Of a DNA stretch of 64,000 bases, positions 1-64,000 are shown piece by piece. This stretch comes from Escherichia phage Eps7. Positions within the stretch are counted from its first letter, which is position 1; each line of letters starts with the position of its first letter. The notes under the pieces were generated by a model. That model saw nothing but the letters and a program-made list of their open reading frames with translations, was not told the DNA's origin and did no database searches. The position numbers were made by a program, and so were the translations under genes. Location of the stretch: sequence record NC_010583.1; one strand, 5' to 3'.

Positions 1-106
1 TGTTATCGTTACACACCGTGACTATTTTATTTTTATTGTTAGGCAACTTTTAATTTGTCGATGAATTGTTGCGGAGTGGTACTATATTCCGCGCGTTCTT
101 CCTCGG

Positions 107-772
107 TCATACCTTCCCAACACATTTTAAACGTTCGGCTAGGAATTGATAATCGTTATCATCATCTAACGATTCATCAATAAAGGTTTCACCGATCAAT
201 GTTACGCCGATTGATAGGATATCGTTAACGGCTTGAGCGTCCAGCGTTTTAAATCCAGCACTTGCCGCCGCTGATAATACACCTTTATGATCATCAATCA
301 TTGTAAAATCAGCGTTCGGGTATAGCTGTTTAAACAGTTCAAAGTAATAAGATTTATATACAGCGTCTTTGCTGTGATATATTTCGCTAACCTTATCCGC
401 TTCAAAGTATTTATGTAATGTATCGCGGGAAAATACGCGAATATTACTATTTCCGCGCCCTCGCAAGCCTTGTTTGCGTAAATAAAAATAATCGCTTTTA
501 GACATTAAGCGCGCGGTACAAATAATATTTAAAGTATTTGCATCATTCATACATTGGCGCATATATTCAACCAATGGCAATAAAGAATCTTGCATAATTA
601 AATCATGTTTGCAGGCTTCGCGGGAATACTTAACTAAATTTAAATTCCCATTATCATCAAAACAAGGCGCTACACGGTGCATTGAATTAATGATTGTCCC
701 GTCTAAATCCCAAATCATAACGCGGGAAATATGCGGAAAAGTGCGGGTAATATTCATGTTAACTTGATTCAT
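107..772 (-). CDS. dmp: HAD-family 5'-deoxyribonucleotidase (Dmp-like pre-early protein)
   Basis: 221-aa ORF with N-terminal HAD motif WDLDGT; first gene of a T5-type pre-early block. Confidence 0.6.
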   Translation of the reverse strand: MNQVNMNITRTFPHISRVMIWDLDGTIINSMHRVAPCFDDNGNLNLVKYSREACKHDLIMQDSLLPLVEYMRQCMNDANTLNIICTARLMSKSDYFYLRKQGLRGRGNSNIRVFSRDTLHKYFEADKVSEIYHSKDAVYKSYYFELFKQLYPNADFTMIDDHKGVLSAAASAGFKTLDAQAVNDILSIGVTLIGETFIDESLDDDNDYQFLAERLKCVGKV

Positions 773-855
773 TTATTTGTTTCTCCTGTTAAGGGTAGTT
801 AGTTCAATCTTGCCAGCTAATTATATTAGATTAGCTGGCAATGTTCAATTAACTG

Positions 856-1248
856 TTAGTTAGTGAGGCCATACGCTAGCGCGTCACCGATAAAGCTAAG
901 ATCTTCACCATGTACGCTAGAGCGAATCCCCGCGCAAGTGTAAACCATCGCGCTAGCTTCTGGATTGCAGACCGGACACGGCTTAACAACTGCAAACGCT
1001 AGACCGGATTTAAGCGCATCAATAATAATTGTTTGCACTGTCAAAGTATCAGCGTAAACGCCTTTTGCTTTCGTATGGCTTGCCACTTTGCCGGTATCAT
1101 AAGCAAAGGTAGTAACCTGCAAAGCGTCGTTATAATTCAGCAAATCAAAATTAACTTGCCCCGCCTCGACGTGATAACGTTCACCATTAGAATAAACTAG
1201 AACGATGGAAGAAGTAGCGCGATCAAAAGGAATGTTTTGGTTTTTCAT
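856..1248 (-). CDS. hypothetical pre-early protein
   Basis: 130-aa ORF in compact same-strand array; CPVC motif; no recognisable domain. Confidence 0.45.
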   Translation of the reverse strand: MKNQNIPFDRATSSIVLVYSNGERYHVEAGQVNFDLLNYNDALQVTTFAYDTGKVASHTKAKGVYADTLTVQTIIIDALKSGLAFAVVKPCPVCNPEASAMVYTCAGIRSSVHGEDLSFIGDALAYGLTN

Positions 1249-1280
1249 GTTTATGACTCCAGATTATTTAATTACGGGAT

Positions 1281-1559
1281 TTATTGAAAAAATACATTTA
1301 AAGATAAATCAGTTTTACGAAAATATGTTTCGTCGCCGTCTTTCCTTTCTTGATTAAGGTAATCGCCTGTCATTACCTGAATAGAATCTTTTCCGAAAAA
1401 GATCATATTTTCGCCAATATTACTATCCCATACGGCATACATTCCCGCGTACATTCCACGGGTAACTAAATAAACGCAACTATCAAAAGACATTTCAGAC
1501 CATGCAATATCTTCTAAACAATTGCTATCAGGGATAGATATATTAATTTTACTAGCCAT
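1281..1559 (-). CDS. hypothetical protein
   Basis: 92-aa ORF in same-strand array. Confidence 0.4.
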   Translation of the reverse strand: MASKINISIPDSNCLEDIAWSEMSFDSCVYLVTRGMYAGMYAVWDSNIGENMIFFGKDSIQVMTGDYLNQERKDGDETYFRKTDLSLNVFFQ

Positions 1560-1611
1560 TTAATAAACCTTTTATTAATGGCGGTATATTTCAACCGCCG
1601 ATTAAATTTAA

Positions 1612-3277
1612 TTATGCAAAGAATTTACCGTTTTTGAAGTCAATCAAAGTACGTTGCCCGTTTGCATAGGTAATTAAATGCGTTTGCGTCCAGCTTGACG
1701 CGCCCACGTTGTAGCCCATATCAAGCGACCCCGCCACGCCAGCGGTATAAACGCCGCCGTAAATGCTAGCCGTATGAGTATGACCAGTGTTAAGGCGTCC
1801 CAACTTTTTAAACTGCTTAGGATTGCCCCGACTGCCGTTAATGCCATTGTGACCATGTACGCCGCATTCAATGCCAGCGATTTTAAACGACTGGTCAGTA
1901 GTCAGGAAAATAGCGTTAAATTCGCAACCTGCGACACTACGCAAGGCGTAATCTAGCACGTTAAAAGTATCATCCTTTTCAGCAATAGCGGCGTATATAG
2001 CAGCGTTTAGACGGTGATACAATTCCGCGTTTGCGGGATCGTCTTTAATGTTAGCGTTACGATCATCTAACCAGCGGGATAAAGCTAAATCATGGTTAGA
2101 TTCAACAATGATTGTTTGAGAAAAATCACGCTCCATTGATTCTAATACGCGTCCAGTGTCGATAAGATCATCTAGAACCTTGTCACGTCCTGCGGCGTAC
2201 TGTTTAGCAAGGAATACACCACTAGCGCGGTTGTGATGGTTACGCGATGTAAAATCATGCACATCATGAATAAACTGATATTTAGGCTTGAGAATATCAA
2301 GCAAGCTGTTTTCACTAGCCCATGAAGCAACGGCGCATTCATCATCTAGTTTTTCGGCGTGAATATCGCCATATTGCAAGCCTAGAACATGATCGGACGT
2401 TTCAAAACATCCGGTGGGCATAGCGCAAACATTCAAATCATAGAACATTCCGCTTTCATCCATTGTTTCAAGCTGGCGGCAATAAAATTCTCCGTCGTCG
2501 TCAAATTCTACCAGCAAAGCACCGTAATTATGCAGCGCCTCGGCTTTTTGACCTGCTTTCTGCTGAATGTAGTTTTTAAGCGTAGCCGTTCCGGTTGAAT
2601 ACATACGGCGCACTACTTCACCTTTTAACGCTGGCACACTTTCAGCGGTAATTTTAGCGTGACCAATTGCCAGACCTTCAATATTAAAGCCGTGGCGGTT
2701 TCTGCGAATCCTGAAAGCGGATAGTCTGCCGTTGGTAACACGTTAATTTCAGCCATGAAAGCAAAACGGCGATTATTTAAAAATACGTTTTTCTCGCAAA
2801 TATATTTATTAAATGCGGGATCGTATTTAATGCCTTCGTTACCTTCTCCATTCTGGAAGCCGTTTTTATTGTAAATGAATTTACTAACCAGCAATTCACC
2901 GCCGATATATTCAGCGAATTTTTCCAGACTTGCTAAAAAGTTTTTATGCGGGAGGAAGTATTATTTTGAATCGACGTTAGAATAAAACGGCGACCGGATT
3001 TAACTTCCCACTGTTCCACGGTACTAGAAACAATCCCCGCCGCTTCTGGGCGATCATCATTTTTAATCGCCTTTTCAGCTTTTGCCGCTTTCGGTTTCGC
3101 TGGCTTGTTTGCTTCCAGCCAATCACAAATCGCGGTGGAATGTTTCGTTGTATCGTAAACAGCTTTTGAAATATCGTCGCAAACTTCTAATTTAGTAGCG
3201 CGCAAACGCTTACCATAGAAATTAAAATCAGCGGCCATTTTCAGAATTTGAGCTTGTTTTTCTGCGGAAATATTCAT
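1612..3277 (-). CDS. A1: A1-like pre-early protein with metallophosphoesterase domain; reading frame interrupted twice
   Basis: three consecutive same-strand ORFs (2933..3277, 2625..2894, 1612..2637) totalling ~545 aa; GVHGH and GHTHT phosphoesterase-like motifs in the C-terminal piece; ORF ends look out of frame. Confidence 0.55.
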
Positions 3278-3386
3278 AACTAATTCAACTCCTATAAAGG
3301 GATAAAGATTAAAGCTGGCAATATTGCCAAATATAACGCCTTGCCTGAAGTGAGGACAATTTAAAAGGCGTTATAATTTGCAACAT

Positions 3387-3611
3387 TTAATTAATCGGCA
3401 TTAAACTAGAACAAAAGCCAAATACAATGCCAATTGTAAGAAAGATAATTGACAGATATTTTTGAATGTTCGCGTTTTTGCGGAAATTATTTGCGGCGTA
3501 AACGTTATTAATTCCAATTATTGCCAGAATTGACCTCGTATAATTCAGAATAAAAGCGGCGGCAATAATAAATAAACCTAAAATAAACGCTTCGCTAGGA
3601 TAAAAGATCAA
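3387..3611 (-). CDS. small membrane protein (two predicted TM helices)
   Basis: 74-aa hydrophobic ORF. Confidence 0.4.
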   Translation of the reverse strand: MIFYPSEAFILGLFIIAAAFILNYTRSILAIIGINNVYAANNFRKNANIQKYLSIIFLTIGIVFGFCSSLMPIN

Positions 3612-3661
3612 GATTATTCTCCTTTAAGGGTTAGCGGGGAATATTCCCCGCTAGTTAAAAT

Positions 3662-4078
3662 TTATTCACCTGCGGCCTGTTTTACTTCCTCCGCTACGCC
3701 TAACAATTGCGCTACAGCTTCCAGCGTTTCAAGTTTAGCACTTTCAAGGCTTGCCAGATCGTCGGCATCTTTTACGATACCTGAATCAATAGCGTGTTTA
3801 GCGATGACGCGCACATAGTGAGCTTTACGGACACTAGACCCGCCGCCAACTTTACGCGGTTTATCGCTTTTCTGATAGGCTTTTGCACTGGTCAATTTAG
3901 AACGTACAGACACCGGACTTGCAGCGCCAACGGCGGCGGCAATTTCTTTCAAGCCGTCACTATTCGCAAACTCAATCCCGCTTTTAGCGACCATTTCAGA
4001 ATACATAGAAACAGCTTTTTCGGTGTTTTCTTCGTTCCAAGAGAATTTTGCGGTTTTTTCGGTTTTAACGTTAGACAT
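3662..4078 (-). CDS. hypothetical pre-early protein (possible A2-like DNA-binding protein)
   Basis: 138-aa ORF, Lys/Ala-rich, directly downstream of A1-like gene region; assignment by position only. Confidence 0.4.
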   Translation of the reverse strand: MSNVKTEKTAKFSWNEENTEKAVSMYSEMVAKSGIEFANSDGLKEIAAAVGAASPVSVRSKLTSAKAYQKSDKPRKVGGGSSVRKAHYVRVIAKHAIDSGIVKDADDLASLESAKLETLEAVAQLLGVAEEVKQAAGE

Positions 4079-4177
4079 AATTTAATACTCCATTCAATTA
4101 TTAATTAAGGGATTATGATTAACTAATGTTAATCCATATATTCCCCATATTTCAGGGGAATATAAAGTTAGCACTAA

Positions 4178-4429
4178 TTAGCTAATAGCTTGCCATTTAT
4201 CATCTTTCTGAATGATCTTTACAACGTCGCCGGATTTAACGCGAACATTATAAATTGGCTTGCCGTGGTTACTGCGTTCCGTTTCCGCATAGACCGCTTC
4301 AATTTTATCGAAAGGATCTAGCGCCGCACCTTTAATACGTTCGGCTTTTCCGGTTAATTCATCCGTTTTAGTAACGAAAGGAATAAATACAGATTGACCT
4401 ACTTTCGGCGCGGTAATAACGTTTTGCAT
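4178..4429 (-). CDS. hypothetical protein
   Basis: 83-aa ORF ending the minus-strand pre-early block. Confidence 0.4.
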   Translation of the reverse strand: MQNVITAPKVGQSVFIPFVTKTDELTGKAERIKGAALDPFDKIEAVYAETERSNHGKPIYNVRVKSGDVVKIIQKDDKWQAIS

Positions 4430-4563
4430 TTTTAATACTCCGGTTTATTGGGGATTATTCCACAATAGCGCCTCGATACTTTGAAACGCTATTAGATTAT
4501 AATCCGCTAGGAGTTAGCCTAAACATTACCGTTTTTCCAAATTGTTAAAGAGCAGTTACTACG

Positions 4564-4872
4564 GGGAACATCTTAAAACCTATCGGCTAGCGTGTCAAGC
4601 GTTTTTTAAACTTTTTTCGATTTGATGTGAGTTATATAAATCAATCATTATATTACGCCACACCATTTCCAGACCTTGCTGCTTACCTTTCTTGTATTGC
4701 TTGAATCTGTATTTTACAGATCGTTGCGCTACTGTCAACAAATTTTTTTGTTCTGCTATCTAATGCGCTAGCAGGTTTCGCACTAATCACTAAAGCGTTT
4801 TTTGATTTGATCATTATCGTCGATTCCTTATAATGTATAAGTTTACCGCCGATAGGCTTTAAGATGTTCCCT
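4564..4872. repeat. 24-bp inverted repeat pair (GGGAACATCTTAAAACCTATCGGC / reverse complement) separated by ~260 bp
   Basis: 4564-4587 and 4849-4872 are reverse complements with one mismatch; lies in 1.5-kb non-coding region. Confidence 0.7.
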
Positions 4873-5520
4873 AGTTTTTAAAGAGCATGGCGGTAAACTT
4901 CCCCGCCGTGTAATCTTGCGTTTCGTTTCCGTCCCGCCGTCCTACGAGATAAATAATAGCAAATTGAGCGAAAGAGACAAGCGTAATTTTGTAAAGAAGT
5001 GTAAAGACAAACGCCACCGCACCACGTCCAGCGGCGCACTAAATTTAATGAAACGGGCGCGCGAATAACACCAAAACAACCATTTTAGCAAGTAATTTTT
5101 TCATTTATATCTGCTCTAGGGTACTTGACAAAATCTAAAATCCTCGTGGTGAGGTTTTCTCGGTGTACCCCTTATGATTGCCTATCTTTTCCTTTGATGC
5201 GCTTAGAATCGCTTACAGAGCGTTTTAGACCCTGTTAATAACTTATACAAAAAGCAAAAAATGAAATTTAATGAGTTATCCACTTGATTTTTCAAAAAAG
5301 TATTTTCTGCTGTTATTTTTCATTGACAAATAAGTTTAGACGTGCATTGATTGGTTAGCAGACTAACAATCGCTAGGATGATAATCACGCTGGTGGATTG
5401 TAACAGCCGAAACAGTTAGCAGACTATTAATAATCTAAAAACCTATTAGCCAACTAACTATTTCATATTATATAATATACTTATAAATTAAAGAGAAATA
5501 ATAACTATAAGAAACTATCG

Positions 5521-5655
5521 GCTAAGTGAGAACCACTATCATTTAGGTTATTCACAAAGTTATCCACAGCACTTTTTGACTTGACACAATAAGCAACATT
5601 TTGGCGACTTATCCACAGACTTATATACAGGTTATCCTACTGTATAAATATACAG
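5521..5655. repeat. left arm of ~135-bp imperfect inverted repeat carrying DnaA-box-like 9-mers and a 7-bp-arm palindrome
   Basis: reverse complement of 9781-9914 aligns with 5521-5655; TTATTCACA, TTATCCACA x2 at 5548-5617; CTGTATAAATATACAG at 5640-5655. Confidence 0.7.
5548..5617 (+). promoter_or_regulatory. cluster of three DnaA-box-like sites (TTATNCACA)
   Basis: TTATTCACA 5548-5556, TTATCCACA 5560-5568 and 5609-5617. Confidence 0.5.
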
Positions 5656-5905
5656 GGTAGAATGGTAGCAGTAACAACCGCAATCAAATTTAAGCGGTCT
5701 AAAACGCGCTACACGGCGTTTTCTCACTGCTGCCCTTATTATAATAAAGCCTTGTGTACGCTTACAGAGAGCTAGAAATAGAAAAACGCGCGGCTATCAT
5801 AAAAACAAGCGTTAGGCAAGGAATAAAAAACCTTTTCTTTTTTCTTGCCCCTAACAAACAAATATCTATATCATTCACTCACCGATTAACGATGGAGACA
5901 AAGAA

Positions 5906-6907
5906 ATGTCTACTGTAAGAATTGCAGTACCAGCAAACGCAACTATTGTTAAAGGTAGTTTGCGCAACCTGCTAGATGGTAGTAGTGCGGCAAGTATTCA
6001 GCACACCGCCGCAATGGTTGAAAAAATTCACGAGGATATTTTAGATAATAATGATACTCATTATTCAGTCGATGATTTCACGCTATTACTAGACCAGACA
6101 AGGGCGCTAGTAATTTTCAACCGTGATTATCACATTTTCCGTAACAGTCGGGGAACTGATATTGATTTTATCATTGTTGGTTATAGTGAATCCAATAATG
6201 GTTACATTGCGCGATTATATAACGTGCAAGAAAAAGAGCAGGTAACAGCAACAAAAGTAAATAATATCCGGCTGGATAGTGTCGGATCGTTATTAAATAG
6301 TATCTGGCGTGAATTATCCTCAAGCTATAAAGGTGCGGATAGTGACGCAATCGAAACAACTGGCGTATTGTGTTTTGAAAAGTCAACGGGTAACATGTTG
6401 ATCCCTAACGATTATTTAGAGTATGGGAATGAATCAAACGTTGCAAATGCTGGATTTACACTTTTACCGCTTGACAATGTAACAAAACAGGCTGTACAAT
6501 CTCAAACTTCAAGCGCAAATGCGCAAACTACTGAAAATAAAGGAAATATTATGTCTAAAGTATCTTCTATCGTTGCCGCTAATAAATCCGCCGTTGTAAA
6601 CGCTGCTAAACTGGAAGCGGGTAAAATTGCACTGACTCAAATCACAAAAGTAGCGGCGAAAAAAGCGCCGTTTATGATTAAAGGTTATATCGATACGCCG
6701 ATTGGTCGTGTAGTGATTGCTAACCTGTTAAGCGTAGCAGTTGACCAGTACGCCCCGACTAATCAGAAAGCGAAAGCGATAGCAGGCGCGGCAATGGAAG
6801 CGGCAATGTTGGAAATGGTACAGAGTTTCAATATTGCTGAAATGATCGATGAAATGGTAAAAGGCATTGACATTTCTACCTTTACCCAAAACACCGAAAC
6901 AGAATAA
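5906..6907 (+). CDS. hypothetical protein
   Basis: 333-aa ORF with GGAGA RBS; first gene of plus-strand cassette. Confidence 0.6.
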   Translation: MSTVRIAVPANATIVKGSLRNLLDGSSAASIQHTAAMVEKIHEDILDNNDTHYSVDDFTLLLDQTRALVIFNRDYHIFRNSRGTDIDFIIVGYSESNNGYIARLYNVQEKEQVTATKVNNIRLDSVGSLLNSIWRELSSSYKGADSDAIETTGVLCFEKSTGNMLIPNDYLEYGNESNVANAGFTLLPLDNVTKQAVQSQTSSANAQTTENKGNIMSKVSSIVAANKSAVVNAAKLEAGKIALTQITKVAAKKAPFMIKGYIDTPIGRVVIANLLSVAVDQYAPTNQKAKAIAGAAMEAAMLEMVQSFNIAEMIDEMVKGIDISTFTQNTETE

Positions 6908-6915
6908 TAATTACT

Positions 6916-6938
6916 AGCGGGGATTATTCCCCGCTTTA
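6916..6938 (+). terminator. hairpin AGCGGGG-N6-CCCCGCT with short T tract
   Basis: stem-loop immediately after stop of 5906..6907. Confidence 0.4.
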
Positions 6939-6973
6939 CTATTTCCCTGTTAATTGTTAGGAGACTAGTTATT

Positions 6974-7282
6974 ATGCAACTAAATCAAATCATGTTAGCG
7001 CAATTAGCCGAAAAAATGCCGAATAGCCCACATGTTAATTATTCGGACAATCAAAGCAATATTCCTATATGGGAAAAGCAAGGCCGTCCCTTTTTATGGG
7101 AACATGTAGAAAGCGCGAATAATTATCATGCTTTCTTTGATCGTGGTTATGGCTGGCTATGTATTTTTGTAGACGAAACTTTGCTGGATTATGGAATGGA
7201 TGAAATAGTCCGTGATGACGTAATTTTCTTAAATAAAGGATTTTACAGTGTAGCAAATTCTCTTTATTTCCCCGCTAATTAA
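6974..7282 (+). CDS. hypothetical protein
   Basis: 102-aa ORF preceded by TAGGAG RBS. Confidence 0.5.
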   Translation: MQLNQIMLAQLAEKMPNSPHVNYSDNQSNIPIWEKQGRPFLWEHVESANNYHAFFDRGYGWLCIFVDETLLDYGMDEIVRDDVIFLNKGFYSVANSLYFPAN

Positions 7283-7295
7283 TAGGAGTCTAGTT

Positions 7296-7790
7296 ATGTC
7301 AGAAGAAAAATATGGCTTTTCTCTAGAAAGTGTGAATGAAGCTGAACACGATATGATCGTTTTAGTTGATTGTCATACTGGCTATTGCGGGGAGGGCTGG
7401 ACGGAGGAACATTTTGTTCCCGCTGGCTGTGATCTGGACGCTTTCGCAAACGAACACGCATATGATAATGCTTCTCGTTTCGGTAGCGATGGGGAAGAAG
7501 ATGAAGAAACAGGGGAATGGATTGAAAATGATAATGTATATGCGAGTCTTTATCATTATCAATTGAGTAAGTCCGGTACTTATGTAAACGGCGGCGATCC
7601 TATTAATACCATTATGAAACTAATTATTAAACACGGTGGCGCGGAAATAATTGGTAACAAGGCGTTATTATACGCAAACCGATTAAAACAGCTTGTTTAT
7701 ATTCCTAATAATTCCCGTTGGGATGAATATGCCGTTTTACAGAAAGAATTAAAACGCTGTTTCAACATTGAAGCATTAGAAATAGTCTGA
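7296..7790 (+). CDS. hypothetical acidic protein
   Basis: 164-aa ORF preceded by TAGGAG RBS. Confidence 0.55.
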   Translation: MSEEKYGFSLESVNEAEHDMIVLVDCHTGYCGEGWTEEHFVPAGCDLDAFANEHAYDNASRFGSDGEEDEETGEWIENDNVYASLYHYQLSKSGTYVNGGDPINTIMKLIIKHGGAEIIGNKALLYANRLKQLVYIPNNSRWDEYAVLQKELKRCFNIEALEIV

Positions 7791-7806
7791 TGTAAAGTTT
7801 TGTAAA

Positions 7807-7833
7807 GGTCGCCTATTATGGCGGCCTTTTTTG
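7807..7833 (+). terminator. rho-independent terminator-like hairpin plus T6
   Basis: GGTCGCC-loop-GGCGGCC followed by TTTTTTG. Confidence 0.55.
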
Positions 7834-7897
7834 TTATAATGCCTTTACACCGAAACGGTGGATTGAAAATTTTCCCTGATTTCTAGGAGGCGTTAAA

Positions 7898-8125
7898 ATG
7901 GTACATTCATCATCTTCTGCAATTTTTAATGGTATGGAATGGGTATCCGTTCCCGCTATTATCAGCGTTATGGTTTCTGAATTTGGGATTGGTAAAACTT
8001 ATATCACCATTCAGGAACTTTATGACAATGACAAGATTGACCAGCAAACGGCGGGCTTTTTGCTGGATGAATTAAAAGCTAACCACTGTACCAAAAAGCA
8101 AGCGGCAAAAATTGTTTTAATGTAA
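7898..8125 (+). CDS. hypothetical protein
   Basis: 75-aa ORF with CTAGGAGG RBS. Confidence 0.45.
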   Translation: MVHSSSSAIFNGMEWVSVPAIISVMVSEFGIGKTYITIQELYDNDKIDQQTAGFLLDELKANHCTKKQAAKIVLM

Positions 8126-8171
8126 TTATTAAAGGGGATATATTATCCCCTAATTTCTAGGAGCTAATAAA

Positions 8172-8321
8172 ATGGTTATTTTTAGATCTATTCTGGCTAG
8201 TATCTTGGGCGCTATTTTATCGCTGTTTGTAATAGCTTTCGGCGTTCACGTGGTTATTATTGGAGCAGGTATCGCGGGGTTTTCTTACTTGTTAGGCTGT
8301 ATGACTGGTAAAGGGGAATAA
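8172..8321 (+). CDS. small membrane peptide (49 aa)
   Basis: ORF below track threshold; CTAGGAGC RBS; hydrophobic. Confidence 0.4.
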   Translation: MVIFRSILASILGAILSLFVIAFGVHVVIIGAGIAGFSYLLGCMTGKGE

Positions 8322-8324
8322 AAA

Positions 8325-8537
8325 ATGTTAAAGAATATTTCCCTTGCCCGTTCTAAAGGTTTTAAGCTGGTGGATGTTAACACGTTTGAGCGTCCAGATT
8401 GTAAAATCGAATATGTAGCACGCAACAAAAACGCTTTCCGTGTTACTGAAAAGAAATTTGACAAGCGCGGAAATTTGGTAGCCGAAACGGTTAAACACTT
8501 TGCCACCTTTTACGCTGCTTTTCGTGGGGTATTATGA
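8325..8537 (+). CDS. hypothetical protein
   Basis: 70-aa ORF. Confidence 0.45.
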   Translation: MLKNISLARSKGFKLVDVNTFERPDCKIEYVARNKNAFRVTEKKFDKRGNLVAETVKHFATFYAAFRGVL

Positions 8538-8658
8538 AAACTTTATTTTCTATTTTGCTCGGTGCTGCTGGTGGCTTTATTGCTACCTACTTAAAGTGAT
8601 CCTGCACTGTTAGGAGTTTATTCGATTTGTTTTGGCTATTTGCTAGGGAGGTTGGCAG

Positions 8659-9003
8659 ATGGTAATTTATGAGGGCAATCGCTTTATTACTAATTGCCGT
8701 CCGGCATTATTAGCAAACTATTTAAATCAGCTTTCACCAGTTTATAAAGGCGTAGTTAATATCTATGAGGGCAAAGCACATTATAAAATTTCTGCCGTTG
8801 TCGCCCGTGAACTAGCGTTTCAATTTTTAACTTTTGGGTCTTGTGACGTTCAGGTTATGGGGGAAGCGTTAATAGCGGAAAATGAAAATGAATTTATTGA
8901 CATTTTCCGCAAAGTATGTACGGAGCGCCTGATTATGAAAGGCGCGTATATTCAATCAACCGCTGAAAGTATTGAAACAGCGTTTCGAAAGGTGGCGCAA
9001 TGA
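8659..9003 (+). CDS. hypothetical protein
   Basis: 114-aa ORF with GGGAGG RBS. Confidence 0.55.
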   Translation: MVIYEGNRFITNCRPALLANYLNQLSPVYKGVVNIYEGKAHYKISAVVARELAFQFLTFGSCDVQVMGEALIAENENEFIDIFRKVCTERLIMKGAYIQSTAESIETAFRKVAQ

Positions 9004-9200
9004 CTAAAGATGAAGCACTAGAAAAAATGAAACAAGGTTTCAAAGTTAGTAATCAATATTTTACTAGCGATGAATTTTTGTACATGAAAGAAAACGGCGT
9101 GATCATGTCAGAAGATGGTTACAATTTTAATGATTGGTTTTTCAATATTCGCAAGGGTGAGGAATGGAAGCTAGACGGTTGGAGCGTCTACCGTGAATAG
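9000..9200 (+). CDS. hypothetical protein
   Basis: 66-aa ORF, ATGA overlap with upstream gene. Confidence 0.5.
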   Translation: MTKDEALEKMKQGFKVSNQYFTSDEFLYMKENGVIMSEDGYNFNDWFFNIRKGEEWKLDGWSVYRE

Positions 9201-9326
9201 CTGGTGGCGTAAAACGCAAAGTCACAAATCTAATAATACCGCTGGGAAACATTCCCAGCGTTTACGATTTGGTAATGGCTTTACAATGATATTGATAATC
9301 ATTCTCATTCTAGGAGCGATGGCGTT

Positions 9327-9422
9327 ATGAGACTATATATTTTCGTGGGTAATATTAAGCCTGCTAATGATCCCAACGGTGGCGACAATATCCGCCGCTA
9401 TTTTCAACAATACATCTATTAA
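9327..9422 (+). CDS. small hypothetical peptide (31 aa)
   Basis: ORF below track threshold preceded by CTAGGAGCG RBS. Confidence 0.3.
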   Translation: MRLYIFVGNIKPANDPNGGDNIRRYFQQYIY

Positions 9423-9437
9423 TAACGGGGCGTTACT

Positions 9438-9632
9438 ATGAGTGATAAAATTGTTATTAGTAAAACTAGTGTTACCGTGGATACATTCTATGTAGAAGAT
9501 ACAAAAGAAAACCGCGCAATTTGTGAGAATCAAGAGTATGACAAACTTATATATGATGAGTATGGTTACTACACTAATCTAGTAGATTCCTACGGTGAAA
9601 GCGTAGAGTTCTCCCATCAAATACCGGACTAA
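9438..9632 (+). CDS. hypothetical protein
   Basis: 64-aa ORF; last gene of plus-strand cassette. Confidence 0.5.
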   Translation: MSDKIVISKTSVTVDTFYVEDTKENRAICENQEYDKLIYDEYGYYTNLVDSYGESVEFSHQIPD

Positions 9633-9638
9633 TAATAA

Positions 9639-9668
9639 CGGGGCGCAACTATCGGCCCCGCCTTTTCT
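9639..9668 (+). terminator. GC-rich hairpin followed by T-rich tract
   Basis: CGGGGC-loop-GCCCCG then CCTTTTCT after last cassette gene. Confidence 0.5.
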
Positions 9669-9780
9669 GGCCTTCCTCAAATTTCCCATTATTAAAATAC
9701 CTCCTCCAAAAATAAACGCGTTAGGATGCGTTACAGAGCGTTTTAGAGCTATATTAGAGTTATTCACCACGCAGGAATAC

Positions 9781-9914
9781 TGTATAAATATACAGTAGAA
9801 TAACCTGTTGATAAGTCTGTTGATAACGCCTCAAAATCACTAGGATTTTGTCAAGTCAAATCGTGCTGTTAATAAACCTGTGGATAACTTAAATAACAGT
9901 GTTTCTCACTTCGC
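9781..9914. repeat. right arm of ~135-bp imperfect inverted repeat (DnaA-box-like sites, palindrome)
   Basis: CTGTATAAATATACAG 9781-9796; TGTTGATAA x2 (9807-9827) and TGTGGATAA 9879-9887; reverse complement matches 5521-5655. Confidence 0.7.
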
Positions 9915-10100
9915 TTTCTAAATGCGACTCATTCTCATTATGCGACTCATTCGTACTCAACTCTGTAAAGGATAACCATTCTCATTCCGCTTTCTAAGTG
10001 TGAATCATTATCATTCGCATTCAACTTCTCAAATGCGAATCAATCTCATTATCATTCGCATTTCGGCAGGCAGGGCATTTTCATTTTGCCCTGCGCTTTT

Positions 10101-10698
10101 GTGCAAATCCGACATTTGCCCCCACGGATTACGTGCCAGCGTGCATGTGCGAATCCGACAATTTTGTGTGTGAAACCGATGGGAAATATTTTTTATATGT
10201 GCGAATCCGACAATGAATTTTCCTAAAAACTCCAGCAATCAGCAACTGCGATGCAATCCAGCTGGATTCACTAGAGTATGTGCAAATCCGACATGAGTTT
10301 ATTTGTGCAAAACCGACAAGATTTTTGTGACTTCGATGAGAGGGTGTGTGATTGTGTGGGTTTGGGGAGAAGTGCGAATCCGACGAGGTTTTTGGGAGGA
10401 ACTATGGAGGGTGCAGCTGTAGTGGTGCTTCAGCACCGGTTTGCTGCGTTTTTGGGGATAATGTGGGATGTTTTGGCTAGAATTGAGATTAGTGGAGATA
10501 AAGCGAAATTTTTATTAGCAAAATGGGGCAAAATCGCTTGACAAGTGAAAATTCCTGTGGCTCCAAAAACTCAGGCAATCAAGGGCCTTCGGCCCGAAAT
10601 AATGCTGCTATTTTCAGGAGAGTATGTGTTCATGAAAACTTAGGCAATTGTGCAAATCCGACCATAAATTTCTAGAAACACAATGTGCAAATCCGACA
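10101..10698. repeat. dispersed array of about 8 copies of 14-bp motif GTGC(A/G)AATCCGACA
   Basis: copies at 10101, 10147, 10199, 10280, 10305 (variant), 10372 (variant), 10650, 10685; irregular spacing; non-coding. Confidence 0.75.
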
Positions 10699-10741
10699 GT
10701 AATTTCCAGAAATGTGTTTTCAAAAAAATGTTGTCTAGAAA

Positions 10742-10814
10742 TAACCGCCCTCCCTATAACCGCCCTGTATAGGAAACCGCCCTAGGATATCTATAGTAGG
10801 TGAGAAACTGCCCT
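10742..10814. repeat. short direct repeats AACCGCCCT x3 plus AACTGCCCT
   Basis: 10742-10750, 10758-10766, 10775-10783, 10806-10814. Confidence 0.6.
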
Positions 10815-11232
10815 AGAATGCGTGAGAAACAGATTTAAAGTTTGATGTAAACTCTAGAGTTAGTGCTCAACTATTCCTAGAAACTTAGGAGTCTAGAGGA
10901 AAGTGTTGTGCCATCCTAGCAGATGAGCGGCAACAGGTGTATCATCTTGAACATAAATATTGCCTTTAAATATTTATAAGGTAAATAAAAGTAAATATAC
11001 CCCCATTTCATGAGAGTTAGCCCCTCTAGGCGCGTGCGATTTGATACATCCTCCTGAGTCTCGGGGAGGAAGAACAATTGACGAGAACCTGCAAGCAGAA
11101 CCGTCATCAAGTGTTTTCCTACGAGGAATGATGTAAATCTACGGCCTAGAGGTAAAAACAAGTTGATGTTTTTAATCTATGAGATTATTATAACATGCAG
11201 CTCAAATAATGTCAAGAAGATTTTATTAACAT

Positions 11233-12267
11233 TTATACATCGTGATTGACTTTGAGTATGACTCCCTTCGATGCCATGAAAAGGAATGTTGCTAAGTAAG
11301 ATGACTCGGAGTTTAGCGCAGAATAATCTACACTTCCTCTAGGTCTAGTTTCTTGTTTAGTGTCAAGAATTGTTGATATATCAAACTTAACAAAGTTAGC
11401 AATCTTTCTAGCTTGCTCGGGATCACGTAAGAGTTCATAATGCGCTGCATTTAGAATATTAGTGGATTCAATTACATCATCATTAATTATACTTAGATGA
11501 ACCTGCGCAAGTATCGAGACAATCCCTAGCTTTAACTCAGATACAGAAGAATAAGGTGGTTCTACTTTCTTTGTAAGTCTAGGAAGATGATCATATTTAC
11601 ATTGTTTTTGTGGAATCATCAGAATGTTGGGATAACATTCTAAACATGACTTTGCATTTCCTTCTTTAAAATGTGGGAGTTCTTTATCAGCAAAGACATG
11701 GAATGAATCTGCTGAGAATCCTTTAATAGTAGGGTCAACAGTTTGAATCAGACGACGTAGACTAATGTATGAAGGAGCTAATGTAACTTCTTCTGCATCT
11801 TTATTATACTTGGGCTGTCCACTAGCATTAATATATGCAGGATAAAACTCTGCACAAAATGCTATTGCATGTGCCTCTAACTCATTAAGCTGAGAAACAC
11901 ATTTTCCATTACAAGCTCTAGCTAATTTAATAATCTCTGCTAAATTCTTTTTTTATACTCATATATAATCATCCGGTCTGGGTTTAAGTTCTGTTATTGA
12001 TTTTGCTGAGGGCTCTAACTTAATCCATGTAAATCCTAGCTGTTCTGATAGGTGAGAGATATTTCTAGGTGTTATCTTTATATCTGGAGGTAATTTAAAT
12101 ACTAGGTCTTTAAGTAACTTCATATCATCTGAACCAATGAAGAGAATATACTGCATTTCATCTCTTAGTTCATATTCAGATTCACTCAGGGAGCTAACAC
12201 CAGCAGTAAATTTATTGAGTTGGGCCACTTTGCAGCGACCCACGGTAAACTGAGTAATTATATCCAT
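11233..12267 (-). CDS. hypothetical protein(s); coding continuous 11233-11952 but no canonical start, upstream ORF 11959..12267 ends 6 nt before an A7 run
   Basis: ORFs 11233..11619 and 11959..12267 with an open stop-free frame between them; possible indel at homopolymer 11946-11952. Confidence 0.4.
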
Positions 12268-12878
12268 TAACGACCTCTAGCCTTATCTGCATCAATAGCT
12301 TCGAATACTTTCGTTAACATTTCTTCAAGCTCTCCATCTTTGCTAGGGTTGCTCAGATGAATAGTATATGAGTTCCTAGAAACTCCGGAGTCTTCCTGTG
12401 CTCCGCGATCTTTAGCAAAACTCATCATTGTAACACCAGCTTTGTTCCACTCATCTACGTTAGACGCTTCCCCAAACTTATATGACTGTGTACTATTTAC
12501 TATACCACCACACTTAATATTGTGCATATCCGACATTAATCTTTTATCAGAATTATTTAACATCGTGATTGGTCCAGACTGCCACGGATCTCGAATAGTC
12601 ACTGGAGTACTAGGGCGGTTCACCTCAGTCTTCACAAGTTTGTATCCAGCATCGATTAGTGAATTAATCAGATTATCAGCCGGGATGCGAGCCGTGCCAA
12701 AGATCTTACGAGCATTCATAAGTTTAGCCTGAAACTCTTTGCAAGCCTGAAGATCAATGTGCAAAAACGACAGCTGCATAGATTTAAACTGTACTGTAGC
12801 AGTCAGATCTTTAAAGCTGTAATCCCATGTATCGAGTTCATGATCTGCAACTACTTTAATGGTTTGTTGTGTAAACAT
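12267..12878 (-). CDS. hypothetical protein
   Basis: 203-aa ORF. Confidence 0.5.
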   Translation of the reverse strand: MFTQQTIKVVADHELDTWDYSFKDLTATVQFKSMQLSFLHIDLQACKEFQAKLMNARKIFGTARIPADNLINSLIDAGYKLVKTEVNRPSTPVTIRDPWQSGPITMLNNSDKRLMSDMHNIKCGGIVNSTQSYKFGEASNVDEWNKAGVTMMSFAKDRGAQEDSGVSRNSYTIHLSNPSKDGELEEMLTKVFEAIDADKARGR

Positions 12879-13063
12879 TATCTATTCTCCAGTTTATCTA
12901 ACAGCTTACGAGCTGCGATATTGTGTTGTTTAATTTCTCTGTTAAGAATCTCGTTCTCACAGTTTAACTCTAGATTCTTAGTATTAAGACGACTGCAGAT
13001 CAGTATCAAGCCTAGAATAGTTAAGAGGGATACGCCAAGTATTATTAGTAATAAGGTTTCCAT
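12878..13063 (-). CDS. small membrane protein (N-terminal TM, coiled-coil tail)
   Basis: 61-aa ORF; resembles neighbouring 13063..13296. Confidence 0.45.
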   Translation of the reverse strand: METLLLIILGVSLLTILGLILICSRLNTKNLELNCENEILNREIKQHNIAARKLLDKLENR

Positions 13064-13296
13064 TATTTGATTCCCATGTAACGTTTAAGATAAACAATGA
13101 AGTCTTCCGCTGTATGTTCTAGGCTACCTTGAGCCACGAATAACTTGAGAGACTCACGTTGTAATTTAAGAGTAGCTATCTCGCCACGTAACTTCACGTT
13201 ATCGTCAATAATCTTATTAGCTTCACGAGTCTTGTGCACAGCAGTGTTAATGGCAAAGACTAATACGATTGCTAAGATAATTAATACATATTCCAT
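13063..13296 (-). CDS. small membrane protein (N-terminal TM, coiled-coil tail)
   Basis: 77-aa ORF; similar architecture to 12878..13063. Confidence 0.45.
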   Translation of the reverse strand: MEYVLIILAIVLVFAINTAVHKTREANKIIDDNVKLRGEIATLKLQRESLKLFVAQGSLEHTAEDFIVYLKRYMGIK

Positions 13297-14067
13297 TAGT
13301 TACTCCATATTAGCATCCAGCTCTTGTCGAACGTGGCTGCTCTATTAATTAATTCGCCCATGGAGACGTTATTGTCGTCTATGGCTTCTTGTATAAACTC
13401 TTTACCAAAATCATCCAGTAGGTATTCTGTACCATTTATAATAATCTTATACAGGGTTGGGACTAAAGGATGTTGATGATTAAGTGGGTTCTCATTAACA
13501 GTTATCTCATTCCTTCCCCACGTCGTCTTGAACAGTTTGTGGGAGAGTAGAGCTAATGGGTTTGACCAGACTACGTACTCCATCTTTCTTTAACTCCTGT
13601 TTTAACTTTTGATCTTTATTATACCAAATTATGTGCTCGCCGTCAACTACAAATTTGTGGAAAGGTGCCGGTACGGTGTACACTCCATATTCTGTTAAGC
13701 GTGTCACAACTTTATGAGCACACAATCGGCAACCATGTCCTTCTAAGTGAGACCGTGCAGTTTGCAAGAAGTAACCATCGTGATCTGGACAATAGATCTC
13801 AACCTGCTGTTGCATCGTTCTATATTTAACTCTTTCATACCCAAAGAACTTACCATGTGCTTCAACAGCTCTTCTGATAAAGATAAGATTAAGTGCATCC
13901 TGTTGAAAGTCTGGATGAAGTTGTTTGAGCTTAGTTCTATTAATAGATCCATTTGATTTAGTGAATCTATTTATGGGGAATTGTAATGCTTCCTCATAAA
14001 GTAATTCGTTTATTTTATCTCTCATGCTAAATAGTCTCACAGTTAAGATAGAAGCATTCGTAAGCAT
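13296..14067 (-). CDS. hypothetical Cys/His-rich protein (possible zinc-binding nuclease-like), two overlapping frames
   Basis: ORFs 13507..14067 and 13296..13583 overlap; motif CPDHDGYF...HLEGHGCRLC. Confidence 0.35.
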
Positions 14068-14230
14068 ACTCCGTATATTCTTTATCTTGTAATAGATAGT
14101 TAGCCTGATCTTCTGGTACTCCAGCAGCTAATAATTGTTGTTTATTAGGCTTTTCAGCGAATACCTTTACGAAGTACATTCCCTCTTGATTGTACTCATT
14201 TATATCTCTAGTAAGAACATATACTTGCAT
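14027..14230 (-). CDS. hypothetical protein
   Basis: 67-aa ORF. Confidence 0.4.
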   Translation of the reverse strand: MQVYVLTRDINEYNQEGMYFVKVFAEKPNKQQLLAAGVPEDQANYLLQDKEYTEYAYECFYLNCETI

Positions 14231-14286
14231 TTGTAATTTCCTTGATACACGAAAGGCCAGAACAATTAAGTCCTGGCCTCTAGAAA

Positions 14287-14709
14287 TTAGGTAGCGTCAA
14301 TGCTCACTAAATCCGTTATAAATTCACCTGATTCCATAGGGATAGAGATCGCAGGATCACATTCACAGGAGGTTATCCATTCGTCCCATTTACTATCAAG
14401 TAAAGAGATAAAGCTATCAGGACTTCCTCTTTCTTTATACCTAGCTAAATATTCTTCTTTTAGCTCTCGTTCTGGATAAAGCAGAATAAAATCTATTCCA
14501 GCAGCATGAAGGGCATCCCGTACTTCTTTATGGCTAGAAACTAAGATCAGTTTACCTTCTTCTATAGCTTGTGAAATGTGCTCAATATAGTTCGCTGGAA
14601 AGTTATCCTTCGGGAACTTAGAAGAATCTGAATCTAGTACACGTGGAAAACACCTAGTAAAGTAAGTCTTACCACACCCTGGAAAAGCAGATATAACGTT
14701 AAATTGCAT
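14287..14709 (-). CDS. P-loop NTPase / nucleotide kinase-like protein
   Basis: 140-aa ORF with Walker A AFPGCGKT near N-terminus. Confidence 0.5.
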   Translation of the reverse strand: MQFNVISAFPGCGKTYFTRCFPRVLDSDSSKFPKDNFPANYIEHISQAIEEGKLILVSSHKEVRDALHAAGIDFILLYPERELKEEYLARYKERGSPDSFISLLDSKWDEWITSCECDPAISIPMESGEFITDLVSIDAT

Positions 14710-14719
14710 AATTATTTCC

Positions 14720-15082
14720 TTAGTGAAGTTGCTTGCCGTTTAAGGCCATATCAGCAGTTTCTAGAAGAGATTCAGTAATCTCACGAGATACTGAATACTC
14801 ATTAATTGCATGGCGACGTTTATAAGCATAGGCATTAACAACCAGATCTACAGCACCAAGAACATCTTGAACAGTAACTTCTTCACCATTATCAATCTCT
14901 TCCTGAGTAATGTCCATTAACTGGCCAACTGCCATTAAGAGACCAATAAGATCTGCTGTTTCACCTGCAACGATTGGGTCAACATGGTCTGTAGTAAGAT
15001 CGAAGGCATGATTAACAATATCTCGACCTTCTAGAGTACCTTCCTCAATCCGCTTCTCCAACTGCTTCATCTGCTCTAGCAC
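14720..15082 (-). CDS. hypothetical acidic protein
   Basis: 120-aa ORF. Confidence 0.45.
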   Translation of the reverse strand: MLEQMKQLEKRIEEGTLEGRDIVNHAFDLTTDHVDPIVAGETADLIGLLMAVGQLMDITQEEIDNGEEVTVQDVLGAVDLVVNAYAYKRRHAINEYSVSREITESLLETADMALNGKQLH

Positions 15083-15513
15083 TGGATTTTTTCTTTTGTG
15101 TCATGATAAAGATTTCCTGTATCAGTTGGAAGGAATGCCGATTGTGCCTTCGGCGGATGTTGTTTTGCAATCCAGTTGAGGATCAGTACACGGCTAGGAA
15201 CGATATCAGTATTATACCAGAAGTCATGAACCCAATGTCGTGCATCTTCGAACTTACCGAATTTATATGCTTTCTTAAACAATTCAAAACCAAAACAGTC
15301 AGGTGCAAAATCTACATCACGATAAGGAATTACCTTAGAACCTGTGAGATCTTGGATAGCTGCATTAATTTCTGTGTGGGAGTATTTCGACTCATGGAAT
15401 GTATTGAAGAAGCGATAATTGAAGCGTCCATTTGTTTCGACAAACAACTGAATGAATAAATCATTAAATTGTCCATCAAACCAGTAATTCTGTAATCTTT
15501 GCAGTGCTGTCAT
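15076..15513 (-). CDS. hypothetical protein
   Basis: 145-aa ORF. Confidence 0.5.
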   Translation of the reverse strand: MTALQRLQNYWFDGQFNDLFIQLFVETNGRFNYRFFNTFHESKYSHTEINAAIQDLTGSKVIPYRDVDFAPDCFGFELFKKAYKFGKFEDARHWVHDFWYNTDIVPSRVLILNWIAKQHPPKAQSAFLPTDTGNLYHDTKEKIQC

Positions 15514-15710
15514 TTACGAACTCCATTAATTGCTGCGATAACGCCTTCATACATGAAGGGAAGAACTTGTGAAACGTGGAAATCTTGAATTGTCCAGCCC
15601 GCTTCTTGATACATAATGTTAATGATTGCACAACTTAACATAAAAGCGGGTAGAATTATAAAGTAATCCCACGTTGCTTTCTGCAAGTTAGGGTTATAAA
15701 AATTAATCAT
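15510..15710 (-). CDS. small membrane protein
   Basis: 66-aa hydrophobic ORF. Confidence 0.4.
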   Translation of the reverse strand: MINFYNPNLQKATWDYFIILPAFMLSCAIINIMYQEAGWTIQDFHVSQVLPFMYEGVIAAINGVRK

Positions 15711-15810
15711 CTATTTTTAAGTCTCCGTATTACTTTGGCCTGCTCAACGATTATGAAAATGGCAACCACTAAACCGAAGATTAGGATTGCCATAACAGTT
15801 GTTAAATCAA

Positions 15811-16143
15811 TCAAGGTAGACGCCAAACGTAATGGGCTGTCCAAAGTGTTTCTGGTTCATCGTCATGATGCATCACTAAGGACTCTGGAGAATAACTATT
15901 AGCTAGTTCTTTACGAACCATCTCACGTTCTTCACCAGTTTCAATATTTTTAACAATCACTTTCATATTAAGAGGAGTTAACTCAGAAAGCGGTCGCCAT
16001 AAATCTTCCAGATCTGTTTTAGTTTTATTCTGGATAGATTGAAGGACTTCTAGTGTCTGGGGGTCTACGTTAATAAACCCACGTTCAGTAACAAAACCTA
16101 GAAACTCGTCCAGCAGGGTTAATTCACTAAAATTAAGCTTCAT
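15811..16143 (-). CDS. hypothetical protein
   Basis: 110-aa ORF. Confidence 0.5.
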   Translation of the reverse strand: MKLNFSELTLLDEFLGFVTERGFINVDPQTLEVLQSIQNKTKTDLEDLWRPLSELTPLNMKVIVKNIETGEEREMVRKELANSYSPESLVMHHDDEPETLWTAHYVWRLP

Positions 16144-16378
16144 CTTTCAGAATATCCTCGATCATGTCAGAAGATTGCTGTAGTTCGTCTACAATGCGTT
16201 TAACGTCAGTTTTTGTCACTTTACCAGCCAACATCGTGAACAGCATTGCAACGATGATGATAGGAACTGGCAGAACAAACAGTGCTACTTTACCAACGTT
16301 CTTCGGGGTCCAGGTATGATACTTAGTAACCAGAACACCAACAATAACCAGATAAAAAGCTAAGATAATTAACATCAT
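16133..16378 (-). CDS. small membrane protein
   Basis: 81-aa ORF with TM segments. Confidence 0.45.
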   Translation of the reverse strand: MMLIILAFYLVIVGVLVTKYHTWTPKNVGKVALFVLPVPIIIVAMLFTMLAGKVTKTDVKRIVDELQQSSDMIEDILKDEA

Positions 16379-16656
16379 TTCTTAATCTCCGTGATTACCT
16401 GAGCGCGCAGGACTTTAATAGGAAGTTTAGTGTTACCAACAAGAGTTTCAATATTCGTTAGCTTTTCTTTAAGAAGATCTGAACGTCTTTGCGTGTCCTC
16501 AATATCTTTCTCAGCAGCTATATACTTTTCCCATAGTGCATTGTTGGTGGCCTTCATTGCTTCCATATTTTTATTAGCATTAATAATACCAATGATTCCA
16601 CCAATTGCTGCTAAAGTCGTGAGAACCAGTAATCCAATTAAAATTTCTGTAATCAT
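16375..16656 (-). CDS. membrane-anchored coiled-coil protein
   Basis: 93-aa ORF, N-terminal TM. Confidence 0.45.
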   Translation of the reverse strand: MITEILIGLLVLTTLAAIGGIIGIINANKNMEAMKATNNALWEKYIAAEKDIEDTQRRSDLLKEKLTNIETLVGNTKLPIKVLRAQVITEIKK

Positions 16657-17060
16657 TTAAATACTCCATTAGCACACCACATGGATGGTGGGACTTCTTC
16701 TACATTTCCATAAAATTTGATCTTAAATAAGACACTACCTTTATTTTGGCAGAAAATCTTTCCTTCCTCTACCATAATTTTTGCTTGATTTGTGTCACCA
16801 GATCTTAAAACATCTATTACTGTAACCCCTGTAAATCTGGAGAATTGTTCATCAGCATATTCACCTTGTTGACGGTGTCTCTGCTCCATTTCCATGGCTG
16901 CTTTCTTTGCCTCTTCCCATTTATCCTTATGCTGAGTTGGGGCTTCCTTAACTTCTACTTTATCACGCTGGTTAAGCATGAAATCGGTAACACCGAGTGT
17001 GATAGCTAGAGAGACTAGGGCATTCAGCCCTAGTACAAGTAAGAATTTTCCGTTAGTCAT
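16653..17060 (-). CDS. membrane-anchored protein
   Basis: 135-aa ORF, N-terminal TM. Confidence 0.5.
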   Translation of the reverse strand: MTNGKFLLVLGLNALVSLAITLGVTDFMLNQRDKVEVKEAPTQHKDKWEEAKKAAMEMEQRHRQQGEYADEQFSRFTGVTVIDVLRSGDTNQAKIMVEEGKIFCQNKGSVLFKIKFYGNVEEVPPSMWCANGVFK

Positions 17061-17311
17061 TATTTCTTACCTTTTAGTTGCTTAACTTCACGCTCAAAAG
17101 ATGCTGCACGACGTTCGGCGGTTGCCTGATGCTCTTTCGCAAAACGTACTTCCTGTTTAGCGAGGTTGAATGCCATAGCATTCTTGTTCAGAGAATCATA
17201 CATCTTTTTCATTGCCGGAATAGACATCTTCATGAGCTGACCTTCAAAACCCTGCATATCGAGGAGAATTGCCAGAACGTTAGCCATTTCAGTTTTAGTC
17301 ATGTTTTCCAT
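17060..17311 (-). CDS. hypothetical protein
   Basis: 83-aa ORF 35 nt downstream of promoter -10. Confidence 0.5.
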   Translation of the reverse strand: MENMTKTEMANVLAILLDMQGFEGQLMKMSIPAMKKMYDSLNKNAMAFNLAKQEVRFAKEHQATAERRAASFEREVKQLKGKK

Positions 17312-17345
17312 TAGAATTTCCTCTCTCTCATTAATTTATGAACTT

Positions 17346-17375
17346 ATTATACAGAATTTTAAAGACTAAAAGCAA
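17346..17375 (-). promoter_or_regulatory. sigma70-type early promoter (-35 TTGCTT, -10 TATAAT on minus strand)
   Basis: plus-strand ATTATA 17346-17351 and AAGCAA 17370-17375, 18-bp spacer, A/T-rich upstream. Confidence 0.6.
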
Positions 17376-17392
17376 CTGAATTTTTTAATTAC

Positions 17393-17824
17393 TTACCAAT
17401 CGTTAATGAAACCTGAGAACTCAGAAGCAAATACTAGCTCAAATTTCTCAGCAATTTCAGGGTGATCTTTACAGATCAGTTCAATGCACTTCTCAGGTTC
17501 CATACCATCTTCCTCAGGATCACCGTAATACTTGTCCCAAAGATCATCAGGAATAACTTGCTCAGCTAGATCTTGGAAGTTCACTAACTGATAGCGTGGA
17601 GTATCCTCATTAATAAAGATCTCATGCAATTCCTCAGATACTTCTCCCTTATAATCGGAAATTAGCAGAGCATTGCAAGCAAAACATTCCCACATCATCA
17701 AACGCTCAGAAATCGGGTTCGATTTGTCTTGAACATAGGACTGAAAGACTGCCTTAAAAGTAGCTTTAACTTGCTCAAACTTATCTGCTGTTGCGATTAA
17801 AAGTGCTTTATCAATCTTTTGCAT
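17393..17824 (-). CDS. hypothetical protein
   Basis: 143-aa ORF. Confidence 0.5.
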   Translation of the reverse strand: MQKIDKALLIATADKFEQVKATFKAVFQSYVQDKSNPISERLMMWECFACNALLISDYKGEVSEELHEIFINEDTPRYQLVNFQDLAEQVIPDDLWDKYYGDPEEDGMEPEKCIELICKDHPEIAEKFELVFASEFSGFINDW

Positions 17825-17854
17825 TTTGATTCCTTCTCATCTAATTATAAAGTA

Positions 17855-17883
17855 ATTATACAGAAAACTAAGCATTTTAGCAA
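17855..17883 (-). promoter_or_regulatory. sigma70-type early promoter (-35 TTGCTA, -10 TATAAT)
   Basis: ATTATA 17855-17860, TAGCAA 17878-17883, 17-bp spacer. Confidence 0.6.
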
Positions 17884-17987
17884 ATGTAAAGTTTTAAAAT
17901 AAAAGGCCTAAGCCTAGGCCCGTAAAGAAAGAGATAAGAACTACTATCCCTATTGCTATAAATATCTCACGAGCCATGCCATCAAAA

Positions 17988-18503
17988 TCAAACATTGATA
18001 TCTCCCCTCAATACCGCTGCCACATCTTCATCGATTTGGAGTACTTCACCAGTAGTACAGTTAACCACTTTATCATAGCTTGTGAATTTGCCAGACACAA
18101 TATCCTCTAGAGGAATAGGAGTCTTGCTCATCTCAAAAGAGACGTTGATATAACGTGGGTCACGCACAGAATTAGTATGCACATGTCCGTGAATGTTTAG
18201 CCTACCACGAAGTTCTGCTTCATGCAATGGACAATGTGACAGCCAAAACTTCTTGCCACCACCTGTTTGCTTACCTAGAGCCTGAATATCATCATAAACG
18301 TCTATAAGATCTTTAATATGCAGACCCTGACGCTCAGCATCGTGGTTTCCCATAATTAGTTGGTTAGGCACGTTGTGGATAACCGACTTCAACTTGGCCA
18401 ACCCTTCTCGCCCCACGGCACTATCTCCTAGCAGCACAAGTTTTGTACGCTTGCCAATGTGCTTGGACAAAGTATCTAGGATATACTCATCGTGCTCTTT
18501 CAT
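17988..18503 (-). CDS. calcineurin-like metallophosphoesterase
   Basis: 171-aa ORF with GDSAVGRE, GNHD and GHVH motifs. Confidence 0.6.
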   Translation of the reverse strand: MKEHDEYILDTLSKHIGKRTKLVLLGDSAVGREGLAKLKSVIHNVPNQLIMGNHDAERQGLHIKDLIDVYDDIQALGKQTGGGKKFWLSHCPLHEAELRGRLNIHGHVHTNSVRDPRYINVSFEMSKTPIPLEDIVSGKFTSYDKVVNCTTGEVLQIDEDVAAVLRGDINV

Positions 18504-18576
18504 GTTCTTAAACCAGGGGCGAAAACGAAGAATCCCTGGGTGGTCTAAGTGGAGTTCACTCCAGAATTTAACTTCA

Positions 18577-18783
18577 TTATTTATTCCTTACACATGTGGA
18601 TATAATAGTATAACTATCGTAGAATATACCTTTTGTGAGTCCAATTTGAATACTGGAATAATCTAGCTCACCTCCAGCTACATCACATAAGTGTTTTGTA
18701 TCTTCTGCAGTAAATCTCATATTATCGTCGTAAGAATCACATCCAGCTAACAGCAATGTAGATAAGAATACCAGCTTTTTCAT
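18577..18783 (-). CDS. small lipoprotein
   Basis: 68-aa ORF with lipobox-like signal MKKLVFLSTLLLAGC. Confidence 0.5.
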   Translation of the reverse strand: MKKLVFLSTLLLAGCDSYDDNMRFTAEDTKHLCDVAGGELDYSSIQIGLTKGIFYDSYTIISTCVRNK

Positions 18784-19082
18784 TAATACCTCTTTTTAGT
18801 TAACCAATACATATGGTGCTCATATTGATAGCGATTCCACTTATCTTTAAATTCATCCATATGATTAAAGATATGTTTGGCTAAATCGTTAGCATTCTCT
18901 AGTGTTTTAGCGTAAAGTTTTACTGGTTCGCCATTCTCATACGAGATAATAATAAAGAGCCTATTATCTTCTTCAAATGCGGGGGATATAGATCGTATCC
19001 CCTCAACATCAATAAAGCCAGCCCAGCCTAGAGACTCAAAGTTACAATACTTAGTAATTGTTGGTATAATAGGTTTTTCCAT
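18783..19082 (-). CDS. hypothetical protein
   Basis: 99-aa ORF. Confidence 0.5.
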   Translation of the reverse strand: MEKPIIPTITKYCNFESLGWAGFIDVEGIRSISPAFEEDNRLFIIISYENGEPVKLYAKTLENANDLAKHIFNHMDEFKDKWNRYQYEHHMYWLTKKRY

Positions 19083-19960
19083 TACAGAATCCTCTGTACA
19101 CCACAGCTATCATTTTTATCTGTGGTAAATGTCATGATCTTACCGGCTTCATCATTAACTTGCGCAACCGTCAACTGCCCGTTGAAAACACCGCCAGTAT
19201 CGAGATAAACACGGTTCTTATACAGAATTGGGTAAGGAACACCAGTGTGTCCGTGGAATACGAAATCCACATTCTCAACTTCTGGTACTTCCACAGTCAA
19301 TTCATCTTTAAATCCCGCATAACGCTGGAAGTATGGATGCTCCGCACCTTGTTTAGACAGATGAAAACCAATTTCTTGAATTACATCACGATCCCATAGA
19401 TACGGCTCAATGTAATAGCTAGGATGATCATTAGGATCATTTTCACTTGCAGCGATATGATCAATAATATCATCCCAATTAGGTGTATGTACATCGAATC
19501 CAGCATCTTTATACTGAAACGGTATTCCGCCATGAACAACACCGTATTTCTTGCCACGATGGAGTACGGTCATGAATACAGGCATTTTAGCTGCCATATC
19601 TTCTGCGATACCTTTAATTGTATCGGTATCCATATCATTCATTGCCCACATCCCTCCATTATACATCCAGTTGGCATAGTCACCCGCAATCATAAACTGA
19701 TCATGGTTGCCACGAACGCTACGGAAGCGTGGGTTATATAAGAATTTGGCTAGGACCTGTAAGTTCTGCGGGCCACGGTCAATTAAGTCGCCAACACAGA
19801 CAACATAGTCACGCTTTTCTTTATATCCTGCTAGTTTAAGAGCATCTTCCAGCATATCATTACAGCCGTGAATATCTCCTACGAAGAACAGGTTAACATC
19901 GTCTGGTACTACTAACATTTCGTGCAGGTTAAATTCTTTTTTCATTATCGAGTCATCCAA
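19082..19960 (-). CDS. serine/threonine protein phosphatase (PPP family, lambda-phosphatase-like)
   Basis: 292-aa ORF with GDIHG, GDLIDRG and GNHD motifs. Confidence 0.8.
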   Translation of the reverse strand: MDDSIMKKEFNLHEMLVVPDDVNLFFVGDIHGCNDMLEDALKLAGYKEKRDYVVCVGDLIDRGPQNLQVLAKFLYNPRFRSVRGNHDQFMIAGDYANWMYNGGMWAMNDMDTDTIKGIAEDMAAKMPVFMTVLHRGKKYGVVHGGIPFQYKDAGFDVHTPNWDDIIDHIAASENDPNDHPSYYIEPYLWDRDVIQEIGFHLSKQGAEHPYFQRYAGFKDELTVEVPEVENVDFVFHGHTGVPYPILYKNRVYLDTGGVFNGQLTVAQVNDEAGKIMTFTTDKNDSCGVQRIL

Positions 19961-20325
19961 TTAGTGTGTTTTTCAGCTTCTGTATCATTTGGCTCAAAGA
20001 CAACGTGACAGTCTACTACTTCCCAGAAAGATTGACGGATGATAGCATTTTGTTCTGCAATATCCAATCCTTCCCATTCTTCAAGTGTTTCTAGATCTGT
20101 ATCAACTTCGGTATCACAGCCCACCAGCCCCAAAGTAACAACAATAGTAACACGGCCTTCACGTTCTTCGGGATAAACTTCAGCATATTCCCAAGCAGCC
20201 TGTTCAACATAGTATTCTTGCTCCGATTTAGACAAAGAGTTATACTTTTCTTCTGTGATTCCCATCTCTACAGCACGAGTACCACAGACCACGTTGTTAT
20301 GTATTATAAGATATGCGTAATTCAA
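19945..20325 (-). CDS. hypothetical acidic protein
   Basis: 126-aa ORF 32 nt downstream of promoter. Confidence 0.5.
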   Translation of the reverse strand: MNYAYLIIHNNVVCGTRAVEMGITEEKYNSLSKSEQEYYVEQAAWEYAEVYPEEREGRVTIVVTLGLVGCDTEVDTDLETLEEWEGLDIAEQNAIIRQSFWEVVDCHVVFEPNDTEAEKHTNWMTR

Positions 20326-20356
20326 TGTGATACTCCCCTCATCAATTTATACATAT

Positions 20357-20386
20357 ATTATATCAAAATTTTTAGTCAGAAAGCAA
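20357..20386 (-). promoter_or_regulatory. sigma70-type early promoter
   Basis: ATTATA 20357-20362, AAGCAA 20381-20386, 18-bp spacer. Confidence 0.6.
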
Positions 20387-20390
20387 GTAA

Positions 20391-20419
20391 TAAAAAACCC
20401 AGATCAGCTAAGATCTGGG
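20391..20419 (-). terminator. rho-independent terminator
   Basis: CCCAGATC-AGCTAA-GATCTGGG stem-loop followed on minus strand by T6. Confidence 0.65.
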
Positions 20420-20428
20420 TTAGATTTA

Positions 20429-20719
20429 TTAATCTTCTGGATTATCTTCCAGGAAGTTTTTGATTGCGTCATGCATAGTTTCTTTACGAAGTTGACGACC
20501 AATCAGAATGTGGTTGGCTTCCACACGACCATTAGGGAGACGATCTGCTAGAACTACTACAGGAACCTGACGAACGCCAAATTTCTGCATAAGTTCTGCA
20601 TTATCAGTCTCTTTATGAACTTCTAGACTGTAGTCCTGTACTACTTTATCGAATACAGGCTCGAACATTTTGCACGGATTGCAGGTAGATCCCTTTAATA
20701 GATATACTAATTTACTCAT
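20429..20719 (-). CDS. thioredoxin/glutaredoxin-like protein
   Basis: 96-aa ORF with CNPC redox motif near N-terminus. Confidence 0.6.
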   Translation of the reverse strand: MSKLVYLLKGSTCNPCKMFEPVFDKVVQDYSLEVHKETDNAELMQKFGVRQVPVVVLADRLPNGRVEANHILIGRQLRKETMHDAIKNFLEDNPED

Positions 20720-21122
20720 GTTTATTAACGGCCTCCAAAAATGCCTTCATTACTTTTACTGTTGCAGTGCTAAGATCTAAGGTAGCACCTAAGCACTCAG
20801 ATACAGCAGCCTGATAAGGGGCTTTTAGCCTGCCTTCCGGTACTTGTACTTTCTTATAGGTTTTCTTTTTGACTTTATCCAGCATCGTTTCAAGAACATT
20901 GAGAGGCAACTTCTGACCTTCAATATTCACGCCAAGCTCTTCCATTAGCATGGTATTTAAGTCAATACGAGTAAGTTTCTTGCCCTTGCTAGACATACGA
21001 ATTCCCGCCTTTTTCTCAAGTTTTGCACGCTCTGGTGAATCGAGGTCACGTAATGCGATGTTCAATTCATACGGAGCCATATTGTAATGGTTAGCCATCT
21101 GAGTGTAGTAACGATCTGACAT
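20712..21122 (-). CDS. hypothetical protein
   Basis: 136-aa ORF. Confidence 0.5.
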   Translation of the reverse strand: MSDRYYTQMANHYNMAPYELNIALRDLDSPERAKLEKKAGIRMSSKGKKLTRIDLNTMLMEELGVNIEGQKLPLNVLETMLDKVKKKTYKKVQVPEGRLKAPYQAAVSECLGATLDLSTATVKVMKAFLEAVNKHE

Positions 21123-21203
21123 TTGTGAAACTCCTCTGATTCAATTTATACAAATATTATATAAAAATTTACAGCGGACAGAGAAGTCAACTACTTTTTT
21201 ATA

Positions 21204-21620
21204 TTAATGTGCTTGATGTGGGAATCTCTTCCTAACTAGGTACATTGTTATTGGATATATTGAATACATAAGTATAGGGGAGAAAAGGGTGAAATAAGCC
21301 GTGACTCCCCCAGCTAACATCAGTGGTATCAATGCTAGAGTAAGGGCCATAAGAATCATACCGAATGAGACAGCCAGGGCTACTGTTATGCAGTTCTCTA
21401 ACTCCATCCAAAGCCAACAATATTTCGTATTTCTCTGGCAGTTGCATTTGCAAACGCCGAATGTGCCCATAATTATATACTCTAGCCCATGAACGACTTT
21501 CTTTAATGTGTCATTTTGGGTAACTAGTGCGACAACCGTAAGAATTATCATTAAAATGAAAACTACTAGGCTTATCTTCCATATTCCTAGTAACATCATG
21601 GTGAATAGTTCTGCAAACAT
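21204..21620 (-). CDS. multi-pass membrane protein
   Basis: 138-aa ORF with several hydrophobic segments. Confidence 0.5.
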   Translation of the reverse strand: MFAELFTMMLLGIWKISLVVFILMIILTVVALVTQNDTLKKVVHGLEYIIMGTFGVCKCNCQRNTKYCWLWMELENCITVALAVSFGMILMALTLALIPLMLAGGVTAYFTLFSPILMYSIYPITMYLVRKRFPHQAH

Positions 21621-21695
21621 GGCTTTCTCCTATCATTAAGTTTTTAAAGCCCCCTTTGCTTTAAAAGGCGGGAATTACCCCACCTTGATTTATTA

Positions 21696-22110
21696 TCAGA
21701 CTAATTCTACGTGACCACCGTCGTAAGTACCACGATCGATCTCATCATGATAATCACCAGAACTATTCCAGTCGGCACCAAAACGAAGTTTGACACCAAG
21801 TTCCTTACCAGCTTGTTCAAAAGCCTTCTTAACAGCCCAAAATGCTTCCAGATCTTTCCAATCAATCTTACCATTAATATATGGTGCAAAATCGATAGCG
21901 TCTCCAGTTACATGCTTACTTTTGCTAGGGTCTTTCAAAAATGAAGTACCATTAGCAATGTTTTGGGCACTTTGTGCTACTGTACGAATACCTTGTACGA
22001 TTGTGAAATCATATGGGGATAGTTCTAAAGCCCTACGAGCTACCTTTTGTAGCTCGGGCTTAACAGTTGCTAATTGTTTTTCGTCTTATTTTACCTAAAT
22101 TAAAACTCAT
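21696..22110 (-). CDS. lys: endolysin, L-alanyl-D-glutamate peptidase type; apparent +1 frameshift near 5' end
   Basis: C-terminal 80 aa (HVTGDAIDFAPY...GGHVELV) plus upstream out-of-frame start MSFNLGK; matches recalled T5 endolysin; ATGA overlap with upstream gene. Confidence 0.7.
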
Positions 22111-22761
22111 ATAGATCTACCTAATGATCTTTGCTGCGGTGAGCAAAGCTTTGTTAAGTACTCCTTAAATTGTTCCGAGTCAGCTGTATCTACGGGTTTA
22201 TCCTTCCAGGCAATACCTATGTATCCAGCATAGATATTATTTAGGTTGAAATACGGACAAGTATAGACGTAATTAAAAGTAACGTTCTTAAACGCGGGTA
22301 TATTTGACCCCATATATTTATTTACTTTTACACTTAAATCCGAAGCGTAGTTAAAGCCTTCCAGGTGACGTCTATAAAGTTCAGACGTCTTGTTTACTGC
22401 TTTATCGGCCAAGTCAGCCCTATCCAATTGCGCATTGCTTTCCCATGCAATAATGTTCGAATAATCGTTTATAGCATCGGGTTTATACTTGACTACAAAA
22501 ACAGCATCCGCACCCGTCTGAGAGAAAAGAACCATGCTCTTTTCTCGTGCTACATTAGGAAAGTTATCTATCCTTTGGGTTTGAACATCCTGTAAAACCG
22601 CAGACGTGAGAAGTCTTTAAAAATGACATCACCTCGCTAGTGTTACTTACAAACAAGAAAATAATGACAGCAACTAAGATAGTTAGCAGACGTTTTAGTA
22701 GCGAAGCTGGATCTTTCGCTTCTTGGAGCAGTACCGTTAATAGTTGTAGAAACTTTTCCAC
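22107..22761 (-). CDS. putative holin, frame interrupted
   Basis: ORFs 22564..22761 (N-terminal TM) and 22107..22535 with frame continuity across 22565-22616; coupled to endolysin start. Confidence 0.5.
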
Positions 22762-22785
22762 TTGTAACCTCCTCTAACCATTACC

Positions 22786-22814
22786 ATTATACTAATTCTA
22801 GAGGAAAATTACAA
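22786..22814 (-). promoter_or_regulatory. sigma70-type promoter (-35 TTGTAA, -10 TATAAT) upstream of holin-endolysin
   Basis: ATTATA 22786-22791, TTACAA 22809-22814, 17-bp spacer. Confidence 0.5.
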
Positions 22815-22872
22815 CGTGTTTTTAAAGATCACTTCTGGAGCATAATTTTTTGTCGTTGTCAAGAAGAATTTT

Positions 22873-22908
22873 AGGCAAAAGAAAAGCCAGAGTCGTTAAA
22901 CTCTGGCT
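22873..22908 (-). terminator. rho-independent terminator
   Basis: AGCCAGAG-loop-CTCTGGCT followed on minus strand by T-rich run. Confidence 0.6.
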
Positions 22909-22917
22909 TAAAACTAC

Positions 22918-23517
22918 TTACACTTCTCCATGTTCTTCTGGATGCGGAGCTTGAGCTTTACTATATTGCTCTTTGCGATAATTCGCCAAAATTTCAATAC
23001 GCTTATTGATTTCTTTACTGTTGAGGTAGATATTCTTATTCTCTTTTACCATGTCCTCGATCTCGTCAATAGAGAAGAACGGGAAGTAAACATCGAGCAT
23101 CATATCTTCTACAAACTGGTTGTAAGATTCATAGGCTTTCTTGATTTCTTGACCTTTCTCACAGAATCCGCCAGAGAACGTATGTCCCATAAGCGTAGCA
23201 TGTGGATGTACAACCCAACCGTGGCAAGACAGGAAGATTGTGCAGTAAGCAGAAGCACTAGGACCGAGCAGGTGTCCAATAACCGTTCCACGACAGTTAG
23301 CGATTAGGTTAGATAGTTGTGCAGCAGTATCAACGTAACCACCAGGCCCATTAATCATCAGATTAATTTCATCATCTTCACCAGCCTGCATCAGTATCAT
23401 GGATAGGTCACGATACTCATCCGGTGAGCCTAATTCTTCATCAAAGAAAAAGGTATATTCGTTAGATTGGCGAACAGTGTGAAACAGGTTAGTCTTTTCT
23501 TCTTTCTTATTAGTCAT
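22918..23517 (-). CDS. ClpP-like serine peptidase family protein
   Basis: 199-aa ORF with INGPGG...GHLLGPSASAY pattern resembling ClpP. Confidence 0.55.
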   Translation of the reverse strand: MTNKKEEKTNLFHTVRQSNEYTFFFDEELGSPDEYRDLSMILMQAGEDDEINLMINGPGGYVDTAAQLSNLIANCRGTVIGHLLGPSASAYCTIFLSCHGWVVHPHATLMGHTFSGGFCEKGQEIKKAYESYNQFVEDMMLDVYFPFFSIDEIEDMVKENKNIYLNSKEINKRIEILANYRKEQYSKAQAPHPEEHGEV

Positions 23518-23529
23518 AGTGATCCTTAA

Positions 23530-24282
23530 TTATCCAACTAGTGGTTCTAGCTCTAAGTCACAGAAGTGGTACACATCGGTACGAAGTGCATCAAGTCCGT
23601 TGAAGGTATTCTCAAATTTATGAGAAATGTATTTTTCAGGAATACCGCTTTCAGACGGATGATCTGTCTCGATGCGATACTTATTAGTAATACCAGATTC
23701 AACCTTAATAAGCATGGAATCCATATCTAGAGTATTGGTTTCCATGATTAGCTCTCCCTCATTGGGGAAACGCACATCGGTAACGATTGCGACGTCTGGG
23801 TCGTCTTTATCGATGGATTGCTCCAGAATTATGAGCCAAATGCGTTCATGCACCAGCTGCCTTCCTAACTCAGTACCTACAAGCTGTAGCATTTTTCTTG
23901 GGGAGATAAATACGCTATACAGCGCATCATCAGCTTGCCCAATTAACTGCTGAGGATCAAGGTATTTTCCTTCAAAAATCGGCCAAACGTACGAGAAGTC
24001 CTCAAACTTATCGATACCATACTTAAACCATACGTCTCTAGCTCGCTCCAATTGAGATTGTGTGACTGTAAACCATTGGTCAATCTCTTTTCCCCTGCGC
24101 TCTCCCAGAAACTCTGGAGTTACCCCGAGGATTACGGATGCAAGTTCGTAAACGGGTTTAGCAAAACTGTAACGACGGGATAAACACGTTGGGAACGTGT
24201 CATTACACCAGTCAATCATTAATTCTGCAACGGTATCTTTTCCCGCACCAGCCTCACCATGTAAACCGACTAATACTGACAT
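23530..24282 (-). CDS. deoxynucleoside monophosphate kinase-like P-loop protein
   Basis: 250-aa ORF with N-terminal GEAGAGKDT Walker A, similar in layout to phage dNMP kinases. Confidence 0.6.
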   Translation of the reverse strand: MSVLVGLHGEAGAGKDTVAELMIDWCNDTFPTCLSRRYSFAKPVYELASVILGVTPEFLGERRGKEIDQWFTVTQSQLERARDVWFKYGIDKFEDFSYVWPIFEGKYLDPQQLIGQADDALYSVFISPRKMLQLVGTELGRQLVHERIWLIILEQSIDKDDPDVAIVTDVRFPNEGELIMETNTLDMDSMLIKVESGITNKYRIETDHPSESGIPEKYISHKFENTFNGLDALRTDVYHFCDLELEPLVG

Positions 24283-24635
24283 TAATCTTTCCTATTTGTA
24301 ATGGGTGGATAGTAAACTAAGCAACGTTTTTCTTGTAAATCTTGACGATAGAAGCAAACCATACCGGTCAGTCGTGAAATGTAAGAGTAAACTGCTTCCT
24401 CGCATTTTGCTTTTGCATTCCAATCTTTGTAAGGTACAACAACTACTACGCCATCTTCACCATTTGTAGCTAATTTCTTTTCGAATTTGAAATCAAAGCT
24501 ACACGGCTGAAGTCCTTTAGGCCAGTCAACATGAGCTTGTTTTAACTCATGGGATGGCTCCGGTTTTATTTCTTCTGCACAGCCTGTGATTGTGATTGCG
24601 GCTGCGAGCAGTACTCCAAGTTTCCAGTTAAACAC
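24282..24635 (-). CDS. lipoprotein (candidate outer-membrane spanin subunit)
   Basis: 117-aa ORF with lipobox ITGC; overlaps upstream TM/coiled-coil gene. Confidence 0.45.
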   Translation of the reverse strand: MFNWKLGVLLAAAITITGCAEEIKPEPSHELKQAHVDWPKGLQPCSFDFKFEKKLATNGEDGVVVVVPYKDWNAKAKCEEAVYSYISRLTGMVCFYRQDLQEKRCLVYYPPITNRKD

Positions 24636-25015
24636 GCTAATCTTTCCTCGAACTCTTTATTCTGCTTTTTAGCAATTAATGTTACCAATCCAGGCTTTGC
24701 AGCGATAACATCTTGACGACTAAGAGCTTTATCTAACTGCTTAATCTTTTTGTCTAGATCTGCTTGCGAAATATTATTCATTGTGAAATACTGGTTCATT
24801 CGAGTCTCACGAAGTTCACTCTCAGTTTTCACTTTATTAAGAGAAGTCTCTAGAGTGGAGATCTTTTTAGTCGCAACTGCAAGATCTCCCGCTAAAGTTT
24901 CAACCTTATTTACTAAATGATAAGCACCGAATCCGATACCTATCGCAAGACCAGCTCCCAGGATATACCACTTACCTTGCCATATTCCTGAAAGAAGTTT
25001 TTGTATCAAATCCAT
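24566..25015 (-). CDS. N-terminal TM coiled-coil protein (candidate inner-membrane spanin subunit)
   Basis: 149-aa ORF; TM helix then heptad-rich region; 3' end overlaps lipoprotein gene. Confidence 0.45.
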   Translation of the reverse strand: MDLIQKLLSGIWQGKWYILGAGLAIGIGFGAYHLVNKVETLAGDLAVATKKISTLETSLNKVKTESELRETRMNQYFTMNNISQADLDKKIKQLDKALSRQDVIAAKPGLVTLIAKKQNKEFEERLACLTGNLEYCSQPQSQSQAVQKK

Positions 25016-25670
25016 GTGCTGCTAACCTGTCTTTATCTGATACGGTAATCATATCAGGCTCACCAGTTCCTAGTACACCGAAGATATACTGTTCGAGAAC
25101 TTGGTGTAAACGGTATAAGTTACTTTCAATTTCCTGCCACGGAATACCTGACTGATGGAAACGAATGTTTGTCTGAATTACGAAGTTACGAACATCATCG
25201 TTATCGTTCTTCTTAATACCTTTCACATATGCAATTGGTACGCGCAGTTCAGATAAGATACGTTCTGCTTTAGGTTTTGCTTCAACCAACATATCTCGCA
25301 TGGTTTCACGAACATCACCACGATTCTTGTCTAGTAAGTAAGAACGGGCATGTAATCCCATTTCTTCCATTTTATCAAATACAGCATCGATGTTGAACGT
25401 TTTGAAACTGAATGCCGGATGCCAGCAGGACAGCTCATGTAACCAGTAAACTTCACCTGCAATAAACAGCGGATTTACTGAGTATTCGAAATCACCACGG
25501 AAGGATAAGGAACCTTCACGAAACACCTGACGATTATGAACAATATTCTTTTCTACATCGTCGGTTACTTTTACTAGCAGCTCTTCAGTTTTACGCTCCC
25601 AGACACGATCTGGATCAAATAAACTATTCTGCAAATCGTATACATCATTGAACTTTGAAATGATTCTCAT
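24972..25670 (-). CDS. hypothetical protein
   Basis: 232-aa ORF 32 nt downstream of promoter. Confidence 0.55.
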   Translation of the reverse strand: MRIISKFNDVYDLQNSLFDPDRVWERKTEELLVKVTDDVEKNIVHNRQVFREGSLSFRGDFEYSVNPLFIAGEVYWLHELSCWHPAFSFKTFNIDAVFDKMEEMGLHARSYLLDKNRGDVRETMRDMLVEAKPKAERILSELRVPIAYVKGIKKNDNDDVRNFVIQTNIRFHQSGIPWQEIESNLYRLHQVLEQYIFGVLGTGEPDMITVSDKDRLAAHGFDTKTSFRNMAR

Positions 25671-25701
25671 AAATTATCCTTTTGCCTCAATCTATAAACA
25701 T

Positions 25702-25730
25702 ATTATATAATACTTGTGGCGTCTGAGCAA
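25702..25730 (-). promoter_or_regulatory. sigma70-type early promoter
   Basis: ATTATA 25702-25707, GAGCAA 25725-25730, 17-bp spacer. Confidence 0.55.
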
Positions 25731-25816
25731 CTGAAATTTTATTACAAAAAATAGCCCAGCCTGCAATTTTGCGACTGGGCTTTGTCATTATTATTCTTGC
25801 TAGGAGGTGATTATCA

Positions 25817-26206
25817 TCACTCTTGTTTACTTAATTCTCTAGCACGACGTAGCGATCCAGCGGTTCTCCATAGTTTAATGTCGTCAATAACTTCTTTGTA
25901 AGGAGCAATAGTAAGACCTAGCGGTCCTGCTACCAACAGTCCAAAGAAACCAATTACACGCATGTATAGCAAGCATTCTTTGGGAGTCATTGACTGGACA
26001 GCCTGCCTTTCCTCATCACTGTCGAACTCGTATTCTTGATCGTCTAAACGTAGGTACTTAATAAACCATTCAGCAGAATATTCATCCAGATGACTAATAA
26101 CTGCAATAGCATAGCCTAAACCAATAATAAACCATGCTGCTACAATGAATAAAATAAAGCTCATGATATCTCCAGTTAAAGTTGAGGTCCGCGACCAACT
26201 CACCAC
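25817..26206 (-). CDS. membrane protein
   Basis: 129-aa ORF with TM segments. Confidence 0.5.
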   Translation of the reverse strand: MVSWSRTSTLTGDIMSFILFIVAAWFIIGLGYAIAVISHLDEYSAEWFIKYLRLDDQEYEFDSDEERQAVQSMTPKECLLYMRVIGFFGLLVAGPLGLTIAPYKEVIDDIKLWRTAGSLRRARELSKQE

Positions 26207-26280
26207 TTACCGCACTAAGGGGCACGACTCCCTTATCCGTAACAGTTGCAGGTGACGCAACTCGGTCCTACGCGAGTTCT

Positions 26281-26565
26281 TTACTTGCTCTGCATTTCAG
26301 CACGGAATTTTTTCATCTTACGAGTTTTACGGAAGAAGAAATAAGTAGCTACTGGCCCGAACAAGGTGTCCATAATAAGCATACCTGACATGATGAATTT
26401 GAACATCTTTTCATCGTCAAATTCTGCTAATTCTGGTGGACGATATTTGTTTATAACATAAAGAATAACATCTTTATTTTTAGAGATATACAGATCATCA
26501 ATCAGACTGTAAATCGCGACAACTGCACCAATAACAAACCACAAAGCAAATGGAGAGATAATCAT
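26281..26565 (-). CDS. small membrane protein
   Basis: 94-aa ORF. Confidence 0.45.
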   Translation of the reverse strand: MIISPFALWFVIGAVVAIYSLIDDLYISKNKDVILYVINKYRPPELAEFDDEKMFKFIMSGMLIMDTLFGPVATYFFFRKTRKMKKFRAEMQSK

Positions 26566-26855
26566 TTAAGATCCTTTTCATCAATTAGAATAGTAACAAA
26601 CAATGGTACACAACCTGGGCACAAATCTTTACCAAACTTTTCCATTACATCCCAAAGTGGTAAGGTAATCATATCATTCTTAACTCTAGGATCTGTATAC
26701 TCAGCTATTCGTTTATTTGCAAAATCAGTAGCTAAATCTGAGTTATGCTCGTAGCTATAATCAGTCCAGAATTTAGTATGATCATTTCTAAGATACTCTA
26801 GTACAGCATCAGTTGCTGGAATCTGAACTAGACTGTTGAGATTTAGCTCTTTCAC
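26562..26855 (-). CDS. hypothetical protein
   Basis: 97-aa ORF. Confidence 0.5.
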   Translation of the reverse strand: MKELNLNSLVQIPATDAVLEYLRNDHTKFWTDYSYEHNSDLATDFANKRIAEYTDPRVKNDMITLPLWDVMEKFGKDLCPGCVPLFVTILIDEKDLK

Positions 26856-27306
26856 GTTCTTCTCTCCGACGTTTGCGTTCCTTCATCATGTGGGCTGCTA
26901 CAACCTCATGATAGTAATCGTTAATGTTACCTTCAGGTAAGAAATGTTTAATCGTTTCTAGCTGACAGATAACACGGTAAAGATGTTTATTTGGCAAACA
27001 TAATTTCATGCCCATAACAAATCCAGAGAAACCTGGAACACTGAACGTGGGTTGGGCTTCTACGTTGCCCTCGGGATTGATACTAAGTTCAATCGAGATA
27101 CCCATTTTCATACTATAAAGCTGACAACCCTCACCATTACCAAATCTTGACCAAACAGTAAAGTCCTCATCGATTTGATCTTGGATTTCTTCAATTGCAA
27201 GTTTAATTCTAGGATCTAAATTAGTCATCTTCACCTTCAAAGTCGCAATCATAACGACAAGTAAACGAATCGGAATTGTTAGAATGTTGAGTAGTGATTT
27301 CACCAC
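26809..27306 (-). CDS. hypothetical protein
   Basis: 165-aa ORF. Confidence 0.5.
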   Translation of the reverse strand: MVKSLLNILTIPIRLLVVMIATLKVKMTNLDPRIKLAIEEIQDQIDEDFTVWSRFGNGEGCQLYSMKMGISIELSINPEGNVEAQPTFSVPGFSGFVMGMKLCLPNKHLYRVICQLETIKHFLPEGNINDYYHEVVAAHMMKERKRRREERERAKSQQSSSDSSN

Positions 27307-27520
27307 GTTTGCTAACAGTAACAGCCGGAGTAGAGAAGTTTTTATTAGTATAGATCTCTACTTTGCCATTACGTTCTTTAATATCACGCACTTTACCATA
27401 TTCGGTGGTAATACCGTTCTGCTGAACTTTAATATTACCATTTTTCATAGAAACTTTGGTGGATGCCAGAGAACCGAAACTAACTGCTGAAATTACTAGA
27501 GCAATAATAAGTTTACGCAT
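27221..27520 (-). CDS. secreted protein (signal peptide)
   Basis: 99-aa ORF with N-terminal signal-like MRKLIIALVISAVSFGSLAS. Confidence 0.5.
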   Translation of the reverse strand: MRKLIIALVISAVSFGSLASTKVSMKNGNIKVQQNGITTEYGKVRDIKERNGKVEIYTNKNFSTPAVTVSKRGEITTQHSNNSDSFTCRYDCDFEGEDD

Positions 27521-27794
27521 AATGCAACTCTCTTAGTTTATTCGTGATAGCCTGTAGTACGCCTTCTCGACTAGTATCTATAGTTACACCGATAGAGTCT
27601 CCAGTCACATACACTTTACACCTATTAGGGCCTTCACTAATTATTAATGCCACTGTAGTTATATTTATAGAACAGTCCTTATAATTAGAAGTTCTAAAGG
27701 TAACGAAAGGAGAACAGAAATTACTCATCTTCATCCTCCTCCTTACAGTCACGGCATACATCATAATCATTGAAAGAATGTTCGTGAGCTTCAC
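27513..27794 (-). CDS. hypothetical protein (start uncertain)
   Basis: 93-aa ORF; probable true start at internal Met near 27731. Confidence 0.35.
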   Translation of the reverse strand: MKLTNILSMIMMYAVTVRRRMKMSNFCSPFVTFRTSNYKDCSINITTVALIISEGPNRCKVYVTGDSIGVTIDTSREGVLQAITNKLRELHYA

Positions 27795-28002
27795 ACCACC
27801 AAGAACAAGAATCGCACAAGAAAATTTCTGTTTTCTCTATTGCCTGTCCAAGCAGTTCGTCTGCTTCATCTTCTGTGATTTTCAAACTACAAACATCAGC
27901 AATACGTTTAACAATCATTCTGCCTGCTTCATGATAGGACATACAAGTCCCAACAACATCATGCTCAAGAACATGGACAGCGCAGTCTAAGCGAGTTTTC
28001 AT
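27721..28002 (-). CDS. Cys-rich acidic protein
   Basis: 93-aa ORF with several CxxC pairs. Confidence 0.5.
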   Translation of the reverse strand: MKTRLDCAVHVLEHDVVGTCMSYHEAGRMIVKRIADVCSLKITEDEADELLGQAIEKTEIFLCDSCSWWCEAHEHSFNDYDVCRDCKEEDEDE

Positions 28003-28032
28003 TTCAAAGCCCTCTCATCAATTTATATAAAT

Positions 28033-28061
28033 ATTATACCAAGAAAAGAGGGTTTTAGCAA
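28033..28061 (-). promoter_or_regulatory. sigma70-type early promoter
   Basis: ATTATA 28033-28038, TAGCAA 28056-28061, 17-bp spacer. Confidence 0.6.
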
Positions 28062-28078
28062 ATGAATTATTTACGAAA

Positions 28079-28447
28079 TTAGTCGTAGCACCACCATAAT
28101 CCACGCTTACGCAGATCATGATCGCGATTATAGTCGTAATTTTCTGGATCTTTCATCACATGATGAAGTTCACGACGGTTTCCCTGACGAACCATTTTGT
28201 TAGAATGCCACTTAACGTTCCTACTAACAGAATCCCACCAGTGCCCATCTTTCTTCTCGTTACGGATGATATTTTCCTGAATCTCCTTCTCAATTTCATC
28301 CCAAGTTTTTAGCCCATGCTTCATTGGATCGAACTTGATAATACTTCCACTGTTTACCATCCCTATCCGTGTAGATATACGGAATACGGATATTAGTGCT
28401 ATGAAAGTTATAAGTAGAACGATGTGCATCACGCCAGTGACGATCAC
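28079..28447 (-). CDS. membrane-anchored protein
   Basis: 122-aa ORF with N-terminal TM. Confidence 0.5.
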   Translation of the reverse strand: MIVTGVMHIVLLITFIALISVFRISTRIGMVNSGSIIKFDPMKHGLKTWDEIEKEIQENIIRNEKKDGHWWDSVSRNVKWHSNKMVRQGNRRELHHVMKDPENYDYNRDHDLRKRGLWWCYD

Positions 28448-28533
28448 CAGATTGTTTACGATATGTACGGCTCATATTACCTCCATTAAGTCTTTTAAAT
28501 TAACTTAATGTGGACGAACTTCAAAATATAACA

Positions 28534-28719
28534 TTAGTAATTTCCGTTGTCGTTGTATACTACCCCACTGCTAGGGAGTTCTTCTACTGTCACATTCTCG
28601 AACTCTATAGAACTTCTATGGTTTCTAGCCAGTTCGATTGCTTCTTCCGCAGTTTCCGCAACAACAATAGCTGTACCACCTAACCACAGGCCGCTATAGT
28701 TCACTTTAAAAATTTTCAT
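28534..28719 (-). CDS. hypothetical protein
   Basis: 61-aa ORF. Confidence 0.4.
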   Translation of the reverse strand: MKIFKVNYSGLWLGGTAIVVAETAEEAIELARNHRSSIEFENVTVEELPSSGVVYNDNGNY

Positions 28720-28783
28720 TTCGAAAATCCTATATACAAGAAAACCCCAGACTACTTATTCAATAGCTGGGGTTTGTTATTAA

Positions 28784-29077
28784 TTAACCTTCACCGAAAC
28801 CTACGAAGCCATCAAATTCATCATTTGAAATACCTTCGCCATATCCGATAATCAGTTCAGTCGATTCCATCTTTTTAATCTCCGAGATTTTCATGCCTGC
28901 TTTACTATTCTTATAGTATTTGCGAGGATTCCCACACATCCAACAAGAACAGATGCAAGGAGTGGTAGTGATAATGCCTAACCGCTTAGGACTTTCTTCG
29001 TGTGGGAAGACTGTCCAATACTTCTTGCGATTGTTTTTCACACGTTGCCGATGATGGCGTCTTAATGCTCGATCCAC
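28784..29077 (-). CDS. Cys-rich hypothetical protein
   Basis: 97-aa ORF. Confidence 0.5.
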   Translation of the reverse strand: MDRALRRHHRQRVKNNRKKYWTVFPHEESPKRLGIITTTPCICSCWMCGNPRKYYKNSKAGMKISEIKKMESTELIIGYGEGISNDEFDGFVGFGEG

Positions 29078-29158
29078 ACATTTCTCCTAAAACTTGGGAG
29101 ATAAATGGAGTTTGCTCGACTACTTTGCGTAGCTGGGAGAAATCGTATCCAAACCCCA

Positions 29159-29527
29159 TTATATCGCCTGAGTAAATGTACGACTAATAACGTCGTTCTG
29201 TTGTTCACGCGTCAGTGCATTAAATCGAACAGCATAGCCAGAGACACGAATGGTCAACTGAGGGTATTTTTCAGGATGTTTCTGTGCATCCAAAAGCTGA
29301 TCACGACTTAACACATTGACATTTAGGTGCTGACCTCCCTCGACCTGAGGAATTACTTCAACATCTACGATGCGAAAGGCTTCAGGATCAAAGTGAGGTG
29401 TGATACCTTCTAGATCTTCAACTAGAACTTTTTGTTTAAGTTCACCATCTTTAGAGTATAATTGAATGATCTGATTGTCATGAACAAGGTTAATTACGCC
29501 GGATTTAAGGTTTTGGTACGCTTTCAT
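29159..29527 (-). CDS. hypothetical protein
   Basis: 122-aa ORF. Confidence 0.5.
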
Positions 29528-29710
29528 TAGATCTCCCTGATGTTAGAATTTGGCTCAGCTTTTTGTTAACCCAGAAGCAAGATAAAAACTGGGAGGCAGG
29601 CTGTTTATTAAGTGAATACCCGATAATCGCTCGTAGTCCGGCTTGTGGATTGATAGTCCCATTCAGTTTAATAAACACAGAGATCTGGCACAAAGGCCTG
29701 ATCTTATCTT

Positions 29711-29787
29711 TGGTAGTTAGTAGTGGATTTGAACCACTGTAGTCGCTCCGTATGAAGGAGGTGCATAACCTCTCTGCCAACTAACTA
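29711..29787 (-). tRNA. tRNA with anticodon CAT (Met or Ile-lysidine type)
   Basis: manual fold: acceptor TAGTTAG/CTAACTA, T-arm GGTTCAAATCC, anticodon loop TTCATAC, encoded CCA. Confidence 0.6.
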
Positions 29788-29883
29788 TTATGTTTTACTA
29801 GACTAAGTAAGTATTCTTTATACTCTTTAGACCAATTAGTCTTTTTTAAACTTTCCTGGACGCATAGTCTTACTTCCTAAATT

Positions 29884-29960
29884 TGGTACTCCGGGAGGGA
29901 TTTAAACCCCCGATCTCTCGGTTATCAGCCGAGTGCTTTAGATCGCTAAGCTACCGAAGC
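29884..29960 (-). tRNA. tRNA-Ile (GAT)
   Basis: manual fold: anticodon stem CTCGG/CCGAG, loop CTGATAA, T-loop TTTAAAT, encoded CCA. Confidence 0.6.
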
Positions 29961-29961
29961 A

Positions 29962-30165
29962 TTAACATTTAATTGCAGAACGTTTACCATTTCTAGGCGC
30001 ACCTGGAAGTCGTGCACGTTCTGCCATTCTTCGCTTAATCTTTGGGATATTTTCTAGTGTTTGTTCTTCAGGCTTAATACCTGAAACACTACACCACTGA
30101 TTACCATCCCATGCGGTAATGATCATAACACCATTACCCATAATCTTTTGTGAAGTAATTCTCAT
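29962..30165 (-). CDS. hypothetical protein
   Basis: 67-aa ORF. Confidence 0.4.
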   Translation of the reverse strand: MRITSQKIMGNGVMIITAWDGNQWCSVSGIKPEEQTLENIPKIKRRMAERARLPGAPRNGKRSAIKC

Positions 30166-30458
30166 TATAACAACTCGTCTAAGTAAGAGGTATACTGGTA
30201 TTTAGCTTCACCAGTTTTATCTACTTCGACTTCTGTTCTAGGTACTTTTCGTACCAGACCGTGAATCATCTTATATTGAATAGATTTAGATGGTTCGTGA
30301 TCTTTAGGAAAGACCTGCTTAACTGTAACTACTTTAAATCCCTCACGTGGTGTTAGTACAACAACTTGATCACCTTCTTTGATTTTCCAAGACTCAGGAA
30401 ATTCATAAGTGTAGCGTTGACCACCGGTAAGGAATATAACAGAAAGATAACGTTTCAT
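30165..30458 (-). CDS. hypothetical protein
   Basis: 97-aa ORF 32 nt downstream of promoter. Confidence 0.5.
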   Translation of the reverse strand: MKRYLSVIFLTGGQRYTYEFPESWKIKEGDQVVVLTPREGFKVVTVKQVFPKDHEPSKSIQYKMIHGLVRKVPRTEVEVDKTGEAKYQYTSYLDELL

Positions 30459-30489
30459 TTGGTTTTCCTCTCATTAATTTATATAAACA

Positions 30490-30518
30490 TTATATCAAGA
30501 AATAAGAGGAAAGGCAAA
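30490..30518 (-). promoter_or_regulatory. sigma70-type early promoter (-35 TTGCCT)
   Basis: ATTATA 30490-30495, AGGCAA 30513-30518, 17-bp spacer. Confidence 0.55.
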
Positions 30519-30533
30519 TGAATTTTTAAATTT

Positions 30534-30608
30534 GGTGCTCCCACCAGGAATCGAACCCGGTTCAGATGCTTACAAGGCAACTGCATCGCCAGCAATGCTT
30601 TAGGAGCA
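30534..30608 (-). tRNA. tRNA-Thr (TGT)
   Basis: manual fold: T-arm CCGGGTTCGATTCCTGG, anticodon loop CTTGTAA, encoded CCA. Confidence 0.6.
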
Positions 30609-30774
30609 ATAAACCCGTTATTTCAACGGGATTTCTTTTTCAAATACAGGAGACTTATCAGACATTACTGTCATAGCCAACTGCTGTAGAAATTCGAATG
30701 AGAGTTTTAAACGTTCTTCGCCCAACTCAACCTCAACGCGCTTCATTCGTTTATCTACCTTTATCTTTAGATTA

Positions 30775-30996
30775 TCAGCCATCTTCGGGTTCTCTTTGCT
30801 CAGCTATTGCTAGCCAGTCTGGTAAAAGAAACTTAGTACGAAATTCTTCATATGTTTCTTCCGGATGAAAGCTATAGCCTTGCTTTTCATCATTTAATAA
30901 AACCGAACCGTCTTCCTGCTCATAAGCTCGGTATGTTTCACCAATAATTAAAACTCGCCTATTAGGGTTTTTATTACGAAACTCAAAAACGTCCAT
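30775..30996 (-). CDS. hypothetical protein
   Basis: 73-aa ORF. Confidence 0.5.
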   Translation of the reverse strand: MDVFEFRNKNPNRRVLIIGETYRAYEQEDGSVLLNDEKQGYSFHPEETYEEFRTKFLLPDWLAIAEQREPEDG

Positions 30997-31011
30997 AACG
31001 TTTCCTTAAAT

Positions 31012-31086
31012 TGGTGCGGGATACGAGAGTCGAACTCGTGTCTACTGGTTGGAAGCCAGTTATTCTAGCCACTGAACTAATCACGC
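31012..31086 (-). tRNA. tRNA-Gly (TCC)
   Basis: manual fold: anticodon stem ACTGG/CCAGT, loop CTTCCAA, T-loop TTCGACT, CCA. Confidence 0.65.
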
Positions 31087-31092
31087 ATAAAT

Positions 31093-31168
31093 TGGCTGGA
31101 GAAGGAGGAATCGAACCTACCATTAACGGAGTCAAAGGCCGTTGTGCTAACCGTTACACTACTCTCCA
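31093..31168 (-). tRNA. tRNA-Gln (TTG)
   Basis: manual fold: U1-A72, discriminator G, anticodon loop CTTTGAC, T-loop TTCGATT, CCA. Confidence 0.6.
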
Positions 31169-31174
31169 AGTATT

Positions 31175-31250
31175 TGGCTGGGATGCCACGGATCGAACGT
31201 GGAACCTTCGGAGTCAGAGGCCGACGATCTGCCAATTGATCTACATCCCA
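31175..31250 (-). tRNA. tRNA-Gln (CTG)
   Basis: manual fold: U1-A72, discriminator G, anticodon loop CTCTGAC, D-stem GATC, CCA. Confidence 0.6.
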
Positions 31251-31258
31251 ATAATTTT

Positions 31259-31459
31259 TTATTCTTCAGGAACCGTGGCTATTGGATCTGGTTCTTCTAG
31301 ACGTTTACCATTATGATCGACACGAATAATGCCACAACCTTCACAGATTACAACAGCACCATAGCCTTCTTTAACTTCGGCTTCTGTAATCAGACCAGAT
31401 AAATCACCAGTATCTTTGCCCCACATATCAATAGAGCATTCTTTGCAGAAATCAGCCAT
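31259..31459 (-). CDS. zinc-ribbon-like small protein
   Basis: 66-aa ORF with CxxC...CxxC. Confidence 0.5.
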   Translation of the reverse strand: MADFCKECSIDMWGKDTGDLSGLITEAEVKEGYGAVVICEGCGIIRVDHNGKRLEEPDPIATVPEE

Positions 31460-31483
31460 ATTTTATTTCCTATTTAAGTTAAT

Positions 31484-31558
31484 TGGTGCATCCTCAGGGA
31501 ATCGAACCCCGATCGTAAAGTTCGTAGCTTTACATTCTTTCCGTTGAAATAAGGACGC
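31484..31558 (-). tRNA. tRNA-Arg (ACG)
   Basis: manual fold: anticodon stem TAAAG/CTTTA, loop CTACGAA, T-loop TTCGATT, CCA. Confidence 0.6.
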
Positions 31559-31564
31559 AATATT

Positions 31565-31641
31565 TGGGGTGGCTAGTGGAATTCGAATCCACATAGGCCT
31601 GATTCACAATCAGGATCATTAACCAATTATGATATAGCCAC
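31565..31641 (-). tRNA. tRNA-His (GTG)
   Basis: manual fold: anticodon stem CCTGA/TCAGG, loop TTGTGAA, T-loop TTCGAAT, CCA. Confidence 0.7.
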
Positions 31642-31960
31642 AATTGAAATCTCTAGTTATCCCTTTCGGAGGGGCTAAAGGGCGATACCCATTCTAAAGA
31701 CTTCAATTGTGGCGGCTCTCCGAAACTCATCACACTAACAACTAGTTGATTACTTCTGGATTCTCGCCCAGAAAATTCTCTAGAAAGGTGCACCGTTACT
31801 CTTTGAGCCATTAATGTATCAAGAAGCAGAAGGACTTGAACCTTCACGAGATAGACCATTTATCTCAGCCTCGTTTTCGGGTATCTTATGAGGAGTGGAT
31901 GTTCCCCTTACGCCCTTTAGGAAGCCCCGTCTACCGATTCCGGCATACTTCAAGAATTAT
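31642..31960 (-). other. unresolved tRNA-like / structured RNA region
   Basis: ORF-free; contains Leu-tRNA-like D-arm GGAATCGGTAGAC and a T-arm GAAGGTTCAAGTCCTTC without clean acceptor pairing or CCA. Confidence 0.3.
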
Positions 31961-32164
31961 TTAAAACTTGTAACCTTCGGGAACCTTATCCTTAACACCA
32001 ATATACTCAGCTTGGATGTAATAATCAGGTACATGATCTTTTGGCAGATTCTTGTTAGTATCATGAACCTCAGCTCTAGCTTCTTCTTCAGAATCAAAAC
32101 CACGATACCAGATTTCACCACCCCAGCCACGTTCACTTTCGGTATACTTAACAATGTGTTTCAT
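31961..32164 (-). CDS. hypothetical protein
   Basis: track ORF 31961..32215 trimmed to internal Met so it does not overlap tRNA. Confidence 0.4.
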   Translation of the reverse strand: MKHIVKYTESERGWGGEIWYRGFDSEEEARAEVHDTNKNLPKDHVPDYYIQAEYIGVKDKVPEGYKF

Positions 32165-32182
32165 AAGGTTTTCCTTATTAGT

Positions 32183-32272
32183 TGGAGGAAGGTAATGGAG
32201 TCGAACCATCACCATATCGCTACAGCGGGCAGGTTTTCAAGACCTGTTACATACCACTATGTCCTACCTTCC
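32183..32272 (-). tRNA. tRNA-Ser (TGA), long variable arm
   Basis: manual fold: acceptor GGAAGGT/ACCTTCC, anticodon stem CAGGT/ACCTG, loop CTTGAAA, CCA; 90 nt. Confidence 0.65.
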
Positions 32273-32279
32273 AGTTGTT

Positions 32280-32370
32280 TGGCGGAAGAAGAGAGATTCG
32301 AACTCTCAAGCCGTTTTACCAGTCAGCCACTTTCCAAGCGGTTTTCGTCACCTAATCGATTTGCTCTTCC
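32280..32370 (-). tRNA. tRNA, long-variable-arm class (anticodon unresolved, possibly Ser-GGA)
   Basis: perfect T-arm GAGAGTTCGAATCTCTC, acceptor GGAAGAG/TTCTTCC, CCA; 91 nt. Confidence 0.5.
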
Positions 32371-32544
32371 GTAGATCTCAGGATTAAATCATAAACTTCA
32401 TTAGCGGATACTGGAAGTATGAGATTATACATCTTTTGGTCATACCTCTGACCATACTCTATAAACACATACTCTTTAGTTAATGTATTAACAGCTAACC
32501 AGATATCAGTTATAGGAGTTTTCATCATGAGTTAATCCAATGTT

Positions 32545-32625
32545 TGGTAGGGATGGAGGGACTCGAACCCACACCCGAAGACTAGAATCTAAATCTAGCG
32601 CGTCTGCCAATTTCGCCACATCCCC
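32545..32625 (-). tRNA. tRNA-Leu (TAG)
   Basis: manual fold: anticodon stem CTAGA/TCTAG, loop TTTAGAT, extended variable region, CCA. Confidence 0.6.
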
Positions 32626-32632
32626 ATTTTAT

Positions 32633-32851
32633 TTAGTTAGAAATAAATAATAATCCCGCAACAATGGAACCTACGCCACTGAACACCATTATCAGCATAG
32701 CTTCTAAGCTGATAAAGCGGACAGTATATGGAGCGCCCCAAGAATAATCAGTAAAGAAAGTTTTCTTTTCTTTAGCTAAATCTTTAACAGTTCTAAAATA
32801 GATAGCTAGTGCTAAAGCTGCAAGAACTATAGAGGCTGCTAAGAATACCAT
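32633..32851 (-). CDS. small membrane protein
   Basis: 72-aa ORF with two hydrophobic segments. Confidence 0.45.
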   Translation of the reverse strand: MVFLAASIVLAALALAIYFRTVKDLAKEKKTFFTDYSWGAPYTVRFISLEAMLIMVFSGVGSIVAGLLFISN

Positions 32852-32870
32852 ATTATTTCCTTAATTTGTT

Positions 32871-32946
32871 TGGTGGAGTCACTCAGAATTGAACTGAGTT
32901 CCACTGCTTGCAAGGCAGTAAGTTTAACCAAATAACCTATGACCCC
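32871..32946 (-). tRNA. tRNA-Ala (TGC)
   Basis: manual fold: G3-U70 pair, anticodon stem ACTGC/GCAGT, loop CTTGCAA, CCA. Confidence 0.6.
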
Positions 32947-32952
32947 GAATTT

Positions 32953-33031
32953 TGGTGGAGAATAACGGAATCGAACCGTTCTGATGTCCTCGGTGCAAGC
33001 GAGGTGTCCACTCCATGCAGACCCATTCCCC
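32953..33031 (-). tRNA. tRNA with anticodon TGC (second Ala-like copy)
   Basis: manual fold: G3-U70, anticodon stem CCTCG/CGAGG, loop CTTGCAC, T-arm AACGGTTCGATTCCGTT, CCA. Confidence 0.5.
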
Positions 33032-33040
33032 AAAATTTAT

Positions 33041-33304
33041 TTATTCTCTATACATATCGAGAACAGTTGCTACAATCTGAGCTTCTAGCCTAGCAATATC
33101 TTTATTCACTATATCAGATTCTACTACTAAGTGATTATATATTGCTTCAGTTTTAGCAAGATCTACATCAGATAGTTTATTAAGACTATTATAATACTTA
33201 GCATTATTGCAACGTTTCTTCATATCGGAAACTCGTTTATGGAGTGTTCTTTGTTGATAACGTTGTGACATTAGTTTCTTAGCCATATCTTTCAGATCAA
33301 ACAT
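33041..33304 (-). CDS. hypothetical protein
   Basis: 87-aa ORF with AGGAAT RBS. Confidence 0.5.
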   Translation of the reverse strand: MFDLKDMAKKLMSQRYQQRTLHKRVSDMKKRCNNAKYYNSLNKLSDVDLAKTEAIYNHLVVESDIVNKDIARLEAQIVATVLDMYRE

Positions 33305-33548
33305 GGATATTCCTTCTAGTTTACTAAGGCTATTAGCTCGGTGTGCGTATTACCCTCAGACATTAGCCAGTAGAGGATAATCGCTCTTCACAAACCCGAT
33401 ACACTATTCAGTTGCCGCTGAATCTAGCGGACTAATCTAGAACTTCTCCCGAGTCGTAGGGATCGTGCTTTTTTGGCAGCCAGTCCTAGGTCGAGCTAAT
33501 ACCTTAGTGAACTTTGATGAGGATTTCTCCTCATCAATTTATATAAAT
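33305..33548 (-). ncRNA. candidate structured leader / small RNA
   Basis: 245-nt ORF-poor transcribed segment between promoter and next start codon; long-range complement TAAGGTATTAGCTCG vs CGAGCTAATAGCCTTA; local hairpins. Confidence 0.3.
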
Positions 33549-33577
33549 ATTATAACAAGAAATTAAGCATCAAGCAA
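33549..33577 (-). promoter_or_regulatory. sigma70-type early promoter
   Basis: ATTATA 33549-33554, AAGCAA 33572-33577, 17-bp spacer. Confidence 0.6.
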
Positions 33578-33929
33578 GTACATTTTTAGCGATTTCTTGT
33601 AGTTCCTTAACGTCGCTAACGAAAAGGTAATCAGAGCTTCCAGAGTGCATACTCTGCATAACCACACCACCATCCGGTGCATCTTCTTTCAGTGTGATAC
33701 CTAACCAGAACTCGGCAAAACTAGGTGTTACCTCACCTTGACTTGCCTTGAACACATCGCCTTCTGTGATCTCTTGACCAGTGGAGAGTCCCATGTATGG
33801 TACGTTCAGATCAATATCTTTGTAGAACTCAGCTAGATCTTGCTCGAAATCCCAACCTTTAGAGATAGCGAACTCCATTGTTACATGACCGAAATAGCCT
33901 TGAACCTTGCTTGATAATTGCATTTGCAA
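33570..33929 (-). CDS. hypothetical protein
   Basis: 119-aa ORF. Confidence 0.5.
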   Translation of the reverse strand: MQMQLSSKVQGYFGHVTMEFAISKGWDFEQDLAEFYKDIDLNVPYMGLSTGQEITEGDVFKASQGEVTPSFAEFWLGITLKEDAPDGGVVMQSMHSGSSDYLFVSDVKELQEIAKNVLA

Positions 33930-33948
33930 TTCCTTATTTTGAGTTAAT

Positions 33949-34022
33949 TGGTACTCGGTGATAGAATCGAACTATCGCAACCGCCGTGTAAAGACGGGGT
34001 TCTCCCATTAAACTAACCGAGC
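33949..34022 (-). tRNA. tRNA-Val (TAC)
   Basis: manual fold: T-arm GATAGTTCGATTCTATC, anticodon stem CCGTC/GGCGG, loop TTTACAC, CCA. Confidence 0.6.
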
Positions 34023-34026
34023 AATT

Positions 34027-34104
34027 TGGTGGATTGCCTGGGATTCGAACCCAGAACTGACGGATTAAAGGTCCGCTACTCTTATCCAGTTGAGCTAGCA
34101 ATCC
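34027..34104 (-). tRNA. tRNA-Lys (TTT)
   Basis: manual fold: anticodon stem GCGGA/TCCGT, loop CCTTTAA, T-arm CTGGGTTCGAATCCCAG, CCA. Confidence 0.6.
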
Positions 34105-34490
34105 AATTTTTCTACTAATAATTTAAAAGCATCTAGTACAGGTACTTCAAACCATTCTCCAGATACTCTATAATCTTTAAGAAGATTATGTAATTCTTTC
34201 TCTGTACGTCTTTTATCCGACGAAAATCTGAAATGGTATAGCTTGTAGTCTCTATTAGGTGAATAAGTTTGATAACTTGTTAACCTCTCATTCACATCTA
34301 TAGTCATACCTATTTTATACATGCCTGGCCATGCTGGATTACCAATTACATATACAAAACCTTCCGTTATAGGTATTTTATGCTCCCTTTTATACTTTAA
34401 GAGATTTAAGGCTGCCATTCGATAACAGAATCTAAACTCTGAAGTTTTTAACTTACCTTCTTTACCTGAAATTTCGTTATATTTGCTCAT
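34095..34490 (-). CDS. T5orf172-type (GIY-YIG-like) domain protein
   Basis: 131-aa ORF with YVIGNPAWPGMYKIGMT...RL...Y pattern; 3' end overlaps tRNA by ~10 nt. Confidence 0.5.
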   Translation of the reverse strand: MSKYNEISGKEGKLKTSEFRFCYRMAALNLLKYKREHKIPITEGFVYVIGNPAWPGMYKIGMTIDVNERLTSYQTYSPNRDYKLYHFRFSSDKRRTEKELHNLLKDYRVSGEWFEVPVLDAFKLLVEKLDC

Positions 34491-34744
34491 ATAAGCTCTT
34501 ATGAGCTTATCATCTATAATGAAGTTATCAGGAAGGTTTAAGGCAGCTAAAAACTTTATTAATTAGCATAGACTTCCTTAATAGAATAAACTTTTAAGTT
34601 AAGGTGATTAATACCAAATTCCGCCATCACTTCGTTTTCATCTTTACCGTAATGGGCTAGTGGATACTTCTTACGATCTTTGCTAGAACGTAGATCACTT
34701 ACTTTTAAACGAAATAATTTCATTTCGAAATCCTTCTATTAAAT

Positions 34745-34822
34745 TGGAAGCGGGTGCAGGAATCGAACCTACCTCTTTCTAGCTTATGAGACTAGCGATC
34801 TCTACCAGAGATCTAACCCGCA
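34745..34822 (-). tRNA. tRNA-Met (CAT), possibly initiator type
   Basis: manual fold: unpaired 1-72, anticodon loop CTCATAA, T-loop TTCGATT, CCA. Confidence 0.55.
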
Positions 34823-34828
34823 ATTGTT

Positions 34829-34907
34829 TGGTCTCCGTGGGAGGATTTGAACCCCCCGACCCTATCGCCCCAAACGAAACGCTCTGGCCAAACTGAGCTA
34901 CACGGAG
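34829..34907 (-). tRNA. tRNA-Pro (TGG)
   Basis: manual fold: acceptor CTCCGTG/CACGGAG, anticodon loop TTTGGGG, T-loop TTCAAAT, CCA. Confidence 0.55.
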
Positions 34908-34938
34908 AATATTCTTTGTTAACTCACTTTATAAATAT

Positions 34939-34967
34939 ATTATACAGAGAATTAAGCTAAATAGCAA
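34939..34967 (-). promoter_or_regulatory. sigma70-type early promoter upstream of tRNA pair
   Basis: ATTATA 34939-34944, TAGCAA 34962-34967, 17-bp spacer. Confidence 0.6.
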
Positions 34968-35212
34968 CTACATTTTTAATAAATTTACTTATTAGGTAAG
35001 TCACCGAGCTATCAACTCATGCTAGCGAAAGTTTGCGAGACCTTCTTTAAGTACTAGAACACACCCGCCGATGTGTCGGACTTACTTAATAAGTAAACTT
35101 TCGTTTACTTACACCTACCTGGTCGGGAGGATTTTCAGCGACTAGAACCGGCCGGAAACTCATCGCCTTGTTTATCTAGGAGTCCGTTCTCTAGGAAGCA
35201 GAAACCTAAATT

Positions 35213-35287
35213 TGGTGCGGTCGGAGGGAATCGAACCCTCAACTTCTGGTTGGCAACCAAAAAATTATACCTTTTAACTACGAACGC
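35213..35287 (-). tRNA. tRNA-Gly (GCC)
   Basis: manual fold: T-arm GAGGGTTCGATTCCCTC, anticodon stem TTTGG/CCAGA, loop TTGCCAA, CCA. Confidence 0.6.
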
Positions 35288-35302
35288 ATAATAAGTCAAT
35301 CT

Positions 35303-35440
35303 AGGCAGGACTTGAACCTGCTATCACTTGTGCGGATTTACGAGAACCATTCTTTCACTCGAATCGAACGAGCTTCTACCCTCGGCAAGCTGGTGTCCCC
35401 TCTCCACCACGCTAGAATGATAATTAATGCCTGCTCCTTT
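35303..35440 (-). other. unresolved tRNA-like region (two T-arm-like motifs, no encoded CCA)
   Basis: GCAGGTTCAAGTCCTGC and GCTCGTTCGATTCGAGT motifs; acceptor stems could not be paired by hand. Confidence 0.3.
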
Positions 35441-35500
35441 GAATCAAGAAGTCCACCCCGGACTTTGGGTCTTTGCAGTACATCACGCTGCTCTGATGTT

Positions 35501-35576
35501 TGGTACACCCACTAGGACTTGAACCTAGAACCCTCCGCTTAAGAGGCGGTAGCTCTAACCATTGAGCTATGGATGT
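35501..35576 (-). tRNA. tRNA-Lys (CTT)
   Basis: manual fold: T-arm CTAGGTTCAAGTCCTAG, anticodon loop CTCTTAA, CCA. Confidence 0.55.
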
Positions 35577-35652
35577 ATTATTATGTTTTGCAGTGCTCTA
35601 AATATAGACACTTCCCACGCGGTGGTTATCTATACCAGCGTCCTGCAAAAAT

Positions 35653-35729
35653 TGGCGCGACCGATGGGATTCGAACCCACATTTTCTCCCGTGACAGGGG
35701 AGTACCATTACCAAGCCAGCCCCGATCGC
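35653..35729 (-). tRNA. tRNA-Asp (GTC)
   Basis: manual fold: anticodon stem CTCCC/GGGAG, loop CTGTCAC, T-loop TTCGAAT, discriminator G, CCA. Confidence 0.65.
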
Positions 35730-36025
35730 ATAATTTATTTACTCAGTTTTGAGTTTTTCGATAGCTTCCTCAACCTCTTTTAGAGCTTCACGACGGGCAT
35801 TCTGTTGCTGCATATCTTGAATTAATGTCAGTTTTTGTTTTTAATTTCTTGATCCCAAACCTTAATATTATTAATCAGACTATCACGATCAGCTTCTAGT
35901 CGAGCAATTGCACGAGTTGTCATATCTATTTCCTCAGTTATTAATGAAAATGGTATCTGTGACTGAATTCAATATCAGTAATGATAGCTGGTTGGCTACC
36001 GGTTTACTTAACTCTACACAGAATA

Positions 36026-36108
36026 TGGCGGGCCGTGTAGGATTCGAACCTACGTTGTCTTTCGACATGGATTAACAGTCCACCGCCAAACCGCTTGGCT
36101 AACGACCC
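36026..36108 (-). tRNA. tRNA-Asn (GTT) with enlarged variable region
   Basis: manual fold: anticodon arm GTGGACTGTTAATCCAT, T-arm GTAGGTTCGAATCCTAC, CCA; 83 nt. Confidence 0.55.
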
Positions 36109-36115
36109 TAAAATT

Positions 36116-36191
36116 TGGACGACCGCATGAGATTCGAACTCACATAAGGAGGTTTTGCAGGCCTCCGCCTAAGCCATTCAGCCAACGGTCG
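36116..36191 (-). tRNA. tRNA-Cys (GCA)
   Basis: manual fold: anticodon loop CTGCAAA, discriminator U, T-loop TTCGAAT, CCA. Confidence 0.55.
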
Positions 36192-36369
36192 AGTTATCTT
36201 GCTTTTCGAGATTAGTAAACTCTAGATCTTTAGAATGTCCTATAGATCTAGCATAATAGCCATCTCCAGCATCATAGCCTGACTTACCACACTCACACAT
36301 CTTAAACTCTCTATAACGAGTGAAAATATGTTCAGAACCACAACACTTAAATTTAACTAACATTTTCAT
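36178..36369 (-). CDS. zinc-ribbon-like small protein
   Basis: 63-aa ORF with CC...CxC; 3' end overlaps tRNA by ~14 nt so stop may be misplaced. Confidence 0.4.
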   Translation of the reverse strand: MKMLVKFKCCGSEHIFTRYREFKMCECGKSGYDAGDGYYARSIGHSKDLEFTNLEKQDNSTVG

Positions 36370-36590
36370 TTAACACGCTCCGGTAAATCTTCGAGTTTAT
36401 ATTGAGTAGCCACATTAGCAGCATCTAGTAACAAACCCATATGTTTAAGAATCCTAGTGATAGCTTCGCCTTCTGCTTCTTCTACAAAAGTGCGTAGTTG
36501 AATGAAGTCAATACCACCATCCATACCAGAGAAAATGTTAAGTAAGCGAAGCATTACCAGCTTACGTTCTTTTAATTCTTGTTCTGCCAT
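36366..36590 (-). CDS. hypothetical protein
   Basis: track ORF 36366..36608 trimmed to Met 30 nt downstream of promoter -10. Confidence 0.5.
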   Translation of the reverse strand: MAEQELKERKLVMLRLLNIFSGMDGGIDFIQLRTFVEEAEGEAITRILKHMGLLLDAANVATQYKLEDLPERVK

Positions 36591-36619
36591 GTTGCTTCTC
36601 CAGTTCAATTTATGTAATA

Positions 36620-36648
36620 ATTATACAGAACTTTAAGGATTTAAGCAA
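36620..36648 (-). promoter_or_regulatory. sigma70-type early promoter
   Basis: ATTATA 36620-36625, AAGCAA 36643-36648, 17-bp spacer. Confidence 0.6.
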
Positions 36649-36928
36649 CTACATTTTTCAGAAATTTGATGCCTTTCTTTTTCTTCTTATACTTCCACGT
36701 TAATGGATTCTGTCGATTATGAACGCTTGAGATCTTTGTCTCGTCAAATTTCTTCAATACCATGTAATCACACGCCAACTGCTCTAGTGGAATGGTTTCT
36801 CCATCAAAAGCATAAACATAAGGCTGTTGACTAGCACGATAATGATAGACTTTGTTAACTCTACGTTTCAGCGACTTATCCGCGCAGTAAATAAAGAAGT
36901 TTTCAGGATGCATCAGCATCTCCTTCAA
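36641..36928 (-). CDS. hypothetical protein
   Basis: 95-aa ORF directly downstream of tRNA. Confidence 0.45.
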   Translation of the reverse strand: MKEMLMHPENFFIYCADKSLKRRVNKVYHYRASQQPYVYAFDGETIPLEQLACDYMVLKKFDETKISSVHNRQNPLTWKYKKKKKGIKFLKNVVA

Positions 36929-36930
36929 AT

Positions 36931-37005
36931 TGGTGCAACCTGTACGTAACGATCGTACCTCTTCTCCTTTTCAGGGAGACGCTAATCCATCTCAGCTAAA
37001 GTCGC
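36931..37005 (-). tRNA. tRNA-Phe (GAA)
   Basis: manual fold: anticodon stem TCTCC/GGAGA, loop CTGAAAA, CCA; atypical T-loop. Confidence 0.5.
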
Positions 37006-37011
37006 AAATAT

Positions 37012-37088
37012 TGGCAAACCTACTAGGACTCGAACCTAGACCGTACGGTTTTGGAGACCGACATGCTGTCCAGTAACACTCTAGGAAT
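37012..37088 (-). tRNA. tRNA-like, anticodon probably CCA (Trp); acceptor stem imperfect
   Basis: T-arm CTAGGTTCGAGTCCTAG, anticodon arm CGGTCTCCAAAACCG, CCA end; 5' acceptor pairs poorly. Confidence 0.4.
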
Positions 37089-37096
37089 GCAGAAAT

Positions 37097-37173
37097 TGGC
37101 GTCCTGTGCGGGGATCGAACCCGCAAATCCTACCTTGAAAGGGTAGTGACTTTACCAGTTTGTCTAACAGGAC
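37097..37173 (-). tRNA. tRNA-Glu (TTC)
   Basis: manual fold: acceptor GTCCTGT/ACAGGAC, anticodon stem CTACC/GGTAG, loop CTTTCAA, CCA. Confidence 0.7.
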
Positions 37174-37180
37174 TTAAATT

Positions 37181-37271
37181 TGGTGTTGGATGATGGAGTC
37201 GAACCACCCGAGACCCTTCCGAGTCGGCAGATTTACAGTCTGCTTCGCTACCTCTACGATACTAATCCAAC
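37181..37271 (-). tRNA. tRNA-Tyr (GTA), long variable arm
   Basis: manual fold: anticodon stem GCAGA/TCTGC, loop CTGTAAA, 91 nt, CCA. Confidence 0.65.
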
Positions 37272-37396
37272 ATATTTGAATGAAAAATAAGTCGGTTAAA
37301 CTCAAGGTGGAATATTTCAGGAAATCCTGACTTTACCCCTAAAAGCAACTCGCTTAGTTACTTCTCATTCAGATATGTTTTCCAAATTAGATAACT

Positions 37397-37426
37397 ATTA
37401 TATCAAGTTTTGAAGGACTGAGCAAG
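37397..37426 (-). promoter_or_regulatory. sigma70-type promoter overlapping a hairpin
   Basis: ATTATA 37397-37402, AGCAAG 37421-37426; inverted repeat CTGAGCAAG...CTTGCTCAG 37418-37450. Confidence 0.45.
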
Positions 37427-37461
37427 TCAAATTTTAAAGAACTTGCTCAGTGCTATATCAG

Positions 37462-37737
37462 TTACTCGAAGCTAGGAGTGACACTCAGTTTGAATGGAAG
37501 CTCGAACACTTCTTCATAATCATCATTGAGCGTAATTACACGACCTTCTAGCTTAGTCATGGTGATTTCGATATCAGCCTCTGCATCAGGAGCCATACCA
37601 GCTTCCACACATTTAGCTTTGACTTCCGGCAGAAGTTCTACATCGTAGAAATAAAGCCATTCAATCTCACCTTCCCAGCCACCCCAGGATTTACAAACAG
37701 CACTTTCAACACCAGTTGCAGTAACACGTTTTGACAT
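37462..37737 (-). CDS. hypothetical acidic protein
   Basis: 91-aa ORF 31 nt downstream of promoter. Confidence 0.5.
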   Translation of the reverse strand: MSKRVTATGVESAVCKSWGGWEGEIEWLYFYDVELLPEVKAKCVEAGMAPDAEADIEITMTKLEGRVITLNDDYEEVFELPFKLSVTPSFE

Positions 37738-37767
37738 TCGTTAACTCCTTCATCAATTTATATAACT

Positions 37768-37797
37768 ATTATAGCAGAAATCTTAAGTAAAAAGCAA
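37768..37797 (-). promoter_or_regulatory. sigma70-type early promoter
   Basis: ATTATA 37768-37773, AAGCAA 37792-37797, 18-bp spacer. Confidence 0.6.
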
Positions 37798-37827
37798 GTA
37801 CATTTTTAAAATTTCTGCTTGGAGGAG

Positions 37828-38034
37828 TTAAACTCCTGATTCTTCAGCCAGATCAAGCCCAACCAACGTGATTGCCATAATAGCCGCGCCATGTTCTTTC
37901 TCTCCTAGCTCTTTGGCTTGAGTGAGAATATTTAGGAACTGCTTTTGAAAATCTGCAACTTCTTCTGTCATGCCTGCTTCAGCAATAATTCCTTTCAGCA
38001 TAAAGCGTTGTGCCGTAATTTCAGGATTAGCCAT
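37828..38034 (-). CDS. hypothetical protein
   Basis: 68-aa ORF. Confidence 0.45.
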   Translation of the reverse strand: MANPEITAQRFMLKGIIAEAGMTEEVADFQKQFLNILTQAKELGEKEHGAAIMAITLVGLDLAEESGV

Positions 38035-38185
38035 TTATTATCTCCAGTTATTTAGAATGTAAGCCAAACTTAGGATCATAGCGATCGTAAGTCGTACCAT
38101 TAGTTGAAGCCTTGATGCTATGAAAACGACAGTACATAAATTTACGTAGTGCTTTCTTAATAGCTTTCATTTTATTTCCTTAATT

Positions 38186-38262
38186 TGGTAGGGGTGGTGG
38201 GATTCGAACCCACAAAACCTGAATTTTAAGTCCAGTACCTATGCCAATTCGATTACACCCCC
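38186..38262 (-). tRNA. tRNA with anticodon TAA (Leu-type) but short variable arm
   Basis: manual fold: T-arm GTGGGTTCGAATCCCAC, anticodon stem CTGGA/TTCAG, loop CTTAAAA, CCA; D-arm irregular. Confidence 0.45.
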
Positions 38263-38270
38263 ATGTAATC

Positions 38271-38608
38271 TTAGCGAATCTCTAAACCCTGGAAATATCG
38301 AGGGAATGGAGAGCCAACTTCAAAATTGATGCCCCAATTAAGTTCAACGAGTTCAGATTTATTAAGATCTAGGCCATTACCTTCAAAGATATAGCCGTAA
38401 ACCGCAGGGAACATAGCTGCTAGATCTTCCATATCGGAATGAGCATTGTGTTCTTCACGGAACTGCTCAACTCTTCAATAGAACTTTTCTAGGAGACTCA
38501 GGTACGATGAACGTTACCACATCAGTAGAATCATCGGTACGATACACCGTAGCTTGGAACAAGCCAACACCTAAAAGGTTTATTGCCGGAGTAGTAAAAA
38601 TATCCATC
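38271..38608 (-). CDS. hypothetical protein, frame interrupted near 38470
   Basis: two adjacent protein-like frames (MDIFTTPAINLL... and ...EQFREEHNAHSDMEDL...) each below track threshold. Confidence 0.35.
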
Positions 38609-38794
38609 TTAGCCTCGCTCAATGTCTAGACAAATTGCATATTCAGGGTTGATACCAGTACCTTTACATGTAGGACATTCCCATTCTCTACAGAAAATAT
38701 CCCCAGGTTCTGCATCATCCTGCCTACCACTACCATGACAGTCCTTACACCGACATTCTTCTAATGCTTTCTTCATTTCATAGAATCTAGACAT
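38609..38794 (-). CDS. zinc-finger-like small protein
   Basis: 61-aa ORF with CxxC...CxxC. Confidence 0.5.
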   Translation of the reverse strand: MSRFYEMKKALEECRCKDCHGSGRQDDAEPGDIFCREWECPTCKGTGINPEYAICLDIERG

Positions 38795-38811
38795 ATAGTC
38801 TCCTAGTTAAT

Positions 38812-38889
38812 TGGTGGCTCCCGGAGGATTCGAACCTACCTACCTTTCGCTTATGAGGCGACGGCTCATACCAAATGAGCTTGAGAACC
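38812..38889 (-). tRNA. tRNA with anticodon CAT (third CAT tRNA)
   Basis: manual fold: D-stem GCTC/GAGC, anticodon loop CTCATAA, T-loop TTCGAAT, CCA. Confidence 0.55.
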
Positions 38890-38894
38890 AAATT

Positions 38895-38988
38895 TGGAGG
38901 AAGATGCCAGATTCGAACTGGCACACCGTGTCTCCACAGCTACTGGCTGTTTAGCAAACAGCTCCCTTACCTTTAGGGTTAATCTTCC
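38895..38988 (-). tRNA. tRNA-Ser (GCT), long variable arm
   Basis: manual fold: acceptor GGAAGAT/ATCTTCC, anticodon loop TTGCTAA, T-arm GCCAGTTCGAATCTGGC, 94 nt, CCA. Confidence 0.6.
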
Positions 38989-39002
38989 GAATTTATGAAT
39001 AT

Positions 39003-39031
39003 ATTATACAGAAAATTTCGGCATTAAGCAA
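39003..39031 (-). promoter_or_regulatory. sigma70-type early promoter upstream of tRNA pair
   Basis: ATTATA 39003-39008, AAGCAA 39026-39031, 17-bp spacer. Confidence 0.6.
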
Positions 39032-39039
39032 GTGAAATT

Positions 39040-39336
39040 TTACTGAACATTGCACTGATATACTTGTTTGATACGTGTCACTGACTTCTTAGTTGGGTTG
39101 ATAGAAGAACCCTGCCACCAACGTGATTCTGAGCTGAGAACAGCCCCAGGAACAGCTTGTTCTTTTGGCAGAACAATATCAAAACACTGTTCACCCATAT
39201 TATCTTTAATGTGCGACCAAATGTCTAGAGTAAATCGTTCTAGCTTATTACAAACTTGAACTTGACAAAGTTCCTGTTGTGGAGCAGCAAATACAGAAGT
39301 AGATACTAGAGTCAATGCAAGTACAATGCGTTTCAT
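39040..39336 (-). CDS. secreted/periplasmic protein (signal peptide)
   Basis: track ORF trimmed to MKRIVLALTLVSTSVFA start; MREESNM prefix is a leader artefact. Confidence 0.5.
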   Translation of the reverse strand: MKRIVLALTLVSTSVFAAPQQELCQVQVCNKLERFTLDIWSHIKDNMGEQCFDIVLPKEQAVPGAVLSSESRWWQGSSINPTKKSVTRIKQVYQCNVQ

Positions 39337-39366
39337 ATTTGATTCCTCTCTCAAATTTATAAATAT

Positions 39367-39394
39367 ATTATACAGAAATTTTCTATATAAGCAA
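39367..39394 (-). promoter_or_regulatory. sigma70-type early promoter
   Basis: ATTATA 39367-39372, AAGCAA 39389-39394, 16-bp spacer. Confidence 0.55.
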
Positions 39395-39411
39395 GGTAAA
39401 AATTTATGTAT

Positions 39412-39434
39412 ATAGCCCTCTAAGCGAGGGCTAT
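39412..39434 (-). terminator. hairpin ATAGCCCTC-loop-GAGGGCTAT downstream of pnuC-like gene
   Basis: perfect 9-bp stem; T-rich tract is weak. Confidence 0.4.
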
Positions 39435-39441
39435 AACTACT

Positions 39442-40134
39442 TTATTTGTTAACGCGTACAAAGTATCCTTTATAGGCTCCCATAATAGAGTTACCTAAGA
39501 ATACTAGCCACATTGCTAGGATTGCATAAGATGCACCTGTAGATTGAGCAGTTACAAGCCAAATGTACACAGTACCAATGTTAATAGCAATCCAAATCAG
39601 CCATTGTTCAGCATATTGTTTGACCATAAGCCACATAGCAATCACACTACCTACCGCAGTAAATGCATCCAACATTGGGAATGGATCAGCCGTAGTAGCA
39701 AGGAAACTACCATAACCTAACGTGGCTACTGCTAAAATCCCTAGAGTCAGCAAAGCTTGAGCTTTTGTCAGAACTTTAGTTGGAACATCCGGCAGATTAC
39801 TTGGCTTATTTTTATGCCATAAGTACATTCCATAAAACTGCATAGGAACGTAGTATAGCAGGTTTAGTGCAGCGTTACCATAAAGATCTGCGTTTAAAGC
39901 TGTAATACCATATGTAAGAACACCCACTAAGCCCCAAATATAGTTGGAAACACGTCCTTTTGCAACCAGAATAACACAAACCACATTGGTTATTGCAGTA
40001 GCCCAATCTAGAGCTGTACCATTATAGTTTGCTAAACTAATAAAGGCGACTGCTATAAACAGCCACAGATATTCCAGAGGTTTCCAGTTTTTAAAGTCAT
40101 TTACGAGATAGTTAGTCATATTAAAACTCTCCAA
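39442..40134 (-). CDS. pnuC: PnuC-like nicotinamide riboside transporter
   Basis: 230-aa multi-TM ORF overlapping the end of the NadR-like gene; size and topology typical of PnuC. Confidence 0.55.
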   Translation of the reverse strand: MESFNMTNYLVNDFKNWKPLEYLWLFIAVAFISLANYNGTALDWATAITNVVCVILVAKGRVSNYIWGLVGVLTYGITALNADLYGNAALNLLYYVPMQFYGMYLWHKNKPSNLPDVPTKVLTKAQALLTLGILAVATLGYGSFLATTADPFPMLDAFTAVGSVIAMWLMVKQYAEQWLIWIAINIGTVYIWLVTAQSTGASYAILAMWLVFLGNSIMGAYKGYFVRVNK

Positions 40135-41176
40135 AGATAAAGTGATGAATCAGCCAGTCTACTGCGTTTACTGCTTCGTCCATACGAACTTTGTAGTCCG
40201 GAGAGTCGATGTAAACAGTACGCCCTTCAGGGAACTGATTTGGAAATTCTTTCTTCATCTGCTCGAACAGTTCAGAAGTAATTGAACGATCGGAGTTAAT
40301 ACGTAAACCATCATCTACCCACTTGACAGTAGGCGCTAGAACAATTACTAAATCGTAATGTTCTTCTTTTGCAATTGCTGTAACCACAGGGTTCTTACTA
40401 TGTTCATAAAGTCTGTGGTAGAACTCAGTAATAAAAGCATTTGTATCCACAAACATGATCTTATTTGCAGTACGTTTTGCTTCAAACTCTAGCTCTTTGT
40501 GTCTGAACGCAATTTTACTATAGTCTTCGCTGGTAAGCAGATTTTCGTTACCAACTAGATCAACTTCACAATACGTTCGGCCATATTCTTTTACCCACGA
40601 AGTGTTGTATAGCTTCGCAAGGTATTTTGTTAAAGTAGTCTTTCCTGAGCTTTCAGTCCCAATGATTACAACCTTACGCACGTAATCTTTACGAACTACG
40701 CTAGGAAGAAACTCCCAATACTTCATAAGATCATTACGAATCATTGTAGCTGAGATTGGAACACGAGTCCGATCAGAATCTACAATATAATGACCAAACT
40801 TCGGCAGATATTTCTTATATTCTGCATCATAGTCTAGTTCGCTAGAGAAAATGGTGATCTCAGGCAAATGTCCGTAATTTTCATTAAGGATTCTAGCATA
40901 TTCCGGCCAACCATTCGGATATTCAGGAATATCATCTTCAATAATGTACTCTACCGAAATGTGCTCAATATCCGCGTAAGTTTGTTCTAACCAACGAAGT
41001 CGATTCTTTAACTGTAATACTTCCTGATCACGTGTGTTCTGCTTATCCAGCCAACGATTATCATGACTAACTACAACAATAACTCGTTCACACATAGTTG
41101 CTGCTGTGTTTATTAGGTTAATATGACCACGCGTTAATGGCGCGAACTTACCAATTACTAGACCAGTCTTAATCAT
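40121..41176 (-). CDS. nadR: NadR-like bifunctional NMN adenylyltransferase / ribosylnicotinamide kinase
   Basis: N-terminal nucleotidyltransferase motif GKFAPLTRGHINLI and C-terminal Walker A GTESSGKTT; start trimmed to MIKTGLV. Confidence 0.65.
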   Translation of the reverse strand: MIKTGLVIGKFAPLTRGHINLINTAATMCERVIVVVSHDNRWLDKQNTRDQEVLQLKNRLRWLEQTYADIEHISVEYIIEDDIPEYPNGWPEYARILNENYGHLPEITIFSSELDYDAEYKKYLPKFGHYIVDSDRTRVPISATMIRNDLMKYWEFLPSVVRKDYVRKVVIIGTESSGKTTLTKYLAKLYNTSWVKEYGRTYCEVDLVGNENLLTSEDYSKIAFRHKELEFEAKRTANKIMFVDTNAFITEFYHRLYEHSKNPVVTAIAKEEHYDLVIVLAPTVKWVDDGLRINSDRSITSELFEQMKKEFPNQFPEGRTVYIDSPDYKVRMDEAVNAVDWLIHHFIFGEF

Positions 41177-41205
41177 ATTTGATTCCTCTCTCAAATTTAT
41201 AAATA

Positions 41206-41234
41206 TATTATACAGAGAATTTAGCGTTCAAGCA
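41206..41234 (-). promoter_or_regulatory. sigma70-type early promoter
   Basis: ATTATA 41206-41211, AAGCAA 41229-41234, 17-bp spacer. Confidence 0.6.
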
Positions 41235-41390
41235 ATCGAATTTTTAAACTTTTTAGTGGAAAAATCTCAAGGCATTTAGTGGTAGCACGTTGTTGCTACA
41301 ATAATAGTATATGTATTACTAAAGTAAATAAAGAATTAAATACTAAAGACCTTAGTTGAATAACTTATGGGCTTTTCTTTTGCCTTAAAT

Positions 41391-41427
41391 ACAGAAAAGC
41401 CCGCGCTCTCGGAGGAAACGCGGGCTT
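41391..41427 (-). terminator. rho-independent terminator
   Basis: AGCCCGCG-loop-CGCGGGCT stem followed on minus strand by TTTTCT. Confidence 0.65.
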
Positions 41428-41450
41428 GGTTCGAAGATTACGTGTAACTA

Positions 41451-42395
41451 TTACTTGTTACGCATATCCATGATCATTTGACCATCGTAGCCAGTACCAA
41501 CAACAGTCTGCGGTACACCACCTTGTATTTTTCAGCACGAAGCATTTCAAACTTCCAGCTGCTTCCAACGAATCATTTCAGGAGTAATGGTACGTTGCAG
41601 CGCGGCGTTAGCTTCAGCTTCTTTCTTAGCTGCGTACAGTTTAGCATCTGCGTCACGTTCGTTAGCTACTGCCATGTTTTCACGAGCAGAACGATCAGCT
41701 TCAGCTTGCTTAACTTTCTGCTGTGCTTCTTGTTCAACACGAGCCAATTCAGCTTTAGCGGCGTTAACTTGTTCTTCACGAACTTTTGTGTTTTGTACCT
41801 GTTCCATGATTACAGGTGGCAGAGTAATATCCTGAAGGAATACTTGCTTAACCGTGTAACCATAAGGACGCGCGTACTCTTCTACTTCTTGCTGAATAGC
41901 AGTTTGCAGTTGAGCCTGAATCTTAGCGTCGAACAGATCTTGTGCTTTTGGTACAGACTTACCAAACTCACGAATCGTAGATAGCATCTTCTCTTCAACG
42001 TACTTGTTCAGAGCTTGATCCTGAGTACCTGCGTTAACACGGTTCATAGGAGCTTTAGCACCATCAAACTGCAACATAACGGTAATGTCAACAGTGGACT
42101 TAAACTTATCCTGGCTAGGAACCTGAAGTTTATCCAGTTTCATGGAAATATCTTTCGTACTAAAAGTATCAAAAGAAGCAAATGGGTTAACAATATGGAA
42201 GCCTGGCAATACAGGATTAGGGCTAACTTTACCCAGGAAGGTTTGGGTCTTAACAGTACCATCCTGAACAACTGTGTAGGAATTGAGAGCCAGAATAAGA
42301 GCGCCAAGACCAACTACAGCACCAACACCCCAACGTTTGATAGTGCGAATTACTTTTTGCTCAGAAGTCAGTTCTTTAGTGTTTTTAGTAAACAT
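41451..42395 (-). CDS. SPFH/band-7 (stomatin/prohibitin-like) membrane protein, C-terminus frame-shifted
   Basis: 282-aa ORF with N-terminal TM and long Gln/Ala coiled-coil region; protein-like frame continues to stop near 41451. Confidence 0.5.
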
Positions 42396-42406
42396 ATATT
42401 TCCTTA

Positions 42407-42607
42407 TTATTTAGAAGAGTTAGCTACTACAGTTACTTTAGTTGCAGAAATAAACAGGCTAGCATCCACAGCAAATTCAGGAGCTTTGATATCTCCATTA
42501 TGAAATATGACTATACCGGAGACTACTTCAAATGCTAGTGCTGTAACATCGGTGGTATTTACTTGTGAATGTTCACCTACTACTTTTACTATATATCGTG
42601 TTTTCAC
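42407..42607 (-). CDS. hypothetical protein
   Basis: 66-aa ORF downstream of tRNA. Confidence 0.45.
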   Translation of the reverse strand: MKTRYIVKVVGEHSQVNTTDVTALAFEVVSGIVIFHNGDIKAPEFAVDASLFISATKVTVVANSSK

Positions 42608-42633
42608 TTTATTTTCCTAGCAGTTAATAAAAT

Positions 42634-42708
42634 TGGCCGAGGTGACAGGATTCGAACCTGCATAAAGGAATTTAGAAGACTCCTGCCTATCCCTTAGACT
42701 ACACCCCG
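42634..42708 (-). tRNA. tRNA-Arg (TCT)
   Basis: manual fold: acceptor CGGGGTG/CACCTCG, anticodon stem GGAGT/ATTCC, loop CTTCTAA, T-arm GCAGGTTCGAATCCTGT, CCA. Confidence 0.6.
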
Positions 42709-43805
42709 TTTAGGTATTTTTAAGAACTCTTATAAAAGCTCTTAAAGATACCCGACGGTAGGTAGGGTCAGCCCCCTCAGATTAAGCTCTGCAGCCCTTC
42801 CGTCAGACAATATCTTCCAGTTTAAGTCAGGGTGACTTTGTGGTTATGTTCTCCGTATGTGAAGAACTCGGTTAGGCTTAGGTCATGACTCCCAGCCTAC
42901 TGCTGCCACTCAACAGGAATTATCGCGAATTACCTGTACTATTGGGCACCATTAGTGACATCTCTCATGTCAGCGTTTCCCACTCTCATATTCACGCGGT
43001 CTGTTAGAATCGCACCTCCGATTTTCGATGCGAAGCTGGATGCCTAGTCTCAGGTTAAACGGGGCACACACTAGGCAGTGATCCCGAGTTCCGAGTTTGG
43101 TTGAGGCCGTCAGGTTTCCTCGTGGTTTAGCTGTTTCGATTCTAACCTAATACTGATCAGGTGGCGTACCTCCTGAACCGTCATAGTATGTACTCCAGCA
43201 GCGAATGCTTATCCGGTATAAGCCCGAGTTATCCGATTCTTTCCAGAAGGAGCAGTAAAGCTCAATGTCAGCCTGTGAGCATCTGGCAGTGTTATCACAT
43301 AAGTCAGTTCGACACCCCACATTTTAGTGCCTGGTAGATCCCGAATGAAGCCCTCAGTCGTTAGACCTCCATCATTCATCAAAGATTTACGCTACCCACT
43401 ATTCGATGGACAATCGCCGCATTGTGGTATACATACGTTTTCACTTGCATCCTAGACGGGTCAGCGTTGAAAGTTATATGGGTTTCTCAAGCCCAACCTT
43501 CAGTCTTCTACCCCTGGGACACGCACCGTATTTCACACTGTGCCTAGCTCCTGTTGAGACCCATCGTTTTGTATAAATTAGAGAAGAGTTTAGAGGAGAG
43601 GTTTCAGACGCCTCATTTTACAAGAAGTCTCGAACCTATATTCGTTACTCTAGTCACTTGGCCGGATATACCGGACTGGACTCGGAACTCTAACAGGTGA
43701 TCATTCTTAACCCACCGACTCTATTCAGTGTCAGAAGCTATCACTAGGTGAATCGCTAAAGCTCACTCAGCGTAATCGGCTCGCTGTTCTCTAATTTATG
43801 AATCT
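42709..43805 (-). other. ~1.1-kb ORF-free, G+C-elevated segment transcribed from an early promoter (candidate large non-coding RNA or foreign insert)
   Basis: no ORF of 60 codons or more in six frames; sampled G+C ~45-52 percent versus ~30-40 percent in flanks; promoter at 43806-43834 points into it. Confidence 0.4.
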
Positions 43806-43834
43806 ATTATACAGAATTTTGGAACGTTTAGCAA
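43806..43834 (-). promoter_or_regulatory. sigma70-type early promoter reading into the ORF-free segment
   Basis: ATTATA 43806-43811, TAGCAA 43829-43834, 17-bp spacer. Confidence 0.6.
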
Positions 43835-43842
43835 ATCAATTT

Positions 43843-44286
43843 TTAATTAAATTCGCCAGCAACCTGAGCAGCAATGCCACCATCGTAACGACCAGGAAAC
43901 TCTTCCTTAATCGCTTTCATCAGCATACCCTTTGTAATCCCAGGATTCAACTTAACTAATTCTGCAAAGTATTTGCGAATCTCAGAATCAGATAACTGAG
44001 GCGGCAGATACTGTTGTAGCCATTTGTTCAGTATATATTCATACTGAGCAGACTGCAAGCTATAATTATCAAGGTCTTGACCGTGAAGTTTAGCTTTTGT
44101 CTGATTAATGCTTTTCAGTTGAGCTTTTAGATAAGATACAAACTGTTCAGAAGTAATGAAGTCTTTATCAACACGCTGAAGATCTCCGATTATAGTCTGG
44201 TAGCTTTTAGCTACTTCTTTATCAGAACCATCAACCTTAGATTCCTGCAAAGCCCTACGCAAAACATCTAGAATATTCTCTTCCAT
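43843..44286 (-). CDS. GatB/YqeY-domain-like protein
   Basis: 147-aa ORF; recalled resemblance of C-terminal region to YqeY family; TAATG overlap with upstream small ORF. Confidence 0.45.
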   Translation of the reverse strand: MEENILDVLRRALQESKVDGSDKEVAKSYQTIIGDLQRVDKDFITSEQFVSYLKAQLKSINQTKAKLHGQDLDNYSLQSAQYEYILNKWLQQYLPPQLSDSEIRKYFAELVKLNPGITKGMLMKAIKEEFPGRYDGGIAAQVAGEFN

Positions 44287-44456
44287 TATTTAATTCCCAG
44301 TGCTTGGTTAAAAGATTGTTCTGTCATAACTGCCGAGACTTTAGCGAAATCAAACTTCTTAGGGTTTGTAGTAATTTCAGCAACGTTAGTAGTTTTAACT
44401 GTTTTCGTAGTACGGATACCACGAGTATTAACACCAATAATTACAACTGATTTCAT
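44286..44456 (-). CDS. small hypothetical protein (56 aa)
   Basis: ORF below track threshold, 32 nt downstream of promoter. Confidence 0.4.
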   Translation of the reverse strand: MKSVVIIGVNTRGIRTTKTVKTTNVAEITTNPKKFDFAKVSAVMTEQSFNQALGIK

Positions 44457-44487
44457 ATTTCGCTTCCTCTCATTAATTTATGAAAGT

Positions 44488-44516
44488 ATTATACAGAAAT
44501 TTAAGGCTTTAAGCAA
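44488..44516 (-). promoter_or_regulatory. sigma70-type early promoter
   Basis: ATTATA 44488-44493, AAGCAA 44511-44516, 17-bp spacer. Confidence 0.6.
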
Positions 44517-44524
44517 TCGAATTT

Positions 44525-44992
44525 TTAAGTTTTCTTAACCACAGGCTTGTAGAACGTATGGCCTTGAATCTTCGTTGTTTTCTTAAACTTCTTTGTCCAG
44601 TACGGTTTATCTTTACCACTATGGAAGTATAACGCTCCATGTGTTGGATCTTGTGGTAAATCAACGTAGTATATCACTCTAGCTAAATTCTTAGCAACTT
44701 GCCAAGCCTCATCGGTTTTATCAACTTTTGGTCTCTTGGCCACCCAAGAGAACTGGTTAGACTGATATACTACTTTACAGTAAGAATCAGGAAAGTACCA
44801 GAGTTAACACGGTTTTTTAGTAACCTGTGCAACTGCGATCATTCCTTTAGTGCCCTCACCTCGTGCTTCGAAGTAGATATTTTTTGCAATGCAATCAATC
44901 TGCTTTGAGTCGTAGGTCGCATGACTATTGAAGCTATAGGTTAGGGCAGCTATTAAAAGCAAAGCTGCCTTCATTTTATTTACTCCGGCCAA
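44525..44992 (-). CDS. SleB-like cell wall hydrolase with signal peptide, frame interrupted
   Basis: ORFs 44804..44992 (signal peptide, NIYFEARGE) and 44525..44743 (HGALYFHS); intervening frame reads VNSGTFPDSYCKVVYQSNQFSW. Confidence 0.5.
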
Positions 44993-45297
44993 TCGTACTC
45001 AATACGATTAGGGCTTTCTTGATACCCTTCGTCTAAGAGATCATTACGCATGGTCTCTTTAGCTACTGGGTTCGAGGTTACTAGTACCACTTTCTTGGGT
45101 CTCTGACCAAATTCTAGGAGTAAACGAAGAATTTGATAACCTTCCATACCATCTACAGCCAGATCGTTATCCATATAAACGAAATGACCTGTGGTATCGG
45201 TTTTATTCAGAAACTCAATAGCGGCTTCGGGGGTTCGAATGATAATGTCCATTCCATGAAGGTTACGTACATCATCAATCAGAATATGAAAAATCAT
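44980..45297 (-). CDS. receiver (REC/CheY-like) domain protein candidate
   Basis: 105-aa ORF with ILIDD ... YMDNDL ... VVLVTS ... K spacing resembling response-regulator receiver domains. Confidence 0.4.
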   Translation of the reverse strand: MIFHILIDDVRNLHGMDIIIRTPEAAIEFLNKTDTTGHFVYMDNDLAVDGMEGYQILRLLLEFGQRPKKVVLVTSNPVAKETMRNDLLDEGYQESPNRIEYDWPE

Positions 45298-45327
45298 AAT
45301 AGCCTCGTCTCATCAATTTAAAAATAT

Positions 45328-45356
45328 ATTATACAGAAAACTAAACTAATTAGCAA
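45328..45356 (-). promoter_or_regulatory. sigma70-type early promoter
   Basis: ATTATA 45328-45333, TAGCAA 45351-45356, 17-bp spacer. Confidence 0.6.
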
Positions 45357-45736
45357 ATACATTTTTAAATTGAGAGACTAGTAAACCGATAAACAGCCTA
45401 GAGGCGCCACAGGCCATATCTTATGAGCCATGTACCTTTGATCTAGGGTTTGAATCATCAACGAATACTTTGCATCTTTTAGCTTTAGAAGGTTAGAAGT
45501 TTGAGTTCTTTTAACTTTTCAGCTTTCATACTTGAGCGTTGATCTTTGAAGTTGTGTTGGTACTACCAACGACCGTTTTTACAGTTCAGCTTAAGAGGCT
45601 GGTGTAATAAACATAATCTCCAATAGATTATACTTTATAGTATGGTCAGCGGTCTTATTTAACCTCGTATTTCAACCGCTGCTGCGAGGTAAGATGCTTG
45701 GGCTTTCGTCTACCGATTTACTAGTCTTTTAAATTA

Positions 45737-46375
45737 TTACTCTACTTCGATGAAAGTAGAGGCGTTGGACTCAGACAGAACAAAGTCAACGTTAGTTGCA
45801 AAGTCCTGGTATTCTTCGTCGTGTTGCTTGATCAGCTTTTCTAGCTCCAGCGGATCGATCAGGAACGGAGTGTTCTTGAGTTCCAGCAGGTTAAGCTGCA
45901 TCTTAACTTCATCCTCGGAAGTCTTCTTGTCGCGGGTAGCCATGGTATCCTGCAGACGCTCATACTTGGCGTCAAACTGAGCCTTCTGAGTGTTAAACTT
46001 AACAGTAGCAGCATGGAACTGCTTACGCATGTTAGCCAGCAACTGAGCTTTGAGTTCCATAGAACGCTTAGCTTCGATTGCTTCCGCAACAGTCATAGAG
46101 CGAGAACCGATCTCTACAACAGTTTCAGCATTGCTCTTGATCAGCGCAGCTTTCAGCTGATCACGCTGGGACATCATATCCAGCAGAGACTGGAAATCAG
46201 TCTTAATACGAGTAGACAGAGCATCTACTTCGATTGCAGCGCCAACGACAACTTGGTTCTTGTCCTTACCTTCACCAACAGCGATCAAAAGCTGTTGTTC
46301 AGTAGCTTTACGGATTTTAGCTTCCAGAGACTTGATAGTTGCCAGAGCACGAGTTTTAGAGATACGAGTAGTCAT
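45737..46375 (-). CDS. coiled-coil hypothetical protein
   Basis: 212-aa ORF, G+C-richer than neighbours. Confidence 0.55.
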   Translation of the reverse strand: MTTRISKTRALATIKSLEAKIRKATEQQLLIAVGEGKDKNQVVVGAAIEVDALSTRIKTDFQSLLDMMSQRDQLKAALIKSNAETVVEIGSRSMTVAEAIEAKRSMELKAQLLANMRKQFHAATVKFNTQKAQFDAKYERLQDTMATRDKKTSEDEVKMQLNLLELKNTPFLIDPLELEKLIKQHDEEYQDFATNVDFVLSESNASTFIEVE

Positions 46376-46429
46376 TATTTGCTTCCTTATATGAAGTTTG
46401 AGATTTGAATTTGTTTTAAAAACGGTCTA

Positions 46430-46612
46430 TTACAGACCGATTGCCAGCATAGTGCGCAGAACAGTATCAGAACTGTTATCAATATTCGGATTGGCGCGAT
46501 TCAGCACGTTAAAGATTTTCTGGATGCCGGACTGACGCTCAGCCATACGACGCAGACCCAGGTTACGTTTTGCTACTTTACCATTTTTACGGACGTTTTT
46601 AGATACTGGCAT
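46430..46612 (-). CDS. small basic protein
   Basis: 60-aa ORF. Confidence 0.4.
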   Translation of the reverse strand: MPVSKNVRKNGKVAKRNLGLRRMAERQSGIQKIFNVLNRANPNIDNSSDTVLRTMLAIGL

Positions 46613-47385
46613 AATTATTTTCCTTTTGTTGTTCTCTCAAATTTATGAATATATTATACAGAATTTGGAGCTGAAAGCAAATCAAATTTTGATTTTTTTC
46701 GATCATGATGGCTACACAATAACTTTCAACTAAAGCATCGAATGCGGGATCATGTTTCACTGGATAGATTCCATAACGAATGGTATCCATCTTTTCCATT
46801 TTAGCTTTTGCCCAGCTAGCACCTTCGGCTTCTAGATCTTTATAGCTATAACCAGCTTGCATCCACTGATTACGGAAAGATCGAACGTTACCTAAGTTCC
46901 AGAATTTCCACGGAACTATTTCTTCATGGGTTCCGGCATGGAACGTATTTGCAGAGTAGATTGTCATATCAAACTCTGGGCCATTGCCGTAATACAGAGC
47001 ATTATCTCCTAGAGACAATTCCATAATGTTCTGAGCCATAGAGAAGGCAGCATAATTAGAGCCTACGTCATTAGTGCAGTGATGCTTACCATCACGGAAG
47101 GCAATCAGTTTAGGATTACGACCATTTAGAGCCTCCATAATATGGAGCGCAGATGGACTGTTTTTTAGCTTGATCCATCCAGAATGCAATAGTAGAGGCA
47201 GTTACCTTAGCACCCGCATTAAGCTGATCTTGAACGTCTAGAGTAACGAATACCAGATCAGGATCTTTATCAATTCCGTGCATCGCTACAAAAGCGAAAG
47301 AAGGCATTGCAATATGAGTAGTACCGCAATTTCCTGGAGTACCTAGAGATTCAATGTCCAGCATACCAAAGGGCTTGAATTTCAT
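46599..47385 (-). CDS. putative exonuclease-like protein, frame interrupted
   Basis: ORFs 47116..47385 (MLDIESLG acidic motif) and 46599..47189 overlap; 3' end of downstream piece runs into promoter. Confidence 0.4.
46653..46680 (-). promoter_or_regulatory. sigma70-type early promoter
   Basis: ATTATA 46653-46658, AAGCAA 46675-46680, 16-bp spacer. Confidence 0.55.
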
Positions 47386-47415
47386 AATTATGTCCTTTAT
47401 TGTTGTAGAAAACTA

Positions 47416-47628
47416 TTAAAGAGCTGTCTCTTTAATAGACTCCCACTGTTTGGGGTCTTTCAGAGGAAGTTCCTCTTCTTCAAACAGGTCTGTTCCATTT
47501 TCACTAACATCCCAGTTTTCTTCCATGATTTCTTCTAGAAGCTCATGTTTAGAAAGACGAGTGTAGTCTCTAGCAGACTTGTGAGTGCTAGCACGGTTAA
47601 AATCATTCTTTGCAACGAAGTTACGCAT
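47416..47628 (-). CDS. hypothetical protein
   Basis: 70-aa ORF. Confidence 0.45.
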   Translation of the reverse strand: MRNFVAKNDFNRASTHKSARDYTRLSKHELLEEIMEENWDVSENGTDLFEEEELPLKDPKQWESIKETAL

Positions 47629-47669
47629 AGTTTCTCCAAATAAGAGGGGCTTTCGCCCCCTGATTTAAA

Positions 47670-47885
47670 TTACTTGCCCAGCAGTTTAAGGATATTTTCC
47701 TTAATAGTTTGAGCAGATTTTTCACTCTTATTGGTTTCAGCCAGTTTCAGAGCGAGTTCTTCCTGCTGTTTCTGAATATCAGCAGCAGTTTTCTGGTCAG
47801 CTTCAATACGAGCTTGAAGTTCATCAGTAATAGTGGTAAAGGAAGCAACGATTTCAGTAACGGAACGTGGTTTCTTAGAGAACAT
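47670..47885 (-). CDS. coiled-coil small protein
   Basis: 71-aa ORF. Confidence 0.45.
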   Translation of the reverse strand: MFSKKPRSVTEIVASFTTITDELQARIEADQKTAADIQKQQEELALKLAETNKSEKSAQTIKENILKLLGK

Positions 47886-47946
47886 AAAAATATCCTTAAT
47901 TAGTCAGAGAAAGAGTTAGTATATGGGGCTTTCGCCCCATCAATCA

Positions 47947-48462
47947 TTACTTCGCTTTACGCTTACGAGTAGGTTTAGCGGATTTACGATCAGAAGCACC
48001 AGTAAACTTAATACCGATACCGTAGCACAGAGCGCGAACGTTGTCACGGCTATACTCTACACCGAAAATATTCGGTTTAACGGAGCCAAACTGTCCACGG
48101 GATTCACGCATTACGTCAGCCATTGGCTTACGCTTCTGATTGACTGCTTTTTCGTAGTCTTTCAGAGCCATACCGTTGCGGGCGAACATCTCAGCACCGC
48201 CGTTAAAGCTCAGAGTTACCGGTACAGACTTATGACCTTCACCCTTGATGAACACAACCTGCTTAGCAGTTGCGCGAGTAGAGTTCTTGGCCTTCGGCTT
48301 CTGGCGAACCGGAGCCGCAGACTTCAGGGCAGTCTGAGCCTGAGCATCAGTAGGATGCTTACGCAGATGACGTTCCAGACGAGCCTTACGATTGGCTTCG
48401 GTCTGAGCGAAAGTTTTAACTGCCGGAGCTGCCTGAGTTTTTGCGTTTTTCTGCTTAGCCAT
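47947..48462 (-). CDS. basic (Lys/Ala-rich) protein, possible nucleic-acid binding
   Basis: 171-aa ORF. Confidence 0.55.
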   Translation of the reverse strand: MAKQKNAKTQAAPAVKTFAQTEANRKARLERHLRKHPTDAQAQTALKSAAPVRQKPKAKNSTRATAKQVVFIKGEGHKSVPVTLSFNGGAEMFARNGMALKDYEKAVNQKRKPMADVMRESRGQFGSVKPNIFGVEYSRDNVRALCYGIGIKFTGASDRKSAKPTRKRKAK

Positions 48463-48500
48463 TATTTGTTTTCCTTTTTGTTGATCAATTTATGAGATAT

Positions 48501-48529
48501 ATTATACGAAATTTTGAAGCGTTTAGCAA
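48501..48529 (-). promoter_or_regulatory. sigma70-type early promoter
   Basis: ATTATA 48501-48506, TAGCAA 48524-48529, 17-bp spacer. Confidence 0.6.
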
Positions 48530-48545
48530 ATGAATTTTTTAAAAA

Positions 48546-48824
48546 TTATCTGCCGATCATCTTAGCTTGTTCCTCACTGGAAACGTACTGATAACCACCC
48601 TTATTGTATGCAGGAGCAGTACACAGTTTCTTACGCTCAATTTCTTCTTGAGCCTTGCGTTCCCTTTCGGCTAACTCTTCATCTAGGTAAATTAGACGTT
48701 GCTCCGGAGGTGGTGGAAGCCTAGTTTCTGGCTCACCAATATTTGCCTTTCTGATCTGACGCGGAGATTGTGCGCGTTTTCTCAAAGGTTTAAATCCTAA
48801 TGAATTTGAGTTGTAAATTCGCAT
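48546..48824 (-). CDS. hypothetical protein
   Basis: 92-aa ORF. Confidence 0.5.
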   Translation of the reverse strand: MRIYNSNSLGFKPLRKRAQSPRQIRKANIGEPETRLPPPPEQRLIYLDEELAERERKAQEEIERKKLCTAPAYNKGGYQYVSSEEQAKMIGR

Positions 48825-48851
48825 AAAGCCCTCCTCACTTTCAATACGAAT

Positions 48852-48880
48852 ATTATACTAAATTAGAGGGCTTTAAGCAA
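48852..48880 (-). promoter_or_regulatory. sigma70-type early promoter
   Basis: ATTATA 48852-48857, AAGCAA 48875-48880, 17-bp spacer. Confidence 0.6.
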
Positions 48881-48900
48881 GTGAATTTTTAATTTATTTA

Positions 48901-49389
48901 TTACATCTCAGCAAGTTCTTGCTCAGTAATTACAGTATTGCATAGAGCATCAACTTCTTCATTACCACGAATACCTGAGTGACCTTTAACCTTAACAAAG
49001 GTTGGATTGGTATCATGGAAGTTAATATACTGTTGAGTTAGTTTAAATGCTTCTTGCCAGAGTTCTAGATTAAGAGGAGTTTCACCATCTCCCTTCTTCC
49101 AGCCTTTCTTCTGCCAAGACCACATCCAGCTTTCCATACCATTTTTGCAGTAAGCAGAATCAGTGTAGATAATTACTGGACGATTATCTTTCTTAGTAGA
49201 CCAACGAAGAACTTCTACAATTGCAGTAAGTTCCATTTCGTTATTAGTAGTTTTAGGGCTGAAGCCAGATTTAGAGCCAATACGATCATCATTATCATTA
49301 TAGACAACGAATCCCCACGCACCTAAACCAGGATTGCCTTTACATGCACCATCTGTATATATGTGGAAAACCGACATTATTTGCTCCAA
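48901..49389 (-). CDS. rnhA: ribonuclease HI
   Basis: 162-aa ORF with YTDGAC.GNPG, TNN.MEL, DS.Y and HSG..GNE.VD motifs. Confidence 0.8.
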   Translation of the reverse strand: MEQIMSVFHIYTDGACKGNPGLGAWGFVVYNDNDDRIGSKSGFSPKTTNNEMELTAIVEVLRWSTKKDNRPVIIYTDSAYCKNGMESWMWSWQKKGWKKGDGETPLNLELWQEAFKLTQQYINFHDTNPTFVKVKGHSGIRGNEEVDALCNTVITEQELAEM

Positions 49390-49646
49390 TCAATTTCAAG
49401 CCAAAAACCTTCACGCTGTTCATACTTAGCTTCTACAACATAACCTAGTTTGCTAAGTTTTTGCATGACGCTATTTCTAGCGTTTTCTGAGTATTCAGTT
49501 AATCCCTGGATGTGACAGTTAAATTCTTTATCTTTAATAGCTTTGTCAATCTCTACGGCAATAAGTGATTCTAGGTCAATTACTTCCTTTTTAATGCTAG
49601 CAATAGTATTTTGTTTTGCTTCTAAAGCAGATAAAAGAATAGACAT
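49377..49646 (-). CDS. hypothetical protein
   Basis: 89-aa ORF. Confidence 0.5.
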   Translation of the reverse strand: MSILLSALEAKQNTIASIKKEVIDLESLIAVEIDKAIKDKEFNCHIQGLTEYSENARNSVMQKLSKLGYVVEAKYEQREGFWLEIDWSK

Positions 49647-49648
49647 AT

Positions 49649-50227
49649 TTATTCTCCAATTACTAAAACATCATGTTGGGAAGATACACCACACATATAA
49701 TCTGCACAATGCGTAAAAGCCAGATCAATGATTTCAAATATATCATCTACATCTAAATCTGTGGCTCGACAATCCGCAATAGCTAAACCTGTACGAATAC
49801 TGGAAAGTACATCTTCTCCTCCACAGCCTACACCGGCATATTCAACTTCTAGAATAGAAGCATTAGATTGGAAAATAAAGATTCTTCCTTTGTAGAGCAT
49901 AATAAATTGTCCCAGATTAGGTTCAGCATATTTTTCATTTTTCTTTTCGCCAAAATCTTTCTGGTTAAACATATCACGTAATTTAGGTACTATTTCCGTA
50001 TATAAATATTTATCATCGGAAATATCTGCTAAACGTGGTGGTACAGTAAAGCTATGCTCTAGTAATTGTCCCATGTAGAAGGAACTAGTGTATCCGAAGT
50101 ACAAATCATCAGAGATTTTGAATACTTTCGGATTTTTAACCAGCAGTTTCGTATAGCCATTAGAACCCATACGATCACCAGCTAAGTATACTTTATCTTT
50201 ATATTTAAATGCTACTATGGCTGTCAT
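49649..50227 (-). CDS. Ntn-hydrolase (HslV/proteasome-like) family protein candidate
   Basis: 192-aa ORF starting MTAIVAFKYKDKVYLAGDRMGSNG, resembling HslV N-terminus. Confidence 0.45.
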   Translation of the reverse strand: MTAIVAFKYKDKVYLAGDRMGSNGYTKLLVKNPKVFKISDDLYFGYTSSFYMGQLLEHSFTVPPRLADISDDKYLYTEIVPKLRDMFNQKDFGEKKNEKYAEPNLGQFIMLYKGRIFIFQSNASILEVEYAGVGCGGEDVLSSIRTGLAIADCRATDLDVDDIFEIIDLAFTHCADYMCGVSSQHDVLVIGE

Positions 50228-50257
50228 TATTAAATCCTTCTGTCAAATTAGAAGTAT

Positions 50258-50286
50258 ATTATATTTGAATTTCACTCAGTAAGCAA
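50258..50286 (-). promoter_or_regulatory. sigma70-type early promoter
   Basis: ATTATA 50258-50263, AAGCAA 50281-50286, 17-bp spacer. Confidence 0.6.
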
Positions 50287-50325
50287 ATGAAATTTAAATA
50301 TAATAGCCCCGAAGGGCTATTTGAA

Positions 50326-50679
50326 TTAGATTATAATCAAGATTATTAGGGCGTATGTCAGATAATGCAGTAACTGATCAAATCCTAAAGCTATCCAAAA
50401 CTTAGCATCGCTTATAGCATATTTACAGCGTTGTGCTTTCCAATAATCTATAATAAAGTGTAGAATTAATTCCATAATAGCTAAAGCTATAGACATTCCT
50501 GGTGATGTGAATAGGATTAGAATTGCAAATGTTAATCCAGCATGTACTAGCGAATGGGTTAATAATGGAAGTTTCCACCCTATTTTATGCGTCTTTCTTA
50601 GCATATATGGTGTTTGGAGTGGATAATCGGCCATAAAATGTTTTAGAAAGAATATGACAAATAATAGTATAATTAACAT
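50326..50679 (-). CDS. multi-pass membrane protein
   Basis: 117-aa hydrophobic ORF. Confidence 0.45.
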   Translation of the reverse strand: MLIILLFVIFFLKHFMADYPLQTPYMLRKTHKIGWKLPLLTHSLVHAGLTFAILILFTSPGMSIALAIMELILHFIIDYWKAQRCKYAISDAKFWIALGFDQLLHYLTYALIILIII

Positions 50680-50682
50680 ATG

Positions 50683-51537
50683 TTACACCGTAAATGGATA
50701 TGCAATAGCAGGATGGTGTTCATAGCCACGAACAGTAAAATCATCCTTACTTACCCACGTTAATACATCATCCAAAGTTCTAATATTTGGATTGATTTCT
50801 AAAGTAGGAGGTGCAAAAGGTTCACGATCGAATTGCTTGTGCTCCATCAGAACATTATACTGATCTTCATAGATATGAAGATTAATAATCTTTTGACGAG
50901 CAATACCTGGCTTAAGACCTGTAATCTGTGCCATAATAGCTAGAAGTGCATAGCATTGCACCATATTAAATACTTGGCCCAGCAAGAAATCATTAGACCT
51001 CTGGAAAGAGTTTAGGTATAGTGTATCACCTAAAATAGAGAATTGATGGGTATGCATACACGGACGTAGGCATCCTTTACGAAATTCCCCACGGGTTCCA
51101 AAAGTTAAAATTTCTCCACGATCGTCAATCCCTCTTTTCAAATTATGATAGACTTTGGCTAACTGATCAAATACCATACCATCAGAATTAGTCCAATGAC
51201 GTCCTTGAACACCATAGACTCGTCCCATATCATCCTCGCCTTTACGGAATGGATTACCTAGCCAGGCAATATTTTCATTTGCATTAGCATTCCATGTATT
51301 AACACCAATAGCGCGGAATTGTGCTGCTGAGTCGTACCCACGGAGATATCCGATCATTTCCATTATTGCTTGTTTAGCAAATGCTTTACGAGTAGTTACT
51401 AGCGGCAGTTCTCCTGCTCCTACGTTAAAGGTAAAGTCTGCATCAATAATGGTTAGGCAACGAACCCCTGTTCTAGGATTCGTTACCCATACACCCTCTT
51501 CAAGAATACGTTTTCCAGTTTCAATATATTGCTTCAT
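50683..51537 (-). CDS. thyA: thymidylate synthase
   Basis: 284-aa ORF with catalytic-Cys region [10 protein letters not shown]; adjacent to DHFR and RNR genes. Confidence 0.8.
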
Positions 51538-52062
51538 TTAAATATCACCAATTCTTGTAAGAATGAAAGCGTTTTATCTGCATTCTGTCCTGCCACATAG
51601 TCCATTCTAGTTGCCATTGAATTATAAGTAATATGATGATGCAGATGTACATCAGCAGATAATGGTGTGGCTGAAGTAATAGTAGAGATATACGCCATAT
51701 CTAGATGATTTTTTGACATACATTTCAAGAAGCAGAGTTGCTCCCCCTAATACTACAGTTACCTCTTCCTTGAGAAAATCAGGCAGACGGTATCCAATGT
51801 TGCTTATGCGTGTAGCTGATCTTATAGAGTTCGGTAGTGGTCTATTTGCATAAATAAATAGGTCAGAATCTCCTAGTATTCTTTTTTGCAGAGTCTCAGG
51901 GAATGCTAACCAAGTTCCTGCTCCTACAATAATATTGTCAGGTGCCAGAGAATCCAATGTAGCATAGAAGATATCTAGTTCTTCTTTGAAAGAACCCCAG
52001 GGGAGCTTACCATTGAGGCCGAACTCCCCATTCGGCCCAGTTGCATAGATTGCTGCTATCAT
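51534..52062 (-). CDS. dihydrofolate reductase, frame interrupted near 51700
   Basis: N-terminal MIAAI...GKLPW DHFR motif; two overlapping frames 51652..52062 and 51534..51728. Confidence 0.6.
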
Positions 52063-53207
52063 TAGAACATATCCTCAAATTCGTTGCCAAGATCTTTCAG
52101 AGTATCAGCAGATGTTTCTGTTACTTGACCTACACGATACGCTGCGCCAATCTGAATCTCTTGCGGAGCAGGTTGTAAAGATGTAGTATCCAACCAGTTC
52201 ATAATCCACGGAATAGGGTTCTTAGTAATTACAGGTAAGTGGCTTGGCCATTCTACACCAATGTGCATAAATGCGTTACGTCCTACAAAGTAAAGGTATT
52301 CTTCAAGCAGTTCTGCGTTCAAACCAATCAGACTGCGGCCTTTAAAGATAAAGTGGCCCCATTCAATCTCAGTTTTCAGAGTTTTTAGGAGTTGTGTTGG
52401 TGCTTTAGCTAATGCTTCATCTACCAGATCTTTATCAAATTGCTGGAACATAATCTGGATGATAGCTTTAGACATTTGAGTATGTAGAGCTTCATCTTTA
52501 GCGATTAATTGCAGGTTCTTAGCAATACCTTGCAGAATATCGTTCTCTGCTAGAGCAAAGGTACATGCAAAGGATGCGTAGAACTGCATTGCTTCCAGAC
52601 CGTAGATTGCAAAGTAAGCATCTAACAGCTTAGCCTGAGTTTCACGTTTAACTTCAGGGAACTCAGTTTCTGGATAAGTATTATCACCACGATGATCACG
52701 TACTGCAAGGAAATACTGACCTAACAGATACAATTCATCAAACAGTTCAACAGAATCTGCGATACGTGCAAATGCTTCTTGGTTTTTAGTTACAGAATCA
52801 ATAAATTCTGCTGGATCAGTCAGAACGTTACGAATAATATTACTATACGCACGGCTGTGCAGATCTTCGAAGTAGCTCCACTGCTTGAGCATACCCTCCA
52901 ATTCAGGACGGCTTACAAGCGGCATAATAGCTGCTTCAGGAGCACGGCTAATGAAAGAATCTGTTTGGGTCTGCCATGCTAAGTTCAGGAGAGTAATTTC
53001 CTGAATATCACGCGGAAGGTTTGGCCATTGTTTCTTATCGGCTTCCAGACTGATTTCAGTTTCAGTCCAAAATTGAGAACGTTGCAGAAGTGCTAGACGC
53101 TCAAGTTCAGGATGTGCTACACGAACGTAATCTGCGATACCAAGAGAATCGCCCAGGAAAAGGTCAGCGTTAGTATGATCCCAATTCAGGTTTAGTAAAG
53201 TAGTCAT
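52062..53207 (-). CDS. nrdB: ribonucleotide reductase small subunit
   Basis: 381-aa ORF with ferritin-like DEALH region; sits between DHFR and nrdA. Confidence 0.75.
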   Translation of the reverse strand: MTTLLNLNWDHTNADLFLGDSLGIADYVRVAHPELERLALLQRSQFWTETEISLEADKKQWPNLPRDIQEITLLNLAWQTQTDSFISRAPEAAIMPLVSRPELEGMLKQWSYFEDLHSRAYSNIIRNVLTDPAEFIDSVTKNQEAFARIADSVELFDELYLLGQYFLAVRDHRGDNTYPETEFPEVKRETQAKLLDAYFAIYGLEAMQFYASFACTFALAENDILQGIAKNLQLIAKDEALHTQMSKAIIQIMFQQFDKDLVDEALAKAPTQLLKTLKTEIEWGHFIFKGRSLIGLNAELLEEYLYFVGRNAFMHIGVEWPSHLPVITKNPIPWIMNWLDTTSLQPAPQEIQIGAAYRVGQVTETSADTLKDLGNEFEDMF

Positions 53208-53238
53208 TGATTTTCCTCTTTCTCACTATTTCAGGAAT

Positions 53239-53267
53239 ATTATAGCAAATCTGGTAGCGATTAGCAA
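53239..53267 (-). promoter_or_regulatory. sigma70-type early promoter upstream of nrdB
   Basis: ATTATA 53239-53244, TAGCAA 53262-53267, 17-bp spacer. Confidence 0.6.
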
Positions 53268-53273
53268 GTAAAA

Positions 53274-53756
53274 TTATAAACTATCAAGCTCCAATAGTTT
53301 AGCATCGCGCCATTCTATAGCATCCTCTAATTCTTTAAATGTTTTAGTATGTTTTACACCTTTCCTAGCTATTTGGACTTGATAAGATCCACTTGCTTTT
53401 TGGTGTATATTTTTAATACCTAACTTATTGTCCTTATGTGCTCCAACGTTCTTTCCATTACTAAATCTGTTAGAGGCTAGTAAATTAATTGCTCTATTAT
53501 CATGACGTATTCTATTATCATGATCTACTTCTTTTGGGATGTACCCATGCGTAATATAGAATGCTAGGATATGTGCGTAGTATTTTGTACCTCTTACCTG
53601 CATTACTATGTATCCTGAGCATTTTTCCAAAGAGCCTGCCTCTTTGCCTGCAAACTTAGTATTAAATGATTTATCTTCTCTAGGTTTGTGGGTAAAGATT
53701 CCGGTTTCTGGATTATAGTCAAATAACTCAGCTATTTCTTTGTATTTTTCTTCCAT
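53274..53756 (-). CDS. HNH homing endonuclease
   Basis: 160-aa ORF with HNH motif EVDHDNRIRHDNRAINL; located between nrdA and nrdB. Confidence 0.7.
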   Translation of the reverse strand: MEEKYKEIAELFDYNPETGIFTHKPREDKSFNTKFAGKEAGSLEKCSGYIVMQVRGTKYYAHILAFYITHGYIPKEVDHDNRIRHDNRAINLLASNRFSNGKNVGAHKDNKLGIKNIHQKASGSYQVQIARKGVKHTKTFKELEDAIEWRDAKLLELDSL

Positions 53757-53811
53757 AATCTAAAATTACAGCCATTATAGGCCTAATAAAGGGGCTTTCG
53801 CCCCTTATTTA

Positions 53812-56204
53812 TTATAATTGACAACCACCAGATGCGCATCCAGCAGCAGCTTCCTCTCCTGCACCTCCACCATTTTCAGTGTTGAAGTTTGCATAATAAA
53901 AGGTTTTCCAACCGTACTTAACAGCAGTCATAAAGTCACGAACTACTACTGGGCCGGGAATGATTTCATTCTCGAACTTGGTGTAGTCATAGTACATATT
54001 CGTACTGATAGACTGGCTGAAGAATTTCTGCATGGTTGCTACCCATTTGATCCACTCGATACGATCTACATCATAAGCCAGTTTATAGCTCATTAATGTA
54101 TCCCAATCAGTTGCACCTGGAGCAATTGCAATTACTTTATTAACTGCACTACCCTTGATAGATACGATCTTACGGGGCGGTTCGATAGAGTTAGTAACAC
54201 CTAGCAGTACAGAGGAACTTTCACCTGGCATCTGAGCAGTCAGAACAGAGTTGCGCATACCATATTTCAGAATATCTGCACGCAGAGATTCCCAATCCAT
54301 TTCTAGACCTACAGTTACCAGTTCATCAACAGTTTTCTTGTACGTGTCGATTACCAGAGTTCCTTGCGAAGGCTTAGTACGATTAAACCAGTCACATGCA
54401 CCTTGTTCTTTAGCCAGACGTACAGAGGCTTTATGTAGGAAGTAGGACAGCTTTTCAGCTTCACGGTGAATCCAGTTACGTGCTTCAACACCTTCGTAAG
54501 CCAAACCTTCTGCTGCCATTGCACCTGCTGCGTTCATCAGACCAATACCAACGTTACGACGTTTCTTAGCCGTGTACTTCCATAGTTGGGAATGGGTAAT
54601 CCTGAATCTCGATGATTGTATCAACGAATTTCAGAAGGATGTAGCAAGTTTTCTCCCATTCAGCCAGAGATTCCATGCGGCCTAGTACAACACCACCTAA
54701 GTTACACAGAGATACTTCACCAATATCTTCTGGACGCATATCGTCTAACTGATCTTGGGTTTTATACAGTTCCGTAACGTGATGGAATGGACGGGTGGCT
54801 GAGTAATTCAACACAAAAGGGTTGGTCATACGAATCGGGTCAAGGAAGTTACCATGACGGTTAGATTCACCAATGTGATGAGCATACATACGCCCTGTTT
54901 CCATACGGATACGTAACCAAGTATCTAGGATTTCTTTTGCAGAGATTCTAGGAGCTGCTGGAATTGTTTTTCCTTCGTGGTCGATCTTTGTAAGAGAAGC
55001 CACACGTTTCTCCGCTGCCACGTAGATTTCTTCAAACTTAGCCTCATCTTCACCATAAAACGCTTCATGAACTTCTGGTGCGTAGAAGTAGGACATTAGC
55101 GTAATATCTTCGTTTTTCAGGTAACGTTTTAACAGAAGGTTGTTAAAGCTCAGAGAATAATCCATCTTATCGATTTTATTCTCGTCTGTAGCACGTTGCT
55201 GCTTAACCTGCATCAACTGAATGATTTCAGGATCGAAGTATGGATAAGACACAGTAGCAGAACCGCCACGGGTTTGCTGAGTGTTAGCTTTTACTGATCG
55301 GTCAATGTGTCGATAATATGGCAGTTTTCCGGAATGCGGGAATGCCCCATTTCGCACCGGATCAGCAATTGATCGGCTTTCAAGATGATACCCGATTCCC
55401 GCTCTGGCTGCGACCATTTTGAAGACGATGTGCTCGGCTGTGTCGATTGAATCCAGCGTGTCAGTGGAATCCACGAGACAGCAACTAGCAAATCCACGGT
55501 CACTAGAGCGCAGGCCAACCAGTGGCGGCGTAGGAACGTTGATTTTGTGGAGCGACATTGCATTGTAGAGGTCGATTGCATCTAGGATTGTCCAGTTAGG
55601 TTGAGATAACATCGCCATTGCCATACCCATGTAGGCAAACTGCGGGGTTTCATAAATTTCACCAGTTGCAATATTACGACGAGAATACTTGTCGAAGAAC
55701 TGTTTCAGTCCACCACTGGTGAATAAACGATCGCGATCATGATCAATAACTTGGTTCAGAGCGTCAAACTGATCATCGCTAATCCATGCACTCATGTCTT
55801 CCCAGCGCCAACACGAACCATATGATCGTGGAAGAAACGCAGAGAAGGGGTTCAAAGGAATCATATAGGCGTTTACGCATCTGCGCAAGACGTAATTCCT
55901 TTGCTACAGTATCATATGCTGGGTTGTCTTTGATAAGACCTTCAGCGGCTTTAATTAACACATCTTGGAGGGTATCGGAATCTACAACACCTTTTGGTAG
56001 ATTTTTCTGGGCAGACATAACGACGGCAGACCAACTTACGTCAGTTGCTTTACATGCCCATGCAGCCCAATCATTGAGTTTTTCAGGAGCAAAGTCCTGA
56101 ACAGTACCGTCACGTTTAATTACTTTTTCAATACTATGGCTCATTGGGGTTTCCTTTTTGTAGTTATCAGGATTTAGGAAATATTCTACTTTGTTTTGGG
56201 TCAT
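53812..56204 (-). CDS. nrdA: ribonucleotide reductase large subunit, frame interrupted twice
   Basis: three consecutive ORFs (55779..56204 with ATP-cone VIKRDGT, 54566..55888, 53812..54624 ending in Cys-rich tail); breaks near 55800-55880 and 54570-54620. Confidence 0.75.
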
Positions 56205-56267
56205 TATGCAAGTACAATTTTACAGATAAAAAGAGCCCGGATATTTTCATACCCAGGCTCGTCTGTC

Positions 56268-56510
56268 TTACCATTTAAGTTTATCGGTTATATCAATTAG
56301 CTTCTGTTGTATTTCTCGGTTGAAGAGAATATCTACAGAAGTACTTAGTTCATTATAGTTGAAAGGCCGATTTGGATTAGAGGCTACAATTTTCCACGCT
56401 AGGGTAGTCTTAGGACTTTCTTCCCCTTCCTTACGTGTAATCATGTTAGCAGCACTCAGTGAAGTACGGTGGATCTTAGTTTTGCGGTGCAGATGTACGA
56501 CGTTTCCCAT
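56268..56510 (-). CDS. hypothetical protein
   Basis: 80-aa ORF. Confidence 0.45.
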   Translation of the reverse strand: MGNVVHLHRKTKIHRTSLSAANMITRKEGEESPKTTLAWKIVASNPNRPFNYNELSTSVDILFNREIQQKLIDITDKLKW

Positions 56511-56511
56511 A

Positions 56512-56845
56512 TTACACCTTCCCCATATCCTTAAAGATATCGTAGAATGCTTTAGACTCCGGTGAGCGAACGTTGTCGATCAGTTCGATCATAGAGAAAG
56601 GAGAGTTTTCGTACTTCTCATAGACTTCCATAAGAAGTGCTAGACCTGAATCACCCTTGATGTCTTTCTGAGCTATATCCCCACAGATAATTAAACGACA
56701 ATCTTGTCCTACACGAGTCAGGAGACAGATCATTGCTTCAACGGAGATATTCTGAGCTTCATCGACAATTACATAGGAGTTGTTGAATGTTGCCACGCTT
56801 TCTTGAACCATTGCGGTTCTCTCTTTTTTGACGTGCTTTTCCCAT
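56512..56845 (-). CDS. PhoH-like P-loop ATPase fragment (Walker B only)
   Basis: VIVDEAQN and CGDIAQKD motifs; probable start MGKARQKRE upstream with frame shift at an A6 run. Confidence 0.45.
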
Positions 56846-56918
56846 AAATAACACTCCTATAGTGTACTTCGCTAACAGAGGATCAACAAAAAGATCTTGT
56901 TTATCAACTTACAAATAT

Positions 56919-56947
56919 ATTATACCAATATATGCGGGAGAAAGCAA
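56919..56947 (-). promoter_or_regulatory. sigma70-type early promoter
   Basis: ATTATA 56919-56924, AAGCAA 56942-56947, 17-bp spacer. Confidence 0.55.
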
Positions 56948-57138
56948 CTACAATTTTAAATAAGCCTATGATATTGCATTTAAATAAAAAATTTGCTTGC
57001 TTTTATTGGGAGATGTATGGTACTAGATAATCATTTTATATCGCGTACACGGGCGCGTGATTATACTATTTTTAATAGAGGTTGGCAAATAAAATTTTTT
57101 GACCCAGATCAATTTACAGAATGTTATAGTAAAATATT

Positions 57139-57168
57139 GTTGACATCCGCCTTCGAATGAGTTATAAT
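57139..57168 (+). promoter_or_regulatory. consensus sigma70 promoter (TTGACA-17-TATAAT) upstream of nrdD
   Basis: TTGACA 57139-57144, TATAAT 57163-57168; GGAGG RBS before ATG 57198. Confidence 0.65.
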
Positions 57169-57197
57169 AGTAGTCTTAGTTAGAGAAGGAGGGTATA

Positions 57198-59072
57198 ATG
57201 AATCGCAATGAAGAACTAAAATATAAAGGAATGCAGTCCTTAATTCGAAACTGCAAAGAAATTATCGAAGGTTCAGCAGATGAAGAGCTGCTGTTTAATA
57301 ATGCCAATAAACCCTCAGAACGTTTCCCTACACAAAGGGATATGCTTGCAGGGGAATTGAGTAAATATCTGATTCTGGAAGAAATGCCAATACAGATTCG
57401 AAATGCTCACATGATTGGTGATATTCACTTCCATGATGCTGATTACGCTGCGTTAGGTATGACTAACTGTTGCCTGGTTGCTTTGGAAGATATGTTGAAG
57501 AATGGTATGAAGGTTGGTAATGCTGAAATCAGTACACCAAACTCTATTACTACTGCGGCTGCTATTACAGCTCAGATTATCACTCAAGTTAGCTCCCATC
57601 AGTATGGTGGTACTTCTGTAGACCGATTAGATGAAGTATTGGCTCCTTATGTTCGTAAGTCTTACGATAAGAATCATGCGTTTGCAAAGCGTTGGACTAA
57701 GGATGAAGCCAAAGCATCTGTAATGGCTACGGAAATGACTGAGAAAGAAGTGTACGATGCCTGTCAAGGTCTAGAATATGAAATCAATACGATGTTCAAC
57801 TCTAATGGTCAGAGTCCATTTATTACCTTTGGGTTTGGTCTAGGAACTTCTTGGGAAGCACGTCTTGTACAGAAAGCAATCCTAGAAGTGCGTATGGATG
57901 GTTTGGGTATCAATAAACGTACTGCTATCTTCCCTAAACTGGTATTTGTTCTGCGAGATGGCGTAAACATGAAGCCTGGAGATGTCAACTACGATATCAA
58001 GAAGTTGGCTATGAAGTGTACTGCCGAACGTATGTATCCTGACTATATCAGCTATGATAAGGTTGTAGAAGTTACGGGAGACTACAAAGTCTCTATGGGC
58101 TGTCGTTCATTCCTGGCTGCTGCGGAAGATGGTGAAACTTCTGGTCGTAACAACTTAGGCGTTGTTTCCGTAAACCTTCCTCGAATCGCTATCGAAGCGG
58201 AAGGAAATATTGATCTATTCTTCGATCTGCTTGAGCTGCGTGTGGATACCGCGTTAAAAGCATTGGAGTGGAGAGTTGATCGCTTAAAATACATTCAAGC
58301 TAACGCTGCGCCCATCCTCTATATGTCAGGAGCCTTTGGATTACGTCTGGGGCCAGATGAATATGTATTTGATCATTTCTACAAGCGTGCTTCTGTATCC
58401 CTAGGATATATTGGCTGCCACGAAATGTTGCAGCTCATGTTTGGTAAAGATGTTGATACAATGTCTGAGTCTTGTATCAAGTTCGTTCAACGTGTGTTAC
58501 AATACATGCGTGATCGTGCTGATCAGAAGAAGGAAGAGACTCAATTAGGGTATAGTCTGTATGCTACACCATCTGAATCTCTATGTGATCGCTTCTGTCG
58601 TCTAGATCGTGAGTATTTCCCAGAGCATGAAGATATTCTGGCTAAAGGATATTACACTAACTCTCATCACCTTGATGTGGAGCGTAAGGTTGCTCCAAAT
58701 GTGAAGTTTGATTATGAGTCTAACTTTACTCCTATTGCTTCTGGTGGGTGCATTTCCTATGTGGAATTACCCGATATGAAACGATTCCCAGATGCGCTGG
58801 AATGGGTTATTAACTATGCTGCAAGTAAGGTTCATTACTTCGGTATTAATACTCCAGTAGACTCCTGTGGGGAATGTGGGTTCTTGGGTGAGACTATAGC
58901 TTCTGAGGATGGTTTCAAATGCCCTATTTGTGGCAACCATGACCCTGAGACTCTTGAGGTAACTCGTCGAGTTTGTGGATATCTTGGAAATCCAGGTGCT
59001 CGTCCGTTTAACCCAGGCAAACAGCATGAGGTAATGGGTCGAGTGAAACATCAGGACATTCGCGCTAAATAA
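57198..59072 (+). CDS. nrdD: anaerobic ribonucleoside-triphosphate reductase
   Basis: 624-aa ORF ending with glycine-radical motif RVCGYLG and CPICG zinc-ribbon. Confidence 0.8.
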   Translation: MNRNEELKYKGMQSLIRNCKEIIEGSADEELLFNNANKPSERFPTQRDMLAGELSKYLILEEMPIQIRNAHMIGDIHFHDADYAALGMTNCCLVALEDMLKNGMKVGNAEISTPNSITTAAAITAQIITQVSSHQYGGTSVDRLDEVLAPYVRKSYDKNHAFAKRWTKDEAKASVMATEMTEKEVYDACQGLEYEINTMFNSNGQSPFITFGFGLGTSWEARLVQKAILEVRMDGLGINKRTAIFPKLVFVLRDGVNMKPGDVNYDIKKLAMKCTAERMYPDYISYDKVVEVTGDYKVSMGCRSFLAAAEDGETSGRNNLGVVSVNLPRIAIEAEGNIDLFFDLLELRVDTALKALEWRVDRLKYIQANAAPILYMSGAFGLRLGPDEYVFDHFYKRASVSLGYIGCHEMLQLMFGKDVDTMSESCIKFVQRVLQYMRDRADQKKEETQLGYSLYATPSESLCDRFCRLDREYFPEHEDILAKGYYTNSHHLDVERKVAPNVKFDYESNFTPIASGGCISYVELPDMKRFPDALEWVINYAASKVHYFGINTPVDSCGECGFLGETIASEDGFKCPICGNHDPETLEVTRRVCGYLGNPGARPFNPGKQHEVMGRVKHQDIRAK

Positions 59073-59079
59073 TGAATCA

Positions 59080-59113
59080 GCCAGATCGCTAGTCGATCTG
59101 GCTTTTATTTTAT
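59080..59113 (+). terminator. rho-independent terminator after nrdD
   Basis: AGCCAGATCG-CTAGT-CGATCTGGCT followed by TTTTATTTT. Confidence 0.7.
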
Positions 59114-59141
59114 TTGCTTTCGAGCTAAAACTTATGTATAA

Positions 59142-59453
59142 TTGATTTATAAATTTGAGAGGAGAAAGACTATGAGCAAATTGCTTCCGAAAGTAGATGT
59201 TTCCCATCTTGGAGAGCCTAGTGAAGAACGTAAGGCTCTTGATTGGCTAGGTGGATTTGATTATCGTCGTGTTGTTGCAACATGGAATACTGGTAAGGTT
59301 AAAAAATTTCGTGTGCATTATGTTGGCAAAGATAAGTGGCTCTGGATCGATTATGAAGAATCGAAGGGATCTACTAAGGCTGTAAAAGTCTATCGTATGA
59401 ATGGGTATTATTATGCTCATTGTGATAAGAATGAATTTACAGTACAGAACTAA
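59142..59453 (+). CDS. hypothetical protein
   Basis: 103-aa ORF with GAGAGG RBS; lacks CxxxCxxC so not an NrdG activase. Confidence 0.5.
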   Translation: MIYKFERRKTMSKLLPKVDVSHLGEPSEERKALDWLGGFDYRRVVATWNTGKVKKFRVHYVGKDKWLWIDYEESKGSTKAVKVYRMNGYYYAHCDKNEFTVQN

Positions 59454-59462
59454 GGAACAAGA

Positions 59463-59666
59463 ATGAAGAACGTAAGACATCTTAAATATCGCTTAATTTA
59501 CAACGGACGTATGGAAACAGAAGATCTAGCTCAGCTAGCGATCAATTCAGATGAAGTTACGGTTCGTGCTTTATCTATTGAGAAGCTGCGTGCTTCTTAC
59601 GAAAATCGTATTATGGAACTGGAGGAGAAACTGTATGGACTTCTTGAATCAGAATCTAAAAAATAA
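59463..59666 (+). CDS. hypothetical protein
   Basis: 67-aa ORF. Confidence 0.45.
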   Translation: MKNVRHLKYRLIYNGRMETEDLAQLAINSDEVTVRALSIEKLRASYENRIMELEEKLYGLLESESKK

Positions 59667-59829
59667 TCTAGAAAACATGCTTATGGAGCAGTGGAACTCT
59701 GGGTATAATGCTGGGGTGGCTACTTGTATTGCGGGGTTGGATATGCTTATTAAGCAAGAAAAGGTACGTCCAGAAGAAGCAATTCTACTCCAAAATATCA
59801 TCGAAGGATTCAAGCAAGGAATCGTATAA
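59635..59829 (+). CDS. hypothetical protein
   Basis: track ORF 59551..59829 trimmed to Met after GGAGGAG RBS. Confidence 0.45.
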   Translation: MDFLNQNLKNNLENMLMEQWNSGYNAGVATCIAGLDMLIKQEKVRPEEAILLQNIIEGFKQGIV

Positions 59830-60643
59830 TGCGTAGACTAATCGTTGTTAGTGGTGCAGGTTTGAGTGTAGATAGTGGTGTTCGTGCTTTCCGTACTGAT
59901 ACTGCTAGTGGTAAAGCGTTGTGGGATGATTATGACCTAGAAGAGGTATGTAATATTCATGCCTTTCGTGGTAATTTTACCATAAAACTCATATGTTTTA
60001 CAACAAACGTCGTGAAGAGTTACAAACTGTTGAACCTAACCTAGCTCATTTGCGTATTGGTGAATGGTATAAACGGTATCCAAATCAAGTGGTAAACCTT
60101 ACTACCAATGTTGATGATCTAATCGAACGTGCTGGAGTGCCGAGAGAAGATATACTCCATATTCATGGATATCTGAAAGAAATTATTGTAGAGCATGCGT
60201 TCGACCAGACACGTGATGTTATTGATATTGGGTATAGTTCTATTGATCCAGATGACTTTGATTGGGTTAAACCTAACGTTATCTTCTTTGGTGAGGTTGC
60301 TCCTGCCTATAAAACAATGTATGAGGTTTTTGATGGTATCACCAGTCATGATATGATCATCATTGTTGGGTGCTCTAACCAAGTAATTAACTTCTACTGG
60401 GAGCTATTTCCTGTTCTGAATCTTACTGCTGCAAAACTTATGGTAGTTAACTATTACGATAGTGCAGTAGCTATGGAACCAGGCTATCAGGGCATGACTC
60501 GTAGTGAAATGTATCAGTTAGAAGAACGTGGTATTCCTTACTGGAGTAAAGGTGCTGTGGATGCCTTTAGTGATCCCGATTTTATTGCTCGTGTGGAAGC
60601 TCATCTAGAAGGTAAACCCTATGTTCAACAAAAGCATGTGTGA
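59829..60643 (+). CDS. Sir2-family (sirtuin-like) protein, frame interrupted near 60000
   Basis: N-terminal VVSGAGLSVDSGVRAFR and downstream TTNVDDL...HIHG resemble sirtuin motifs; two overlapping frames. Confidence 0.5.
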
Positions 60644-60803
60644 TCTTTTAGTGTGGCCGGATGGTAGTTGGTGCTACCGTTTCGAATTTGCTACCGATGA
60701 TTTCTCATGGAAGAGTGATGATTTCTGTGTTATCTATGAAGATACAGCAGAATGGAAAGAGTTCCTTATTAAGGAGGGAGAATATGGTGAAGAAGATTTT
60801 TAA
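60621..60803 (+). CDS. small acidic protein
   Basis: 60-aa ORF. Confidence 0.4.
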   Translation: MFNKSMCDLLVWPDGSWCYRFEFATDDFSWKSDDFCVIYEDTAEWKEFLIKEGEYGEEDF

Positions 60804-60969
60804 GGGTATCTGGAAAGGTCTAGTATGGTTTGTCAACCTAATCGGTATGATTACCATTTATTCTCTGTTCCTATCTGTTATGTGGGGTAAAGGTGAATTG
60901 AAGGTTCCAGTTCCTTTTACTGATGAAGTTAAAGTCTGGACGTGGGATGCTACTGGTGGAAATAAGTAA
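60784..60969 (+). CDS. small membrane protein
   Basis: track ORF 60661..60969 trimmed to Met after AGGAGGGAG RBS. Confidence 0.45.
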   Translation: MVKKIFKGIWKGLVWFVNLIGMITIYSLFLSVMWGKGELKVPVPFTDEVKVWTWDATGGNK

Positions 60970-61462
60970 TACTCCTATAATTTTCCTGGATATTGATGGG
61001 GTGCTCAATTCGAGCATCTCTCACCATCATGCTCCAGATAGTGAAAAGCTATTCTTTGGTAGTGATTGGGTTTATAAGCCATTACTCCAGGCTTTTCAGA
61101 ACTTCCTTAAACCTTCTCCAATAATGATTGTTGGGGTATCTTCATGGTTTTCTGTACGAAACGAGATGGAGAACGTCCAGAGTATGACCGGGCTCGGTTT
61201 GATCGATCGTTTTCTTGGTACAACAGATTTTACTGGTGGCGGTTTATCTCGTGGTAATTCTGTCTTACGTTTCGTAGAAAAACATAAGCTCAAGCATTGG
61301 TGCGTCCTAGATGATGCTGGTGCTATGATGTATCAATTTCCTACTGTTATTGTAAATGGCAGGACTGGAATAAACCTTCAAGATTTAAATGCTATCAGCT
61401 ATATGCTGGAGTTTAGTCCAGATCTTGAAATGTGTAAGGCTCTTCAGAAACTCAAGGTGTAA
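60947..61462 (+). CDS. HAD-like hydrolase
   Basis: FLDIDGVLN motif near N-terminus; start chosen to avoid overlap. Confidence 0.5.
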   Translation: MLLVEISNTPIIFLDIDGVLNSSISHHHAPDSEKLFFGSDWVYKPLLQAFQNFLKPSPIMIVGVSSWFSVRNEMENVQSMTGLGLIDRFLGTTDFTGGGLSRGNSVLRFVEKHKLKHWCVLDDAGAMMYQFPTVIVNGRTGINLQDLNAISYMLEFSPDLEMCKALQKLKV

Positions 61463-61464
61463 AT

Positions 61465-61893
61465 ATGTTCGATAATCTTTTCATGAAAGAGGTAAACCCT
61501 ATGCTCCTCAACTTCTGGCGATCTCTCCCTGATGGTATGTATAATGAAACCATCAATCTGCTCAAGATTTGGTGTGAGAATAACGATATCTTCTTATCCT
61601 TTAAAGGCCCACTAGAGGAAGCTCCGTGTATTGGAGTTAGCGTGGATTTAGGGGAGGGAGTAGAAGAGATTGTAGACTGGAAAGAACTAGATGAAATGGG
61701 TCTGGTTTTTGCCTTGAACCATAAGCTGTTTATGCCTGCAAATCACCGTCTTATTGTAAACTATCGCACTGGTGAAGCTCCTGCTTTCCAGGTAAATGAA
61801 CGGGAGGGCTGGTCATATTCGCCCGAAGAAGTAAATGAGGGGATTCAGAAACTTCGTCGTTTCGGGTATATGATCCCAGGTTTAACTGCTTAA
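61465..61893 (+). CDS. hypothetical protein (tandem paralog A)
   Basis: 142-aa ORF; shares W.EL..MGL..ALN...F.P......R...TGE. ... PGL pattern with next gene. Confidence 0.5.
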   Translation: MFDNLFMKEVNPMLLNFWRSLPDGMYNETINLLKIWCENNDIFLSFKGPLEEAPCIGVSVDLGEGVEEIVDWKELDEMGLVFALNHKLFMPANHRLIVNYRTGEAPAFQVNEREGWSYSPEEVNEGIQKLRRFGYMIPGLTA

Positions 61894-61902
61894 GGAGGCA
61901 GA

Positions 61903-62298
61903 ATGGAACAAGTATTTTGGCGTCAGATAGATCCTAGTTTGGTAGAGCGTGCTGAGGGGCTCCTTGCACGTTGGTTGGGGGTTGACAAGGTTAGTGTAAC
62001 ATTTCCGTTTACTTCTGTAACAGACCCTAGTGTAGGTGTCTTTGTGGACGAAGATGAAGATGATGGTTGGGAAGCTGACTGGAATGAATTGTCCAGTATG
62101 GGCTTGATTGTTGCCCTCAACTTCTCTATATTCCACCCACGTGGTTTAGCTATTACACGTGATCCCGAAACCGGTGAATCCCCTTATCTTTTGCAAGTAG
62201 AAGATGATATTTGGGAGTACACCGAAGATATTCTCGAAGAAGCTAAAGGTCAATTAAATCGCATTGGGATCTATGTTCCAGGCCTAAATGATGATTGA
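61903..62298 (+). CDS. hypothetical protein (tandem paralog B)
   Basis: 131-aa ORF similar to 61465..61893. Confidence 0.5.
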   Translation: MEQVFWRQIDPSLVERAEGLLARWLGVDKVSVTFPFTSVTDPSVGVFVDEDEDDGWEADWNELSSMGLIVALNFSIFHPRGLAITRDPETGESPYLLQVEDDIWEYTEDILEEAKGQLNRIGIYVPGLNDD

Positions 62299-62322
62299 TT
62301 TTCATTAGTCCAATCCTGATTA

Positions 62323-62349
62323 CCGAGTCATTTTGGCTCGGTTTTCTCT
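62323..62349 (+). terminator. rho-independent terminator
   Basis: CCGAG-loop-CTCGG followed by TTTTCTCTG. Confidence 0.55.
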
Positions 62350-62390
62350 GTGCTCAAAGACACTGATAGCACCTTACGGAAAAATTTTAC

Positions 62391-62419
62391 TTGCAGGATG
62401 GTCAAAATCTTGATATAAT
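62391..62419 (+). promoter_or_regulatory. sigma70-type promoter (TTGCAG-17-TATAAT) on plus strand
   Basis: TTGCAG 62391-62396, TATAAT 62414-62419, A-rich upstream. Confidence 0.5.
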
Positions 62420-62916
62420 ATTTATATTGAATTGAGAGACATTAGTAAAAATTGATTTTGCTAATTTTTCTTGTTTACAATCCGCAATACGGAACAGTTA
62501 GGCTGCCCCATTAAGGGTTGTTTTAACTATTACTAGTGTTTATACTGCATTAGTTAATTATCAATTAAGTGATCTGCGTACCCTGAATTCGGAAAGGTAA
62601 ATCCAAACCGTGCATATTTAGCTCGTTATATAGGCAGAGCTTTATATGGGGGTGCGAACGAAAAGAGCAGCGAATGGTGACACGTCCAGTAGCCACCTAC
62701 CAATAGGATAGTGAGGGCAATCAGAATCGGCTTAGCGGCCAATGACCTAGGTTCTGATCTGGATAAGAGTTAAGAGAGCGCAGCACTGAGGTATGATAAC
62801 TTATTCATACTGCTTGATGATGATTAATGTTTGTGTAAATGGTAGTAATAGTTGTTCTATTCTTTTGAATAGTCCTAAAGAAAGATATTCGAATAACCAA
62901 CATAGGAGTATTGTTG

Positions 62917-64000
62917 TGTTCTCAATCCTACAAGGTCACGCAGGATTTTCCAGAGATAAAGCTACTGGCATCTGGAAAGAGATCAAAGTGGAAGATTACA
63001 CCTTTGCAAAGCGATTCTCTAAAGAGCATCCAGAAGGTAAACCAGCTTCCATGCCCTTCAAATTTGATGTACTTGAAGAACTTGACCCGCAAAACCTTGC
63101 TGAAATGTTACCTATCATGCGTCGTCTTACCAAAGACCCGCATATTGTAGCTATTCGTGGTAAATGTTTAGCCCCAAAAGATAATGTGCGTCGTACCAGG
63201 GGAAACTTTAACGTATCCAATCCTAGTCATATTATTGCTATGGACGTGGATGGTATTGTAGATACTGGTGGCTATGACAAGTTTAATCTTGTTGGCATGG
63301 CACGTCATATTATTAAGATGTTGAATAGTATTAGTGAGGATATGTTTCCTCTTGATGCAGGGTTTATTGCCCATGCATCGTCTTCGGCTGGATTAAAACC
63401 AGGTATCCGAATGCACTTAATGCTAGAATCTAATGTCAAGGTAACGCAGGGACAGTTAAAGTTCTTATTTACATCTATCAATGATAGTAGTAAGCAAAAG
63501 TACGGCTTTGATATTGCTGACTTAGCTTATTATTCTTCTGTTCAGCTTCACTATTTCGCAGATCCCTTATTTGATGATGGTATAGTCGATCCGTTTAAAG
63601 CGGAGAATAAACCACGTCTTGTGTATGTTAAGGGTTCGAAGGTAAATCTACCTAATAACCTAGTTGACTTTGAAACAACTAGAGGTGAGTTTAAAGAAGA
63701 GTTCTACTCCTTACTTGACCAAATTAAAGGCAAGAAGGCTGCATCTGATAAAGTGGAAGAAACCATCAGCGAACTAGAAGAAGCTGAGGATGGAGTGTAC
63801 CTGCGTATTATTCCAAAACTTTATCACAGAGCGTTAGAAGATGGTGTTGACTTTACGTGGTTAGAACGTGAAATTAAACCAGCTTTATCTGAGTATATTG
63901 CGACTAAAGATAATAGTCGTAATATTCAAGATTACTTTAATAACGGTCGTAAGCAGGCTCTCAAAGCCTTTGTAAATAACTCCAAACGTGAGATTCCACC
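62917..64000 (+). CDS. partial ORF running off window end; possible replication (primase-like) protein
   Basis: GTG start after AGGAG RBS; open frame of ~360 codons to window end; function guessed from position only. Confidence 0.4.

Follow-up and report, generated by a model that had tools for sequence, protein, structure and literature searches.

Known relatives of the DNA analysed here include phages PSa2 (OL770310), SB6 (MK809530) and BSP22A (KY787212), whose Epseptimavirus genomes are intact. The window, which is the whole 64,000-nt stretch of Escherichia phage Eps7 (NC_010583.1), is likewise an Epseptimavirus, a T5-like Salmonella/E. coli phage. It is co-linear with the three genomes at 92–98% identity (96.6–97.7% to PSa2), shares their gene order, and carries the same 29 tRNAs as PSa2. 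When 110 genes were aligned four ways, however, about 17 genes were privately broken in the window, including A1, holin, endolysin, nrdA and DHFR, compared to 0–6 in PSa2, SB6 and BSP22A, where only small hypothetical ORFs were affected. These frame shifts are very probably errors in the deposited consensus rather than mutations of the phage, and we infer from sequence comparison that they arose during sequencing.

To quantify the excess, we used gene-based and polarised four-way tests in place of whole-genome pairwise indel counts, which were dropped since intergenic and divergent regions dominated them and they gave no discrimination. Mapping reference proteins onto the reading frames revealed 12–13 multi-frame genes in the window, compared to 0–2 in reference-to-reference controls. 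The strict four-way alignment, restricted to clean context, contained 27 private 1–2 nt indels in the window versus 3, 6 and 6 in the references, the 3 being those of PSa2, an equally diverged sister. Private frame-breaking indels numbered 32 in the window and 1, 14 and 5 in the references, and per private substitution they were 7–25 times more frequent in the window. Private substitutions were not raised (431 in the window, 383 in PSa2), which counts against an error origin to the extent that the errors would have to be almost purely indels. In total, the window held about 45 small private insertions or deletions, and about 17 protein-coding genes, plus a single tRNA, were damaged in this record alone.

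We then looked for the same alleles in other records. Each indel site was covered by 4–57 IMG/VR or reference loci, none of which carried any of the private indels. Among the GenBank phage records matching at three probed sites (127–217 per site), the A1 +2 allele was found in 0/205, the holin allele in 0/217 and the DHFR T6 allele in 0/127. The affected features, in window coordinates, are as follows.

124, minus strand: dmp (deoxynucleoside-5'-monophosphatase); T5>T4 shifts the frame of the C-terminal 28 aa, an allele shared by 0/39 loci.
1612–3277, minus strand: A1 (555 aa in relatives); three frames, from a −1 at 2683 (coding strand A3>A2) and a +2 at 2954, alleles present in 0/40 and 0/32 IMG/VR or reference loci, respectively.
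4743, minus strand: 72-aa ORF; T6>T7.
15087, minus strand: two ORFs that overlap, orthologous to PSa2_00025 and PSa2_00026; T5>T6 in both.
18577, minus strand: phosphoesterase; A3>A2 in codon 2, the frame being lost at the gene start.
21696–22110, minus strand: endolysin (M15 peptidase); about five single-base events at 22075–22100, net +1, with a stop at codon 16.
22107–22761, minus strand: T-type holin; T3>T2 and C2>C1 at 22608–22611, net −2.
28309, minus strand: hypothetical ORF (orthologue of BSP22A_0059); A4>A5.
35213–35287, minus strand: tRNA-Gly(GCC); with one base too many at 35259, the anticodon stem has 6 bp, compared to the canonical 5 bp in PSa2.
35739–35923, minus strand: 61-aa ORF; GG>G at 35836 (−1).
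38271–38607, minus strand: 112-aa ORF; a stretch of about 40 nt (38466–38497) holds four 1-nt events, net −2.
41451–42395, minus strand: SPFH/Band-7 gene; one base missing at 41525 and one extra at 41549, with a stop among the eight shifted codons.
44525–44974, minus strand: SleB-like cell-wall hydrolase; A4>A3 at 44791 and T5>T6 at 44813, with a stop in between.
46682–47385, minus strand: gene with an Rv2179c-like 3'-5' exoribonuclease domain; T5>T6 at 47161 and T6>T7 at 46693.
51534–52062, minus strand: DHFR; T5>T6 at 51709 and an in-frame 3-nt difference at 51624.
53812–56204, minus strand: nrdA; four frame segments, with +1 at 54577, −1 at 55803 and −1 at 55848.

Additionally, four events in nrdA formed a patch at 54795–54818 with a net change of zero, and a T4>T3 change lay at 46663, just downstream of the exoribonuclease-domain gene. 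All 29 tRNAs were still detected, and tRNA-Gly(GCC) was the only one with a private indel. A preliminary description of this DNA had placed 12 disrupted loci, and all 12 were recovered at or near those positions. It had not listed dmp (124), the 72-aa ORF (4743), the overlapping ORFs (15087), the phosphoesterase (18577), the ORF at 28309, tRNA-Gly (35259) or about 10 non-coding events, and indel sites also extended beyond 1612–60643, the interval it had considered. It had described single-base shifts, but several events were 2 nt long or formed multi-event patches. It had also noted nearby compensating pairs that restore long frames; the pairs in the SPFH and SleB-like genes enclose a stop codon, so these ORFs are not rescued.

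Reverting the private indel columns alone yielded full-length ORFs with 95–100% identity to their PSa2, SB6 and BSP22A orthologues, demonstrating that the private indels suffice to account for all broken ORFs. The stops that seemed to persist in the reverted nrdA, DHFR and 38.3-kb ORF were artefacts of MAFFT gap placement inside multi-event patches; in the ORF map, the window ran without a stop across the nrdA (54566–55888) and DHFR (51534–51728) patches.

We next characterized the sites themselves. Run-length changes made up 33/42 (79%) of the 1-nt events, and runs of at least 4 nt accounted for 16/42, compared to 6.3% of bases (p = 2e-9); the earlier statement that the shifts sit mostly at homopolymers thus holds if runs of at least 2 nt are counted but fails for runs of at least 4 nt. 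The direction of change varied with run length (Fisher p = 0.005), runs of 4–6 bases being mostly one too long and runs of 1–3 bases mostly one too short. The events at 54577, 55848, 59169 and 62376 and the +GG at 2954 were not run-length changes. Gaps of at most 50 nt between neighbouring events occurred 15 times versus 1.7 expected, and three dense patches at 22.08, 38.47 and 54.80 kb held 4–5 events per 30–40 nt in surroundings that were otherwise invariant. Private substitutions also appeared to cluster around the indels, but the same signal was present in divergent regions of SB6 and BSP22A, so this confounded measure was used qualitatively only. Phase-variable (contingency) homopolymer tracts were rejected as an explanation, since the tracts measured 1–7 nt and did not vary in any locus spanning them. 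With respect to coding sequence, the window indels fell 17 coding to 10 non-coding against a coding content of 70% (p = 0.40), showing no coding depletion, whereas the control indels avoided coding sequence (4 coding, 11 non-coding; p = 6e-4). The absence of coding depletion, together with the affected tRNA, indicates that no selection filter acted on the indels.

On these results, the underlying genome is very probably an ordinary, intact Epseptimavirus of the EPS7/PSa2 lineage, with mononucleotide run lengths miscalled at a rate of about 0.7 sites per kb when the DNA was sequenced or its consensus built. Runs of 4–6 would mostly have been over-called by one base and runs of 1–3 mostly under-called by one, with the errors concentrated in short low-quality patches. 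Such errors take no account of function and would therefore be spread over coding and non-coding DNA according to the length of each, breaking about 17 protein genes and distorting one tRNA along the way. The preliminary description had likewise favoured sequencing error over real pseudogenes, and this view gains support from the privacy of the indels, their blindness to coding sequence, the patches, the run-length changes, the damage to A1, holin and endolysin, and the synonymous bias of substitutions described below. Both flow-based 454/Ion Torrent chemistry and nanopore consensus are known to miscall the length of homopolymer runs. The pattern in the window is compatible with run-length miscalls of either the flow-based or the nanopore type, or with thin Sanger coverage. 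Indels are far more numerous than substitution errors, run-length changes dominate with longer runs enriched, over- and under-calls both occur, and events cluster in weakly supported patches regardless of gene function. It differs from typical miscalls of this type in the many events at very short runs (2>1, 2>3) and in the few that leave run length out of play altogether.

Two lesions were of another kind.

59829–60643, plus strand: Sir2-like gene, split by T5>T4 at 59975–59978.
56512–56845, minus strand: PhoH remnant, with a private 419-nt deletion whose junction lies at 56787/56788.

The Sir2 run was T5 in 23/24 other loci, but its T4 allele was common to PSa2 and MET_P1-197_41, in a gap-free match, and both of these annotate two CDSs. 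The window allele is like the lineage-specific split of PSa2, which is annotated as SIRT5_1/SIRT5_2. The Sir2 shift, previously counted among the errors, is therefore probably a genuine inherited polymorphism, as judged from the shared allele; such an inherited split holds for one of the about 45 events, the others being in no record examined. In PhoH, the lesion described as a single-base shift proved to be the private 419-nt deletion, which takes approximately aa 20–158 and thus most of the match to the PhoH/AAA ATPase domain (aa 44–244 in PSa2). A homopolymer miscall could not produce this loss. It is a real, if tentative, possibility that the record is of mixed origin, with most small indels being errors and the PhoH deletion, like the Sir2 shift, being genuine to the isolate. 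The junction is clean with flanks 98–100% identical to relatives, and the Sir2 split provides a precedent for a real gene-inactivating change in the lineage. Conversely, the breakpoint showed no microhomology, the junction was present in none of the 423 records covering the region, nor in IMG/VR or the JGI metagenomes, and in so error-prone a record a mis-join or clone deletion of PhoH is equally plausible. If true, the deletion would make the isolate a T5-like phage that is naturally PhoH-null. Only two items in the set are possibly biological, namely the inherited Sir2 split and the PhoH deletion.

The same two lesions bear on whether the small indels are themselves real, which would make this T5-like genome heavily pseudogenised, defective or mutation-accumulated. 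It might, for instance, be a non-viable member of a population, come from a mutagenised stock or have been copied by a slippage-prone polymerase. The lineage has at least one shift that is real and inherited, and the large PhoH deletion sets the record apart from relatives beyond run-length calls. Among real slippage mutations, homopolymer indels are also the commonest kind, and in non-essential genes, such as dmp, DHFR and nrdA, individual sites may carry a real mutation of recent origin. As an account of the whole set, this is very unlikely. Private substitutions were 277 synonymous versus 148 non-synonymous overall and 66 versus 28 in frameshifted genes, with intact genes behaving alike; the synonymous share of 65–70% indicates that the genes were under selection, and relaxed selection on substitutions was not seen in the affected genes. 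The indels do not avoid coding sequence, unlike those of relatives, and none of them is common to another record. To our knowledge, 4–5 single-base indels within 30–40 nt match no known mutational signature. T5-like phages are strictly lytic, and thus a genome with A1, holin and endolysin destroyed could not persist; here, A1 lies in three frames and holin and endolysin are both truncated. A1 is essential for T5 viability (bioRxiv 10.1101/866236).

A further explanation is that the shifts are decoded, with full-length proteins arising through transcriptional slippage or programmed ribosomal frameshifting at A/T runs. Several events do create A6–A7 runs on the mRNA strand, and such runs can allow low-level slippage. 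Nevertheless, the sites are not conserved, relatives having a single unbroken ORF at every site but Sir2; many changes are C2>C1, G2>G1, 2-nt or multi-event changes lacking a slippery motif; and shifts occur in both directions, with non-coding DNA and a tRNA affected equally. Decoding of this kind is therefore exceedingly improbable. It is highly improbable, too, that a T5-like genome tolerates or decodes dozens of frameshifts, those in essential A1 and the lysis genes among them, whether by widespread transcriptional or ribosomal slippage or as a defective phage with helper co-infection; a weaker form of this idea would hold the PhoH deletion alone to be real.

Taken as errors in the deposited consensus, the frame shifts are a data-quality problem rather than biology, and their significance lies in curation. 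When the record is annotated from its ORFs, about 17 conserved genes come out split or truncated, including A1, holin, endolysin, nrdA, DHFR and the SPFH, SleB-like, exonuclease-like, phosphoesterase and dmp genes. The resulting fragments can seed spurious small-protein families, bias the core- and pan-genome counts of Demerecviridae, and pass for pseudogenes or programmed frameshifts. The site coordinates given above enable targeted correction of the record. Finally, the homing endonuclease gene of the nrdB–nrdA interval had seemed to lack 300 nt, but the difference was traced to a 298-nt tandem duplication in SB6, the window being normal at this position.

The window came from a T5-like phage of the genus Epseptimavirus (Demerecviridae) and covered the left part of its genome. 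It was co-linear with Escherichia phage PSa2 (OL770310), with an identity of 96.6-97.7%, and likewise with Salmonella phage SB6 (MK809530) and BSP22A (KY787212). We used the annotated proteins of PSa2 (n = 113) and BSP22A (n = 122) as tblastn queries, and 12-13 reference proteins lay in at least two reading frames on the window, compared with 0-2 when references were searched against each other. In four-way gene alignments (n = 110, 49.5 kb in total), frame-breaking indels private to one genome numbered 32 in the window, spread over 19 genes, compared with 1 in PSa2, 14 in SB6 and 5 in BSP22A, corresponding to 0.074 per private substitution in the window versus 0.003-0.010 in the references. 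The whole window was also tiled, and an indel was counted only if its 15-column flanks showed an identity of 90% or more across the four genomes; under this rule, 27 private indels of 1-2 nt remained for the window versus 3, 6 and 6 for the references. PSa2 is the fair control because its private branch length equals that of the window (383 and 431 private substitutions, respectively). When each gene was read in the reference frame, about 17 protein genes were broken in the window alone and none privately in PSa2. In total, the window held about 45 events (about 0.7 per kb). All 12 loci for which the preliminary description had proposed frame shifts were confirmed, each within a few tens of bases; about ten events in non-coding DNA had been overlooked, as had the following indels:

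124, deoxynucleoside-5'-monophosphatase gene (dmp)
4743, 72-aa ORF
15087, two overlapping ORFs
18577, phosphoesterase
28309, ORF
35259, tRNA-Gly(GCC)

Alignment with orthologues, suggested earlier as a means of placing each indel, was run against PSa2, SB6 and BSP22A, and only the private indel columns were undone. The reverted ORFs were intact and full length, with 95-100% identity to their orthologues; those restored were dmp, A1, the small ORFs at 4743 and 35836, the ORF at 15087, endolysin, holin, the Band-7 gene (SPFH), the cell-wall hydrolase gene (SleB) and the exonuclease-like gene. PhoH joined this list after the return of 419 nt. Leftover stops in nrdA, DHFR and the 38.3-kb ORF were rejected as gap-placement artefacts, and the ORF map showed the nrdA and DHFR patches to be stop-free in the window.

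Among the IMG/VR or reference loci spanning each site (4-57 per site), none of the window's private events was found. In a collection of 50,697 phage records, the A1 +2 allele was present in 0 of 205 matching records, the holin -2 allele in 0 of 217 and the DHFR T6 allele in 0 of 127. The window's private indels (17 coding, 10 non-coding) agreed with random placement at 70% coding (P = 0.40); those of the three references (4 coding, 11 non-coding) were depleted in coding DNA (P = 6e-4). The window's indels had thus passed no selection filter, and a tRNA gene was among their targets. Private substitutions in the window were 65% synonymous (277 synonymous, 148 non-synonymous), and 70% synonymous within the frameshifted genes (66 and 28); these genes were therefore under purifying selection along the window's own branch. 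Frameshifts are far more damaging, and their near-neutral number is incompatible with such a history. A1 was split into three frames, and the Pfam-identified holin and endolysin were truncated. T5-like phages are strictly lytic, and a genome with broken A1, holin and endolysin would therefore be unable to propagate. A1 is one of two T5 terminal-repeat genes essential for viability (bioRxiv 10.1101/866236). These five independent lines (privacy, absence of a selection filter, substitutions, gene function and the sufficiency of reversion) point to errors, as the preliminary description had suspected, and all five contradict a genuinely pseudogenised or defective genome, which we consider very improbable.

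The earlier view that the shifts sit mostly at homopolymers held in part: 33 of the 42 one-base events changed the length of a mono-nucleotide run, and runs of at least 4, which hold 6.3% of bases, contained 16 of the 42 (P = 2e-9). On the coding strand, A5>A6 was found in DHFR, SleB and the exonuclease-like gene, and A3>A2 in A1 and the phosphoesterase; further changes were A6>A7, TT>T, CC>C and GG>G. Additions outnumbered losses 12 to 4 in long runs (4-6) but were outnumbered by them 4 to 13 in short runs (1-3; Fisher P = 0.005), and this run-length-dependent direction may be the fingerprint of a base-caller or platform. The events were also strongly clustered: 15 pairs of neighbours lay no more than 50 nt apart versus 1.7 expected (maximum 9 in 20,000 simulations). 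Three dense patches each held four or five independent single-base indels per 30-40 nt, in sequence otherwise invariant across all relatives:

22075-22100, endolysin start
38466-38497, 38.3-kb ORF
54795-54818, nrdA

Nearby indels cancelled each other in SPFH, SleB, the nrdA patch and the 3' end of the exonuclease-like gene. The compensating pairs described earlier therefore regained the frame in some cases, but the SPFH and SleB ORFs were still cut because a stop lay inside the out-of-frame stretch. Programmed frameshifting or transcriptional slippage is an extremely remote explanation, because the sites were unconserved, the shifts ran in both directions and included multi-event patches as well as CC>C and GG>G, and non-coding DNA was affected equally. 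In tRNA-Gly(GCC) (35213-35287), the extra base lay in the 5' arm of the anticodon stem and gave an aberrant 6-bp stem; the gene was still called by ARAGORN, and the base is probably another consensus error. With substitutions hardly in excess and run-length changes prevailing, the pattern would be consistent with consensus errors of a flow-based or nanopore platform, or with thin coverage. These results support the view that the indel pattern belongs to the record and not to the phage, and is not a biological feature; it calls for caution in annotation and comparative genomics based on this record.

Two loci listed earlier as single-base errors proved different. In the Sir2-like gene (59829-60643), T5>T4 at 59975-59978 splits the ORF, but the same T4 was found in PSa2 (annotated SIRT5_1 and SIRT5_2) and Salmonella phage MET_P1-197_41 (two CDSs), with T5 in 23 of 24 other loci. 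From these alignments, the change would most simply be an inherited, genuine lineage-specific allele. An internal ATG at 59993 is a possible restart for a putative 216-aa C-terminal Sir2 piece. In PhoH (56512-56845), the lesion was a 419-nt deletion (junction 56787/56788) removing about residues 20-158 and with them the bulk of the PhoH/AAA ATPase domain match, which in PSa2 spans aa 44-244. The deletion was private: 423 phage records covered the region, and the best matches listed among them each needed two pieces spanning 620 nt; the exact junction had no match in IMG/VR or JGI metagenomes, and no microhomology was found at it. Either a genuine deletion or a mis-join during assembly could account for it.

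The sole Pfam match of 46682-47385 was an Rv2179c-like 3'-5' exoribonuclease domain (E = 1.3e-7), and its orthologues carry the product name 'metallopeptidase' in relatives; judged by this match, 'exonuclease-like' would fit better than the GenBank name. The homing-endonuclease region (53150-53790) matched SB6 at 100% identity across 639 nt, and the gene was not in PSa2, though the rest of the window was closest to PSa2, which fits a mosaic gain by homing. Between nrdB and nrdA, the SB6 gene contained a 298-nt tandem duplication (MK809530 about 53834-54432; 20835-21433 in the SB6 stretch L004), which accounts for its two 'homing endonuclease' CDSs; the segment was single-copy in the window (53274-53756) and in two IMG/VR loci.

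What the first reader, a model, noticed from the sequence alone, without database searches (positions are those of the whole stretch)
4430..5905. 1.5-kb non-coding region resembling the T5 injection-stop region
A long ORF-free interval separates the minus-strand pre-early genes from the plus-strand cassette. It contains a 24-bp inverted repeat pair (4564-4587 / 4849-4872), direct repeats TTAGCAGACTA (5355 and 5415) and several DnaA-box-like sites. In T5 the first-step-transfer stop lies in a repeat- and palindrome-rich non-coding part of the terminal repeat; this region has that character and position.
Basis: partly seen in the sequence, partly recalled or inferred. Interest (0 to 1): 0.55.

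Follow-up and report, generated by a model that had tools for sequence, protein, structure and literature searches.

The report
T5-type pre-early control region, not injection stop
This interval is the already-described central control region of a T5-like phage's terminal repeat (strong early promoters, a small cell-division-inhibitor gene and conserved repeats); it is not the place where DNA injection pauses, which lies about 4 kb further right, although it carries an inverted copy of that signal's core.

Summary
The window is the left end of a T5-like Salmonella phage (Epseptimavirus-type; 97% identical relatives). The reported repeats are real. The 24-bp inverted repeat lies at 4564-4587 / 4848-4871. 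GTTAGCAGACTA occurs at 5354 and 5415, with a third diverged copy. Four to five DnaA boxes are present.

The interval is not ORF-free. Between the inverted-repeat arms lies the homologue of T5 hdi (T5.008, an FtsZ inhibitor, Pfam DUF7416). It is intact in 23 relatives and split here by one extra base in a homopolymer.

Alignment with T5 places 4561-5178 and 5416-5665 on T5 4681-5259 and 6019-6237. These are Davison's Repeat Regions 1 and 2, which hold promoters P_H22 and P_D/E20. They are not the annotated injection-stop signal (T5 9140-10149), whose homologue is window ~9640-10960.

What is true is that 5524-5655 is an inverted paralogue (77%) of the iss core at 9780-9914, with paired DnaA boxes. 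This is already published, and Davison has speculated that it is a second anchoring site.

One side observation may be new. Near-consensus LexA boxes flank the DnaA boxes in both copies and are conserved across genera.

Verdict: a known feature that was misassigned. Low interest.

The parts
4464..4493 (-). Stem-loop (AATAGCG / CGCTATT, 16-nt loop) in the 5' leader of the leftward 007-A2-A1-dmp operon.
   Evidence: Read directly from the sequence. T5-type relatives have a different hairpin (TTACCTGC...GCAGGTAA) at the same aligned place.
4564..4587 (.). IRA, the left arm of the 24-bp inverted repeat. It contains the -10 element and start region of the leftward promoter.
   Evidence: Present in all 24 aligned genomes; mean column identity is 0.92.
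4570..4598 (-). Leftward sigma-70 promoter, TTGACA-17-TAAGAT. I read it as the homologue of T5 P_D/E20. Its -35 element overlaps the hdi stop codon.
   Evidence: The promoter scan scores it 10/12. The hexamers are conserved in the relatives. A preprint states that P_D/E20 partly overlaps hdi. Promoter activity was not tested here.
4595..4814 (-). hdi (T5.008, FtsZ-targeting host division inhibitor) homologue. In this sequence it is frameshifted by one extra T in the run at 4743-4749.
   Evidence: The function comes from PMC10714956.
4711..4738 (-). Leftward promoter TTGACA-16-TAAAAT inside hdi, the homologue of T5 P_H22.
   Evidence: The scan scores it 11/12. It aligns to the T5 feature 'promoter P-H 22' at 4799-4873.
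4848..4871 (.). IRA', the right arm of the 24-bp inverted repeat. It is itself enclosed by a perfect 12-bp inverted repeat (4839-4850 / 4889-4900).
   Evidence: I1, I11. This is the best-conserved block of the interval, at 0.97.
4873..5149 (.). The rest of 'Repeat Region 1': invariant non-coding blocks. They include a possible leftward promoter, TTGTCA (5131-5126) -16- TATAAA (5109-5104).
   Evidence: The alignment of 24 genomes. The interval is collinear with T5 4681-5259. The promoter is inferred from sequence only.
5211..5231 (.). IRB-type element TTACAGAGCGTTTTAGACC. It is repeated inverted at 5696-5710 and direct at 9733-9750.
   Evidence: (I6) and direct reading.
5285..5350 (.). Poorly conserved junction. 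T5 and several relatives carry the HNH endonuclease gene hegG inserted here; the window has no insert.
   Evidence: and 48/51. [quoted passage not shown]
5354..5461 (+). Three direct repeats of GTTAGCAGACTAAnAAT (5354, 5415, 5445), followed by an AT-rich stretch with GC 0.285.
   Evidence: T5 has two copies.
5524..5655 (.). IRC-spacer-IRD ('Repeat Region 2'), an inverted paralogue of the iss core. Its DnaA-box pairs are 5548/5560 (3-bp gap) and 5609/5621.
   Evidence: Described in 10.1101/866236.
5638..5657 (.). LexA (SOS) box-like palindrome TACTGTATAAATATACAGGG, which overlaps a DnaA-like box.
   Evidence: Binding by LexA was not tested.
5845..5874 (+). Rightward promoter TTGCCC-18-TATCAT upstream of the 011 homologue.
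   Evidence: It aligns with the T5 promoter feature at 6411-6489.
9640..10960 (.). The true positional homologue of the T5 injection-stop region ('Repeat Region 3'). It contains the core IRD'-spacer-IRC' (9780-9914), a LexA-like box (9778-9797), four 37-nt repeats, and eight GTGCRAATCCGAC repeats.

Best explanation
The interval is the central control region of the first-step-transfer (terminal-repeat) DNA of a T5-like phage. It is the fused equivalent of T5 'Repeat Regions 1 and 2'.

Its main job is transcriptional. When the terminal repeat enters the cell, host sigma-70 RNA polymerase fires leftward and rightward from here.
- The leftward promoters are the homologues of P_H22 (inside hdi) and P_D/E20 (-35 on the hdi stop codon, -10 inside IRA). 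They drive 007, A2, A1 and dmp.
- The rightward promoter is at 5845-5874. It drives the 011 cassette.

Between the 24-bp arms IRA and IRA' sits the small gene hdi, whose T5 product blocks FtsZ ring formation. In this sequence it is broken by a one-base homopolymer indel, most likely a sequencing error.

The right part (5524-5655) is an inverted, independently evolving paralogue of the injection-stop core. It has two pairs of DnaA boxes and a LexA-like palindrome, and probably binds the same host or phage proteins as the core.

The injection stop itself is at about 9.64-10.96 kb.

Shown here: homology, anatomy and conservation. Taken from the T5 literature: promoter activity, Hdi function and the position of the stop. 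Inferred: protein binding at the DnaA/LexA module.
For: - Collinear blastn with T5: window 4561-5178 = T5 4681-5259; 5416-5665 = 6019-6237; 9679-10958 = 9310-10615.
- The T5 record annotates P-D/E20, P-H22, T5.008, hegG and a promoter before T5.011 in 4338-6489, and the iss at 9140-10149.
- The flanking genes are the 007 and 011 families (DUF7177, DUF7566). The internal ORF is DUF7416 = T5.008.
- Hdi function is described in PMC10714956. Three experimentally characterised promoters, two of them overlapping hdi, are described in bioRxiv 10.64898/2026.04.02.716235.
- Twenty-three relatives keep hdi intact, with synonymous-type variation and conserved promoter hexamers.
- The non-coding blocks are as conserved as the flanking genes.
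- Both copies of the 132-bp module are present in all 38 loci that carry the region.
- Davison's description matches the anatomy: Repeat Regions 1-3, eight DnaA boxes in pairs 3 bp apart.
Against: - No transcription or binding data exist for this phage. Promoter assignments rest on hexamer conservation and on homology to T5.
- The T5 GenBank feature for P-D/E20 (4338-4664) does not literally include the TTGACA-17-TAAGAT site that I assign to it. The assignment follows the 2026 preprint's statement that the promoter partly overlaps hdi.
- The high conservation of many non-coding blocks (4873-5149, 5660-5710) is not explained by promoters alone.
Confidence: 0.85

Rival explanations
1. One reading: this interval is the injection-stop (first-step-transfer stop) region of the phage.
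For: It is rich in repeats and palindromes, lies in the terminal repeat, and has DnaA boxes. It contains a 132-bp copy of the iss core.
Against: - It is the positional homologue of T5 4.7-6.2 kb, not of 9.1-10.1 kb.
- It lies at 42-56% of the repeat, whereas the T5 FST end is at 7.9% of the genome, about 9.6 kb.
- It lacks the tandem direct-repeat families that mark the real region: 72 exact 10-mer direct pairs at 9640-10960 against 13 here.
- If injection stopped here, the rightward pre-early cassette (011-017) would stay outside the cell.
- Davison explicitly excludes Repeat Regions 1 and 2 as the iss on positional grounds.
Confidence: 0.03
2. Auxiliary anchor (Davison's hypothesis). IRC-spacer-IRD (5524-5655) works together with the iss core, about 4.1 kb away. 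Both bind membrane-associated DnaA and form a second attachment point or a loop that helps to hold the FST DNA. This adds to the best explanation rather than excluding it.
For: - The module is retained, inverted, in all 38 loci examined, although the distance between the copies varies from about 1.85 to 4.15 kb.
- The DnaA-box pairs have a fixed geometry.
- A minor FST band near 5.85 kb was reported by Rhoades in 1979, as cited by Davison.
Against: - No experimental study of these sites exists (PMC10644984).
- The central copy is less constrained than the iss copy (orthologue identity 85% against 93%), and there is no co-evolution between the two copies of one genome (73.6% within genomes, 73.2% between).
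- Davison notes that some T5-like phages lack IRC/IRD entirely.
- The T5 mutant deleted from hegG to 017 is viable, with small plaques. If that deletion is contiguous, it removes this module.
Confidence: 0.2
3. A DnaA-dependent replication origin: a cluster of DnaA boxes next to an AT-rich stretch.
For: Four DnaA boxes lie at 5548-5629, next to an AT-rich segment at 5400-5599 with GC 0.285.
Against: - There are no oriC-type 13-mers. GATCTnTTnTTTT-like sites are not enriched and none lies in 5400-5600.
- The same module occurs inverted at the iss.
Confidence: 0.04
4. IRA/IRA' are the ends of a small mobile or exchangeable gene cassette (a 'moron' slot) rather than regulatory sites.
For: The arms are kept while the content changes. 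Locus L036 has an unrelated 56-aa ORF instead of hdi, and L012 and L032 have an extra ORF between IRA' and hdi. Both arms share lineage-specific changes, such as A at position 4 in the window clade and an inserted A in both arms of L012.
Against: IRA coincides with the -10 and start region of a strong promoter, which by itself explains its conservation. No transposase or recombinase is associated with it. A distant relative (L039) has an hdi homologue without recognisable arms.
Confidence: 0.1

Closest known systems
T5 left-terminal-repeat 'Repeat Region 1' and 'Repeat Region 2' (Wang et al. 2005 nomenclature; Davison 2015 and bioRxiv 10.1101/866236)
   Same: The sequence is collinear with T5. 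IRA/IRA' bracket hdi. IRC-spacer-IRD carries paired DnaA boxes 3 bp apart. The interval lies between the 007 and 011 homologues.
   Different: The two regions are fused here because the hegG HNH endonuclease insert of T5 is absent. Identity to T5 is about 64-74%. There are three copies of the GTTAGCAGACTA repeat instead of two. hdi is frameshifted in this sequence.
T5 injection stop signal (iss; 'Repeat Region 3', NC_005859 9140-10149; Heusterspreute et al. 1987)
   Same: Both are repeat- and palindrome-rich non-coding DNA in the terminal repeat. They share a 132-bp module with DnaA boxes and a LexA-like palindrome, at 77-79% identity and in inverted orientation.
   Different: The position differs: the centre of the repeat rather than its right end. 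There are no DRE or DRD tandem repeat families and no collinear homology. The window has its own true iss homologue at 9640-10960.
T5 pre-early promoters P_H22 and P_D/E20 (strong sigma-70 promoters of the Bujard collection) and the gene 011 promoter
   Same: The hexamers and spacing are conserved at the aligned positions.
   Different: Promoter activity has not been measured for this phage.
Hdi / T5.008 (Pfam DUF7416, PHROG 4718), an FtsZ-targeting division inhibitor
   Same: The two window fragments cover profile positions 1-24 and 22-69. Close relatives encode an intact 72-aa protein.
   Different: The reading frame is interrupted here by a one-base homopolymer indel. The Epseptimavirus-type protein has a different C-terminal tail (…YNSHQIEKSLKNA).

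Membership tests
T5 injection stop signal region (Repeat Region 3) | Lies at the right end of the terminal repeat, at about 7.9% of the genome, spanning the junction between repeat and unique DNA | tested here: not met
   The finding lies at about 42-56% of a repeat that ends near window 10563. The T5 iss is annotated at 9140-10149 of a 10,219-bp repeat.
T5 injection stop signal region (Repeat Region 3) | Collinear sequence homology to T5 9140-10409 | tested here: not met
   Only an inverted 132-bp match exists (5524-5655 against T5 9542-9411). The collinear match to the iss is window 9679-10958.
T5 injection stop signal region (Repeat Region 3) | DRE (about 66 bp) and multiple DRD direct repeats next to the core | tested here: not met
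   These repeats are absent from 4430-5905. They are present at 9903-10050 and 10099-10705.
T5 injection stop signal region (Repeat Region 3) | Core module with paired DnaA boxes (IRD'-spacer-IRC') | tested here: met
   It is present as the inverted paralogue IRC-spacer-IRD, with boxes at 5548, 5560, 5609 and 5621.
T5 injection stop signal region (Repeat Region 3) | Physical end of the first-step-transfer DNA in sheared infected cells | not testable with these tools
   This needs a blender or shear experiment with end mapping.
T5 LTR Repeat Regions 1+2 / pre-early divergent control region | Collinear homology to T5 4681-5259 and 6019-6237, between the 007 and 011 homologues | tested here: met
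   The flanking genes are DUF7177 and DUF7566.
T5 LTR Repeat Regions 1+2 / pre-early divergent control region | IRA/IRA' inverted repeat | tested here: met
   The repeat is 24 nt with 23/24 complementary positions, and is conserved in all 24 aligned genomes.
T5 LTR Repeat Regions 1+2 / pre-early divergent control region | Promoters P_H22 and P_D/E20 and the 011 promoter | tested here: inconclusive
   The hexamers are present and conserved at the aligned positions. Promoter activity cannot be tested here.
Hdi / DUF7416 | Match to Pfam PF24188 above the gathering score over the full length | tested here: inconclusive
   The C-terminal fragment scores 95.6 bits (cut-off 27). The N-terminal fragment scores 23.2 bits, below the cut-off. 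No single intact ORF exists in the window. The 93.6%-identical relative L004 scores 131 bits over the full length.
oriC-type DnaA-dependent origin | DnaA-box cluster plus AT-rich 13-mer unwinding element | tested here: not met
   The boxes are present, but there are no 13-mer repeats.
LexA (SOS) operator | CTGT-N8-ACAG palindrome with an AT-rich centre, close to TACTG(TA)5CAGTA | tested here: met
   5638-5657 has 3 mismatches and 9778-9797 has 1 mismatch. None of 100 shuffles gave any site with up to 3 mismatches. This tests the sequence only.
LexA (SOS) operator | Binding by LexA, with derepression or altered behaviour on SOS induction | not testable with these tools
   This needs EMSA, footprinting or ChIP, and lexA mutant hosts.

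The most novel reading that the evidence does not exclude
The conserved core shared by the injection-stop signal and its inverted copy in this interval is a composite host-protein landing pad. A near-consensus LexA operator (TACTGTATAWWTATACAGTA) directly abuts, and partly overlaps, paired DnaA boxes. If so, host LexA as well as DnaA would bind the incoming first-step DNA at 5638-5657 and 9778-9797. That would link the pause or resumption of T5-type DNA transfer, or pre-early transcription, to the host SOS state.

The box is invariant at its LexA-critical positions in Tequintavirus, Epseptimavirus, Sugarlandvirus and an Erwinia phage, while its AT centre flips.

I found no mention of LexA or SOS in Davison's analysis. 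Four full-text searches returned no paper whose title or abstract connects T5 terminal repeats with LexA. The older subscription papers (Heusterspreute 1987, Wang 2005, Davison 2015) could not be read.
Probability: 0.25. Interest if true: 0.6.

Novelty: already known. Interest (0 to 1): 0.15.

Why it matters
As filed, the finding adds nothing new. The region, its repeats, its DnaA boxes, its promoters and its small gene are all described for T5 and its relatives, and the injection stop lies elsewhere.

The check still has three practical uses:
- It corrects the coordinates of the real iss homologue to 9640-10960.
- It shows that the 'non-coding' call came from a frameshifted hdi gene in a sequence that also has a frameshifted essential A1 gene. 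The sequence should therefore be treated as error-prone at homopolymers.
- It yields one cheap, testable lead on a question open for some 60 years, namely what stops T5 DNA transfer: conserved LexA-type operators sit next to the DnaA boxes in both copies of the iss core.

Tried and rejected
- **Rfam scan** of 3500-7000 at E<=1: only a chance-level hit (Ysr197, 16 bits against a gathering score of 167).
- **Structured RNA** at 5660-5735 (outer stem GGTAGCAGT/ACTGCTGCC): the stem is not kept in L004 or in T5-type relatives. Only the IRB' block is conserved. Dropped.
- **Concerted evolution or gene conversion** between IRC-spacer-IRD and the iss core: rejected. Within-genome identity is 73.6% and between-genome paralogue identity is 73.2%.
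- **Inversion of the 4.1-kb segment** between the inverted copies: the 011 homologue keeps the same orientation relative to 007 in every locus where it was found full-length. The only reversed match is a partial one (residues 236-321) in the most distant relative (L039/L040).
- **oriC-like unwinding 13-mers**: none.
- **IRA' as a rightward promoter** mirroring IRA: there is no acceptable -35 element at the right spacing (reading).
- **Davison 2015** (PMC4743489 / DOI) could not be retrieved.
- **Exact end-points of the T5 hegG-017 deletion** are not given in the main text.

Full report
**What the window is.** The 1476-bp interval has full-length matches at 95-97% identity in many Salmonella T5-like phages (EH3, S126, BSP22A and others). 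It has weaker matches in 505 phage records in all. Window positions 1-12000 are collinear with the left terminal repeat of T5: dmp, A1, A2, 007, then a rightward cassette. By homology to phage SIY1lw (Epseptimavirus), whose 10,101-bp terminal repeat is annotated, the window starts about 70 bp inside the repeat. The repeat ends near window 10563.

**The observation.**
- The 24-nt inverted repeat is real: 4564-4587 / 4848-4871, 23 of 24 positions complementary.
- GTTAGCAGACTA is repeated at 5354 and 5415, with a third degenerate copy at 5445.
- Perfect DnaA boxes TTATCCACA lie at 5560 and 5609. One-mismatch boxes lie at 5276 and 5548. Only four perfect boxes occur in the whole 64 kb.
- Compared with dinucleotide shuffles, the interval has about four times the expected exact 10-mer direct pairs and about three times the inverted pairs. 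Two coding controls show no excess.
- So the repeats are more than chance. They are also conserved. In an alignment with 23 relatives (64-94% identical), the arms of the inverted repeat, the block at 4688-4747, the block at 5048-5137 and the DnaA-box blocks are as conserved as, or better conserved than, the neighbouring genes.

**The interval is not ORF-free.**
- On the minus strand between the two arms, every one of the 23 relatives has a single 66-72-aa ORF with codon-third-position-type variation.
- That ORF belongs to Pfam DUF7416 / PHROG 4718 and corresponds to T5.008.
- T5.008 is Hdi, shown experimentally to inhibit host cell division through FtsZ (PMC10714956).
- In the window the gene is split into ORFs 4683-4814 and 4595-4741. 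Both halves match DUF7416, at profile positions 1-24 and 22-69.
- The cause is a T7 run at 4743-4749, where the relatives have T6.
- The essential gene A1 is also broken into three frames here, by indels at 2683 and 2954. I therefore read these frameshifts as sequence errors rather than biology.

**Positional test against T5.**
- blastn gives window 4561-5178 = T5 4681-5259, and window 5416-5665 = T5 6019-6237.
- It gives window 9679-10958 = T5 9310-10615.
- It also gives an inverted match, window 5524-5655 = T5 9542-9411.
- The T5 RefSeq record annotates promoters P-D/E20 and P-H22, T5.008, T5.009, hegG and a promoter before T5.011 within 4338-6489. It annotates the 'injection stop signal (iss)' at 9140-10149.
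- Davison's comparative study names the same pieces. Repeat Region 1 holds IRA, IRA' and IRB. Repeat Region 2 holds IRC-spacer-IRD and IRB'. Repeat Region 3 is the iss region. Regions 1 and 2 were one region before the hegG insertion in T5, and both are too far left to be the iss.
- The window has no hegG insert, so the two regions are fused.
- The real homologue of the stop region is window ~9640-10960. It carries the hallmark families: eight GTGCRAATCCGAC repeats, four 37-nt repeats, and 72 exact 10-mer direct pairs against 1.4 expected.

**What survives of the interpretation.**
- 5524-5655 is an inverted paralogue of the iss core at 9780-9914, 77% identical.
- Its DnaA boxes are in the published arrangement, in pairs separated by 3 bp: 5548/5560 and 5609/5621 here, 9806/9818 and 9867/9879 in the core.
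- Both copies are present in all 38 loci that span the region, at distances from about 1.85 to 4.15 kb.
- The two copies of one genome are no more alike than copies from different genomes (73.6% against 73.2%). Orthologues are 85% identical for the central copy and 93% for the iss copy. So each copy is kept by selection rather than by gene conversion, and the central copy is the less constrained.
- Davison proposes that both copies bind membrane-associated DnaA, and cites a minor FST band near 5.85 kb.
- Others note that no experiment has tested these sites (PMC10644984).
- A T5 mutant deleted from hegG to 017 is viable with small plaques. If that deletion is contiguous, the central copy is dispensable. 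The exact end-points were not available to me.

**How the interval most likely works.**
- It is the divergent pre-early promoter region.
- TTGACA-16-TAAAAT (4738-4711, minus strand) aligns with T5 P_H22, inside hdi.
- TTGACA-17-TAAGAT (4598-4570, minus strand) has its -35 element on the hdi stop codon and its -10 element inside IRA. This fits the statement that P_D/E20 partly overlaps hdi.
- TTGCCC-18-TATCAT (5845-5874, plus strand) precedes the 011 homologue.
- IRA is thus largely explained as the core of a strong promoter. IRA' is an inverted copy upstream of hdi, without a usable -35 element.
- The arms also mark a variable gene slot. One relative has an unrelated 56-aa ORF instead of hdi, and two have an extra ORF, with the arms retained in each case.
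- Promoter activity and protein binding are inferred, not shown.

**Side observation.**
- The outer end of the shared module is a near-consensus LexA operator. It reads TACTGTATAAATATACAGGG at 5638-5657 and TACTGTATAAATATACAGTA at 9778-9797.
- These are the only CTGT-N8-ACAG sites in the 64 kb. No shuffle produced any match with up to 3 mismatches.
- CTG...CAG is kept in 24 of 28 central copies and 28 of 28 iss copies, while the AT centre flips between AAAT and ATTT.
- The box is invariant apart from that centre in T5, Klebsiella phage IME260 (Sugarlandvirus) and Erwinia phage KEY.
- Davison's text never mentions LexA or SOS. Four full-text searches returned no paper whose title or abstract connects T5-type terminal repeats with LexA.
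- I could not read the 1987, 2005 and 2015 papers, so priority is uncertain.

**Verdict.** The feature is already known. Interest is low, apart from the LexA-box lead.

Noticed in passing
window 5638-5657 and 9778-9797: Near-consensus LexA (SOS) boxes lie next to, and overlap, the DnaA boxes in both the central copy and the iss core. They are conserved across T5-like genera, including Sugarlandvirus and an Erwinia phage. They are not mentioned in the literature I could search.
   Followed up: partly
window 1612-3277 (minus strand), indels at 2683 and 2954: The essential pre-early gene A1 is split into three reading frames (-2, -1, -3) relative to the intact 554-aa A1 of phage SIY1lw. The cause is a missing T and a 2-nt insertion. 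This suggests indel errors in this sequence.
   Followed up: partly
window 4743-4749: A T7 homopolymer (T6 in all 23 relatives) frameshifts the hdi homologue. This is why the interval looked ORF-free.
   Followed up: yes
window 9640-10960: This is the true homologue of the T5 injection-stop region. It holds the core IRD'-spacer-IRC' at 9780-9914, four 37-nt repeats at 9903-10050, and eight GTGCRAATCCGAC repeats at 10099-10705. The terminal repeat ends near 10563.
   Followed up: yes
L036 8430-8730; L012 and L032 (alignment): The slot between IRA' and IRA is variable. L036 carries an unrelated 56-aa ORF instead of hdi. L012 and L032 carry an additional small ORF upstream of hdi. The arms, the ribosome-binding context and the downstream -35 element are kept in all three.
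   Followed up: partly
window 5285-5350: This is the insertion site of the HNH homing-endonuclease gene hegG in T5 and several relatives (L005, L014, L016, L034). It is empty in the window and in about half of the relatives.
   Followed up: partly
window 4464-4493: A hairpin lies in the leader of the leftward operon. T5-type phages have a hairpin of different sequence (TTACCTGC/GCAGGTAA) at the same aligned position, which suggests a conserved RNA or DNA structure.
   Followed up: no
window 5276-5284; L009, L021 and L032 in the alignment: Where the window has a single TTATCCACT box, several relatives have an inverted pair of DnaA boxes (TTATCCACTTGAC...CCAGTGGATAA). This would be a ninth and tenth box beyond Davison's eight.
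   Followed up: no

What the first reader, a model, noticed from the sequence alone, without database searches (positions are those of the whole stretch)
5521..9914. Plus-strand gene cassette bounded by ~135-bp inverted repeats carrying DnaA boxes
The reverse complement of 9781-9914 aligns with 5521-5655 (roughly three-quarters identity by eye). Both arms carry TTATCCACA / TTATCAACA DnaA-box-like 9-mers and the palindrome CTGTATAAATATACAG. The arms bracket the only plus-strand gene block in the left 10 kb (about 11 small genes, 5906-9632). This could mark an origin-like or DNA-transfer control element, or an invertible or recombinationally acquired cassette.
Basis: seen in the sequence. Interest (0 to 1): 0.65.

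Follow-up and report, generated by a model that had tools for sequence, protein, structure and literature searches.

The report
Known T5 injection-stop inverted repeats
The two ~135-bp inverted repeats are real, but they are the already-described repeat modules of T5-like phages that flank a block of early genes next to the signal that pauses DNA injection; I add that each ends in a near-perfect host LexA (SOS) site and that the gene block lies flipped in some related genera.

Summary
5521-5655 and 9780-9914 are inverted copies (105/140 identical; local score 73 against 9.8 +/- 2.1 for random window pieces). Each carries two pairs of DnaA-type boxes and the palindrome CTGTATAAATATACAG.

It is not new. 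The window is the left terminal repeat of a T5-like Epseptimavirus. The arms are T5's annotated inverted repeats C/D and D'/C' with palindrome D, whose DnaA boxes were reported in 1987 and compared across 25 phages by Davison (2020) as part of the proposed injection-stop signal.

What I add:
- The palindrome is a near-consensus LexA box, the only such sites in each of ten enterobacterial-phage loci examined. It is conserved with the DnaA boxes even in Vibrio T5-like phages.
- The arms match by side across genera, so there is no concerted evolution between them.
- The operon between them is inverted in Sugarlandvirus, Myunavirus and one unnamed lineage, implying at least two events. None of 416 close relatives carries the inverted junction, so it is not a switch.
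- Primer mapping suggests a published viable T5 deletion removes the left arm.

Origin and invertible-switch readings are not supported. Binding of host proteins, and any role in pausing injection, remain untested.

The parts
5203..5229 (+). B element, the copy outside the left arm. It corresponds to T5 'inverted repeat B'.
   Evidence: It is a direct repeat of 9721-9747 (85%, D8) and inverted relative to 5696-5710 (I17). T5 annotates IR B and B'.
5521..5655 (.). Left arm, equivalent to T5 'IRC-spacer-IRD' (Repeat Region 2).
   Evidence: Searches show the repeat. It aligns to T5 6022-6156 (77%) and to the left arms of other genera.
5548..5568 (+). Outer pair of DnaA boxes, TTATTCACA aag TTATCCACA.
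5609..5629 (+). Inner pair of DnaA-type boxes, TTATCCACA gac TTATATACA.
   Evidence: This module is 84-87% conserved over 19 arms.
5638..5657 (.). Palindrome D, left copy: the LexA-type box TACTGTATAAATATACAGGG.
   Evidence: Heterology index 3.93. Half-sites are 96-97% conserved and the centre 53%.
5690..5716 (-). B' element on the inner flank of the left arm (approximate bounds).
   Evidence: I17; the inner-flank alignment.
5845..5874 (+). Promoter-like site in front of the operon, at the position corresponding to T5 putative promoter P4.
   Evidence: Consensus scan only (9/12). A promoter upstream of T5 gene 011 is described as experimentally characterised in bioRxiv 10.64898/2026.04.02.716235.
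5906..9632 (+). Rightward pre-early operon of 10 ORFs. It includes a DUF7566 protein (5906-6907, the T5.011 homologue) and a T5.015-like Ung-dependent abasic-site nickase (8325-8537).
9721..9747 (+). B element on the inner flank of the right arm.
   Evidence: D8. It is conserved in most genera and in Vibrio phage Ceto.
9778..9797 (.). Palindrome D, right copy: the near-consensus LexA-type box TACTGTATAAATATACAGTA.
   Evidence: Heterology index 0.82, the best in the window; the next best is 11.5.
9780..9914 (.). Right arm, equivalent to T5 "IRD'-spacer-IRC'" (Repeat Region 3). It has DnaA-type boxes on the minus strand at 9806-9814, 9818-9826, 9867-9875 and 9879-9887.
   Evidence: It is 92% identical to T5 9328-9464 and 100% identical to phage GreteKellenberger.
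9903..10050 (+). Direct repeats immediately right of the right arm, at the position of T5's direct-repeat C / palindrome E-J region (Davison's DRE).
   Evidence: Family D2. Collinear with T5 9231-10535; T5 annotation.
10086..10100 (+). Homologue of the T5 major nick site at 7.9% (GCCCTGCGCTTTTG), which lies close to the first-step-transfer shear point (approximate bounds).
   Evidence: Sequence comparison; T5 feature 9661-9668.
10099..10705 (+). Eight copies of ATGTGCAAATCCGACA (T5 'direct repeat D'). By homology to T5, the terminal repeat ends at about 10570.
   Evidence: Family D1.

Best explanation
This is the pair of conserved non-coding repeat modules of the first-step-transfer DNA of T5-like phages, called IRC-spacer-IRD and IRD'-spacer-IRC'. 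They flank the rightward pre-early operon inside the left terminal repeat. The right copy sits directly left of the repeats and nick where first-step transfer ends.

Each module is an array of sites of the kind bound by host proteins already present in the cell when the DNA arrives. It has two pairs of DnaA-type boxes, followed at the operon-facing end by one LexA-type palindrome and a further conserved 'B' element.

The most likely mode of action, which is inferred and not shown, is as follows. DnaA and LexA load on the freshly injected DNA without any need for phage gene expression. The right-hand nucleoprotein complex contributes to arresting or anchoring the DNA at the end of the first step. 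A1 and A2 then let transfer resume. The left copy is an auxiliary, dispensable duplicate.

The inverted arrangement has, as a by-product, allowed the enclosed operon to flip and to be exchanged during evolution. The element is neither a replication origin nor a programmed invertible switch.

My confidence differs by layer: identity with the known T5 element about 0.97; host DnaA and LexA actually binding about 0.6; a causal role in the injection stop about 0.3.
For: Identity with the T5 element:
- The window is 93-96% identical to Epseptimavirus genomes.
- The arms align with T5's annotated IR C/D, D'/C' and palindrome D.
- The region to the right is collinear with T5's nick, D repeats and terminal-repeat end.
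- The literature describes the same 131-bp repeats with eight paired DnaA boxes, and the injection-stop hypothesis.

Motifs of the kind bound by host proteins:
- Four of the ten consensus DnaA boxes in 64 kb lie in the arms.
- The palindrome scores a heterology index of 0.82 and 3.93. The next best in the window is 11.5, and the lowest value in shuffled windows is 7.3.
- In ten loci of T5-like phages of enterobacterial hosts (the window and nine relatives), the only LexA-like sites are at the inner arm ends.
- The half-sites are 96-97% conserved and the centre only 53%, as expected for a site bound by a dimer.
- The DnaA-box pair, palindrome and B element recur in Vibrio phage Ceto, whose A1 is about 32% identical, and boxes and palindromes co-occur in Vibrio phage D25.
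- A2, the phage's own DNA-binding protein, has diverged to 31-86% identity while the motifs have stayed fixed.

Selection acting on each arm separately:
- Arms match by side across genera (up to 76-100%) better than they match their own partner (57-73%).

The left copy is dispensable:
- It is absent in Priunavirus and degenerate in Novosibvirus.
- The T5 deltaL-deltaR mutant is viable with small plaques. Its deletion primers map to about 5360-5388 and 9082-9107 of T5, which removes 6022-6152 and keeps 9332-9462.
Against: - No binding or functional experiment exists. The BF23 paper states that experimental studies are lacking.
- A protein that binds DNA already inside the cell does not obviously stop DNA still in the tail.
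- The left module enters first and does not stop transfer. Only a minor ~5.8-kb band, reported by Rhoades, is cited by Davison.
- The LexA boxes are about 200 bp from the nearest promoter-like site, so they are not classical operators.
- My LexA matrix was built from sites recalled from memory, so the index values are approximate.
- The palindrome could equally be the site of a phage dimer such as A2.
- From my own knowledge, T5 plates on recA strains, so LexA cleavage cannot be required for the second step.
Confidence: 0.6

Rival explanations
1. The motifs are operators for phage proteins, not host proteins. The palindrome and TTATCCACAG repeats would be the binding sites of the dimeric DNA-binding protein A2, with A1, which act there to release the paused DNA and start second-step transfer.
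For: [quoted passage not shown]
- A palindrome with conserved half-sites and a free centre fits any dimer.
- A2 is present in every genus that has the arms.
Against: - A2 has diverged to 31-61% identity between genera, and A1 to about 32% in Vibrio phages. Meanwhile the palindrome stays at the host LexA consensus and the boxes at TTATCCACA.
- The stop itself occurs without phage protein synthesis, as stated.
Confidence: 0.2
2. The arms are transcriptional control or insulator elements. LexA and DnaA bound at both ends would repress or insulate the enclosed operon, several of whose genes are toxic, or tie it to the host SOS state.
For: - LexA boxes are normally repressor sites; the CTG-N10-CAG consensus is given in PMC2994835.
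- Genes 011, 013 and 015 of the T5 operon are toxic when expressed.
- The sites sit at both ends of the operon in all genera.
Against: - No sigma-70-like promoter overlaps the palindromes. The best operon promoter candidate lies about 200 bp away.
- In Sugarland and My1 the operon is flipped, so the geometry between site and promoter is not kept.
- The inner-flank B element shows no conserved terminator hairpin.
Confidence: 0.12
3. The inverted repeats exist to mediate recombination: inversion or swapping of the accessory-gene cassette.
For: - Homologues of four window operon proteins (three each in Sugarland and My1) lie in reversed order and on the opposite strand between the arms, and the unnamed lineage L076 shows the same.
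- In the A1 tree the inverted lineages are paraphyletic (bootstrap 98-100), so at least two events are needed.
- Cassette length varies from 1.6 to 5.4 kb and its content is mosaic between constant arms.
Against: - The inverted junction is found in 0 of 416 close relatives, against 190 of 421 for the native junction.
- No recombinase is present in the operon.
- The arms themselves are not swapped or homogenised, so crossovers lay inside them.
- Purifying selection on specific motifs, reaching as far as Vibrio phages, is not explained by a recombination role.
- Priunavirus has only one arm.
Confidence: 0.06
4. It is a DnaA-dependent replication origin or origin remnant.
For: Clusters of DnaA boxes, some with the full consensus TTATCCACA.
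Against: - Davison cites electron-microscopy mapping of T5 origins near the genome centre, and notes that replication genes are not yet in the cell at this stage.
- By my primer mapping, deletion of the left arm is viable.
- No origin-type unwinding element was sought or seen.
Confidence: 0.02

Closest known systems
Bacteriophage T5 inverted repeats C/D and D'/C' with palindrome D (Repeat Regions 2 and 3; proposed injection-stop signal). Sources: Heusterspreute 1987 and Wang 2005, both as cited by Davison, and Davison 2020 (bioRxiv 10.1101/866236).
   Same: - Position in the left terminal repeat.
- Arm length of about 131-135 bp.
- Sequence: 77-92% identity to the T5 arms.
- Two pairs of DnaA boxes spaced by 3 bp in each arm.
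- Palindrome D at the inner end.
- A plus-strand operon enclosed between the arms.
- Repeats, nick site and terminal-repeat end to the right.
   Different: Nothing essential differs. This phage is an Epseptimavirus with a different mix of operon genes. It has all eight boxes, whereas Davison reports that T5 lost one.
E. coli LexA operators (SOS boxes, CTG-N10-CAG), as in umuDC, sulA or colicin genes.
   Same: A 20-bp palindrome, TACTGTATA(W)3TATACAGTA, that matches the consensus as well as or better than genuine operators in my approximate matrix. Conservation falls on the half-sites.
   Different: - It lies in a virulent phage.
- It does not overlap a recognisable promoter.
- It is present as an inverted pair about 4 kb apart, each fused to a DnaA-box array.
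- Binding has not been tested.
DnaA-box arrays of oriC and of DnaA-titrating loci such as datA.
   Same: Several closely spaced, same-orientation boxes, including the full consensus TTATCCACA followed by G.
   Different: - Box spacing is 3 bp (a 12-bp period).
- No evidence of an unwinding element or of initiation.
- Located on DNA that is in the cell before any replication functions.
Invertible DNA segments bounded by inverted repeats (Mu G, P1 C, e14 P, Salmonella hin).
   Same: A gene block bounded by inverted repeats, found in both orientations in different genomes.
   Different: - No invertase gene.
- No orientation polymorphism among 416 close relatives.
- The arms are long arrays of protein-binding sites that evolve independently of each other.

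Membership tests
T5-type IRC-spacer-IRD / IRD'-spacer-IRC' repeat pair | An inverted pair of about 131 bp inside the left terminal repeat, flanking the rightward pre-early operon. | tested here: met
   By homology the terminal repeat ends at about 10570.
T5-type IRC-spacer-IRD / IRD'-spacer-IRC' repeat pair | Sequence homology to the T5 arms themselves. | tested here: met
   Left arm 77% to T5 6022-6156; right arm 92% to T5 9328-9464. Alignments.
T5-type IRC-spacer-IRD / IRD'-spacer-IRC' repeat pair | Eight DnaA or DnaA-like boxes in pairs separated by 3 bp, two pairs per arm. | tested here: met
   Box coordinates. The definition is quoted from Davison.
T5-type IRC-spacer-IRD / IRD'-spacer-IRC' repeat pair | The right arm is followed by direct repeats, the 7.9% nick motif and the D repeats. 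| tested here: met
   Families D1 and D2; collinearity with T5 9231-10535.
T5-type IRC-spacer-IRD / IRD'-spacer-IRC' repeat pair | Acts in cis to stop first-step transfer. | not testable with these tools
   This remains a hypothesis even for T5.
LexA (SOS) box | A CTG-N10-CAG palindrome close to the consensus TACTGTATATATATACAGTA (low heterology index). | tested here: met
   The matrix was built from sites recalled from memory, so values are approximate. The consensus and the index concept are in PMC2994835.
LexA (SOS) box | Overlaps or adjoins the promoter it represses. | tested here: not met
   No good sigma-70 match overlaps either palindrome. The weak 9/12 hits near the right arm are within chance: 28 sites found against 20.5 +/- 4.4 expected.
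LexA (SOS) box | Bound by LexA and released on RecA-stimulated cleavage. | not testable with these tools
   Needs gel shift, footprinting or ChIP.
DnaA-dependent replication origin | A cluster of DnaA boxes. | tested here: met
DnaA-dependent replication origin | Replication starts there. | not testable with these tools
   The literature cited by Davison places T5 origins near the genome centre. By primer mapping, deletion of the left arm is viable.
Recombinase-driven invertible segment (Hin/Gin/Cin/Pin type) | A site-specific recombinase encoded in or beside the segment. | tested here: not met
   Pfam and PHROG scans of all ten operon proteins found no recombinase. The flanking genes are dmp, A1, A2 and small ORFs.
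Recombinase-driven invertible segment (Hin/Gin/Cin/Pin type) | Both orientations occur among close relatives or within populations. | tested here: not met
   0 of 416 records carry the inverted junction, against 190 of 421 for the native one. All Type-1 IMG/VR loci in which the T5.011 homologue was found have the same orientation. Minority isomers within lysates cannot be seen in consensus assemblies.

The most novel reading that the evidence does not exclude
The invariant palindrome at the operon-facing end of each arm is a genuine high-affinity LexA operator. On this reading, T5-like phages from Vibrio to Escherichia hosts load two pre-existing host regulators, LexA and DnaA, onto the first 8% of their DNA. 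This host-protein complex would be part of the mechanism that pauses or licenses genome transfer, or that couples the pre-early programme to the SOS state of the host. I found no link between LexA and T5-like phages in the papers I could search. A second new point is that the operon between the arms has been inverted at least twice in the history of the family.
Probability: 0.25. Interest if true: 0.75.

Novelty: already known. Interest (0 to 1): 0.4.

Why it matters
How T5 stops after injecting 8% of its genome, and then restarts, has been an open question since the 1960s. As recently as 2023-2026, papers say the cis signal is uncharacterised.

The follow-up narrows what the element can be:
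- The two copies evolve independently, yet keep the same three motifs across the whole family.
- One of those motifs is a consensus LexA site that does not appear to have been noticed.
- The left copy seems dispensable.
- The orientation of the enclosed operon is free.

Together these turn a vague description ('many repeats and palindromes') into specific mutations and specific host mutants that could be tested.

Tried and rejected
- **Inner flanks swapped in inverted genera.** I first read alignment A2 that way. One search showed that both inner flanks share a further ~75-nt repeat (the B element) and that the T5-group left flank is simply diverged. An inner-flank tree groups the T5-group left flank with the right flanks of KEY and Sugarland, which would fit a second inversion crossing over at the palindrome. 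Bootstraps are below 50%, so I report this only as suggestive. No breakpoint could be located.
- **Promoters in the arms.** The consensus scan gave only weak matches at chance level.
- **RNA element.** There were no Rfam matches in 4400-11000 at E <= 0.1, and the B element has no consensus structure.
- **Host origin of the module.** An exact-pattern scan of 185,579 bacterial and archaeal genomes found only two short MAG contigs, probably phage DNA.
- **Testing whether the palindrome changes with the host's LexA specificity.** Rhizobium phage RHEph08 has an A1-like gene but is a T7-like podovirus with no T5-like layout, so it was uninformative.
- **Davison's 2015 review.** It is not held in the library. 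Older subscription papers (Heusterspreute 1987; Wang 2005) could not be read, so I cannot exclude that one of them noted the LexA-like palindrome.
- **First A1 tree script.** It timed out and was rerun with identity distances.

Full report
**What the window is.** The region 5300-10200 is 92-96% identical to many Salmonella and Escherichia phages of the genus Epseptimavirus (T5-like, family Demerecviridae). The best match is BSP22A. The right arm is 100% identical to that of phage GreteKellenberger. In BSP22A the left end encodes dmp, A1 and A2 on the minus strand, followed by ten plus-strand hypothetical genes. The window therefore starts at the left terminal repeat, the DNA that T5-like phages inject first.

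**Checking the observation.**
- The repeat finder gives two collinear inverted pairs, 5521-5590 / 9845-9914 (80%) and 5598-5655 / 9780-9837 (83%).
- A gapped alignment gives 105 identities in 140 columns. The local score is 73, against 9.8 +/- 2.1 for random pieces of this A/T-rich window, and no other partner exists in the 64 kb.
- CTGT-N8-ACAG occurs only twice in the window, once in each arm.
- Four of the ten consensus DnaA boxes lie in the arms. With one-mismatch variants there are two pairs per arm, spaced by 3 bp.
- The block 5906-9632 holds 10 ORFs, not 11.

**It is a known element.** The T5 GenBank record annotates the following features:
- inverted repeats C (6022-6060) and D (6112-6152), and D' (9332-9372) and C' (9424-9462);
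- palindrome D (9330-9349);
- plus-strand ORFs 011-017 between the repeats;
- to the right, direct repeats, the 7.9% nick (9661-9668), the D repeats and the end of the terminal repeat (10139).

The window's arms align with these features. Window 9679-10958 is collinear with T5 9231-10535, including the nick motif and the sequence at the repeat end.

Davison's preprint 'Phage T5 two-step injection' describes exactly these 131-bp repeats in 25 phages, BSP22A among them. It notes that the DnaA boxes were reported in 1987. It proposes that membrane-bound DnaA arrests the DNA at this injection-stop signal. Later papers repeat the description and say that experiments are lacking.

**What else the arms contain.** The palindrome is a LexA box by sequence.
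- The right copy, TACTGTATAAATATACAGTA, differs from the textbook consensus TACTGTATATATATACAGTA at one position.
- I built a heterology-index matrix from 25 E. coli operators recalled from memory, so the values are approximate. The two copies score 0.82 and 3.93. The training operators range from 2.2 to 11.8, the next best site in the 64 kb scores 11.5, and shuffled windows never go below 7.3.
- In ten loci of T5-like phages of enterobacterial hosts (the window and nine relatives), the only sites below 9 lie at the operon-facing ends of the arms. This holds for Proteus phage PL1, whose left arm has otherwise decayed. Providencia phage PSTCR5 has only a right arm.
- Over 19 arms the half-sites are 96-97% conserved, the two central bases 53%, the DnaA boxes 75-87% and the spacer 56%.
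- A further conserved 'B' element lies 20-80 nt inside each palindrome. It has no consensus RNA structure.

The whole module recurs in Vibrio phage Ceto: a DnaA-box pair, the palindrome, GGTAGCAG and the B element. There it again forms an inverted pair around an operon that diverges from A2, although A1 is only about 32% identical. Vibrio phage D25 has three palindromes, each beside TTATCCACA boxes.

The phage's own DNA-binding protein A2 has meanwhile diverged to 31-86% identity. Motifs that stay fixed at the recognition sequences of DnaA and LexA fit host-protein binding better than binding by a fast-evolving phage protein. As far as I know, both recognition sequences are shared by Enterobacterales and Vibrio. 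This is an inference. I found no paper linking LexA to T5-like phages.

**How the two arms relate.** Each arm is most similar to the arm on the same side in another genus. Examples are window right against T5 right at 90%, and Sugarland right against Slocum right at 76%. Each arm is less similar to its own partner (57-73%). There is therefore no concerted evolution. The repeat is maintained by selection on the shared motifs, not by gene conversion.

**Is the cassette invertible?**
- *Across genera, yes.* Four window operon proteins (333, 164, 114 and 64 aa) have homologues in Sugarland and My1, three in each, in reversed order on the opposite strand, still between the arms. IMG/VR loci of the same lineages agree, as does a third lineage, L076.
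- *Other genera keep the T5 orientation.* These are KEY, Slocum, Proteus PL1, Providencia PSTCR5, Vibrio Ceto and every Type-1 IMG/VR locus in which the T5.011 homologue was found.
- *At least two events.* On a neighbour-joining tree of A1, the inverted lineages are paraphyletic: (My1, L076) branches next to (Sugarland, (T5 group)), with bootstraps of 98-100. This assumes that A1 tracks the history of the locus.
- *Not a switch.* A query joining the left arm to the inverted right inner flank is covered at 80% or more in 0 of 416 matching records, against 190 of 421 for the native junction. No recombinase is encoded.
- *Crossovers.* Because the arms are not swapped, the crossovers lay inside them. 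I could not locate them.

**Content and dispensability.**
- The operon encodes a DUF7566 protein (the T5.011 homologue), a T5.015-like Ung-dependent nickase and small proteins of unknown function.
- The distance between the two palindromes ranges from 1.6 to 5.4 kb among relatives. GreteKellenberger has an identical right arm but a 30%-identical replacement of the 164-aa gene.
- A 2026 preprint reports a viable, small-plaque T5 mutant deleted 'from hegG to 017'. Its junction primers map to about 5360-5388 and 9082-9107 of T5. The deletion should therefore remove the left arm and keep the right one.
- Together with the one-armed Priunavirus, this argues that pairing of the two arms is not essential.

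**Conclusion.** The finding is real but already described. The origin reading is not supported. The invertible-switch reading is refuted for close relatives, but it has an evolutionary counterpart. The best-supported view is that each arm is an assembly site for pre-existing host DNA-binding proteins on newly injected DNA. The right copy belongs to the injection-stop region, and the left copy is an auxiliary duplicate. Binding of DnaA and LexA, and any causal role in the stop, remain to be tested.

Noticed in passing
window 1615-3277 (minus strand): The essential A1 gene is split over three reading frames. Relative to BSP22A and GreteKellenberger there is a 2-nt insertion (CC) near 2952 and a 1-nt deletion near 2688. 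This is either a sequencing or assembly error or a defective A1.
   Followed up: partly
window 5203-5229, ~5690-5716 and 9721-9747: Three copies of a ~27-nt 'B' element (TCTAAAACGCTCTGTAACGC...TTCTAAGCG). One sits on the inner flank of each arm and one outside the left arm. It is conserved as far as Vibrio phage Ceto (L085 3729-3776), has no predicted RNA structure, and no binding protein is known.
   Followed up: partly
window 4564-4587 and 4848-4871: A 24-nt inverted repeat (96% complementary) in the non-coding region to the right of the A2 operon genes. It corresponds in position to T5 inverted repeats A/A', which T5 annotates around putative pre-early promoters.
   Followed up: no
window 7296-7790 compared with L031 8272-8793: The 164-aa operon gene is only 30% identical to its positional counterpart in GreteKellenberger, while neighbouring genes are 87-100% identical and the right arm is 100% identical. 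This looks like gene-sized replacement within the cassette.
   Followed up: no
window 9000-9200: The 66-aa operon protein has a weak match to the Pfam Tad2-like (Thoeris anti-defence 2) domain: E = 0.005, 17.8 bits, below the 25-bit cut-off.
   Followed up: no
L083 (CALJZR010000013.1) and L084 (RZZU01000077.1): Two short contigs binned into bacterial metagenome-assembled genomes, one labelled Clostridia, carry the exact motif spanning the arm end and palindrome. They are probably T5-like phage DNA mis-binned.
   Followed up: no
L032 9334-9638 and L033 10609-11545: In the lineages with the inverted operon, two or three extra small plus-strand genes sit between the flipped operon and the right arm. 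This creates a divergent promoter region that T5-type phages lack.
   Followed up: no
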